A stretch of 34,862 nt of DNA from Pseudomonadota bacterium (GTDB lineage: Bacteria > Bdellovibrionota > FAC87 > UBA2466): contig JAYSWN010000075.1 in the NCBI GenBank assembly GCA_043718025.1, forward strand, positions 1 through 34,862. Reading direction: 5' to 3'. A program made the translations under genes and the position numbers. Shown piece by piece: positions 1 to 34,862 of this stretch. Every line of letters begins with the position of its first letter. Positions within the stretch are counted from its first letter, which is position 1. The notes under the pieces are model-generated. The model did no database searches and had not been told where the DNA came from. It was given only the letters and a program-made list of their open reading frames with translations.

Positions 1-834
1 TTTTTTCTGCTCTTCACCAAGGGTTAAAAGATCTCTAAACGGTACCTTACGCAATGCCGCTAAAGCATGTTCGTGAAGACGGCCCTCGCCGTAAATGGCG
101 AGGTTAAATAGTTCTGCGATGAGAGACTGATTCTCAGGCGGAACTAGGTCAAAAGACCGCCGGTACCATTCGCTTTCGCCTAGTCCACTTCCGGCCAGCG
201 GCCGAAAGACATTCGGAACTTCCAGAATATGTTTCGCCGCGTCTTTCACGTCGGGGTCGTGCCTTGAAATAAATCTTAGCCGTTCGAGATCACCAGGGGT
301 AAGCCCTTGTTCCAGTGCTCGTTGCAACGCAAGCAGTTTAACCGCTTTCGGGTCGGAGGGGCTAAACGGTTTCATCACGCTAGATTGCCCAAGCAGCTCA
401 TCCATTAGGGGATAGATCGTGGCCCAGTCGTAAACTTGAGAATCTGGCATGGTCGACAGAATTTGGGAGGCACGCTTTCGAACCGTGGGGTTCGGATCCC
501 AGTACGCCACGTCTTGCAAAAAAGACCGCCACTCAGGGGTGTTGCGGGCCACTTGCGCAAAAAGATTTTCTAATCTCTTTACGGCCGGGGCATCGATGGT
601 GAATCCCCGCGGGATTCCCGACCTATTTATCCGTGCGTAATTTAAATCTCGCCACTTATTCCAGCCAAGCGCGCCTAAACCCACCCCGATCTGCAAGGCC
701 GAAGACAGGAGCAAAAAACGGCAAAGACTCAATTTAGGACGGTTATCGCTCGGGGTTGGGCTTGTTTCGGCAACTATCGGGGTTGAAAGGAGAATAAGGA
801 CAAAGAAAAGACGCACGGCCGCTGTTACCATCAT
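1..834 (-). CDS. Exported HEAT-repeat-like helical protein (3' end runs off the window; not in the ORF track)
   Basis: Manual translation from ATG at 834 is open to position 1: MMVTAAVRLFFVLILLSTPIVA-ETSPTPSDNRPKLSLCRFLLL...; HEAT-like segments DPNPTVRKRASQIL and DPDVKDAAKHIL; AGGAG upstream. Confidence 0.7.
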   Translation of the reverse strand, partial: MMVTAAVRLFFVLILLSTPIVAETSPTPSDNRPKLSLCRFLLLSSALQIGVGLGALGWNKWRDLNYARINRSGIPRGFTIDAPAVKRLENLFAQVARNTPEWRSFLQDVAYWDPNPTVRKRASQILSTMPDSQVYDWATIYPLMDELLGQSSVMKPFSPSDPKAVKLLALQRALEQGLTPGDLERLRFISRHDPDVKDAAKHILEVPNVFRPLAGSGLGESEWYRRSFDLVPPENQSLIAELFNLAIYGEGRLHEHALAALRKVPFRDLLTLGEEQKK

Positions 835-893
835 GAGAAAATGGCTCCTAAGTAACCGTGGGATGCCTGTCTAACATCGTTGAATGAATTACG

Positions 894-1778
894 CTATTCT
901 CTTGGAAATAAGTCGACGGTACCGCGGTGCACGAATTGGTCGGGCCCTTTTTTTTCATAAAAATTGCCGACGAAGCTTCGGTTAGAGTCACGGAAAAATA
1001 ATTCAGCGTAATAGTACTCACTGATTTCAAGAATTAGCCAAGGGCTTCCGGGGCTGGATCGTCTTAACATCGATATTGAATTCTGCTCTTTTCTCCAGGC
1101 AATGCGTTTTGATCCGTTTAGAAGGATTACGGACGCCGTTCCTGAATAACGGTCGGCCCAAGGTTTTCCATTCAATTCAAAGTTTAGAGACCAAACCGCG
1201 CTGGGGTTGGTGAGTGACACGACCCCCAGGTACTTTCCGTTAAGACTCAAAAAGAGCGCATCATTTTTCTCGGGACGAAACGAATCATTTAAAGTTGAAC
1301 CAAAATCACCTTGACGGTGTTTCTTAAGAAACTCGTTAGCGCCGTCGCGCTCTAGCTCTGCGTTTTGTTGTAGCGCAGATGGGGGGCTGGCATGAACCGC
1401 CGGAGGAGGGGGTTTTGTCGGGGGGGCTTTTTCGGATTGGAGTATGGGTTGATCCTGCTGAGGCGTGGGCTCGGCCACTTCAGGTTCTCGCTCCTTTGGC
1501 GGAGTGTAGGGTGGTGGAGTTTCTGCTTTTTTAAACCGCTGCCCCAAATCGAGAAGAAATAGGGACATTATCTTTTCGAGTAACTCGTCGGCCTTTTTTA
1601 GCTTTTCGCTTTGCCCCTTTAGTTCACGGTACTCCTGAAGCTCGTGTTGCTCCAGATCAGCGAGTGATTGTTTAAGGTGCTGTAGCTCTTTTGAATCAGG
1701 TGAGGAGGCCTTCCCCATCCAATAGCCGCCGCCGAATACCACAATAACTAGGGCGGCGAACGCGGTTGAGCGGCTCAT
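894..1778 (-). CDS. Membrane-anchored hypothetical protein (N-terminal TM, coiled coil, Pro-rich linker, beta-rich C-terminal domain)
   Basis: 294 aa ORF; hydrophobic AFAALVIVVFGGG; heptad-like LQHLKQSLADLEQ; PPPYTPP and PPTKPPPP linker. Confidence 0.7.
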   Translation of the reverse strand: MSRSTAFAALVIVVFGGGYWMGKASSPDSKELQHLKQSLADLEQHELQEYRELKGQSEKLKKADELLEKIMSLFLLDLGQRFKKAETPPPYTPPKEREPEVAEPTPQQDQPILQSEKAPPTKPPPPAVHASPPSALQQNAELERDGANEFLKKHRQGDFGSTLNDSFRPEKNDALFLSLNGKYLGVVSLTNPSAVWSLNFELNGKPWADRYSGTASVILLNGSKRIAWRKEQNSISMLRRSSPGSPWLILEISEYYYAELFFRDSNRSFVGNFYEKKGPDQFVHRGTVDLFPRE

Positions 1779-1858
1779 ACCGCTTCTAGTATCTCGCTAA
1801 GGCTGAATACCGTGAGTAATTTATTTTAGTTGGTTAAGTTTTTTTAAGGCGAACGACG

Positions 1859-2146
1859 CTATTCGGTTTTCTTCTCTTCGCAAGTCTCTTGGCTGGCAAC
1901 CGTTCGCACCGGCTCGCCACTGGCGCAGAGCTTATATTTGTCGATTTTAGCCGCATCGCTATCGCCCGCTACCGAGCTCAAGCACCAGCCCAGATCGCAC
2001 TGATTTGCAGCTCCAGTATAGGACGTAAAACAGTCATCGGTGGTAACGATTGATGCGGCCAGTTTGGGAAGCGCGGCGGCATGAGCCACCGAAATTGAAC
2101 AAAAATAAAGAACGCCGGCGAGAACATACATACTGCGTGCGCGCAT
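1859..2146 (-). CDS. Small secreted Cys-rich protein
   Basis: Start moved to ATG at 2146 (AGGAG 7 nt upstream); signal peptide ending VAHA; five Cys in the mature part. Confidence 0.6.
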   Translation of the reverse strand: MRARSMYVLAGVLYFCSISVAHAAALPKLAASIVTTDDCFTSYTGAANQCDLGWCLSSVAGDSDAAKIDKYKLCASGEPVRTVASQETCEEKKTE

Positions 2147-2356
2147 CGAAGTACTCCTGATTGTGGGGAAATTTAATACTATGCTCCAATAGTGAAGGAA
2201 AATTGTGGGCTCGCGCACGCTTATTTGGCGCGTGCCAAGGGCGGAACTGACCAAGTTTTGTACACAAATTTACATTTTCGGTGAGCCTTTTTACCGAGAC
2301 TTACGCGTAAGGGGATGGGGGAAGCGTTGTGCTTTTGCCGTAACCAGGAGCTTGCG

Positions 2357-2929
2357 ATGAAACGGTTTTTATTTGGTCTGGGTTTGTTTTTAATATCCAA
2401 CGCGGGGCAGGCGGCCCTGCCCAACACGGCGTATTTTTATTATCCCGCCAGCGAAGGTTACTTTGTAAAAGACGTACAGACCGGGGTCTGGTCAGAGACC
2501 ATTCAAAACACCGAGGTTTTTTACTTTAAAGAAATAGGCAGCTCGGCCAACGCGGTTGACCTGTTTGATCCCACTCGTAATATGACGGTTAAGTTGGATA
2601 AAAACGGAGTGTTTTTAAAGGCCATGGGTGAAACCAAATTCACCTTTTACCGCTCGGGAAGCTGGGACAACCGCAGTCTTTTTTCTTACAACCTAGGGGC
2701 GGGACGGAGCGGCTATTATCAACTAATCGGTGGCAACATGTACCGCCACGTCACGAACGACAATGGGCAGAAATCCAGCAGCTACCTGCGAAACAATGGC
2801 CGGGATTACCAAACCGTAAACTTGCTCTATCCCAAAAATCAAACCAGTTACGCTATTCAGGGCAACGAAGTCTTTATCCAAACCAAACCTGGAAAATGGA
2901 GCAAGCTCTTTAGTGGCAATTGGCAGTAA
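2357..2929 (+). CDS. Secreted beta-rich protein with two internal repeats
   Basis: ATG at 2357 after AGGAG; MKRFLFGLGLFLISNAGQA signal; halves end in YRSGSWD and LFSGNWQ. Confidence 0.75.
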   Translation: MKRFLFGLGLFLISNAGQAALPNTAYFYYPASEGYFVKDVQTGVWSETIQNTEVFYFKEIGSSANAVDLFDPTRNMTVKLDKNGVFLKAMGETKFTFYRSGSWDNRSLFSYNLGAGRSGYYQLIGGNMYRHVTNDNGQKSSSYLRNNGRDYQTVNLLYPKNQTSYAIQGNEVFIQTKPGKWSKLFSGNWQ

Positions 2930-3004
2930 CGAGAAGGCATTTAAACCTATAATCTCAATTTGTGAGCATTTTCATTCGCCGGTTTTTTCGCTAGTCTCGC
3001 CGAC

Positions 3005-3553
3005 ATGCGCAATCGCGAGTACTACCGGCATCAGTTCGCCAAACAAATTATTTTAAGCAAGCACCAGCCCCCGGGTCCGTTTCCGCTGGTGATGATTCTT
3101 GACCAAATGAAGGCCACTTTTAACGTTGGCAAAATAATTCGCACGGCTAACGCTTTGGGAATTAGGGAAGTGCACTTGGTGGGGATGCCAATTTTTGACC
3201 TGCGTACTTGTCGTGGGGCACTTCAGCACACGCGCAGCCGATCGTTTGAGACTTTTAATGAGTCCTACGAAGTGCTTGCTGCTGAGGGGTATGAGTTTTT
3301 TGGCTTAGCGCCGCAGGGTGAAGAGACTTTAGGCGCTAAGCCCTTTCCGGAGAAGAGCGCCGTGATTGTGGGGCACGAAGAGTTTGGTTTAAGTTTTGAC
3401 CCGGCGGCTTACCCCAAAATAAAAAAGCTTCGCATTCCGCAGTTTGGTCAGGTGCAAAGTCTAAACGCCAGTATCGCCGCTTCAATGGCCTGCTTTGAGT
3501 ACGTCCGGCAACGCGATTTTACTCCGGCGGGCGGTGAGGGGAAAAGATCGTAA
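3005..3553 (+). CDS. TrmH/SpoU family RNA methyltransferase (SPOUT)
   Basis: Motifs LDQMKATFNVGKIIRTANALG, VIVGHEEFGL and IPQFGQVQSLNASIA. Confidence 0.92.
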   Translation: MRNREYYRHQFAKQIILSKHQPPGPFPLVMILDQMKATFNVGKIIRTANALGIREVHLVGMPIFDLRTCRGALQHTRSRSFETFNESYEVLAAEGYEFFGLAPQGEETLGAKPFPEKSAVIVGHEEFGLSFDPAAYPKIKKLRIPQFGQVQSLNASIAASMACFEYVRQRDFTPAGGEGKRS

Positions 3554-4321
3554 ACTATGGTGGTGGATACCGAACCGGGCCACGTTCGTATTGTAGGGAA
3601 CCACGTCGATAAAGCCCGCATCCAAAAGCTGACGCACCAGCGAGGGGTAGGTGAAAAGGCGCATCTCTAAAGTGGCGCCGTCGCCTTCGTGAAATACCGG
3701 TGCATCAAACCACTGGCTATGGCCTTGCTTGGTCTTATTGTGCAATCTCTTGTTTCCGTTGCTCTCCACAATTTCAAAGTTATTCAAATCTGGATAGTGC
3801 TCTTGGGTTTCGCCCGTTTCCAAGAAAGGAACGGTAAGCACAAACACCCCGCCCGGTTTTAAAGAACGAAAAACATTTTGAAAGGCGCAATTCACCGGGG
3901 GATTGATGTGTTCAAAAACATCTGAAGAGATCACAAAATCAAATTTTGATTCGAAGGCTTCGGGAAGTTGAGTGATGTCGAGGCGGGGTTCTTGGTGATA
4001 AAAGGTATTTTGGTAATCGAATTTTCGCTTCAATCGATTGGCGTAGCCGTGCCAATCACTCATTCCGTAGCCGCGCCGGAGGGGGCGGCTCGAAAACCAC
4101 GGCAATGGAATCGATTTTCGAAAGAGCGAAAGCGAAAGAGCGTGAACGAGCGATCGAAAACGAACATTGGATCCACAATGGCGGCACGTGGGATCTTCTC
4201 GCGTTAGCTGGCCGGTGGTGGCGGCGTTGGGAAAGCAACACACGTTGCAGAGGAAGGGCCTTTTTTTTAGCGCCCCCGTGGTTTTAGCCAGGGCTCGAGT
4301 GACTAGCGACGGGGTGTTCAT
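3482..4321 (-). CDS. Class I SAM-dependent methyltransferase with N-terminal Zn-ribbon
   Basis: CNVC...CRHC; LDITQ, FDFVISSDVFEHI, RSLKPGGVFVLTVP. Start at 4321 chosen; the ORF extends to 4390. Confidence 0.85.
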   Translation of the reverse strand: MNTPSLVTRALAKTTGALKKRPFLCNVCCFPNAATTGQLTREDPTCRHCGSNVRFRSLVHALSLSLFRKSIPLPWFSSRPLRRGYGMSDWHGYANRLKRKFDYQNTFYHQEPRLDITQLPEAFESKFDFVISSDVFEHINPPVNCAFQNVFRSLKPGGVFVLTVPFLETGETQEHYPDLNNFEIVESNGNKRLHNKTKQGHSQWFDAPVFHEGDGATLEMRLFTYPSLVRQLLDAGFIDVVPYNTNVARFGIHHHSLRSFPLTARRSKIALPDVLKAGH

Positions 4322-4427
4322 GGCGTAAACAAAGAATGGATAGCTGGCTTCGTCAAGTTTCGGGCCCTTGGTTTCGCCCCTTTTCAGCATATTGCGGCAA
4401 TTTTTGCCTCATGCTAAACGTCTCCCC

Positions 4428-5444
4428 GTGAAACCACTAAAACTGATTTTTTGCTCGCTTGCGGCACTCTTCGAAACGGGCTTGGCTGCCACCCCAGCGC
4501 CTTTACCGCAAGAGCCGGCGGGGCCGGTGACGCTGCCGCTGACCGAAATCACTCTCGACGTGGAGCCGTTAAAAGCCTTTGGTAAAGAGGGGTCCGTCGA
4601 TGCCGTACTTGCCGCTATCCAAAGAGCAGGTGAGCCTAAGGTTTTAATTTTGGACCGCTTTTCGAAGTCTTTGCCTAAAGAAAATACCGTCACCCTAACC
4701 AACGATCCCGCCGATCAGCCGGCGGCAGAACAGTACGCAGAGTTGTATGGGCCTAAGATCGAAGCCCAAGGGGCAACTGCGACTTTTATTGCGCCCTATG
4801 GTGCGGATTCGGCCTCGGCTATTTATCGTCCCCGCCCGGTGATGATTGTGGCTAGAAATGCGCCGCGGAAGACTTTGTTGCACGAGTACCTGCGTTACCT
4901 GATTTGGGCCGCCCGCCACCAGCGCAGTCCCCAGTATTTTGAACGCGACGGAAAAACCGATAGCGTCGATGCCTGGAGGCGCATCGATAACAACCGGCTG
5001 GCGAAAAAACTATCCATTGAAATCTCAACCTTTCCCCTCGCCCAAAGCCAAGCAGAGCGTGATGCGGTCTGGCTCCGCGTTTCAGAGCCGTTCGTCGATT
5101 TTCAAGCTAAGCAGTTAGACTCAATGGCGCAAAGTTTTGCCGAAGAGTTAGATGTCTCGCGATTTTTGATCGAGCGCGAAACCGAATTGGGGTTGAGTAA
5201 AAATGATCTGTTTCTCGAAAGAGTGAATTACCACCGTAACCTGCGCCTTTGGTCTCAAAACTATTCGGAGCTTGCCCAACACAATGCGGTTCAGTTTCTG
5301 CGTGAAGAAATTCCCACCGGTGAACAATCTCGAAAGCAATCCGAAGCTTTGCGCGACAAATTAGAAGACATTTTGTCGTCCAATCTTCTAAAGATTGCGC
5401 GTGCCACGCAATGGCACACGGCCCAGCGCAAAGCTTTGCGCTAA
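4428..5444 (+). CDS. Exported hypothetical protein with degenerate zincin-like motif (HEYLR)
   Basis: GTG at 4428 gives MKPLKLIFCSLAALFETGLA signal; KTLLHEYLRY and later FAEELDV. Confidence 0.65.
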   Translation: MKPLKLIFCSLAALFETGLAATPAPLPQEPAGPVTLPLTEITLDVEPLKAFGKEGSVDAVLAAIQRAGEPKVLILDRFSKSLPKENTVTLTNDPADQPAAEQYAELYGPKIEAQGATATFIAPYGADSASAIYRPRPVMIVARNAPRKTLLHEYLRYLIWAARHQRSPQYFERDGKTDSVDAWRRIDNNRLAKKLSIEISTFPLAQSQAERDAVWLRVSEPFVDFQAKQLDSMAQSFAEELDVSRFLIERETELGLSKNDLFLERVNYHRNLRLWSQNYSELAQHNAVQFLREEIPTGEQSRKQSEALRDKLEDILSSNLLKIARATQWHTAQRKALR

Positions 5445-5470
5445 GCGGTCTTTCGGTATCAACGCTACCC

Positions 5471-6373
5471 CTACGCAAACCGTTTTTTAAACTCATCGGT
5501 AGAGGTTTTTGCGCGCTTTCCGCCGTGCTCCATTTCAAAGAGTAAGAGTTGCTGGGCGGTGACTGACGGTGATCGTTTTTCAAATTCTGCATCGTAGAGT
5601 TTATCGCCCATTACTGGATAGCCCTGGTGGGCCATATGCACGCGGGCTTGATGCTCGACGTTGGTGGTCATGGTGATTTCAGCCAGAAAAAAGCCTTTTT
5701 GCTCTGGACGCTTGTATCTTTCTACCACCCGCACCACGGTTACCGCGTCTTTGGCGGGCGGGTTAAATTTCATTTCGGGGGTGGTGGGGACGGCCCATGC
5801 GTCAATGTCGCCCGGCAGCTTGCCAATTTGGGTTGAAATAAAAAAACGATGCGGCTTAGGTTCGCCCCAGCACCAGGCGAGGTAGCTAAAGGTGATCTTT
5901 TTTTGCTCGTACCGCTCCTGCCACAACTTAAAGCCGGCCACATTTTTTGCCACCAGCACAATGCCGGTGACGTCGGCATCGATGGAGTAGGGAGTGACGA
6001 CCGGTTGCGGATCGGTGAACTCATTTTTCAAGTTGGCAAACCTGGCCAGGGCCCACGAGGTGATAGTTTTTGAATCAAATAGCGACTTTGGCGCGCACAG
6101 CATGCCCACGGGTTTTTCGACCACTACCACGTCGTTATCTTGGTCTACGACCTTCAGGCGCACAATCGGGTCGCCCTTTGAAAGCGATTCAAGCTGCTCG
6201 GCTAGGCGCCTAAGCTGTACGTTAGTGGGCGGCAGGCGGTCGCCCTTTTTAAGCCGCTTGCCGTCAGCGCCGACCACCAGGCCGCTCTCAATGGCCTCTT
6301 CGACCTGACGGCGGCTTAAGCCGCTAAATTGGTTTTTAATCACGGCGTCGACGCGCTGGGTTTCGTCTTCCAT
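5471..6373 (-). CDS. RluA/RluD-family pseudouridine synthase-like protein with S4 domain (divergent active site)
   Basis: S4-like RVDAVI..LSRRQVEEAI; EKPVGM; SIDADVTG; HQARVHMAHQGYPVMGDKLY. Confidence 0.88.
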   Translation of the reverse strand: MEDETQRVDAVIKNQFSGLSRRQVEEAIESGLVVGADGKRLKKGDRLPPTNVQLRRLAEQLESLSKGDPIVRLKVVDQDNDVVVVEKPVGMLCAPKSLFDSKTITSWALARFANLKNEFTDPQPVVTPYSIDADVTGIVLVAKNVAGFKLWQERYEQKKITFSYLAWCWGEPKPHRFFISTQIGKLPGDIDAWAVPTTPEMKFNPPAKDAVTVVRVVERYKRPEQKGFFLAEITMTTNVEHQARVHMAHQGYPVMGDKLYDAEFEKRSPSVTAQQLLLFEMEHGGKRAKTSTDEFKKRFA

Positions 6374-6451
6374 GGCCGTAAATTAGCGAAGAAAAGGGCG
6401 GGCGTATACTGTGGCGCGCACTTTCCTTTTGGTGGCCATCTTAGGTACGGT

Positions 6452-7360
6452 TTAGCCCTCTCCGTACCGAGCGTTTTTTACCGCGAATTCGATCAATAGT
6501 TTTTCACAGAGTCGCAGCGTCTTATTGGTGCGGTAGGCTAGATCCACCCCGGCAAAGATCTGCTTCCCCGTCGCCATTACTTTTACTAAAGCTCCGTTTT
6601 CGAGGTCATCGACCGTCAAATAGTTGGGCAAAATGCCCACGCCAAAACCGGTTTGCAGTATCTGCCTCACCACCAAAAAATTGGGGGCCACAATGTCCGG
6701 CACGCGGTGAAGTAGGGCGGGTAAAAGCGAATCGCAGTTTTTTCGAAACCAAGTGGAAAAGCAGGCAAAGGTCGCGGTGATGTCGATCAGCTTGTCATCG
6801 AGCAGCTGCTTATAGTTGGTGATGCGGCGGTCTTTTAGGTAATGAGGGTTAGAATAAATTGAGTGAAATGTTTTGCCCATCGATTTGCGAATGAACATTT
6901 CGGGTTGAGAAAAAAACACGGTAAACGCCATATCTAGTTTGTTTTCTAGCATCATCGCCTCTAGTTCGCGGCTTGGGGCCTCAACTAGGTCAAAGGCAAT
7001 TTCTGGATGCGTCTTGCAAAAGCGGCCGAGGGTCTCGCCAATTTTAAATTCATTTCCATGGTCGTTCAGCACGCCGAGTTGAATGCGGCCTTCGGCTGCA
7101 TTTAATTTTTCTTGCACGCTGAATATTCCGTCGTCGAGTTCGCCCAGTTTTTGTTTAGCGAGTCGGTAAAGGACTTCGCCATCGCGGGAGAGAAAAATTC
7201 GGGCGTTGCGGCGCTCTAGCAACTTTAGACCAAGCTCCTCCTCGAGTAGCTGCAGCTGTTGGGTTACCGCCGATTGGGTGCGGCGAAGTTTGGTCGCGGC
7301 ACCGGTGACTGAACCCAATTCCGCCACATTAGTGAATACTTTCAATTTGTTATAAAGCAT
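6452..7360 (-). CDS. LysR family transcriptional regulator
   Basis: LKVFTNVAELGSVTGAATKLRRTQSAVTQQLQLLEEELGLKLLER HTH; 302 aa with substrate-binding domain. Confidence 0.96.
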   Translation of the reverse strand: MLYNKLKVFTNVAELGSVTGAATKLRRTQSAVTQQLQLLEEELGLKLLERRNARIFLSRDGEVLYRLAKQKLGELDDGIFSVQEKLNAAEGRIQLGVLNDHGNEFKIGETLGRFCKTHPEIAFDLVEAPSRELEAMMLENKLDMAFTVFFSQPEMFIRKSMGKTFHSIYSNPHYLKDRRITNYKQLLDDKLIDITATFACFSTWFRKNCDSLLPALLHRVPDIVAPNFLVVRQILQTGFGVGILPNYLTVDDLENGALVKVMATGKQIFAGVDLAYRTNKTLRLCEKLLIEFAVKNARYGEG

Positions 7361-7373
7361 AAGTTTATCTGAT
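7359..7373. promoter_or_regulatory. Putative LysR recognition box (T-N11-A)
   Basis: ATAAGTTTATCTGAT imperfect dyad overlapping the LysR start, in the AT-rich divergent intergenic region. Confidence 0.55.
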
Positions 7374-7469
7374 TTAAACTGGTATTTTTTCTAATTTTTC
7401 TTATAGCGCGATACACGGCACAAATCTTCCTGAAACAATTTTTGCTTTGAAAAAAAGCAGGGGGAACAG

Positions 7470-8366
7470 ATGAAAAATAGAACACGCGCACTTATTGGGA
7501 TTTCACTTTGGCTGGTTTCGGTAGGGCAAGCCGACGTCACTCACCAGGAAACCGCAAATTATCGCACCATCGCGGCGACCGTGGCCGAACAGGTGAACGC
7601 GCACGGCCGAGAAAACGTGCTCGTTGTCTTCGACATCGACAACACCTTGCTTTCGATGGACACCGACTTGGGGTCCGACGCCTGGTTTGAATGGCAAGCT
7701 GAGTTAATTAAAAAAGGGCAGCTTGAAAACGCCGTCGCCGACTCGATGGCGGGCTTAATTGAAGCGCAGGCCACGCTGTACTACCTCGGTAAAATGTCGG
7801 AAACCGAGCCGGCGGTGGATGAGGTGGTAAAAACTTTTCAAAACGCCGGAGTTTCCGTCATCGCGCTTACCGCACGGGGTCCGGTCACTCGCACGGCCAC
7901 GGTGCGCGAATTGCGACGAAACGGTATTGAATTCGCCCGACGCGGGCTGGGGCAAGAGCAAAAAGGTGGCTCACCATTTCTGCCGTACACCCGCACTTCG
8001 CTGAATGAAATTGGCATTTCAAATGCGGAAGTCAGCCAGTGGAAGTTAAAAGAGCCTCGCGAGGTCTCTTTTTCCGAAGGCGTCTTCATGGCCTCGGGAC
8101 AACACAAAGGGGCCATGCTCAGAATTTTACTCGCCCAGTCCGGCGCCAAGTTTAGTTCCATCGTTTTTGTTGATGATAAAGAGAAAAATACTTTGGATGT
8201 GGCGGCAGGCTTTGAAGCAACCTCAGTTGATGTCACCGCGATTCGTTACTCGCGCAAAGACCAGGAAGTTGAAAGCTTTCTCCACGGCCCCAAGAACTTA
8301 GTGGCCGCGCAGTGGAAACGACTCTCCGGCATTTTAAAAGACCTTTTTGGCGCGACGAATATTTGA
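7470..8366 (+). CDS. Secreted DUF2608-type HAD-superfamily hydrolase
   Basis: Signal peptide; VVFDIDNTL (motif I), ALTARG (II), HKG (III), FVDDK (IV). Confidence 0.85.
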   Translation: MKNRTRALIGISLWLVSVGQADVTHQETANYRTIAATVAEQVNAHGRENVLVVFDIDNTLLSMDTDLGSDAWFEWQAELIKKGQLENAVADSMAGLIEAQATLYYLGKMSETEPAVDEVVKTFQNAGVSVIALTARGPVTRTATVRELRRNGIEFARRGLGQEQKGGSPFLPYTRTSLNEIGISNAEVSQWKLKEPREVSFSEGVFMASGQHKGAMLRILLAQSGAKFSSIVFVDDKEKNTLDVAAGFEATSVDVTAIRYSRKDQEVESFLHGPKNLVAAQWKRLSGILKDLFGATNI

Positions 8367-8471
8367 ATTAACCCCAATTCGGGCGGCTGGTGTCATGGGA
8401 TAACAGCCGCTCAAGCCCATTTGACGCGGTGCATCTTTTGGAGTAAGTGGCAACTCAAAAGGTGGTACCCA

Positions 8472-9071
8472 ATGAGTAATGTGACAAATAGTTTTTTTGG
8501 TGACGAAGATTTTTCAACGGCAAACCGAGGCCCGCTCGGAGAGATTAGAAGTCAGGCCGGCTGGTTAATGGTTCTAGGCGTAGTACTTATGGTGATTGGT
8601 TTTGTGGCCATCAATCACTCGATCTCCAGTACGCTACTCACGATGGTTTTCGTGGGTTGGCTCGTGGTTTTCGCCGGGGTGGCGCAGTTTGTTCAGGCTT
8701 TTCGTTCGGGCAAAGTAGGTCTGTTTTTCTTGCACCTACTAGTGGCCATTCTGTACGTGGTGACCGGCTTCCTTTTGATTGCAAATCCCGGGGCTGGCGC
8801 CCTCACGCTTACGCTATTAATGGCAGGCATCTTTTTGGTGAGCGGAATTTTTAAGGTCTGCGCCGCCATCGCCTTACGTGGTTCAGGGTCAGGTTGGCTG
8901 GCCTTCAACGGCGTGGTCACCTTTATTCTTGGTTTGATCGTACAAAACCAGTGGCCGGTTTCTGGTCTTTGGATCATCGGAACCTTTTTAGGAATCGACT
9001 TCGTAATGAGCGGAGTGCATCTGCTGGTATTGGGAGGCGGCGCTCGCAAATTGATTCCAAAGACTGCGTAA
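8472..9071 (+). CDS. HdeD/DUF308 family membrane protein
   Basis: Six hydrophobic segments; WLMVLGVVLMVIG, GWLAFNGVVTFILG, WPVSGLWIIGTFLGID. ATG at 8472 after AGGTGG. Confidence 0.9.
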   Translation: MSNVTNSFFGDEDFSTANRGPLGEIRSQAGWLMVLGVVLMVIGFVAINHSISSTLLTMVFVGWLVVFAGVAQFVQAFRSGKVGLFFLHLLVAILYVVTGFLLIANPGAGALTLTLLMAGIFLVSGIFKVCAAIALRGSGSGWLAFNGVVTFILGLIVQNQWPVSGLWIIGTFLGIDFVMSGVHLLVLGGGARKLIPKTA

Positions 9072-9095
9072 GAACTTAAAGAGTTTAATCCGACC

Positions 9096-9139
9096 GCGAC
9101 AAAGTTAAGTGGAGTCTTAGCTCCACTTAACTTTGTCGC
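9096..9139. repeat. Perfect 19-bp inverted repeat (REP-like palindrome or terminator)
   Basis: GCGACAAAGTTAAGTGGAG-tcttag-CTCCACTTAACTTTGTCGC. Confidence 0.85.
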
Positions 9140-9293
9140 CCGGTTATTTAGACGAGCTGACGCCTTATCAACAGAGCGTAGTTCATGACGCGTCGCCCGC
9201 ACCTTCCGGCTTCACACAATCATTCCAGACTTGAAAACGTTATCCCCGCAAAATAAGTAAAAAAGTACAAAACTTTAATACTTGGGGGACGTT

Positions 9294-9977
9294 ATGAACT
9301 TTGTTGCCGCGATTTTGGCTATTGGTGTGAGTCTACAGGCCTTCGCCGTCGAGCCCGGCGTTTTACGCGATCAGGCTATTCATTTCTTGCAGAAGAACGT
9401 GATCGGCCGCACCCAAAAAATTGCTACCGAAGGAACGGTTAATTCTGAAGGGCAAGAATATCAGGTGCGTTTCAACGCGATTCTTAGCTGGCGCAATTTG
9501 CGTCGGACCGCCGAAGGTTTAACTTTCGATCAGATTCGTGACATCCAACAGGCCAATACCAAGATTGATGAAAATGGAAAAGCGGTTGGACCAACGGTTC
9601 GAACCGATCGCCGCGTGGTTTTTCACTATGCGCTGGCCGAGCGTTTAACTAGCAAGAGTATGGTGGGATTAGCCACCATGCGAAAAAACACCCTTGAAGA
9701 TCCCACCGGCGTTGGCTTTGTGACGATGCTTGAAATTAGCGCCGATAATAAAGAGCTTTATCTCTACGAATCCCAAGCCGGGTTCGGCGAAACCTCACTC
9801 GATGGCAAAAACCTGGTTCCGGTAGCTTCGGCTTCGGAAGCGACGCTGTTTCTCGATAAAAAGGGAAAGCTTGAGACCAACGAGACGCTCAAGTTCTACA
9901 GCGTTGACGTGAATAAGGATTTTGCCCGTAAGGAGATCCACCGCTTTAATTTGTCGGCCACCGAAATCACTAAATAA
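9294..9977 (+). CDS. Secreted beta-rich hypothetical protein
   Basis: ATG at 9294 after GGGGG; MNFVAAILAIGVSLQAFA signal peptide. Confidence 0.75.
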   Translation: MNFVAAILAIGVSLQAFAVEPGVLRDQAIHFLQKNVIGRTQKIATEGTVNSEGQEYQVRFNAILSWRNLRRTAEGLTFDQIRDIQQANTKIDENGKAVGPTVRTDRRVVFHYALAERLTSKSMVGLATMRKNTLEDPTGVGFVTMLEISADNKELYLYESQAGFGETSLDGKNLVPVASASEATLFLDKKGKLETNETLKFYSVDVNKDFARKEIHRFNLSATEITK

Positions 9978-10000
9978 TTGCCGCTGAGGAGGACACTTCC

Positions 10001-11071
10001 ATGAAGAATAATTTATTGGCCGCACTTATTGTATTCACCTTTCTTTTAGCGCCACCGCTTGAAGCCAACGGCAGAAGACCCGGAGGTGGTGGTGGCGGAG
10101 GACGGCCCGGCGGTGGATTTAAACCCAGCCGACCCCCGTCGCATGCCGCTCGCCCACCGCGCCCGGCCGCTGGCCCGAGGCCGGGAACGATGCCGGTGAA
10201 ACATCCGGGCGTAGGCCCCGGTGGAGCGCATAAACCGATTGGTGCAGGTGGTCCCGGTGCGATTAAACCGCGCCCCGGAACTATGCCCGTAAAACCTGGA
10301 GGCCATCCCGGAGGTCACCCTGCGGCAGGGGACGTTGGCAAATTTTTGGGCGGCCACCCGCCTGGACACTTTCCCGGAACTCCCGGGCATCGTCCTGGCT
10401 ACACTGGCGTGCATAAAGCGGAATATCACGTCAACATTAACAACCATTTTCATGCCCACCCGGTTTACGGTCATCCGTTTGGCGGACCGTGGCTAGCGCA
10501 TTACCAATGGCACTACAATAACTGGCCGGTATGGACGGTGGCGGCAACGGCCGTAGGGGTGGCGAGTTGGATTGGGGTTGGCAATTACGCCGGCTATGGT
10601 TCGGCTCAACCGGTTCCCTATTATCCTGTAGAGCAGGCGCCGGCCCAAGTGTACGAACAGCAGGTGAATGCTCCGGCTGAAGTGGTGGCGGCGGGCAAAG
10701 CCGCGCCGGTTGCCGAAGATGTGGAATGGCTCAACGTGGGAACGTTTGGCATGATTCCGTTTCAGCAAAAAGACTTGGCCTACGCCGTACAGCTAGCGAC
10801 CACCAAAGACGGAGTGGTTCGTGGCGTGCAATGGGACATGAAGGCAAGTACCGCGGTTGAAGTAGAAGGCTCGATTGAAAAGGATACGCTTCGCATTGCC
10901 TGGCAGGAGAAGGGTTCAGACTTGGCCCCTTACTTTGAAACCAATGTCGATCAACTGACGCAGAAAGAGTCGATGGTTAACGTCTACAATCCAAACACCA
11001 AGGCGTTAATTAGTTGGCAGCTCATTCAAATCGACGAGAAAGATTTGCCGCCTAAAAATCAAGAGAACTAA
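10001..11071 (+). CDS. Exported Gly/Pro/His-rich protein with conserved C-terminal domain (resembles PVC 'mu-protocadherin-like' proteins)
   Basis: GAGGAGG RBS; signal peptide; low-complexity G/P/H region; C-terminal WLNVGTFG..VQLATTKDGVVRG..GSIEKDTLRIAW..FETNVDQLT. Confidence 0.75.
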   Translation: MKNNLLAALIVFTFLLAPPLEANGRRPGGGGGGGRPGGGFKPSRPPSHAARPPRPAAGPRPGTMPVKHPGVGPGGAHKPIGAGGPGAIKPRPGTMPVKPGGHPGGHPAAGDVGKFLGGHPPGHFPGTPGHRPGYTGVHKAEYHVNINNHFHAHPVYGHPFGGPWLAHYQWHYNNWPVWTVAATAVGVASWIGVGNYAGYGSAQPVPYYPVEQAPAQVYEQQVNAPAEVVAAGKAAPVAEDVEWLNVGTFGMIPFQQKDLAYAVQLATTKDGVVRGVQWDMKASTAVEVEGSIEKDTLRIAWQEKGSDLAPYFETNVDQLTQKESMVNVYNPNTKALISWQLIQIDEKDLPPKNQEN

Positions 11072-11100
11072 GGGCCGGTGGGTTAAATAATTGATTGGTG

Positions 11101-11139
11101 CCGGGAAGCGAATCTACTTTCGCTTCCCGGTTTTATTTT
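11101..11139 (+). terminator. Rho-independent terminator
   Basis: CCGGGAAGCGAA-tctact-TTCGCTTCCCGG followed by TTTTATTTT, downstream of the 9294-11071 gene pair. Confidence 0.88.
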
Positions 11140-11228
11140 AGGCCTCGTTCTAGTTGATGGCGGTTGGAATACAGCTGGTATCAATTACCCTTACGGTATT
11201 CGGATAGAATTCAGCTATTCTGCCCCCT

Positions 11229-12257
11229 ATGTTTAGGGTTCAGTTGTTTGTTTTGGCGTTTCTGGTCACCGTGGATTTGTTTGCCCGGACCAGCCCGCAA
11301 TGCGTGATTTATCTTTCAGACCTGGCTTACAAAAAATGGGCCGGTGGTAGCTACACTCTTAATGACGTCGAACGGGTATTTCATCGAAAGTTTAGAAATG
11401 ATCCCACTTTTGCGACCTGGATCTATGCGCAAAAAGAGCTTTCTGAAACGCCTGAGCAGTTGCTTACCCGTTTTGAAAACGAAAATCCAAAGTTAGACTC
11501 GATGGTTCCAGCCAGTTGGGATCTTACCAACTACGGAAAAAACTTGGCTCCGATCACGGATGACACCCGCCCGATGCACGGAATGCGATACTACCTTGAG
11601 CAGGCGCGAAGGTTTGTACCACTCTGGCGAACCATTCCCAAGCGATCTCCGTACGACGAAGCGGTGCTTTCTTTACGAAAAGGGGACACCGTTGAATTCG
11701 GGGCCCATAAATTTGTACTTGGTGATTTTTTAGGATCGGGAAATTCCACGTTTGTTTTTCGTCTTGAAGGCCAACCGGGTAAAGTGATTCGAATCCCTTT
11801 TTTGGTAGCGCCATTGAAGGGGGTGGGATTTCATCCCGAGATCTTCAATATGCTCACCCGTTGGCGGCAAAAAGATCCGAACATCCCGCAGGTAAAAATC
11901 TATCAAAGCGAATATGGCTTTAGCATCGTGTCAGAGGTGGATGGCAACGAAAATGGCAATGAGTTTTTAATCTCGGTTCGGCGAAAATACATGAACAATA
12001 TGTCACCAGACATGCAACGTTTTTTCACAGAGCTTTCGGAACAAAATCTTTCGTGGGCTACCGTCCACTGGTACTTGGCGGTTGAGAAACTAGCTCTTCA
12101 AGAAAATGACCTTGAGACATTCAATCGTTTACGCTTATTGAGAACACGGGCCAATCAGTATCAGAACAATGCTCTTCTGCTCCACATTTTGGAATACACT
12201 AGACAGTTTGTTTGGGATCGGACCAAGCGAGACTGGATTTTGGTCGATTGGGAATAG
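11229..12257 (+). CDS. Exported protein with truncated protein-kinase-like fold
   Basis: Signal peptide then QCVIYL; LGDFLGSGNSTFVFRL...KVIRIP Gly-loop/beta3; ends QFVW...WILVDWE. Confidence 0.7.
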   Translation: MFRVQLFVLAFLVTVDLFARTSPQCVIYLSDLAYKKWAGGSYTLNDVERVFHRKFRNDPTFATWIYAQKELSETPEQLLTRFENENPKLDSMVPASWDLTNYGKNLAPITDDTRPMHGMRYYLEQARRFVPLWRTIPKRSPYDEAVLSLRKGDTVEFGAHKFVLGDFLGSGNSTFVFRLEGQPGKVIRIPFLVAPLKGVGFHPEIFNMLTRWRQKDPNIPQVKIYQSEYGFSIVSEVDGNENGNEFLISVRRKYMNNMSPDMQRFFTELSEQNLSWATVHWYLAVEKLALQENDLETFNRLRLLRTRANQYQNNALLLHILEYTRQFVWDRTKRDWILVDWE

Positions 12258-12287
12258 AATGCAGCGCCCAAGGCCGTTTGCCGAGAG

Positions 12288-13727
12288 CTACTCTAATTCG
12301 CTCACAATGTGGTCGACGGCCTCTTTGGCGAAGCCCGAGATGGTGAAATGATTTAAATTCAGAATGCGGCAGCTGCTGGCTAGGCGGCGCTGATTTTGCG
12401 GAAAGCTGCGACAGGTGGCCAGCGCCACGCTGCCTTCAACTAAGCCGTCGCTTAGCAGATAATTTTCCCACGTCATTCGATCCATGGCCTGACCCAGCCC
12501 GGGATAGTTTTGGGCTTGGCGCCGAAACTCTTGCATGCCTAAGTCATAGTATTCATGCGCCGCTTCACTTTGTAACGGCGGAATTGCTTCGGTAAATCTC
12601 TGGGCGGTTTTTTCGATGAGAATGTCGATCACCTTGGGGGCCTCTTGCGCTTGTTTGATAGTGCCGGCGAGTTTACCGATGGATTGAAGTAATTCAGATT
12701 TAGATTCTGCGCCTTGTTTTTCGATGCGTTGAAGGCTTTCGGTATCGGGTAACTGCTTAGTGCCCACTGCACCGCGATGAGATCCGGAGGCCGAAAGTCT
12801 TCCCCTAAACCAACCGTCTCCCCGAAGGGGTTCATTAAAACGGAGTCCGGCCGGTATGCCGTCGTCCAGCACCGCCAAAGGGCTAAGGTGATGCCAAGCC
12901 GGGTTAGTTTTTCCGGCCACCACGTCCGAAAAAATATCGATACCACTGCCGAGTAAACAGGGTTCGGTAGTGTCGGGTTGCCATTCGGGCACTACCTGAA
13001 CGAACAGTGCCAGAGTGGAAAAAAAGTCAGTTGCTAAAGCAGGTTCCCTTTTTATTTTCGCGCCGAGCATGGCGGCGCTAAGGCCAATGCCGCCGGATGG
13101 GCTTGACGCCGTATAAATGTGGGCGAGGTTTTCACAAACCCCCTGCGACTTTGCTTTTTTCTCATCGCACCGGCGGGCGATGAGCTCGCTAATGGTACCG
13201 CCTGAAGAGTGTCCAATGAGTGCGCACTTCTTTTGCCCCATCCACGTTACGGGTAGATCGGCTGGGCAGCCGTGGCTTTCAAGAAAGGCCTCAGTGCGTT
13301 CCGTCATTTCCCAGATCGTACTTTGCGTCGACTCTTGTACGGTAGTAATCACCTCATCGCACACCTGCTTACGCAGGCGATCAACCAGAAACGGGCCGCC
13401 GTAATAACTTTCGGCAAAGGCGCCAACCGGGGTGAGCCCCCTTAGGGCATTCATTAATTGCACCATTCTCGCCCCGGCCCCTTTTTGCTTGATCACAAAA
13501 TCGATCACTTTTTGGGTAATGCCGTGTCCGTTTAGCAGGATGCAGCGCCGAAAGGGGCGTACCTTTGGTTCGCGTGGCGGCAAGAGGTGAAAGTACAAGC
13601 CTCCGTCTGCTTCCGGGTAGGGGTACTGGGCTTTCGGACTACGTTCCCCCGGAAAATAGGCGTCGCCAGTAGCCACCGCTGGCAAGCAACAAACCGTGGA
13701 GAGTAGCAGGGAACAAAAGAGGCGCAT
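12288..13727 (-). CDS. Secreted alpha/beta hydrolase (lipase/esterase-like)
   Basis: Signal peptide; LIGHSSGG nucleophile elbow; ASSPSGG; SDGLV (Asp); LNHF (His). Confidence 0.82.
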   Translation of the reverse strand: MRLFCSLLLSTVCCLPAVATGDAYFPGERSPKAQYPYPEADGGLYFHLLPPREPKVRPFRRCILLNGHGITQKVIDFVIKQKGAGARMVQLMNALRGLTPVGAFAESYYGGPFLVDRLRKQVCDEVITTVQESTQSTIWEMTERTEAFLESHGCPADLPVTWMGQKKCALIGHSSGGTISELIARRCDEKKAKSQGVCENLAHIYTASSPSGGIGLSAAMLGAKIKREPALATDFFSTLALFVQVVPEWQPDTTEPCLLGSGIDIFSDVVAGKTNPAWHHLSPLAVLDDGIPAGLRFNEPLRGDGWFRGRLSASGSHRGAVGTKQLPDTESLQRIEKQGAESKSELLQSIGKLAGTIKQAQEAPKVIDILIEKTAQRFTEAIPPLQSEAAHEYYDLGMQEFRRQAQNYPGLGQAMDRMTWENYLLSDGLVEGSVALATCRSFPQNQRRLASSCRILNLNHFTISGFAKEAVDHIVSELE

Positions 13728-13783
13728 GGCTACGGCAATAACCTAGGCGCCGAGCTGAATCCAGCAATTAAACGACCAGAACT

Positions 13784-14353
13784 TTAGGCAGGGCGATTTC
13801 TCATTTTTCGCAGGTAGAGCAAGATAAAGACAAGGCAAAACAGGAAACTGACGCCGGTTATATAAAGTCCAATCCGAGCGTCTTCGGCCGTGCACCCTAA
13901 GCAGAGGGTCAAAGTGCTTTCGATTGGGTAGTTATTGAGGAGGGGCCAGTTTTTATTTTTTAGGTATTCGTAACGCCCGACGCTCATGGTGTAGAGAAGG
14001 CCGGTAGGATTCCCACTTCCGCACTGATCCTCTTTTCTAGGTTCTACGGCGACCAGGTTTCCGGTTACCCCGTCGCGCAGGGGAAAGGTTCGAGACCCGT
14101 CGAACTCAAAAGATTCAGAACATTTCCATTCTAAACCGGTCAACGTAACCCAGATTTTTTTTCCGGGCTCAAGGGGACCCACGTCGTAGAGTGAGGTCAC
14201 TCGAGGCTCGCCTCTAAAAATCGAAAGATCATTCCAGCATCCCCAAAAGCCATAGGCCAGGGCTCCGGCAAATAGACCGAAGAGAAGAACCGGTATGATC
14301 GGAAAACGTTCGAATAGTTTTCCGACGTACTTCATCGCTACGTGGCTGGGCAT
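13784..14353 (-). CDS. Membrane protein, two TM helices around a Cys-containing loop
   Basis: Hydrophobic IIPVLLFGLFAGALAYGFW and GLYITGVSFLFCLVFILLYL. Confidence 0.7.
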   Translation of the reverse strand: MPSHVAMKYVGKLFERFPIIPVLLFGLFAGALAYGFWGCWNDLSIFRGEPRVTSLYDVGPLEPGKKIWVTLTGLEWKCSESFEFDGSRTFPLRDGVTGNLVAVEPRKEDQCGSGNPTGLLYTMSVGRYEYLKNKNWPLLNNYPIESTLTLCLGCTAEDARIGLYITGVSFLFCLVFILLYLRKMRNRPA

Positions 14354-14410
14354 GGTGGTAAAATTTTATCATGAAAATTAGGCGAAGAACGAAGTGATAC
14401 AATCAGGGTC

Positions 14411-15583
14411 ATGCGAAATCCACTGCCCCTGTTTTTTCTATGTGCGCTCTTTTCCGCTGCGGTGCGCGCCGAACCGCCATTGTTCGACAAGCCTAAGTTC
14501 GAAGCTACCGTCGGCGGTCCGCTGACCTCGCATTGGGAGTATGGACTCGCCGACGCGAGACAATTAAATAGACTGATCTCCCACCCCTGTTTCGAGTACA
14601 CGCAACCCTACTGCATGCCAAAATCGAATACCGACGTCGGCTTTGTTTGTTCGGGCCAAGCGGCGGTGGTCGTGACGCACTTAAGAAGTTTGGGGTTAAG
14701 GGCCGCACCATTTTACTTAGAGTGGGAGAACAGCAAAGGCGGGGTTGAAGCTCACGCCATGGTCATCGTGCCCTACTTGGAGAAGCAGCAACTCTGTCAC
14801 CACATATTAGAAGTGGCGCGCACTTGGCCCCACCAGCCGGTAGTTGAATTTTCCCACTGCGAACCGGGTAAACCGAAAACGGGTAAGGCGTTGCAAGAGG
14901 TTTTGAGAAGAGTGGCGCGCGATCATTTTGTTAACCCGCCCCCTCACACCGCTGAGCGAGAAAGGGCTGACTTACCGGCCCGGACGGGCATTCCGAAAGA
15001 CTCTCCGTTCACCGTCCGTATCACCGAAGAAGCATTTGATTTAAACGACAAATACAATTCCGACGCCCCGATCTGGACGTTAGAGAAAGGAAAACTTGCT
15101 TGCCCCCAGGGGCTTTGCAAAGTGCATGAAGTGGCGCCCCACATCAAAATTGACCAGTCCAAGGTTGTCTCCGGCGACCGAGACACTTATGCGAAGACCA
15201 AGATTATTGTCGATTACTCCGAAACGCAGCAGTACGACTGCATACAAGAGTGCAAAGCAGAAGATTGCACATTGAGGCAGACGAACCGGGTGGCTACGGT
15301 GGGGCTTAAAGTGATTTGGCCGACAATTCGGGCTACCTGTTCGCCAGCGGCGGTGCTGCGAAGTCACGTGGTGAACCCAGGCCTTAGTTGCCTAAATCAG
15401 TGCCAAACTCCGAGGCGTGACGATGGGTATCAGGGGGGGACGTACAATTTAAATGCCAAAGAAAACCCGATGGTCTGTTCAACGGTAGGCCCCGTTCATC
15501 ACAGCGTTCGTAAACCACCGGGCGATACCCACGCCCCCGACGGCAGCGCCACTCCCAACCGGACGATACGCAAAGATCCCTAA
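14411..15583 (+). CDS. Secreted transglutaminase-like (papain-fold) protein with Cys-rich C-terminus
   Basis: Signal peptide ending AVRA; VCSGQAAVVVTHLRSLGLRA...HAMVIV...HILE. Confidence 0.7.
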   Translation: MRNPLPLFFLCALFSAAVRAEPPLFDKPKFEATVGGPLTSHWEYGLADARQLNRLISHPCFEYTQPYCMPKSNTDVGFVCSGQAAVVVTHLRSLGLRAAPFYLEWENSKGGVEAHAMVIVPYLEKQQLCHHILEVARTWPHQPVVEFSHCEPGKPKTGKALQEVLRRVARDHFVNPPPHTAERERADLPARTGIPKDSPFTVRITEEAFDLNDKYNSDAPIWTLEKGKLACPQGLCKVHEVAPHIKIDQSKVVSGDRDTYAKTKIIVDYSETQQYDCIQECKAEDCTLRQTNRVATVGLKVIWPTIRATCSPAAVLRSHVVNPGLSCLNQCQTPRRDDGYQGGTYNLNAKENPMVCSTVGPVHHSVRKPPGDTHAPDGSATPNRTIRKDP

Positions 15584-16383
15584 ATCCGAACGAAACGGTA
15601 AATGAGTAGAGCCCGGCCTTGAACGGCGGTAGGACGGTGCGGAGTTGCGGCGGCCCGCCGAAATTTAACTGCGCGTTCGATTGAGGTGAAGACTAGAGTT
15701 TGATTGGATGGTGTGGTTAGCACTCCAGCCGGTTCAAAGTCTGGCGGTAATACGGTCCAAAGTTCATTGGCCGAAGTTTTTGGGATGCCTTCAACCGCCT
15801 CCGTTCCTTCGCCCCACAGGGTAACGGTTGCGGCCAGATAACCTCCATCTAAATGCCATGGCCTGTCGGTGACTTCACCCTCTTTGGTGATGACGAACAA
15901 TACCTCGCTCAGACGTATTTTTTCGCGGTCTAAACAATGATTAATGCTCCTTGCCAACCACTCCCCATAATCCAGACCTCCCCGGGTAAACCAGACGGGG
16001 ACCGGCTTGTGGGTGGTTCCGTTGCGATTAACGGTTATCATCCGGCCCACATCGCGTCCGCCCAATAGTGAGGCAGAGCCGCTTTTCGGAAGCCTCTGAC
16101 GCATTTTAGTGATCAATCCGGTTGGAAAAAAAGTTTCGGAATTGAGTAGGCTAAAGCCCTTACCGCCAAGCTTTAAAGGGGCTAAAATTAGGGACGCCTC
16201 AGCCGACAGATCCTCCCGCCGAGAAGTGTTACCCACGTGATCAGCCCAGAGCTTAAAGACATTGATATTTCTGCCGGCGAGTTCTTCAGCACAAAAAACT
16301 CCGCTCTTCTGCAGGTTGGAGCCGTCCGCGGGCAGGTAGCTCGAGACTAACGCAAAAATTAGGGTCGGAAGTAGCCGGAGCAT
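15580..16383 (-). CDS. Exported DUF1826-like / 2OG-Fe(II) oxygenase-fold protein
   Basis: Signal peptide then FCAEEL; WHLDG (HxD), TLWGEGTE, TPHRPT...RALLIYRF. ATG at 16383 preferred over TTG at 16410. Confidence 0.72.
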   Translation of the reverse strand: MLRLLPTLIFALVSSYLPADGSNLQKSGVFCAEELAGRNINVFKLWADHVGNTSRREDLSAEASLILAPLKLGGKGFSLLNSETFFPTGLITKMRQRLPKSGSASLLGGRDVGRMITVNRNGTTHKPVPVWFTRGGLDYGEWLARSINHCLDREKIRLSEVLFVITKEGEVTDRPWHLDGGYLAATVTLWGEGTEAVEGIPKTSANELWTVLPPDFEPAGVLTTPSNQTLVFTSIERAVKFRRAAATPHRPTAVQGRALLIYRFVRI

Positions 16384-16443
16384 ACCGGCCTGTTTACCAT
16401 ATTTGAGCAATGGTAAGTTACAGGGTACCGACGAGCCGCAAGT

Positions 16444-18546
16444 TTAATTTTTATAGGCGGTGAAAATAGATTCCAAGAGTCGGCCGCAAAATCCTGGTTC
16501 GGCCGGGGCGTCGTGGGGTTCACTTAAGCGGGTGGCCGATCGCCTTGCCCTAAACCAAGTGCGCTTCGAGGCATTTAGTAGCTCGTTAACAACGTGCCCT
16601 CCATAATTTGCGGCCAATAGCGCAGAGACAATCTTTCCGCCCTCGACCACCGGTTCGCCAGCCGTGCCAAATGACATCGCGAAATCTTTCAACGGCTCAA
16701 ATACCACTCCCGGCAAAACGGCCACCGCCGCCCAAAAAGAGAGTGAAGCGGCGCCGATGACAGTAGCGAAGCTAAATTTCTGGGGAGTTCCGACTCCCCC
16801 CAATAATCCGGGTCGGCGAAACCCCTCATCGGTAAAATAGGAAGCATCGATCTGCCGTTGCCAAAATTCGCGGGTGCCGAAACCCCACTCTTTATTGGCC
16901 GAGGGCATTGGTTCGGCTCGTGCAAACATTTCGGCAATCGTGGAGCTTGGCCGCTGAGGACCGTAAGCACGGTAAAGGATGAGCTGCTCTTTGCGGTTTC
17001 TCGCCAGTTGATTGAATAGGCGCATCGCCAATTCGCTTCGGTAGGCCCGCAGCGGTTGCAATACGTGCCTCAATTGCGGAGGAAAATTGTGAAGGATCCA
17101 TTCAACTCGATCAATGAGTGCGATCGCTTCGATTGGCCTCGGCATGGTATCTAGCCAGTCATCGGTTTTCTTTCTAAGCCATCCGAAAAATTCATCCGTG
17201 TCGTAATGATTACGGAACAGGATGGGTAGCACCGGAATCAATCGGTCGAGAAAAGCAATTACGAATTCGCCTTCAGTCGTATCATTTAAAATCGCCTCGA
17301 CCGCGCGGAGGTCGTCCCGTTCGATGTTGTAGAGCGCTCTTTTCTGGGGATTGAGTAACACGTTGCGGGCGCTGGCAAGCAGAACCACTGCGTCGGCGTC
17401 ATTGGCAAAGGTGAGGAGAAGCAGGTTGGCTTCGAGCTCTACCACTTCGGGGGGGGAATTCTCGCTAATTCCGAGCCGCTCATACAAATCAAGGGCGTAG
17501 GGGTCGGGCCAGAGGGTACGACTCTCTTCCTCTTTCAATCGACCCGCTAAGCGATCTCGGTTCTCCGCGACGAAATGAAAAGCACGGCGGGTATCTTTTT
17601 TTCCTATAATTTGAAATGCGGAAGTCAAATTTCGTTGCGCCTGGGTATCGGTTTTATTTTGGGCAAAGGCATCAATATAAAGATCAAGAATTTGCCCCTG
17701 ATCCATATTCCAACTGGCGCCCAATCGCGCGTAGGGATCGTCACTAAATGGGTTGGCAATTAACTCAGACTGCGCTCCGGTTTCGTCTCTCTCCAACGCT
17801 GGCTTTGGCGCTATTGGTCCGTAGGCTCCGGGTTTCTCATCGTAGCGCGCCCGAAATGCGGCATCGGATAGTAGACTATAGGTATTGTGCAGTAAGGCGG
17901 CCGCAGCTTCGTTATCTTTGGCAAAGACCAGACTTCTACGGTGGCCCTCGGCCAAAATTTGTTCATTGGCATCCTCGGGAACATCTAAGCGTTCGTAGAG
18001 CGTTTGCCCCTCTAAAAGCGCCACGGCATCGGCTTTTGAAAGATCTCGAACCCTCATCCAAATGCGGACCTTTCCCTCGTCGGTTTTTTGTTCGAATAGA
18101 CCAACTGCCGCACAGACGGCCCGGGCCGAAAAATTGTCTGCGTCTACGACTAAGAACAGTTCAGAGCGACCGTCTGGGTTAAGACGAGCGATTAACTCTT
18201 GAATCAGCAGCGTGCCGACCTTTTGTCGCCGAAACTCGGGCGCCACGGCCAAGCGAATGATTCGAATATGGGTGGCCGTCATTTCGTAAATCACGTAGCC
18301 AAGCACCTGTCCGTTGCGTTCGACTACCCGGGAAAAAACGTTGGGTTTTTTCTGTTCGCGAGAAAAGTCGGCCGGCGACCAGGCTTTGGCGCTCGATAAC
18401 TTTTCAATATTAAGTACTTGGTCGCAATCTTGCGGTCCAAAGGGGCGAACTAGGTCTCCCTCGGCCAAAACGGGTGAGGGCAAAAGAAAGCAGAGCGCGA
18501 GAAAAAGAGGCAAAAAACGGTGGGCAAATGTGCGTCCACAACTCAA
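16444..18546 (-). CDS. Exported multidomain protein: RimI-like GNAT, three J-domain-like repeats, C-terminal hydrophobic segments
   Basis: Signal peptide ending PVLA; LAVAPEFRRQKVGTLL acetyl-CoA motif; LYERLDV..LLSDAAFRARYD, DPYARLGA..RRAFH, LYERLGI..LLNPQKRALYN. Confidence 0.82.
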   Translation of the reverse strand: MSCGRTFAHRFLPLFLALCFLLPSPVLAEGDLVRPFGPQDCDQVLNIEKLSSAKAWSPADFSREQKKPNVFSRVVERNGQVLGYVIYEMTATHIRIIRLAVAPEFRRQKVGTLLIQELIARLNPDGRSELFLVVDADNFSARAVCAAVGLFEQKTDEGKVRIWMRVRDLSKADAVALLEGQTLYERLDVPEDANEQILAEGHRRSLVFAKDNEAAAALLHNTYSLLSDAAFRARYDEKPGAYGPIAPKPALERDETGAQSELIANPFSDDPYARLGASWNMDQGQILDLYIDAFAQNKTDTQAQRNLTSAFQIIGKKDTRRAFHFVAENRDRLAGRLKEEESRTLWPDPYALDLYERLGISENSPPEVVELEANLLLLTFANDADAVVLLASARNVLLNPQKRALYNIERDDLRAVEAILNDTTEGEFVIAFLDRLIPVLPILFRNHYDTDEFFGWLRKKTDDWLDTMPRPIEAIALIDRVEWILHNFPPQLRHVLQPLRAYRSELAMRLFNQLARNRKEQLILYRAYGPQRPSSTIAEMFARAEPMPSANKEWGFGTREFWQRQIDASYFTDEGFRRPGLLGGVGTPQKFSFATVIGAASLSFWAAVAVLPGVVFEPLKDFAMSFGTAGEPVVEGGKIVSALLAANYGGHVVNELLNASKRTWFRARRSATRLSEPHDAPAEPGFCGRLLESIFTAYKN

Positions 18547-18673
18547 ATAGGCACCCTGAAGTTTGCGTAAACTCTTAATGAGAATGGGTTATTTGCCCGA
18601 ATTCAGCCCTTAGATCCAGAGTAAAATGCGTCTGATTCTAATATGGGGAACAACGATGTGCGGTTTGGTTATA

Positions 18674-18711
18674 GAAAGGCCCCGCCACTTTTTGCGATGA
18701 CGGGGCCTTTC
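18674..18711 (-). terminator. Hairpin, probable terminator of the vWA lipoprotein gene
   Basis: GAAAGGCCCCG...CGGGGCCTTTC 11-bp stem about 10 nt past the TAA at 18721; weak U-tract. Confidence 0.6.
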
Positions 18712-18720
18712 GACGAGCTC

Positions 18721-20082
18721 TTACTGACTGACGATTAGGGTGTAGATTCGATTTTGAATATTCTGATTGGCGAGGGCCTTCAAAGTGTCGTCAACAAATT
18801 GGGTCATACCGGTTCTTAGCTCGTAAGACTCTTCGTCGGTAATCACAATCGACATTCGGTTTGCCCCTTTCCAACTCAATCCCTTAGCGGCCAGCGCCAT
18901 GCCGTGAAACGACGCCTCGCCGGGATTCGTGCTGTGATTCTTTTTAGCATACTCGGCTAGCAGCCGTTTCAAAGTGGTGCCGGTTTTCACCATGTCGTTA
19001 GTAAAGTCTTGCTCGACCAGTTCTCGCTTAGGTTCACCAAAAGTAACGATGGCGATACGAATGTCTCTTCCTGCCTTTTTTACGTTCTCAAGCTCGGTCA
19101 CAATCGACAACAGGCCATCAATCACCCCTTGAATGTCATCGGCCATCGAGCCTGAGTAGTCGACAATGAAGGCAATTTCTAACGCATCAGAGTTTTTATT
19201 CAGCTGCTGTTTAAAATGGCTGATGCTGTCACTGATCGAGACCGGCAGGCTGGCCGCGGTTTTCGAAAAGCCGACGCTGCCGCCGGTTTTGGAGCTCAAA
19301 ATGACACCGTCCTCTGCGGCCTGCACGGAAAATCCGTTGCGGGTGGCGTACTCGGTGACCGCCTTGGCATCGGATAAGGGGAGCAATTTGCCCGTGGTAT
19401 CTCGTACCCAGCCCGAGTCTTTCGCCCCGACTGCCGCCGCCACTTCTTGGTCGCGTGCAGTAGGAACAATTTGTGGAATTGACTGCACCATTGGCGCCTT
19501 ATTGCCAGTGAGCCGCGCATAGACTTGTGACTTGGAGTGAGCGTACGCCAGGATAGTTTTTTGATCCTGGGTGAGTAGGCTGCGAATGCCAGACAAAGTG
19601 CTCGAAAGCCGTTCATAGCGCCGCTTTTTTTCAAGCAGTTCATTTTTCTTAGCGTCACCGAGTTGGTAGACCAAGGCAGCGTTGTCGGCGAGCCCGCTCC
19701 ACAGCACGAGAATTTGTTGCTCAAGCGCGGTGAGTTTATTAACCGCCCTTCGATGTAATTCAGTCGTGACTTTAACTTGGGCCTCTAAAGCCGTTGCCGT
19801 GATGTCGGAGAGCTGCACAACGAGCCGATCGGAAGTCATCACCACTTCGCCGGTGCTAGTTGCGTACTCGCTCAAAGTGACGTCGAGGTCTTCCAAGGCT
19901 AACAGCTCTTTTTCAGACTCTTGCTGTGCCCGGTAGGAGGTGCCCAAAAGGGCGTTATATTTTTTGACCAGTTCATTGTAGTCGTTGCCGTTCGACGGCG
20001 TTGGCACGGTTAGCGGAATTCCGCAGCCGGTGAGTAAAAGACAGAGGGCTACTAAAGTGGCGGTTAGTTTTCGTTGTAACAT
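18721..20082 (-). CDS. Lipoprotein with coiled-coil stalk and C-terminal vWA domain
   Basis: Lipobox LLTG-C; helical heptads; FIVDYSGSM MIDAS, IAIVTF, IVITDE; GAAGGA RBS. Confidence 0.9.
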   Translation of the reverse strand: MLQRKLTATLVALCLLLTGCGIPLTVPTPSNGNDYNELVKKYNALLGTSYRAQQESEKELLALEDLDVTLSEYATSTGEVVMTSDRLVVQLSDITATALEAQVKVTTELHRRAVNKLTALEQQILVLWSGLADNAALVYQLGDAKKNELLEKKRRYERLSSTLSGIRSLLTQDQKTILAYAHSKSQVYARLTGNKAPMVQSIPQIVPTARDQEVAAAVGAKDSGWVRDTTGKLLPLSDAKAVTEYATRNGFSVQAAEDGVILSSKTGGSVGFSKTAASLPVSISDSISHFKQQLNKNSDALEIAFIVDYSGSMADDIQGVIDGLLSIVTELENVKKAGRDIRIAIVTFGEPKRELVEQDFTNDMVKTGTTLKRLLAEYAKKNHSTNPGEASFHGMALAAKGLSWKGANRMSIVITDEESYELRTGMTQFVDDTLKALANQNIQNRIYTLIVSQ

Positions 20083-20270
20083 AATTTCTTTCCTTCGTAT
20101 GACGGGCGGGCCCGTCGGTTTTGGTTGAAGGGGTTATAGAAATTCCAATGGCGAGTTTCTAGTAAATGCCGTGAATTAGGTTGATTCTTGTTTCGCGGGC
20201 GAAACAGAGCAAGGATGAAAGAGCCCATTGCCTGGGTTCTATCCACTATTAGTGGGCGCGTTTTCGCTCT

Positions 20271-20457
20271 CGTCTTTGCGAGGCCGCAGGCCGAAGCAAT
20301 CCTCACACGGTGGAATAAAAGTCATTCCATTGAAAATTGTTGGTAACGCCGATGTAAAGGACGCTACCAGTCCAATTCGCCATAATGTAAATAAAACTCT
20401 GTCTCTCATCAATCATCGGCCAAGGATTGCCGCGCCACTTCGTGGCTCGCAAGGACG
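20271..20457. mobile_element. MITE-like element with REP-type palindromic ends
   Basis: Left CGTCTTTGCGAG-GCCGCAGGCCGAA-GCAATCC; right GGATTGC-CGCGCCACTTCGTGG-CTCGCAAGGACG. The outer 12-mers are inverted (1 mismatch) and the inner 7-mers are perfectly inverted. Confidence 0.75.
20303..20416 (-). pseudogene. Internally deleted GIY-YIG nuclease gene
   Basis: Manual translation MIDERQSFIYIMANWTGSVLYIGVTNNFQWNDFYSTV*: GIY-YIG N-terminal motifs joined directly to a WxDxY-like C-terminal tail. Confidence 0.8.
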
Positions 20458-20628
20458 GGTGGGGAGCTTACCGCCAACTTTTAGAGGAAAGAACCCATTG
20501 TCTGTTTACGCAATTGGCAATTTTGATGGGGTGGACACTTTAGTTCCGTATTCTAAAGGAACACAACGCTGCCGGTCTGGGCCTCGAAACTGCACTTAAA
20601 CCGTTTAGTCGGAATTGGGGGGCTCATC

Positions 20629-21657
20629 ATGGAACGGCACATCGGCTGGGGAATTCTCATCCTTATAGTTCTGCTTATTTTCTCTAAAACCAGGGTTGAA
20701 ACAAGGGCATTGGTTTCGCCACGCCAGGCTTCTGTCGCGCGCGAAATTCCGGCGGCTGAAGCAAATCGTGGCCCCGCGATGGAAAAAGAGCGAATGGCTC
20801 CAAGCAAAGAGGTAGTGCCAGACTCCGCGCGCGAGGCAAGTCTCGCCGTCGATATGGAGCGGCTGCTCACCATGGCCGCGAACGCGGGCAGTAGAATGGC
20901 GGTGGAACGGGCAATAGCGCAATTCGAGCTGGTCGGGCTGTTGGCGAAACAGGGGCGTATCGCCGAGGCAGTTATGGCCGCGCAGGTTGCCCAGGCCATT
21001 GCAGAAGAGTCGGGTGACGATGGTCATCGTCGGCGCGCGGCGCGGATTTTGGCGACGCTTTATGAATTAAAAAATTCTGGAGCAGATGCTAGATCTCGGT
21101 TGGTGCCCGCCGGATGGACCGAGGCGCGCGAAAAAGAAGACCCAAGTATCCCGGCTGAGGCGCTCCCATTAGTTACTTCGAGCGTTCCCACTGCCGATGA
21201 GGCGGCCGCACGTGATCAAGCGGAAATAGATTTAAAGGCCCGCCTAAAAAGAACTTACGCAGATTCCGAAGTCTTTAGTGCCCCAAAGGTTAGCCCTTAC
21301 CTTATGGAACGCGCAGGAATAGCGGTACGGTACCAGTCCCTTGGATTTCCCGAAGAGGCCGAAAAGCGCTTTGCTGACTTGCTACACGAGTACGGTGATT
21401 CCACTTACGTACAGAAGGAGTATGCCGGCTATTTGGCGCAAACCAGAGGCGAGAAAGCGGCCATTCGCTACTTAAGGGAAAAGAATTTGCAAACCCCGAA
21501 TGATCTTTTCTTGCGGGTATCGTTAGATACCGCCGAAGAATTAGCGTTACTTCCGAACGCTGACAACGCGCGCGACCGCCTTTATCTTGAGATCGGCGGC
21601 CGCCTACAATTTCTAAACGCCCTGCCCACATTCGCAACGGCGAGCGACACAAACTAG
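20629..21657 (+). CDS. Membrane-anchored TPR-like helical protein
   Basis: N-terminal TM GWGILILIVLLIF; Ala-rich helices such as EEAEKRFADLLHEYGDSTYVQKEYAGYL; GGGGG RBS. Confidence 0.68.
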   Translation: MERHIGWGILILIVLLIFSKTRVETRALVSPRQASVAREIPAAEANRGPAMEKERMAPSKEVVPDSAREASLAVDMERLLTMAANAGSRMAVERAIAQFELVGLLAKQGRIAEAVMAAQVAQAIAEESGDDGHRRRAARILATLYELKNSGADARSRLVPAGWTEAREKEDPSIPAEALPLVTSSVPTADEAAARDQAEIDLKARLKRTYADSEVFSAPKVSPYLMERAGIAVRYQSLGFPEEAEKRFADLLHEYGDSTYVQKEYAGYLAQTRGEKAAIRYLREKNLQTPNDLFLRVSLDTAEELALLPNADNARDRLYLEIGGRLQFLNALPTFATASDTN

Positions 21658-22409
21658 AAGCTGTATTCAACGCCACCGGAGATCAAGGCCGCGCTACCGC
21701 CCGCAAAGATCATGCGCAAATTAGCCACGGCCACCAAGTTTTTGGAAAGGTCGTAGGTAAAGGCACCGCCTAAGTTCAGGCCGACAGAAGTGCTGCTAGC
21801 CGAGAGCAAACCAACCGTCGTACTGGCGTTTAAGAGCGCAAACCCAAATTCGCCGCCAACGTGCATTTTGTTTCCGAGCGAATAAATGCCTCGTGCGTTG
21901 AATAAAATTTCGAAGGCCGAACTAGAGGCGCCCGCGCCGCCCGCCGAGGGAAAAAAGAATAACGAAGGGCCAAGATCTAAACGGATTTCGGGAGTAAGAC
22001 GCGTTAGTTTGTAGTACCCGCCAATGCCCGGCGCAAATCCCGTGCCCCCGGTCTGTACGCCTAAATCAGCGTGAACCGAGTAGGGGTGAGCGATTGGTCC
22101 CGAAGTGGTGGCATAACTCTCGCTGGCGGTATTGCGATCGCCATTGCTCCCATTGTCGGTCTGTTTTACGTTTTTTGCGGCAATCCAAACTGACTTACCG
22201 TTGTAGTTTATGGCCACCCAGTTGCCTTTGGTGCTGATCACTTGAAACCGTTGCCCAGGTGTGGCGGTGCCGATTTTCTTAGGCTTGTTGTTGGCCCCGC
22301 TTCCGAATAGGTCAGTTTTTTGCGTGACCTCAACTTCACCGGCCATCGCCGAAATAAAAGAAAATAAAAAACCGATCAGCCCAACTTTTGCCACCCAAGT
22401 CATTTTCAT
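21654..22409 (-). CDS. SH3-domain plus small outer-membrane beta-barrel protein
   Basis: Signal peptide; KIGTATPGQRFQVISTKGNWVAINYNGKSVWI (bacterial SH3); amphipathic strands ending GGVEYSF (beta-signal). Confidence 0.85.
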   Translation of the reverse strand: MKMTWVAKVGLIGFLFSFISAMAGEVEVTQKTDLFGSGANNKPKKIGTATPGQRFQVISTKGNWVAINYNGKSVWIAAKNVKQTDNGSNGDRNTASESYATTSGPIAHPYSVHADLGVQTGGTGFAPGIGGYYKLTRLTPEIRLDLGPSLFFFPSAGGAGASSSAFEILFNARGIYSLGNKMHVGGEFGFALLNASTTVGLLSASSTSVGLNLGGAFTYDLSKNLVAVANLRMIFAGGSAALISGGVEYSF

Positions 22410-22467
22410 ATTCCCCCTAGAAACGATTTAACGACCATATTAACGCGGGTTTCAACAAACCCAAGCG

Positions 22468-23001
22468 CTATTTTTGTACGGCCCACTTCTTGTCTTTGCC
22501 AAAAATGACGGTGCACGCCAAATCGCCGTTGATTTTGAAATGGCGTTTAAAAGATTTGATGCCTTGGCTTGGGTAGTAAGAAAGCTGGTACTTAAGCGAA
22601 AACGCCTCGTCGCGGTTGGTGCCAATGGCCAAGCTACCGATCATGATATTGGTCAGAGTTGGCGTGTGATAAACGCGGTGCATTAACATCAAAGGCACTT
22701 CGAGCTCGCTGGCGTCATTGCCGGAAGGCTTTCCGATGACAAATAGCGGCTCATTTTTCAAGTTTAGCCAGCCGCCCTTTTCTTCATCCTGCACGGCCGG
22801 TGCATTGCTAAAGCCCTTGATGCGCAATTTTGCCTTGAAGCCCGACCCTTTTTCTTCTGCATCCTGGGTGGTCGGCGACACTTCGCACTCCAGCGTTTCA
22901 TCGGCAACGCGAGCTAGCTCTAGCTGCATTGAAGTGTCGGCACCGAAGCCGGAATTGAAACAAAGTAAGCCAATTGAAAAAATAAATTTAATTGATCGCA
23001 T
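22468..23001 (-). CDS. Secreted hypothetical protein
   Basis: ATG at 23001 after GGGGGG; MRSIKFIFSIGLLCFNSGFGA signal; two mature Cys. Confidence 0.68.
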   Translation of the reverse strand: MRSIKFIFSIGLLCFNSGFGADTSMQLELARVADETLECEVSPTTQDAEEKGSGFKAKLRIKGFSNAPAVQDEEKGGWLNLKNEPLFVIGKPSGNDASELEVPLMLMHRVYHTPTLTNIMIGSLAIGTNRDEAFSLKYQLSYYPSQGIKSFKRHFKINGDLACTVIFGKDKKWAVQK

Positions 23002-23120
23002 AGTCCCCCCGAACCAAAATCGAACTGTGTGTTTATTTCTCATCCAAGGAAACTGACGTAAATGTTTTTATGAGAAATAAAGATATTTAGATTGGCTCGT
23101 TGCGTTAGCGAATTGAGTGA

Positions 23121-25091
23121 CTACCGCTTAAAAGCGGCGGGGCCGATTTCTAAAACGGCCGCATTAGCAAAGCATTCAAAAGCCAAATCCCCAATTAGCG
23201 GGTCTGAAGAGTCGCGGGCTTGTTGAAGAAGGCCTTCTCCCGCCTGAATTAGCATTTTTATCGATTGGGCCTGACGCGCATAATTGGCAACGGCGCGCCA
23301 ATTCTTAAGCTTCGCATTCGCCACGGCGAGGCGAAGCGCATTCCTTTTTTCCTCATTCTCAGGTTTCCATTTTTCAAGCACCGCGGGACGAAAGATTTCA
23401 TCGATCGCCGCCGATCTGAATTCATCGGCCACCGTGGGGTGGAAGGGTAGTAAATCTTCCTGCTCGTTTAACGCAACTCCCCTAAATAGTACGGCTTCGG
23501 CTTTGGCCGCCGTGTATTTAATTTCAGCTCGATTCAAGCGCTCAATATAGCGCCGATTTAACCCCTCATCCCTCATCTCCCGCAACATAGGCAACAGTTT
23601 AGAGTCGTCCCTTGCAACGCTCAGCCGGCGATTGCCAGGTAGGCCACTTTCAGTGAGTAGATCTATAACCTGCACCGCCGCTGACCAATTGCCATCAAGC
23701 CGCGCCGCCGCCGCGTTGAGTTCCCAAGGCACGTAGTAGTACGCATCGGCGTTGTGGTGCTTACCAGTGGTTCGAAAGCTAAAAATCGTATCGCCAAAAT
23801 GGCGCAGCCGCGCCACATCGCGGATAGAGACCAAGGCATCTACAACGTGATCGCTTACGGGAATAAACTCTTCTTCGTGCTGCAGAATTTTGTCGGAAAG
23901 GGCTTGGATCCGTTTCACAATCCCATCGTCTTCACAAACGGTTAAAAGCTTTGGTGTGTTTCCATACGAATGGGCGTAAGCGACTGTATCTCCAGTCGCC
24001 CTGAGCGCATCCAGCGCGAGCGCGTAATAATCAATCTCGTCTCGTAGTCCCCAGTCATCGACGTCGCGTTTTCGCTGTTCGATAAAGCGGGCGCTTGATA
24101 TTTCGTCAGCAAAAGTTTGCAGCAGCCGGCGGGCATCCCCTCTAAGGTCAGCGCCTTGGATTAACCCCAAACTTCGCACCCCTTCGCTGAAGAGGGGGCG
24201 AATCGTGCTAAACCGCAAATCGTTAGAAACTTCTTTCACCGCCATTCTCACCGAAGCCTCGGCAAATTGAGCCATGGCGATATTAAACAGAGCTACGTCA
24301 TGCTTGAGAAGATAGGCGAGATCGGTTGCAGTAGACCAGTCTCGCATTGTGATTAGGTAGCTAAGCAGTTGCGTGGCTTCCGAAACCATGTCTGCCGCGA
24401 GGGCCAGGCGGGCCACTTCGAGTGCTTTGTATCCCCAGATTTCGAACTCATTTTCGTCATCAAGCCGAAGGTTTCGCATCTGGAACATCGCCGTCACGTT
24501 GCCCGCCATGGCTTCTCTGATTTCGTGATCTTCCGCGTCTAGCGGTGGATTTACCATTGGGATATGTAAAATGTTTTCGCCGATGTTCATAAAGGGAATA
24601 AACGGCTTTATCCACTCGGCGCTCGCCGTGGGCTGTCCAATCAGATCTCCAGCTCTCACCTTTGGTGCCACCTCGCCTAAGAACCACGGTGGCATTTTCG
24701 GTTGAGGCCCCCAGCCAGGAACAATTCGCGTGGCAATGTATTTTTTGACCAAAGGGCGAATCAGTTTCTTTGAGTCCTTTAGTGGCACCCCAAGGAGCAG
24801 CAGGCGATAAAAAGACTGCAACGCTCGGCCTGAGTCCTTGTAGATACCGAGTTTTTGGTCGCTATATAGTCCGGCCGTGGCGGCGGCAATCAGTCGACCC
24901 CTCATTGTGCGAGTGGCGAGGCTAAACACGGTGGGCAGCTCCCTTGCCGAGTAAAGGTTTAGCGTTTTTTGATCAACGCCGAAGCGTAAAATCAACTGGG
25001 CGCACGTCACTTTATCGAGCCCGGGAGTCACGCCAGAGGCAAAAAGGGAAGGGATGAAGACCAGAAGTAGGATCGAATAAAGGGTAGGCAC
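23121..25091 (-). CDS. Large exported alpha-helical hypothetical protein
   Basis: 656 aa; GGAG RBS; signal peptide ending SLFA followed by VTCAQLI. Confidence 0.75.
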   Translation of the reverse strand: MPTLYSILLLVFIPSLFASGVTPGLDKVTCAQLILRFGVDQKTLNLYSARELPTVFSLATRTMRGRLIAAATAGLYSDQKLGIYKDSGRALQSFYRLLLLGVPLKDSKKLIRPLVKKYIATRIVPGWGPQPKMPPWFLGEVAPKVRAGDLIGQPTASAEWIKPFIPFMNIGENILHIPMVNPPLDAEDHEIREAMAGNVTAMFQMRNLRLDDENEFEIWGYKALEVARLALAADMVSEATQLLSYLITMRDWSTATDLAYLLKHDVALFNIAMAQFAEASVRMAVKEVSNDLRFSTIRPLFSEGVRSLGLIQGADLRGDARRLLQTFADEISSARFIEQRKRDVDDWGLRDEIDYYALALDALRATGDTVAYAHSYGNTPKLLTVCEDDGIVKRIQALSDKILQHEEEFIPVSDHVVDALVSIRDVARLRHFGDTIFSFRTTGKHHNADAYYYVPWELNAAAARLDGNWSAAVQVIDLLTESGLPGNRRLSVARDDSKLLPMLREMRDEGLNRRYIERLNRAEIKYTAAKAEAVLFRGVALNEQEDLLPFHPTVADEFRSAAIDEIFRPAVLEKWKPENEEKRNALRLAVANAKLKNWRAVANYARQAQSIKMLIQAGEGLLQQARDSSDPLIGDLAFECFANAAVLEIGPAAFKR

Positions 25092-25367
25092 TCAGTCTCC
25101 ATGACCCCGCGCATTAGAGCGGGTCATTTCATAATCTTCTGCACAATACAATTCGTAAGTGGATGAGCGGCGTGCCCGAGCGCCAGTTTGGAAACCCCGT
25201 GGATACTGGTTTAGGGAAAGTGCGGACAAAGCGCCCTGACCCCAAGCGCTTGGTTTATCCAATAAAAGCTGCTTTCGAAGCCGTTTTTTTAGTTAATGTG
25301 ATGAATTTATTTTCTTTTTACCGGTTAAATAAATAAGCTGTCGTAAACCTAAAGATAAGAGTGCGAA

Positions 25368-27746
25368 ATGCCCCCAAAATCCAAATTTTTTCGACGGCTA
25401 CTGGTTGATTTTTCCGCCCCCATCACTTTAGTTTTCTTGGCGTTAGCGCTATGGGGGGCCTACGTCAGCCGCAATATTGAGTTAAAACTCTCTTTGACCG
25501 ACCTGCTCCCGCAAAATCACCCCGGGGTTATCAAGTTCAATAAACTCACCGAGATCGTGGGCGGCGTGGGGTACATGGAGATTGTGCTCCATGCGGAAGA
25601 TGGAAAGTCGCATCTCGCCATCGCCCCGTCCCTTATCCAAAAGTTTAAGGCCTCGCCACTGGTGCGAAGCGCTTTTTTTGACCGCGAAGAACACTTTTTT
25701 CTCACCCGGGCTCTCTACTATGTCGACTTACCGAAGCTAAAAGAAATTCAGAAAAACGCGGACCGCGGAGTGGTGAACGCGAAACGGCGCATGTTTGATA
25801 TTGGCCTTTGGGACGATGAGCCGCAGGCCGAGGCCGCCCCGATCATTGATGCCGATTTAAAAAACTTTGCCGAGCGCGTGGCCACGAGTCGGCCGCAGCT
25901 CACGTCGAAAGATGGAAAAGATCTGCTGTTGTTACTCAAACCCAACTTCGACTCCCTCGACATGGAGCGCAGTAAAGAGCTCGTAACGCTGACCGAAACG
26001 ATTCTAAACGAAAACATTAAACCGCCAGTAAGTTACCGTTTGGCGGGTCGTTATTACAGTAAGGTGAAAGACGCCGAGATCATCGATCACGATATCGTTG
26101 TGCTGGGCCTGCTTTCTAATTTGGTAATGGCGATCATTCTCCTCTTTTATTTTCGCAGCGTGCGCGCCGTTATATCTATCTTTATTCCGGTGGTTTTGGG
26201 TTTAGGCGTGGCGAGCTTGCTCACTTGGGCCGTCATTGGTCACATCAATCTGATTACGGGTTTTCTGGTTGGAATTATTTCTGGAGTGGGTTCCGACTAC
26301 GGCATTCACATGCTTTGGCGATTGCGCCTCGAACAGCGTGAACCCTCGGGGCCCGACCCCGATCCGTTGTGGCGCACGCTACAAACTAGCGGCTGGGCAA
26401 ACTTTGTTACGATTATTTCTACGGTGCTTTGCTTTGGCTTTATGTGTGGAAGTTCTTTTAAGGTCTTTTCTGAATTTGGCTTTATCAGCGCCGTCGGCCT
26501 CTCGGCCATTCTGTTCTCAAAACTGGGGTCATTTTATTGGACCTCGAAGTTGCTAAATCTTGAAGAGATCATGGCTAAAGGAAAATACCCATTTGGTAAC
26601 CGATCGCTGTGGCTACTTTCTGGTCAGCGCCCTTTCCTCTTGTCGCTCGCCGTTTCGGCTCTGTTAATCGCGTTTTCATCAAAGGTGGGTTTTGAATTCG
26701 ATTTCGAGAAGATGATGCAGCACTCTGCCGAGGTGGGTAAAACCAATCACCTCATCGATGAGATTTATAATCGTTCGTCTACCCCCTCTGCTTTTGCTAC
26801 CGACAGTAAAGAGCGAGCGCTCGAAGTTGAGAAGTACATAAACAAGAAATACATGCCGGAAACGGTACAAAGCATTATTGGCGGGGCCAGCATTCTTCCT
26901 GATCAGCAGCAGGAGAAGGCGGAAGTTCTCGCCAAAATGAACAAAACGTTGCTCCCGATCAAAGACAAATTGCTCACCGAGGCCCTGGGGGTGCCGGGAA
27001 AATCGATTCGTTCTTGGGTGAACGCCACCCCGTTTACCTTTAGCGACGTGCCCATTTATATTCAGGAGGCTTTGCGTGGTACCAAGCAGGCCGGTTACCT
27101 AATCTACGTTTACCCGGTAGAGCATCTCGACAATGCTAAATCGGTGGCCAAATTTGCCGCCTTTATTAAAGACGTGGAGACCCGTTTTCCGGACCTGATC
27201 AGCGGCTCCGACGTTGGCATTTTTTCTGACATTCTAGATTTGGTGAAAAGAGACGGCACCATTATCTTGCTGCTTATTCTCGTATTCGTCGGGATTTTTA
27301 TGTGGATAAATCTCCGTAGCTTTACCGAGGCGGTACTCTGTTACGTGCCGTTTATCTTGTCGTTACCAATTGGCATTGGCCTGATGGCGTTGTTCAAGGT
27401 GGAGTTCAATATATTCAATACGGCCATTCTGCCGGCGTTGGTGGCGGTAGGCATTGAGATTCCAATTCAACTCATGCAGCGGGCTCGCGAAGTGAAATCC
27501 GGTTTCAAAGCGGTAAACGATGTTGCGGTGAGCCTTCAGCTTTCATTATTGACCACCTTTATCGGCTTCGGCACTCTGGTCTTCACCCGCGCCGGAGTTT
27601 TAAAAAGCCTGGGCTGGATCTCGTTGCTTTCAATTGCCGCTATTTGGTTCGTGGGTATTTTTGTGCAGCCTGCAATTCTAGAGCGCTTTTACCAGCGTTC
27701 CCGCAAAAAAGCGTTGCTGACGACAAATGAAGAGGTCACCGTTTAA
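25368..27746 (+). CDS. MMPL/RND family transporter
   Basis: 792 aa; duplicated 1+5 TM topology; LTDLLPQNHP; YFRSVR; GVGSDYGIH; FKVFSEFG. Confidence 0.92.
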   Translation: MPPKSKFFRRLLVDFSAPITLVFLALALWGAYVSRNIELKLSLTDLLPQNHPGVIKFNKLTEIVGGVGYMEIVLHAEDGKSHLAIAPSLIQKFKASPLVRSAFFDREEHFFLTRALYYVDLPKLKEIQKNADRGVVNAKRRMFDIGLWDDEPQAEAAPIIDADLKNFAERVATSRPQLTSKDGKDLLLLLKPNFDSLDMERSKELVTLTETILNENIKPPVSYRLAGRYYSKVKDAEIIDHDIVVLGLLSNLVMAIILLFYFRSVRAVISIFIPVVLGLGVASLLTWAVIGHINLITGFLVGIISGVGSDYGIHMLWRLRLEQREPSGPDPDPLWRTLQTSGWANFVTIISTVLCFGFMCGSSFKVFSEFGFISAVGLSAILFSKLGSFYWTSKLLNLEEIMAKGKYPFGNRSLWLLSGQRPFLLSLAVSALLIAFSSKVGFEFDFEKMMQHSAEVGKTNHLIDEIYNRSSTPSAFATDSKERALEVEKYINKKYMPETVQSIIGGASILPDQQQEKAEVLAKMNKTLLPIKDKLLTEALGVPGKSIRSWVNATPFTFSDVPIYIQEALRGTKQAGYLIYVYPVEHLDNAKSVAKFAAFIKDVETRFPDLISGSDVGIFSDILDLVKRDGTIILLLILVFVGIFMWINLRSFTEAVLCYVPFILSLPIGIGLMALFKVEFNIFNTAILPALVAVGIEIPIQLMQRAREVKSGFKAVNDVAVSLQLSLLTTFIGFGTLVFTRAGVLKSLGWISLLSIAAIWFVGIFVQPAILERFYQRSRKKALLTTNEEVTV

Positions 27747-28555
27747 AGGCCAGCGTTTCCCGCCGGCCCAACTCGAATACGAATCACTGGCGTCTTTGAA
27801 TATCTAGTCGTTCCTTCGCGGATAAAAAATCCACGTTGGCGCAGGGTGGCTACCCATTGTGCGTAGGCCGCTGACTGCGCAAAGTTTCTATCGAGCTGAG
27901 AAAAGATCTCGCCGTCGGGTGCGAGCCAACGAGCGTAACGTTTTATTGTAGCGTGCAGTACCGCGCCATAAGCCACAACGTCGGTTTCGGCGGAACCGGC
28001 GGGCCCCAGTAGCCCCCCGATGGGGCGAATGACGATGAGATCAAATTGGTCAACGCCCCTTGTTTTCATATCTGCGCTAACCGCCGTCGCGGTGGCCCTT
28101 CTATAAACATCTCCGCTAACTTGCCCGCGCTTGATGCGTGGGTCAGGCGGAGCGTCGGCAAATTGTTTTTTAGTGAGCCGCACCCCGGTGATGCTGTCGA
28201 CATCTTGGGGGTTGAGAAATACGCCGGAGCCAGCCAGCTCAAGAACGTGCCTGCGCGTTGGCCCGCGTTGGCGTAACAACTCTGCGAAAGTTCCTTCCGG
28301 CAGAACCGAAGCAAAGTAGTCGTTATAGTCGGGGGTGCTCATGCCGTCGGCGCCTACGATTTCGTTATGGCCCATGTCCCCCAATGACAGCAGGGAGTGC
28401 ACGAATTCGGTTTCGTAACTCAGGAACTTGCGCATGGCCGGCAACAAAGATTTACAATCCGCGGCCGCGGCCGGCGGGGTAAAAAAGCAGAGTAGAAGAT
28501 AGAGTAAAGATGAAAGGGGAAGAATGACAAAGAGAAGAGAAATGGTAGTTTTCAT
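27743..28555 (-). CDS. Exported SAM-methyltransferase-fold protein
   Basis: ATG at 28555; signal peptide ending AAAA then DCKSLL; HVLELAGSG (motif I-like), SGDV, FDLIV, RWLAPDGEIF. Confidence 0.7.
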   Translation of the reverse strand: MKTTISLLFVILPLSSLLYLLLCFFTPPAAAADCKSLLPAMRKFLSYETEFVHSLLSLGDMGHNEIVGADGMSTPDYNDYFASVLPEGTFAELLRQRGPTRRHVLELAGSGVFLNPQDVDSITGVRLTKKQFADAPPDPRIKRGQVSGDVYRRATATAVSADMKTRGVDQFDLIVIRPIGGLLGPAGSAETDVVAYGAVLHATIKRYARWLAPDGEIFSQLDRNFAQSAAYAQWVATLRQRGFFIREGTTRYSKTPVIRIRVGPAGNAGL

Positions 28556-28725
28556 GGAGCGCACCCTAGCAAAAGAGAAAAATGGAGTGTGTCGTAAACC
28601 ACTCAACTGAGGCTCAAACTGGAAACCAATTGGTTAACGATCTTAAGGTTATCAGGGGCTGACACCCATCTCCGGATTCGCATGGGGCTAGACGCGGTTC
28701 ATGAAATCCGCAATGAGGGAGAAGA

Positions 28726-29277
28726 GTGACAACGTCGAGTGCGTGGCAAGTTTTAATGCTTTTTCTGATTCCGATCGGCGGGGGCATTCCGGCCGGGGTG
28801 TTGCGCGCGCGCAGCCTTACTATCGACTGGCCCGGAATGTTGGTTTTGTATTTCATATCCGACGTGATTTTGGCCTGCGCCTTTGAGCCGATGATGAAGC
28901 TGATCCTCTTTTTGGGAAAAGACTCGCCCTTTTTCGCCCGCTTTCGGGAGGCAATGAATAGGTCGATAAAAATGACCACCCCCCATTACGGCAGCGCGAT
29001 GGGGCCGCTTGCGCTTATTCTGGTGGCCTTCGGGGTTGACCCCATGACCGGTCGAGCGGTGTCTAAGGCGGCCGGCCACGGTTTTATCACCGGTTGGGCG
29101 CTGGCGATTGCGGGCGACATGCTCTACTTCACCGTATTGATGATATCCACCCTCTGGCTCAATAACATTCTCGGCGATGGAACCTGGACCACGATCATCA
29201 TCATTGGACTGATGATTGTCGTTCCCCCGCTTATCAGGCGCCTGCGTGGGCGCAAGCCGCCATCCGCTGGGCCATAA
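28726..29277 (+). CDS. Integral membrane protein (weak resemblance to small multi-drug export/COG2426-like proteins)
   Basis: Several TM segments; LFLIPIGGGIPAGV; FGVDPMTG; GAGGGAG RBS. Confidence 0.7.
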   Translation: MTTSSAWQVLMLFLIPIGGGIPAGVLRARSLTIDWPGMLVLYFISDVILACAFEPMMKLILFLGKDSPFFARFREAMNRSIKMTTPHYGSAMGPLALILVAFGVDPMTGRAVSKAAGHGFITGWALAIAGDMLYFTVLMISTLWLNNILGDGTWTTIIIIGLMIVVPPLIRRLRGRKPPSAGP

Positions 29278-29341
29278 TAGCCTTCATCTTATTGTCAGAA
29301 TGTAGTACATCGGTTTTGTTTCTAAACCGGAGGTAGTTGCG

Positions 29342-29605
29342 GTGAATAGAAAACTATTTTGTTCCCTGGCGCTGATTTCTCTATTGGCGGGTTGTGGCGG
29401 CAATTGTGGCAACCAGTTTATCTCTGATTATAATTCAGCTTTTGCCTATCCCGGCACACGCGCCAGACAGTGCGAGCTGGTCCGTCAATTTAAAGCCAAA
29501 TGGGCAGGTACGGTCTGTTCTGCTCAAATCGGCGATATTCAAAAGAGCAAAACTACGATCAATGCCAATAACGTCGCAGACAACGTTTTGGCCGGATGTA
29601 ATTAG
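29342..29605 (+). CDS. Small Cys-containing lipoprotein
   Basis: GGAGG RBS; lipobox LAG-C; four further Cys. Confidence 0.78.
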   Translation: MNRKLFCSLALISLLAGCGGNCGNQFISDYNSAFAYPGTRARQCELVRQFKAKWAGTVCSAQIGDIQKSKTTINANNVADNVLAGCN

Positions 29606-29833
29606 AGAATAGCCGGCTATAGAAAGCGCTAATTTCTTTTCTCTATAACGTTTGCAAAAAGGCGATGAGGTCGTGTTTTTGATCCTGCGTATAGCGCTCT
29701 TTGCCGTCGTCTAAAAAAATACCTTCGTCGTGTCCGCTGGGCCTTAGACCGGCCTGCAGTCCGTCAAAAGCCGTCTCCTCATTTCCATCGTGGGCGCAAT
29801 TACGACGCGCTTTTCGCCGTGTTACAATTTGGC

Positions 29834-31207
29834 ATGGTGTCTAAACTCGCCCCTCATTGGCCGATTTACATAGCGTGCTTGCTGAGTTCTCCCCTGGTCT
29901 TTGCCGCTAATCGGTGTGACCAAACTCTGACGGAAATAGCCGCCCATCAGGTGCTGCGTACTGATCGAGATGCCGCGGCGATCATTCAAAAATACAAGCG
30001 GACGGAAGGGCTTGCGCCCGCACTTTCCGATTTTAGCGAGGGTGTCATTAGCGCCGACGGCAGCACGGCCGTGATTATTTCTCAAATGGGCTTTCGAATT
30101 TGGGACGTAAAGGCAAAACACTGGGTGGGCGAGCTGATTAGGACTGACGTTTCTTCTGAATTGGCTTTGGCCAACGATGGCTCACAAGTGGTCGGAATGA
30201 TCCGCAAAAAAGGGGTGACGGTATGGGATACGCGCAGCGGCAGAGTGATCTCCCAGCACGCGGTAGCCGAAATCGGTGACCCGCACAAATTCTCTCCCGA
30301 TGGAAAAACCCTACTCCTGGTAAAAGCGCGAGAAGACAAATCGCCGAAACCAGGAGACCAAGAGGGCCCTCCGCTTACCAGCGATGAAATTGTGGCGGCC
30401 TATTATAAGAAGATCTCATACGAGGAGTCTGAACTGAATTTGATTGATTCTGGAACTGGAAAAATTATCCGACGATTGCGCGACCATAAAAGCAAATTTC
30501 GCAACGCTCATTTTTCTCATGACGGAAAATGGATTGCTACAACCAGTGACGATGGGTTGATTCGCTGTGAAAACACTACCACCGGCGAAGTAAAAGTGGC
30601 CTACGGAACCGGAGAAAAAACCGACACGGTTGAGTTTTCTCCAGAAGGAAATTCTCTGTTTGTGGTTCCCCGCACGGGCAACGCCTTGGTGCTTCCGATC
30701 GACGGCAGTAACAAACCCACGCCAGTCCCTGCCATTTGGGGCGAGGTTTACGATGGAGCTTTTTCGCCGGGTTCAAAAAATTTATTAGCGCTGCTGACTG
30801 ACAGTGGGTTCCACCTAGTCGATGGGAAATCTTTTAAAGAAAAAATCTCGATTCGGGGTCTTGAAGAGGGATTAAGTAGGCTTCAGTTTTCTTCGGACGG
30901 TAATTACTTCTTACTTTCTCTAGACGATGGAAAGCGTTTTGTCGTATGCGATGTGGCAACGGCGCGCCCGTTGTACGAACTTAAAGGGGCATCGGCTGAC
31001 GAGGGTTTTAAAGTTTCGCACGCTGAAAAAGACGGGGTCATTGGCGTTTCGTTTTCCAATGACGCATTAAAAATTTGGGAAACTCAAAAAATTACTGCCA
31101 CCACTTCACCCGACGCAAAGTCTTTTGCCACGGCTGACGGGGCGTACCGCTTCTACCGCGAAAGCCAACCCGATGGCTCGGTTACCATTAAAGTAAAACT
31201 AAGATGA
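29834..31207 (+). CDS. Exported WD40/beta-propeller protein
   Basis: Repeats RIWD, TVWD, FSPDGK, FSHDGKWIATTSDDG, FSPEGN, FSSDGN, LKIWE; signal peptide then NRCDQTL. Confidence 0.88.
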   Translation: MVSKLAPHWPIYIACLLSSPLVFAANRCDQTLTEIAAHQVLRTDRDAAAIIQKYKRTEGLAPALSDFSEGVISADGSTAVIISQMGFRIWDVKAKHWVGELIRTDVSSELALANDGSQVVGMIRKKGVTVWDTRSGRVISQHAVAEIGDPHKFSPDGKTLLLVKAREDKSPKPGDQEGPPLTSDEIVAAYYKKISYEESELNLIDSGTGKIIRRLRDHKSKFRNAHFSHDGKWIATTSDDGLIRCENTTTGEVKVAYGTGEKTDTVEFSPEGNSLFVVPRTGNALVLPIDGSNKPTPVPAIWGEVYDGAFSPGSKNLLALLTDSGFHLVDGKSFKEKISIRGLEEGLSRLQFSSDGNYFLLSLDDGKRFVVCDVATARPLYELKGASADEGFKVSHAEKDGVIGVSFSNDALKIWETQKITATTSPDAKSFATADGAYRFYRESQPDGSVTIKVKLR

Positions 31208-31637
31208 AGATGCCCTGACCGCAGTCTCACTTCGGGGTCATGCCGTTCTCTGGTCTCACCCACGGCCCACGCAATCACATCGGCCAACTTTGCCGGGCGC
31301 CTTAACTTGGAAGAGAGCAGGTCTTTGAGCACGGTGAGGTATGAGGAGCGTGGCGGATTCCTTGGCGTTTCACTTAATGGTGGGGTTTAGCTTTTCACCT
31401 TGGCGCTTGGGCTGAGTTCCGTATCGTGGAGGGGCTACTTACTTTGCCACGTCCCCCTTCCACTAATCATCATAAAGAGTCCCTAAAGAATCCAACCGCA
31501 GTGGCTTTGTGCCAAAAAATGGCCTCTTCACCATGTAGACTGGCGGTGAACACTTCGCCAACCGAGCTTGAAATGTCCAATCTATTTGGCGGGCAATTTG
31601 CACACCCAAGGCGCGGGATTGAACTCAAGTTACGGTG

Positions 31638-33056
31638 ATGCGGGTTATGATTCGAATTGGGCATATCATTTTTATTATTGCATTGGTTGCGGGTACGGCT
31701 AACGCGGAGATTTTTCGCCGGCGGCAGCGTTGTTGTAGCGCCGTGGTCTCTCACGGACAAGCTTTCAAGGGACAGGTCACTCAGGCTGTTCCGGCGGCCC
31801 CGGTTACGCCGGCGCGTCCTGTTGTCAAAAACGAATTCGAGATCCAAACCAGAATAGAGAACGACGGAATTACCCGCGCCTTCGTAAGAATTGACGATCA
31901 ATGGGTGGCTTACGCAGAAATATTGAAGGACGACGACGGAGAGCTGTTTTGGCAAAAGTACAGCAAGCCTGAGGATAAGTGGGTGCCGCTCACCGAGTTG
32001 CAAAAAAAGATGGCCCGCGCCAAGCATCGCGCCGAGAAATTGGAGCGCCAACTCGAGACTAAGCGAAACGACCCCAACGCGTCCTTCCAGATTGCCAAAC
32101 AGAGTGCAGCCTTTCAGCGCTTTAAGGCGGCTTACGGCCCGAACTTGCCGATTGGATTACCGTCGCGTGAAGAGATTATAAAGAAAGCGGGATTCACCCT
32201 TAGCCCACGTGGGGCGCACACGGTGGTTTCACCAGTTGATTCGCTTAGACCGGGCGTGGTGATTACGGCGGATGAGGCTCACTACGAAGAGGTAGATGCT
32301 ACCGTTGCTAAATTGCGGGGCGCTACGACGGCGACCCTGCTTTCGAGAAATATGTTTCGCAGAAAAAAGAGTGACGTGGAGAACATGCGAGCCAACTCGT
32401 TTATCGTAGTAAAACCCGGTGATGCCTTTGAACAGGGGCTGGCTCACGCCACCAGCGCTTTAAAAACTGTACCCGATCACGTGGCGGCCCACGCGGTGGC
32501 TAGGGCCGAACAGATGACGGGCAGGGGTCCCTTTAGCTCGGCTACTCATAGAGTCGAACGTGCCGCTCAAGGCGGCTTAGGAAGGCGAGAATTTAATAGT
32601 GGGATGAATGCGGGTTTTGGCGAAGCCATTGCCTCGGCCAACGAGGCGGTAAGAGACACCGTTGAGCTGATTGCCCAAAAAGCAAAAAGCACGGCGCTTG
32701 CCGGGGCGGCGCGCATGGAAGCTCGCGCCATCGAGGTGGAAAAGCCTACGGATCTGCTAGGTTTCGAAGTAGATTTTTTGAATCAAAAACCGATGGGCGT
32801 CGAGTACACGCTTACGACCGAAAACGGAAAACACTACTTCATTCGTCACTTAGGAAAAAACTACGCTGATCCGAATGGCCCTTTTGTACCCGCCACGATC
32901 TACGGGCGGTTTAATGTTTCGATGCTCGAGGCTTACGAAAAGTACGGAAAAATCACCGAATCTGAACTTCGGCGCGTCGCTGAAATGTATCAATTTAAGA
33001 TCAAGGAATCGGGTGAATTAACCTTTTTTGGTTCTACCGAAGAGAAGTCCCCATGA
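31638..33056 (+). CDS. Secreted hypothetical protein with coiled coil
   Basis: Signal peptide ending TANA then EIFRRRQRCC; LQKKMARAKHRAEKLERQLE coiled coil. Exact start uncertain (31635-31647). Confidence 0.72.
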   Translation: MRVMIRIGHIIFIIALVAGTANAEIFRRRQRCCSAVVSHGQAFKGQVTQAVPAAPVTPARPVVKNEFEIQTRIENDGITRAFVRIDDQWVAYAEILKDDDGELFWQKYSKPEDKWVPLTELQKKMARAKHRAEKLERQLETKRNDPNASFQIAKQSAAFQRFKAAYGPNLPIGLPSREEIIKKAGFTLSPRGAHTVVSPVDSLRPGVVITADEAHYEEVDATVAKLRGATTATLLSRNMFRRKKSDVENMRANSFIVVKPGDAFEQGLAHATSALKTVPDHVAAHAVARAEQMTGRGPFSSATHRVERAAQGGLGRREFNSGMNAGFGEAIASANEAVRDTVELIAQKAKSTALAGAARMEARAIEVEKPTDLLGFEVDFLNQKPMGVEYTLTTENGKHYFIRHLGKNYADPNGPFVPATIYGRFNVSMLEAYEKYGKITESELRRVAEMYQFKIKESGELTFFGSTEEKSP

Positions 33057-33511
33057 TGTTGGTAAAACTTTTAGCAAAAAAATCTCAGGTTCACGGCTGC
33101 GGCTGTTTTACCCCTAAGCCAATTGCGCGGGGAACGGTAATCGCCTTTTGGGGTGACGATCGCGAAGTGCGTCTGCTCGATGCCACTCGCCACCGAAAAA
33201 AATTTGGCAAACGGTTTAAAGTCACTCTGCAAACCGGCGTGCGTTTGATGGGTGATTGGTTTGTAGAATCAATCCGCATCAAAGATAAAGATCCCACTGA
33301 TTACATCAATCATTCGTTTCGCCCCAACGTTGGCTATACGGGCGGCCTGCTGTTCGCGCTAAAGGACATTGCCGCCGGCGATGAAATGTTTATGGACTAC
33401 CGATTGCTCAACGCTGGCTTTGAGACGAACGTGGTACGGGGTTACGGAGCGGTACGCCAACTACGCGCTTCTGCCACCCAGGTAAAAAAGGCTTTTGCCC
33501 GCCCACGGTAA
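33053..33511 (+). CDS. SET domain protein (putative lysine methyltransferase)
   Basis: SQVHGCGCF, YINHSFRPN, FALKDIAAGDEMFMDY; ATGA overlap with the upstream gene. Confidence 0.9.
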   Translation: MMLVKLLAKKSQVHGCGCFTPKPIARGTVIAFWGDDREVRLLDATRHRKKFGKRFKVTLQTGVRLMGDWFVESIRIKDKDPTDYINHSFRPNVGYTGGLLFALKDIAAGDEMFMDYRLLNAGFETNVVRGYGAVRQLRASATQVKKAFARPR

Positions 33512-33549
33512 AAATTAGAAAGTGCCGGCGTTCATACCGAAGGCTGTTC

Positions 33550-34059
33550 TCAGTAAGAGCAGACCCAGGCCGCCAGCTTACAGCCCTCATCGCCACTGCG
33601 TTTACACGATTGCATGGCGTAAGAAATGGCTTGGTATTTGGTGGTGTAGTATCCCCAGCCCAAATTTTTTCCACCCTCAGAACGGGCTACGGCAGCACAG
33701 CCGCCTTGCACCCAGACCACCGGGGCGCAATCTTCTTGTCCGCAGTACGCGTTGGCACTGCTGATGGCGTTGGCCCGGGTGTTACTCACCCAACTGACGC
33801 CGAAATTTCCTTTTGATTTGGAGATCGAGATGGCTCCAAAGGACGCGTAGTACGGAGCATAATTAAAGGCGCTCCAGTATGAATATCCATAAATCGGATA
33901 GTAGGGGGCGCCGTACCAAGGGTAGTAGCCCCAGCCTCCGTAATAGCCGCCAATCCAGGCATTGTTCACGTAAGGATAAAAAATGGGATACGCCTCAGCC
34001 TTACCGGAGCCCAATCCCAAGGTTAAAAAGAGTGAAAATAGTATCAGTGCTTTTTTCAT
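33550..34059 (-). CDS. Secreted DUF4189-domain protein with Tyr/Gly-rich N-terminal region
   Basis: ATG at 34059 after GGGGG; FGAISIS..GVSW..A...A..YCGQEDC..WVQGGCAAVA..AMQSC..CKLAAWVCS. Confidence 0.85.
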   Translation of the reverse strand: MKKALILFSLFLTLGLGSGKAEAYPIFYPYVNNAWIGGYYGGWGYYPWYGAPYYPIYGYSYWSAFNYAPYYASFGAISISKSKGNFGVSWVSNTRANAISSANAYCGQEDCAPVVWVQGGCAAVARSEGGKNLGWGYYTTKYQAISYAMQSCKRSGDEGCKLAAWVCSY

Positions 34060-34179
34060 AGAGTCCCCCAAAAACATCCCATGAACCCTGACTAGCATGG
34101 TTGGTGTTAAGAGGAATCTCTCGCCGCGTTACTGCGCGGCGGTTCACAACTTATTGCGGTGGTGGGAATTGGCCAGGAT

Positions 34180-34862
34180 CTACGGTTCTTCAACTTCCGT
34201 GAAGTCTTTGTCCCATCGATAACAAATAAAGTCCGCTCGGCAATGATAGAGAGAGTAAGTTCTTACCCGGGACACCGCTACCGGAACCGGGGCATCATAA
34301 GCCGTACCGCGAGCCGTAACCTCTCTCCGGTAGGTTATGGTCCAATCGTTGTAAGATTGGTTGTGAGTGGTCGACCAGCACTGATTCCTCTTCCAACTGG
34401 GGTCTTTAAATTCATAGTACGGCCACCCCTTGCATCCAGAAACGGCCTGGTTGTGGGTGGCTTGAATCGATTTCTCGTAGGCATCAAAGTTGTAAGCGTA
34501 AGCCTCAGTGGGCTCGGTGGCGGCCTTAGCCAGCTTCGGAGAGTATTTTCCCGCCTTCTCAATGCACGTAATCAGCGTCCTAATTGATTCGTCCTTGGCA
34601 AGAGGTTGGCAAACTGAAAGGGCCTTCGCAGGAAACGCCCGATCTCGAGCCGCAACCAAAAGTCGGTTGCGAAAGGAGGCATCGACCAGTTTGTCGGCCA
34701 TTTCAATAATCGGTTTGGGGTAGGGGCGGGTGGCCTCCCGAACAATTTCTAAACACTTCAAACGATCATGTTCATCGTCCATCTTCGCACAGACGTCATA
34801 CCCCTGCTGCGGCAGCGCCCATACGCTGATACTAAGCGAGGAGAGAAAAACGACGGCCGCAA
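34180..34862 (-). CDS. Secreted Cys-rich hypothetical protein (5' end beyond the window)
   Basis: The frame stays open upstream of the ATG at 34782 to the window edge and reads ..AAVVFLSSLSISVWA-LPQQGYDVCAKMDDEHDRLKCL (signal peptide). Confidence 0.7.
   Translation of the reverse strand, partial: AAVVFLSSLSISVWALPQQGYDVCAKMDDEHDRLKCLEIVREATRPYPKPIIEMADKLVDASFRNRLLVAARDRAFPAKALSVCQPLAKDESIRTLITCIEKAGKYSPKLAKAATEPTEAYAYNFDAYEKSIQATHNQAVSGCKGWPYYEFKDPSWKRNQCWSTTHNQSYNDWTITYRREVTARGTAYDAPVPVAVSRVRTYSLYHCRADFICYRWDKDFTEVEEP

Follow-up and report, generated by a model that had tools for sequence, protein, structure and literature searches.

A Cysteine-Centred Tag on Signal-Peptide Proteins of a Bdellovibrionota Genome as a Candidate Second Sorting Signal

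The genome of a Bdellovibrionota bacterium related to predatory Bdellovibrio (assembly GCA_043718025.1) carries a short cysteine tag on about 50–70 otherwise unrelated predicted signal-peptide proteins. The tag consists of a Cys followed by a hydrophobic residue at +4, often also at +3 and +7; the motif is degenerate, lies 2–45 residues from the end of the protein, at either the N- or the C-terminus, and is predicted to open a short amphipathic helix beginning at the Cys. It was noticed in the window, the whole 34,862-nucleotide stretch analysed here (contig JAYSWN010000075.1), and it is real and larger than first described. We regard it as an even call that the lone Cys and its helix act as an undescribed second sorting signal that would route cofactor-dependent enzymes from the periplasm into prey.

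Enrichment of the tag in the source genome

Signal peptides were called by an in-house hydropathy rule, which also mis-called some housekeeping proteins, and lipobox proteins were removed before counting. Of the 768 signal-peptide proteins genome-wide, 91 have C-x-x-x-L near one end, whereas shuffling gives 42.5 ± 6. Counted by zone, the pattern occurs in the N zone of 97 of 1292 proteins (45.4 ± 6.0 over 500 shuffles, maximum 64) and in the C zone of 52 proteins (31.3 ± 5.1 shuffled, maximum 49). The enrichment anticipated by the initial annotation thus exceeds every shuffle, and signal-less proteins show no tag effect (p = 0.68). Since the observed counts are only about twice those of the shuffles, roughly half of all pattern matches are chance. 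Among heuristic signal-peptide proteins Leu is found at +4 for 37 of 133 Cys in mature positions 1–10 versus 119 of 1458 internal Cys; the corresponding figure for signal-less control proteins is 13 of 172. Exported proteins with a single Cys show the pattern in 29/61 cases in the N zone, 15/38 in the C zone and 8/102 internally.

One protein of the source genome is tagged at both ends, 61 at the N-terminus only, 27 at the C-terminus only and 629 at neither, so that mutual exclusion of the two ends is not significant (p = 0.5). The exclusion claim therefore rests on the kinase family described below, and an intramolecular N-to-C disulfide as a general rule was set aside. The contig of the window is the most tag-rich of the genome, with 5 tags under the strict rule where 0.7 would be expected.

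Tagged proteins of the window

The tagged features of the window are given below; matrix scores come from a matrix built on the C-terminal tags of the kinases.

1..834, minus strand: tagged ORF running off the contig end, 278 aa visible, with signal peptide; tag Cys38 at 723–709, CRFLL; matrix score −0.3; no family
11229..12257, plus strand: divergent member of an exported atypical (RIO/PKL-fold) kinase family; family profile match E 2.5e-12; N-terminal tag
11301..11315, plus strand: tag C-V-I-Y-L of the 11229 kinase, sole Cys of the protein; matrix score 2.3
15580..16383, minus strand: tagged orphan, 267 aa; tag Cys31 at 16293–16279, CAEEL; matrix score −2.8; possible DUF1826/2OG-Fe(II)-like fold
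16444..18546, minus strand: signal peptide, RimI-like GNAT and weak J-like segments; Cys41 codon starts at 18426, within the GNAT domain
16474..16488, minus strand: C-terminal tag C-G-R-L-L of the GNAT protein (C687), 14 residues from the end; 4.4 bits, best-scoring Cys of the window
22468..23043, minus strand: possible further member, uncertain; C-terminal C-T-V-I-F at 22515; a second Cys could pair with the tag Cys
23121..25091, minus strand: tagged ORF, 656 aa, no family; tag Cys30 at 25004–24990, C-A-Q-L-I; matrix score 3.3
27743..28555, minus strand: tagged ORF, 270 aa; tag Cys34 at 28456–28442, CKSLL, sole mature Cys; matrix score −4.8
29834..31207, plus strand: tagged WD40 propeller; tag Cys28 at 29915–29929, CDQTL, before the propeller; matrix score 4.1

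All seven motifs of the initial annotation lie where it placed them, with Cys codons starting at 723, 11301, 16293, 18426, 25004, 28456 and 29915, and its observation that the tag is the only mature Cys of the 11229 and 28555 proteins and of the visible part of the 834 protein was correct; the other tagged proteins have 2–3 mature Cys each. Of the seven N-terminal tags, six hold up. The RimI match of the GNAT protein begins at residue 40, and Cys41 is therefore probably a residue of the GNAT domain, but the C-terminal tag of this protein at 16488 holds. More generally, the emphasis on the N-terminal end was too narrow: a C-terminal position is useful just as often, and within one family the tag can change from one end to the other. 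The 28555 tag was accepted despite its poor matrix score because a 56% homologue, P0153, keeps both signal peptide and Cys; P0154 has neither.

The kinase, GNAT and WD40 labels were borne out. DnaJ proved weak (E 0.002), and the remaining labels went unconfirmed: HEAT for the 834 protein reaches E 0.19, the methyltransferase label of the 28555 protein has no profile match, and the 16383 protein, proposed as 2OG-Fe(II)-like, has no HMM match at E ≤ 1, finds only itself in a homologue search and has DUF1826 as its Atlas lead (0.91). The suggestion that ordinary exported folds lack the tag agrees with the OMP and HAD proteins of the window, which contain no Cys at all; the lipase-like protein is ambiguous as an untagged control, since one of its 10 mature Cys lies close to the C-end and scores 2.1 bits. 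A single-sequence fold prediction of the 11229 protein (pLDDT 38) was discarded as unusable.

The tagged kinase family

Relatives of the 11229 kinase carry a Cys within the last 45 residues in 135 of 150 cases, versus about 5% expected from the core Cys frequency, and 9 of the 15 exceptions have an N-terminal Cys instead. An N-terminal signal segment is present in 125/150. The tag Cys is invariant in a 110-row alignment; a hydrophobic residue stands at +4 in 76%, and basic residues lie upstream of the Cys. On a quick tree of 76 of the 151 rows the N-terminal tag label changes 5 times, at least 3 of these changes being forced. In the predicted structure of a tagged kinase the tag forms a separate low-confidence helix (241–250) on a confident kinase fold.

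The family has a Gly loop and a two-lobed fold, its catalytic and Mg-binding Asp are both invariant in the 110 rows, and it matches Ser/Thr kinases of the PDB at E 1.4e-5. RIO kinases top the fold search, and the nearest named Atlas clusters (0.91–0.92, to be read as leads) are YrbL and the minimal effector kinases OspG and T7 kinase. Unlike the OspG, T7 and RIO kinases, the tagged kinases possess a Sec signal peptide, the tag, and an Arg where strand 3 would otherwise have Lys (109/110). The 11229 protein itself aligns a Glu at the first Asp position, and its C-lobe ends after the DWE motif. Given the strand-3 Arg, and some tagged ATP enzymes that lack canonical motifs, enzyme activity is only putative. 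The family belongs to no Pfam or NCBIfam family, and 30 of its loci inspected by eye have no neighbour gene in common.

Cargo and signal-less paralogues

Tagged cargo includes helicases, ATP-grasp ligases, pyruvate kinase, a Clp-like ATPase and kinases. With one blind signal rule and cargo labels assigned by the author of the analysis, 8 tagged proteins are cytoplasmic-type and 3 extracytoplasmic, versus 2 and 19 of the untagged (p = 5.6e-4), in agreement with the association first proposed. Of 65 tagged proteins, 18 have a Pfam match, 3 of these to extracytoplasmic folds, and the other 47 have none.

Signal-less housekeeping paralogues exist in the source genome for four tagged enzymes (pyruvate kinase, ATP-grasp, M3 and Clp-like); they lack the tag extension, and the alignments start only beyond the tag. 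Seven single-domain ATP-grasp homologues bear a convincing signal peptide, and in every one of them a terminal extension contains a Cys (6 N, 1 C); of 111 signal-less homologues, 101 are free of the tag pattern. The signal peptides of tagged proteins resemble those of untagged exported ones, with a positive n-region, a median uncharged run of 17 and A-x-A in 57% vs 63%. Taken together, these sequence comparisons support the tag as a portable signal that lies outside the cargo domain, was acquired along with the signal peptide and is borne by cytoplasmic-type proteins. The Cys is not a structural residue in the kinase, ATP-grasp, pyruvate kinase and M3 proteins, GNAT Cys41 being the exception. 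No close counterpart of the tagged pyruvate kinase turned up in 40 relatives; the M3 family is matched in 101 of 201 genomes, a count of family membership that was kept out of the evidence for the tag.

Comparison with known sorting signals

In lipoproteins processed by Lgt, LspA and Lnt, the Cys stands shortly after the signal peptide in a lipobox, preceded by [LVI][ASTVI][GAS]. As the initial annotation stated, the tag Cys is not of this kind: the seven window tags fail by inspection, and a lipobox is found in 0/59 N-terminal tags, a figure that is partly circular owing to the prior removal of lipobox proteins. In contrast to the lipobox Cys, the tag Cys is not at +1, often follows charged residues (at −3 to −1 in 33/59 N-terminal tags) and also occurs C-terminally. 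CaaX prenylation was rejected, with Cys fourth from the C-terminus in 0/135, as was Tat export, with a twin-arginine in 2/87 tagged and 8/381 untagged proteins. It is unusual for a sorting signal to function at either terminus of a protein. Portable effector signals of type IV, VI and IX secretion include XVIPCD, the Hcp/VgrG adaptors and the T9SS CTD. Like these, the tag is one signal on diverse, fast-changing and mostly solitary cargo genes; unlike them, it spans about 8 residues, is centred on Cys and is independent of the end.

MYXO-CTERM and related Cys-containing C-terminal signals go with myxosortase (PMC11980579; 10.1101/2023.06.07.544157). The resemblance is close in that a Cys tag occurs genome-wide on dozens of signal-peptide proteins of a predatory lineage, with a proposed type II route, and 135/150 kinases have the invariant near-C-terminal Cys. 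However, a membrane segment follows the Cys in 0/135 and 0/28 tails (median length 12 and 16 residues), which set the MYXO-CTERM type aside; there is no Arg cluster, the tag is also N-terminal, and its cargo is cytoplasmic-type enzymes, whereas MYXO-CTERM cargo consists of surface adhesins. NCBIfam CTERM models gave no match in 55 proteins, and the available portion of Haft's preprint (10.1101/2023.06.07.544157) does not mention Bdellovibrio.

In typhoid toxin (CdtB-PltA) a single Cys tethers a Sec-exported enzyme to its delivery subunit until reduction frees it, and adding the Cys is enough to attach a related enzyme, according to PMC6469816. The tag shares with such an AB-toxin tether the signal peptide and unpaired terminal Cys, with exactly one mature Cys in 110/150 kinases; it differs in having dozens of unrelated cargoes, tagged at either end, no B subunit found and a disulfide that is putative. 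Our literature search found no description of such a Cys tag.

Export machinery and the search for a carrier

The source genome encodes DsbB, a full type II operon, and type IVa and Tad genes. The gsp operon on contig C41 is complete with secretin (gene identities read from sequence), and the cargo bears the predicted Sec signal that type II secretion calls for. The VirB4, TssC and SctV/FlhA core genes of type III, IV and VI machines, searched with PF00771, PF05943 and PF03135, were not found in this genome (92.4% complete). The missing FlhA speaks against the delivery reading.

No carrier, B subunit or modifying enzyme emerged among neighbours, paralogue families and odd-Cys candidates, with relatives partly covered. 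Paralogue clustering of the source genome gave no carrier family, and comparison of 177 odd-Cys exported proteins with sampled stretches of relatives gave no convincing partner; a six-copy 'GFDDND' family served only as bait for the phylum. Tagged genes are mostly solitary (operon-like upstream in 11/82 vs 104/372). No shared promoter was found: among 2690 gapped words the strongest (p = 2.4e-5) did not survive correction for multiple testing, and there was no sigma-54 or sigma-28 excess.

Proposed pathway and alternative explanations

How Bdellovibrio reaches the contents of the prey cytoplasm is named as an open question in PMC10225642, and its secretion is called largely unexplored in PMC12622784. 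We tentatively propose, at somewhat less than an even chance, an undescribed two-step pathway of Bdellovibrionota. After Sec export, the Cys-helix tag, whichever end it occupies, would load the enzyme covalently onto a shared carrier for passage into the prey cytoplasm, which the delivered enzymes would reprogram and harvest; the cargo would include kinases, helicases, Clp unfoldases, ligases and pyruvate kinase. Tagged enzymes would be exported by Sec and cleaved by signal peptidase I, the helix would dock on one shared carrier in the oxidising periplasm, and the Cys would form the covalent link. A disulfide is the most likely chemistry, at just under an even chance; acylation is distinctly less probable. 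Exit of the loaded complex may be through type II secretion, Tad pili or vesicles. Reduction in the prey cytoplasm would free the enzyme, and the ATP, SAM and acyl donors present there would activate it; the absence of these cofactors from the producer periplasm would replace immunity proteins. The second sorting signal of the initial annotation thus fares well as to portability, position outside the domain, the accompanying signal peptide and cytoplasmic-type cargo, but the carrier or partner was not found.

Rather unlikely, in our estimate, is a non-canonical lipidation in which helix and acyl chain anchor the cargo to the outer membrane or vesicles, and the enzymes act on the predator surface or on leaking prey with no crossing into intact cytoplasm. 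The single Cys, the amphipathic helix and the upstream basic residues fit a membrane anchor, other Cys-containing signals are predicted to be lipidated (available text of PMC11980579), and about 25-nm vesicles fill the bdelloplast (available text of 10.1101/2022.06.13.496000); the source genome also has one PF02517 (CPBP/Rce1-like protease) match, as do 11 of 14 controls for the same family. Against this reading stand the missing lipobox and membrane helix noted above, and a distance from the end that varies more than Lgt-type chemistry allows. On another reading, a Cys that opens a leucine-rich helix can staple helices together, and disulfide homodimers or mixed complexes would keep periplasmic enzymes inactive or bundled with no dedicated route. 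We consider this improbable: one pattern on unrelated folds, together with end switching, is easier with one common reader than with many dimers, and the source of cofactors stays unexplained.

Less probable still are uncleaved anchors or mis-called starts, by which the enzymes would stay in the producer cytoplasm and the Cys be a site of local modification; the errors of the in-house rule on housekeeping proteins speak for this, but the ordinary signal features, the segment shared by most of the kinases and the four signal-less paralogues speak against it. A chance pattern or domain-structural residues, for which the background half of the matches and GNAT Cys41 could be cited, is refuted for the set as a whole and has a negligible probability, as the counts beat every shuffle and the Cys lies outside domains and moves between ends.

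Distribution in other genomes

The tag is not enriched in 240–400 kb samples of five further genomes in the phylum (observed vs expected: G036 3 vs 4.8, G007 3 vs 3.0, G165 6 vs 9.6, G401 4 vs 6.3 and G229 8 vs 8.7) or in a pool of 80 loci (27 vs 22.8), so the large tag repertoire holds for the source genome only. A tag this short offers an experimental handle and predicts effectors among orphan proteins, and the tagged kinase is present in the cultured genus Halobacteriovorax.

The C-terminal and N-terminal tag

The tag, a C-x-x-x-L-like Cys with a short helix near either end of signal-peptide proteins, is real. The initial annotation had placed seven such motifs in the window, and all were located there. 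One of the seven N-terminal tags is probably false, and the others remain: Cys41 of the GNAT protein (ORF 18546) lies inside the RimI match, which begins at residue 40. The C-terminal Cys687 of the same protein is the top-scoring Cys of the window. Three window tags score poorly on a matrix derived from kinase tags. For ORF 28555, a 56% homologue retains signal and Cys, and a 32% homologue has neither. Two further window genes were noted:

33053–33511 (+), stand-alone SET-domain protein without a signal peptide, overlapping the stop of the exported ORF 31635–33056
10001–11071 (+), exported protein rich in Gly, Pro and His, without a Pfam match, whose interior contains a hydrophobic stretch

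The source genome, G000 (4.14 Mb, 234 contigs, 92.4% complete), of which the window is contig C207, was analyzed with our own gene and signal-peptide scripts, so its signal peptides are rule-based predictions. Among 946 signal-peptide proteins, Leu occupies +4 after 37 of 133 Cys at mature positions 1–10, versus 119/1458 internal Cys and 13/172 in signal-less proteins. Over all offsets tested, Leu at +4 is the sole enriched residue (terminal 146/801 vs. internal 185/2321, p = 1e-14). Restricted to proteins whose mature part contains a single Cys, the motif occurs at 29/61 N-end, 15/38 C-end and 8/102 internal positions. A stricter, Cys-blind rule matches 91 of 768 proteins, against 42.5 ± 6.0 in 300 shuffles. 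Chance accounts for about half of the pattern matches; the excess is ~50 (strict) to ~70 (loose) proteins.

Kinase and ATP-grasp families

The cleanest test is the family of ORF 11229, a divergent exported RIO/PKL-fold kinase. This ORF has three paralogues in G000 and three relatives, each with a C-terminal Cys-helix (6/6). A kinase profile retrieved 841 representatives; the best 150 include 125 with a signal segment and 110 with one mature Cys. A Cys falls in the last 45 residues of 135 of these 150, versus about 5% expected from the core, in a set that may favor tailed matches, as the profile contained some tails; most matches stop ahead of the tail. Nine of the 15 kinases without a C-terminal Cys possess an N-terminal one (p = 1.8e-5, overstated by kinship), and several of those with neither resemble fragments. 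On a quick tree the N label changes five times, at least three of them forced (76 of 151 rows); six N-tagged members form one clade, and the member P0125 is possibly a fragment. The structure modelled for one G000 paralogue (pLDDT 92.5) is that of a RIO-like kinase, in which the tag forms a helix of its own at low confidence.

Of 401 genomes from the phylum, 77 contain the family. Organisms are given for 3 of 30 clusters: Halobacteriovorax sp. GB3 (C tag) and Bdellovibrio and Pseudobdellovibrionaceae MAGs (N tags). In the 110-row alignment, strand-3 Lys is replaced by Arg in 109 rows and both catalytic Asp are invariant. Three genomes contain weak kinase matches within 3,700-aa frames.

The ATP-grasp family agrees with this result. 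Nine of 120 homologues pass the signal rule, two being mis-called fusions; the other seven all have a terminal-extension Cys, five with the hydrophobic pattern. The tag pattern is absent in 101 of 111 signal-less homologues. One G000 paralogue is tagged at the N-end and another at the C-end.

Distribution in other genomes

No enrichment was found in samples of five other genomes of the phylum (G036, G165 and G401, Oligoflexus tunisiensis, 400 kb each; G229, 365 kb; G007, 240 kb). Single-Cys tags number 0–1.5 per 100 exported proteins there versus 6.1 in G000, and the two found in G036 and G165 are the kinases that had been included in the samples. A lineage-specific six-copy G000 family served as bait:

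L033:13370–14095 and five paralogues, exported and unnamed, with PxGFDDND and LLHVRS motifs

This family has no Pfam or NCBIfam match and occurs in 215 stretches of the collection, mostly with Bdellovibrionota titles. The bait yielded 80 loci (titles mostly Bdellovibrionota, Bdellovibrionales, Bacteriovoracaceae and Oligoflexales), on the strength of which G000 is placed in Bdellovibrionota. Pooled, they gave 27 tag matches against 22.8 ± 4.4; individual cases in Bdellovibrionales and in Bacteriovoracaceae records are clear. Given flat samples alongside isolated examples, the tag is widespread and its repertoire is expanded in some lineages only, a large one being shown for G000.

Cargo of tagged proteins

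Pfam scans covered 40 regions chosen for tag content, with 65 candidates bearing the tag and 107 lacking it. No Pfam match was obtained for 47 of the tagged ones. Among the remaining 18 are three ATP-grasp proteins, two SF2 helicases, two methyltransferases and one each of an acyl-adenylating enzyme, a pyruvate kinase, a dehydratase, an M3 peptidase and a P-loop protein, along with NHL, pectinacetylesterase and GDSL folds. The loose signal rule mis-called 16 housekeeping proteins in the untagged set; a strict rule removed 14 of these and four tagged cytoplasmic-type proteins. Under the strict rule, cytoplasmic-type proteins number 8 in the tagged and 2 in the untagged set, extracytoplasmic ones 3 and 19, and ambiguous ones 3 and 5. 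The proposal that tags sit on normally cytoplasmic cargo is thereby supported (p = 5.6e-4, or 1.2e-3 with ambiguous proteins counted as non-cytoplasmic; labels author-assigned). The periplasm is poor in ATP, SAM and acyl-CoA.

Several tagged proteins have signal-less paralogues, including the ATP-grasp, M3 and Clp-like proteins and the following enzyme:

L021:104–1720 (−), tagged pyruvate kinase with a signal peptide, a second copy beside the housekeeping one

From residue 47 onward it aligns with its signal-less paralogue from residue 8 of the latter; no close match was found in 40 relatives. It could generate ATP outside the producer's cytoplasm.

L015:4667–6766 (−), sole Dcp-like M3 peptidase of G000 at E ≤ 1e-120, with signal peptide and tag

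Orthologues in the phylum mostly occupy shorter open frames (about 670–700 aa), suggesting that export was gained in the G000 lineage.

Possible function

A search of freely accessible papers, covering Bdellovibrio cysteine motifs and sorting signals, returned no description of the tag. Nor do the excerpts consulted of PMC12419801, PMC12622784, PMC10225642, PMC2797640, PMC6469816, 10.1101/2022.06.13.496000, 10.1101/2023.06.07.544157 and PMC11980579 describe it, and no NCBIfam model matches it among 55 proteins. The tag is without description in the literature searched and fits no defined sorting signal.

Segments ahead of the tags resemble ordinary Sec signals. G000 encodes DsbB, five secretins, a type II operon, and type IVa and Tad genes; SctV/FlhA, TssC and VirB4 were not found in this 92% complete genome. 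Since FlhA/SctV was not found, G000 probably lacks a flagellum, which is unusual for model predators of the phylum.

The tag is very probably a functional sorting or attachment signal. A lone Cys is kept in near-Cys-free proteins, outside the fold and switching ends, which points to one common reader that would form a covalent link with it; no shared partner, neighbor or promoter was found in the loci and candidates searched. We hypothesize that cargo would leave by Sec, become disulfide-linked through its Cys to a carrier in the periplasm and be freed in a reducing cytoplasm; the steps beyond export, namely loading, release and delivery, are inferred. The main rival is acylation of the Cys with membrane or vesicle anchoring. 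A disulfide is our first choice, as it would cover both periplasmic loading and release in a reducing cytoplasm, a situation we liken to CdtB on PltA (PMC6469816). Delivery to prey by such a covalent carrier we rate slightly short of an even prospect. Tagged genes are mostly solitary, without a common immunity-like neighbor, which would fit cargo remaining inert until it meets its cofactors.

Other exported proteins of G000

Three Clp-like ATPases with signal peptides were noted, two with a C-terminal C-x-x-x-L and one with an N-terminal C-T-E-R-F variant, together with a tandem array:

C36:1451–6118, C29:21523–23646 and C35:17533–19884, Clp-like ATPases
C232:24433–29614, four exported paralogues in tandem, with a Y-C-Y-F motif common to their C-termini

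What the first reader, a model, noticed from the sequence alone, without database searches (positions are those of the whole stretch)
20271..20457. Non-autonomous element: REP-type palindromic ends enclosing an internally deleted GIY-YIG gene
Seen: the two ends are mutually inverted and each has its own internal hairpin (GGCC-GCA-GGCC; GCCAC-TTC-GTGGC). Between them lies a 37-codon ORF, below the ORF-track cutoff, with FIYIMAN..VLYIGVTNN fused in frame to WNDFY. The catalytic middle (conserved Arg and Glu helices) is missing. From memory, GTCxTTGCGAG..GCAATC repeats often flank small stand-alone GIY-YIG genes. Inference: this is a MITE-like deletion derivative, supporting the idea that GIY-YIG plus palindromic ends is a mobile unit analogous to RAYT/REP.
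Basis: partly seen in the sequence, partly recalled or inferred. Interest (0 to 1): 0.7.

Follow-up and report, generated by a model that had tools for sequence, protein, structure and literature searches.

The report
Gutted nuclease cassette riding ISL3 ends
This is a broken, shortened copy of a small DNA-cutting-enzyme gene with its hairpin repeats, which sits between the two ends of an unrelated jumping gene (ISL3) and was likely copied around the genome by that jumping gene's enzyme, not by its own nuclease.

Summary
The two hairpins and the 37-codon ORF are a 180-bp in-frame deletion of an intact 97-aa GIY-YIG gene in the same genome (contig C124). That gene looks like the published Ssn single-strand nucleases with their CGTC-tagged hairpins (PMC11893778). 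At least eight deletion forms occur among 24 loci; this one is at six. The true ends lie outside the hairpins: imperfect inverted repeats and a 9-bp target duplication starting with C. One end matches the right end of an ISL3 insertion sequence in same-family genomes (up to 23 of 26 bases), and that IS makes the same C-first 9-bp duplications. So it is most likely an ISL3-derived non-autonomous element carrying an ssn cassette as cargo, moved in trans. It does not show that GIY-YIG plus palindromes is a self-mobile unit. Against: no ISL3 transposase was found in this 92%-complete assembly. Two more families here enclose such hairpin pairs in IS5- and IS4-type ends. The scan noted gene-less hairpin pairs in ISL3 and other MITE ends before, on other DNA; new here are the intact parent and the deletion series.

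The parts
20226..20234 (-). Target-site duplication, copy beyond the R end (8 of 9 bases match the other copy; first base C)
20235..20270 (-). Outer arm R; its outer 24 bp form the imperfect terminal inverted repeat (about 16 of 24 to arm L; 13-17 of 24 to the other end of ISL3 elements in relatives)
20271..20302 (+). Hairpin B, CGTC-tagged SRM-like repeat (downstream of the gene; its tag reads on the + strand)
20303..20416 (-). 37-codon relic of the ssn-like GIY-YIG gene: parent codons 1-27 joined to 89-97 through a hybrid codon 28
20333..20334 (-). Junction of the 180-bp deletion; the same junction is in 6 loci of the assembly
20424..20457 (-). Hairpin A, CGTC-tagged SRM-like repeat (upstream of the gene)
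20458..20469 (-). Inner 12 bp of arm L; not IS-derived (1-2 of 12 match); carries a short motif that also precedes ssn genes in 9 of 11 same-family loci
20470..20495 (-). Outer 26 bp of arm L = right inverted repeat of an ISL3-family IS (window copy 19-22 of 26, C100 copy 22-23 of 26, against five IS ends from four relatives)
20496..20504 (-). Target-site duplication, copy beyond the L end
20217..20225 (-). Second 9-bp copy of the start of arm L directly after the duplication (also seen, longer, at C99); unexplained

Best explanation
The 261-bp element is an internally deleted copy of a hairpin-flanked GIY-YIG (Ssn-like) nuclease gene enclosed in ends that match an ISL3 insertion sequence, and it was likely copied to this site by an ISL3 transposase supplied in trans. 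Steps: (1) Inferred: a hairpin-ssn-hairpin cassette came to lie inside an ISL3 element whose transposase was lost, leaving a mobile insertion cassette of about 440 bp. Shown: the gene-bearing form survives at C124. (2) Shown: internal deletions removed the catalytic core in at least eight different ways. (3) Shown: deleted forms sit at different sites with their own 9-bp duplications (window and C100 for this deletion; C99 and C53 for 226-bp deletions). Inferred: they transposed after deletion. (4) Inferred: the mover was the ISL3 transposase, because the duplications abut the ISL3-like ends and copy that IS clade's C-first 9-bp signature. (5) Inferred: tandem arrays of the inner cassette arose by recombination at a roughly 16-bp direct repeat shared by the two arms. 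The 37-aa peptide is likely functionless. The hairpins would remain substrates for the intact nuclease when single-stranded.
For: Same-locus flank match peaks at 9 bp (0.74, against 0.17-0.38 for lengths 2-8 and 10-15) over 8 loci with both termini. Ignoring the shared C, 46 of 64 positions match (permutation p 0.0001). C is the first base in 14 of 15 left and 14 of 14 right flanks. A pattern built from arm L and the ISL3 ends seen was found in 5 of 33 same-family genomes and 0 of 367 other genomes of the phylum. In 11 of 20 such loci examined it directly follows the C-terminus of a transposase that passes the NCBIfam ISL3 cut-off (NF033550, 217.9 bits against 180). All 4 such IS copies with both ends have 9-bp duplications starting with C on the same side (9/9, 9/9, 9/9, 8/9). 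The arms never occur without the cassette here. Two other families in this genome enclose similar hairpin pairs in ends matching an IS5-family remnant and an IS4 transposase. Ssn homologues elsewhere lack such shells: 0 of 80 distant loci had these three end motifs, and 0 of 14 same-family loci had an ISL3-like shell. Peptide: private changes are mostly non-synonymous and most other deletions shift the frame. Published precedents: mobile insertion cassettes moved in trans (PMC6199540, passages); an ISL3-type MITE identified by the same logic (PMC11448079, passages); RAYT genes likely multiplied in trans through a linked IS1106 fragment (bioRxiv 10.1101/2021.07.10.451892, passage).
Against: No ISL3 transposase was found in this assembly (PF01610: 0 matches; tblastn best E 1.7). 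The assembly is 92.4% complete in 234 contigs, and 56 of 468 contig ends carry a hairpin core, so repeats are poorly assembled. Only 4 of 8 two-ended loci have a duplication of 8/9 or better; the others score 6, 6, 4 and 3, and the intact parent scores only 6/9. Two perfect 9/9 pairs are split between different loci, which needs recombination or misassembly. Arm R is only 13-17 of 24 identical to IS ends, so it cannot be called the left repeat firmly. No empty site was found. Gene conversion between older insertions could also spread a deletion without new transposition.
Confidence: 0.8

Rival explanations
1. One reading: the hairpin-bounded unit is itself mobile, and the intact GIY-YIG nuclease at C124 moves it in trans, as RAYT is thought to move REPINs. 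The outer arms would be incidental.
For: An intact nuclease gene is present while no ISL3 transposase was found. The Ssn paper notes the IS-like architecture and the REP/RAYT parallel. Hairpins flank homologues widely and occur free in relatives.
Against: Duplications sit at the outer arms, 36-38 bp outside the hairpins, and match the ISL3 signature. 0 of 12 complete cassettes with both flanks assembled lack both arms. Only about 2 of 100 hairpin-pattern matches look like free repeats. In the sections read, SsnA is shown to cut only; no joining activity is reported.
Confidence: 0.07
2. Two-enzyme model: ISL3 does the dispersing, but Ssn cutting a few bases outside each hairpin placed the cassette inside IS elements or gutted them, and drives later rearrangements. 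This would explain three separate captures in one genome.
For: Three unrelated IS-type shells enclose related hairpin pairs. In 4 of 11 rearrangement junctions read by eye in the arms, the break lies within 2-4 nt of the hairpin tag (C38, C27, C124, C17). My reading of the oligo lengths in PMC11893778 section 8 puts the SsnA cut about 3 nt from the tag (figure not seen).
Against: 4 of 11 was not tested against a null, and two of the four have microhomology. Plain selection also explains it: a cassette that lands in an active IS is the one that gets amplified. A test for a general insertion footprint around 34 homologue loci was confounded by neighbouring hairpins. No empty shell was found.
Confidence: 0.2
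3. The in-frame 37-codon ORF makes a functional peptide or decoy that has been kept by selection.
For: This deletion is in frame and is at six loci; a second, different 180-bp in-frame deletion exists at C81.
Against: Differences from the parent in four copies are mostly amino-acid changing, including the YIG motif in C100. The commonest deletion (226 bp, 10 junctions) and the 218-, 161- and 265-bp ones shift the frame. R31, H35 and E68 are lost.
Confidence: 0.04
4. The deletion or the flanks are an assembly artefact of a collapsed repeat.
For: Fragmented metagenome assembly, split duplication pairs, and no single contig spans the whole stretch in the runs laid.
Against: The junction is in six contigs with different substitutions. 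A 260-nt contig from a second study spans it (run X4, 20264-20416). The window copy has its own 8/9 duplication, and both flanks join the element in runs X1 and X2.
Confidence: 0.02

Closest known systems
Ssn nucleases (cd10448) with NTS/SRM hairpins (Chenal et al. 2025, PMC11893778; read: abstract, sections 7, 8, 10, 12, 17 and passages; supplements not opened)
   Same: Single-domain GIY-YIG of similar size (97 vs 94 aa); Tyr-Tyr-Glu spacing Y10/Y21/E68 equals Y6/Y17/E64; gene flanked by inverted CGTC-tagged hairpins.
   Different: Here the cassette is inside ISL3-type ends, has a family of deletion derivatives, and has longer hairpins that miss the published search string. The main text has no occurrence of 'MITE'.
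CGTC-tagged REP superfamily (Di Nocera et al. 2013, PMC3733652; read: abstract, section 7, passages)
   Same: CGTC tag, palindrome, inverted heterodimers; no dedicated transposase. The paper notes CGTC dimers nested in a 41-bp outer palindrome in H. neapolitanus, with no empty palindromes found.
   Different: There the outer palindrome was not tied to an IS; here it matches ISL3 ends, has target duplications, and the spacer is a nuclease-gene relic.
Mobile insertion cassettes (MIC231) and ISL3-type MITEs (PMC6199540 and PMC11448079; passages only)
   Same: IS ends without a transposase, enclosing a passenger gene or non-coding DNA; moved in trans; ISL3 MITE ends begin with the same GGCTCTT-type bases.
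   Different: The passenger is itself a repeat-associated nuclease cassette. The duplication reads as 9 bp with a fixed first C (equivalent to 8 bp plus a fixed C), against 8 nt in the Microcystis case.
REPIN-RAYT system (bioRxiv 10.1101/2021.07.10.451892; passages only)
   Same: Inverted hairpin dimers in intergenic space with one intact nuclease gene; precedent for an IS spreading the gene in trans (IS1106-linked RAYTs).
   Different: Enzyme is GIY-YIG, not an HUH tyrosine transposase; dispersal here carries DDE-type duplications and IS ends.

Membership tests
Ssn/SRM system (parent gene) | Small single-domain GIY-YIG protein | tested here: met
   97 aa, only PF01541 (E 6.4e-16)
Ssn/SRM system (parent gene) | Catalytic Tyr, Tyr, Glu (Y6, Y17, E64 of SsnA) | tested here: met
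   Y10, Y21, E68 have the same spacing and are invariant in 80 of 80 homologues; matched by spacing, not by alignment to SsnA. E68 is deleted in the window copy.
Ssn/SRM system (parent gene) | Gene flanked by inverted CGTC-tagged hairpins | tested here: met
Ssn/SRM system (parent gene) | Hairpins match the published degenerate SRM string | tested here: not met
   No match even with 3 substitutions. The string also hits only 12 of 80 homologue loci, so it misses long-stem forms. The repeats are therefore called SRM-like.
Ssn/SRM system (parent gene) | CDD cd10448 assignment / place in the Ssn clade | not testable with these tools
   No CDD library held; no SsnA sequence fetched; no PDB match
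Ssn/SRM system (parent gene) | Site-specific cutting of single-stranded DNA next to its hairpin | not testable with these tools
   needs an assay
ISL3-derived non-autonomous element (MIC/MITE) | Terminal inverted repeats matching an ISL3 element | tested here: met
   Arm L 19-23 of 26 to IS right ends; arm R weaker, 13-17 of 24
ISL3-derived non-autonomous element (MIC/MITE) | Target duplication of the same length and type as the IS | tested here: met
   9 bp, C first, in both; 4 of 8 loci at 8/9 or better
ISL3-derived non-autonomous element (MIC/MITE) | No transposase inside; dispersed, mostly intergenic copies | tested here: met
   24 clusters; 11 of 13 loci examined have no spanning ORF of 100 aa or more
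ISL3-derived non-autonomous element (MIC/MITE) | Cognate transposase in the same genome | tested here: inconclusive
   None found in a 92.4%-complete, fragmented assembly; runs gave only short unassignable pieces
ISL3-derived non-autonomous element (MIC/MITE) | Empty site with one copy of the target | tested here: inconclusive
   No orthologous flank DNA in 3 same-genus genomes; no skipping joint in 4 runs
REPIN-RAYT | Associated enzyme is an HUH tyrosine transposase (RAYT) | tested here: not met
   The enclosed gene is GIY-YIG; the one Y1 transposase found is flanked by a different repeat
REPIN-RAYT | Hairpin dimer is the dispersed unit | tested here: not met
   The dispersed unit includes the outer arms and duplications

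The most novel reading that the evidence does not exclude
Ssn cassettes are hyperparasites of insertion sequences: the nuclease cuts beside its hairpins, lands in or guts IS elements, and turns them into hairpin-carrying MITEs that the IS transposase then amplifies. This genome would hold three independent products (ISL3, IS5 and IS4 ends) and the only gene-bearing intermediate seen so far. CGTC repeats, long without a known mover, would spread by a two-enzyme relay.
Probability: 0.2. Interest if true: 0.75.

Novelty: new variant of a known kind. Interest (0 to 1): 0.42.

Why it matters
How CGTC/SRM repeats multiply is open: the 2013 survey found no dedicated transposase and the 2025 Ssn paper offers mobility only as a hypothesis. 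This genome shows one concrete route, hitch-hiking inside DDE IS ends, with the intact parent and a graded deletion series that turns a nuclease gene into a gene-less hairpin dimer. It is also a caution: multi-copy deleted ssn cassettes are not by themselves evidence that Ssn is a transposase. The element gives a clean test, since arms and hairpins can be changed separately. All parts are of known kinds. I did not find the combination in the ten full-text searches; the library lacks most subscription papers and ISfinder, and the Ssn paper's supplements were not opened.

Tried and rejected
Rfam: no match at E up to 1. PDB sequence search: none. Sigma-70 promoter scan of 20000-20700: none. Arm patterns in genome contigs and metagenome contigs: 0 exact matches. 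IS256 and IS1595 transposases as movers: none in this genome. A strict inverted-repeat-plus-exact-duplication finder on 25 ISL3 loci printed nothing; the ends were found by the weight-matrix scan in the same call and. The idea that the roughly 16-bp direct repeat in the arms is an Ssn insertion footprint: 8 of 34 homologue loci scored high against 3% of controls, but most of those hits came from neighbouring hairpin copies, so it is inconclusive; part of that repeat is a leader motif shared with relatives' ssn genes. Laying four runs on a relative's ISL3 gave only short, low-depth pieces that cannot be assigned to this organism. Summed depth over the repeat is not used as a copy number. Empty site in same-genus genomes: no orthologous flanks. 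The family labels were mis-coded and redone. One search was a wrong-frame translation, redone. PMC8024623 (passages) gave nothing on ISL3 duplications. No structure or complex prediction was run, as it would not bear on mobility.

Full report
Observation. The window is contig C207 of a 4.14-Mb, 234-contig assembly. The two inverted hairpins (20271-20302, 20424-20457) and the 37-codon minus-strand ORF (20303-20416) are as described. The ORF matches the first 24 positions of Pfam GIY-YIG below the cut-off. Folding is not significant against shuffles, so the case rests on copy number and the parent. The element lies between divergent genes, 153 bp from the start of a VWA-domain protein gene and 134 bp from the next gene.

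Parent and deletion series. A GIY-YIG search of the genome gave 8 matches: three over the cut-off, of which one (C124) is a stand-alone gene between the same hairpins, and five fragments. The C124 gene encodes 97 aa. BLAST of the hairpins gave 68 hits; I kept the 49 at 88% identity or more (26 B, 23 A), which form 24 clusters; the 19 dropped mostly belong to other families described below. The window copy is the parent minus 180 bp and is 247 of 261 identical over shared parts. The junction is blunt and occurs in 6 contigs. Other deletions: 226 bp (10 junctions, one of them shifted, often in tandem arrays), a second 180-bp one, 218, 161 and 265 bp, and one shared by C76 and C2. The lost part holds R31, H35 and E68, each invariant in 80 of 80 homologues. 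Changes in the relic ORF are mostly non-synonymous and most deletions shift the frame, so the peptide is likely functionless (inference). A contig from a second study spans the junction.

The real ends. Conservation runs 38 bp beyond hairpin A and 36 bp beyond hairpin B. These arms occur only with the cassette and form an imperfect inverted repeat (16 of 24). Flank comparison over the 8 loci with both termini peaks at 9 bp, with scores 8, 4, 9, 9, 8, 6, 3, 6 against a cross-pair mean of 2.9 (p 0.0001 without the shared first base). The first base is C in 28 of 29 flanks. Two further perfect pairs are split between loci (C66 with C49, C200 with C163), which points to recombination between copies or misassembly.

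Whose ends. I recalled that ISL3 ends look like this and tested it. PF01610 matched 17 of 33 same-family genomes. Scanning 25 of those loci with a matrix of the element's termini picked out one clade. Its right end matches arm L over 26 bp and not beyond, and its 435-codon ORF passes the NCBIfam ISL3 cut-off. A pattern for this end hit 5 of 33 same-family genomes and 0 of 367 others. In 11 of 20 loci examined it follows the transposase C-terminus, and all 4 copies with both ends have C-first 9-bp duplications in the same orientation. Arm R matches the other IS end less well (13-17 of 24). The inner 12 bp of arm L carry a motif found before ssn genes in 9 of 11 same-family loci and 0 of 79 distant loci, so the seam between IS DNA and nuclease module is visible. 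Against this reading, no ISL3 transposase was found in the assembly or assignable in the runs, and no empty site was found. The helper may be unassembled or extinct.

Not a one-off. A second family of about 186 bp has an inverted hairpin pair inside ends that match an IS5-family remnant at C117, with 3-bp TNA-type flanks (36 end matches). A third, about 257 bp, has a pair inside ends that match the right end of an IS4 transposase at C61. Of 100 hairpin-pattern matches in the genome, 85 were classed into these three families, 3 more belong to the second by eye, 2 look like free repeats and 10 look like chance (shuffled genomes gave 4 and 2). In the loci of relatives that I read, the hairpins looked free-standing (16 loci; 14 ssn loci), and 0 of 80 distant homologue loci carried these three end motifs.

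Mechanism. Shown: composite anatomy, intact parent, deletion series, duplications at IS-like ends, same signature as a real ISL3 clade. Inferred: capture of the cassette in an ISL3 element, loss of the transposase, dispersal in trans, tandem arrays through a short direct repeat in the arms (the B-to-A joint is also in run X3). I give this 0.8. Self-mobility through the nuclease gets 0.07. A compatible two-enzyme reading, in which Ssn cutting creates the composites, gets 0.2; it rests on three captures and on 4 of 11 arm junctions lying within 2-4 nt of the hairpin tag, read by eye and untested.

Comparison with what is known. The nuclease-hairpin pairing is the Ssn/SRM system (PMC11893778), whose authors raise the IS and REP parallel as a hypothesis. 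The parent meets size, residue spacing and architecture, fails the literal SRM string, and could not be tested for cd10448 or activity; so it works like Ssn and is probably, not provably, a member. The hairpins are CGTC REPs (PMC3733652). The shell is a mobile insertion cassette or MITE. It is not a REPIN-RAYT system, though an IS spreading a RAYT gene in trans is a close precedent. Earlier scan notes, seen after the ISL3 match was made, describe gene-less Ssn-type hairpin pairs in ISL3 and other MITE ends in other genomes; they are unchecked and not counted as support.

Verdict. Real, well explained, a new variant built from known parts. The added value is the gene-bearing intermediate with its deletion series, and the correction that the mover is likely an IS transposase. 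Interest 0.42.

Noticed in passing
G000, e.g. C67:923-1108, C87:14234-14421, C190:17823-18008: Second MITE family (about 186 bp) with IS5-type ends and TNA-type 3-bp flanks enclosing an inverted CGTC hairpin pair; ends match a truncated PF13340 transposase remnant at C117 (L189).
   Followed up: partly
G000, e.g. C173:39658-39913, C189:1-256; L109 (C61): Third family (about 257 bp) with IS4-type ends enclosing a hairpin pair; one end matches the right end of an IS4 transposase gene at C61. No left end of that IS was found.
   Followed up: partly
L190 (G000:C53, about 11430-12210): A Y1 (IS200-like) transposase gene flanked by long inverted repeats that resemble a fourth dispersed repeat family; looks like a TIRtron. 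The IS4-type elements often sit next to or in this repeat.
   Followed up: no
window 20217-20225; G000:C99:79296-79313: The start of arm L is repeated directly after the right-hand target duplication in two loci, as if a tandem second copy had been almost wholly deleted.
   Followed up: no
L166-L180 (ssn loci of same-family genomes); window 20458-20469: A short C-rich motif lies 35-52 nt upstream of ssn starts in 9 of 11 same-family loci and 0 of 79 distant loci; possibly a promoter or regulator site.
   Followed up: partly
G000:C66/C49 and C200/C163: Perfect 9-bp duplication pairs are split between different loci, suggesting recombination between copies or misassembly.
   Followed up: partly
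L135, L141, L145, L152, L155 (G019); L138, L143, L150 (G007): The same ISL3 clade has other transposase-deleted derivatives with unrelated interiors in relatives, so it forms cassettes readily.
   Followed up: no
window 16444-18546 (-): 700-aa ORF with an N-terminal GNAT acetyltransferase domain followed by a weak DnaJ-like match and a long unassigned tail.
   Followed up: no
window 31230-31464: A further repeat of about 235 bp with several copies elsewhere in the genome.
   Followed up: no
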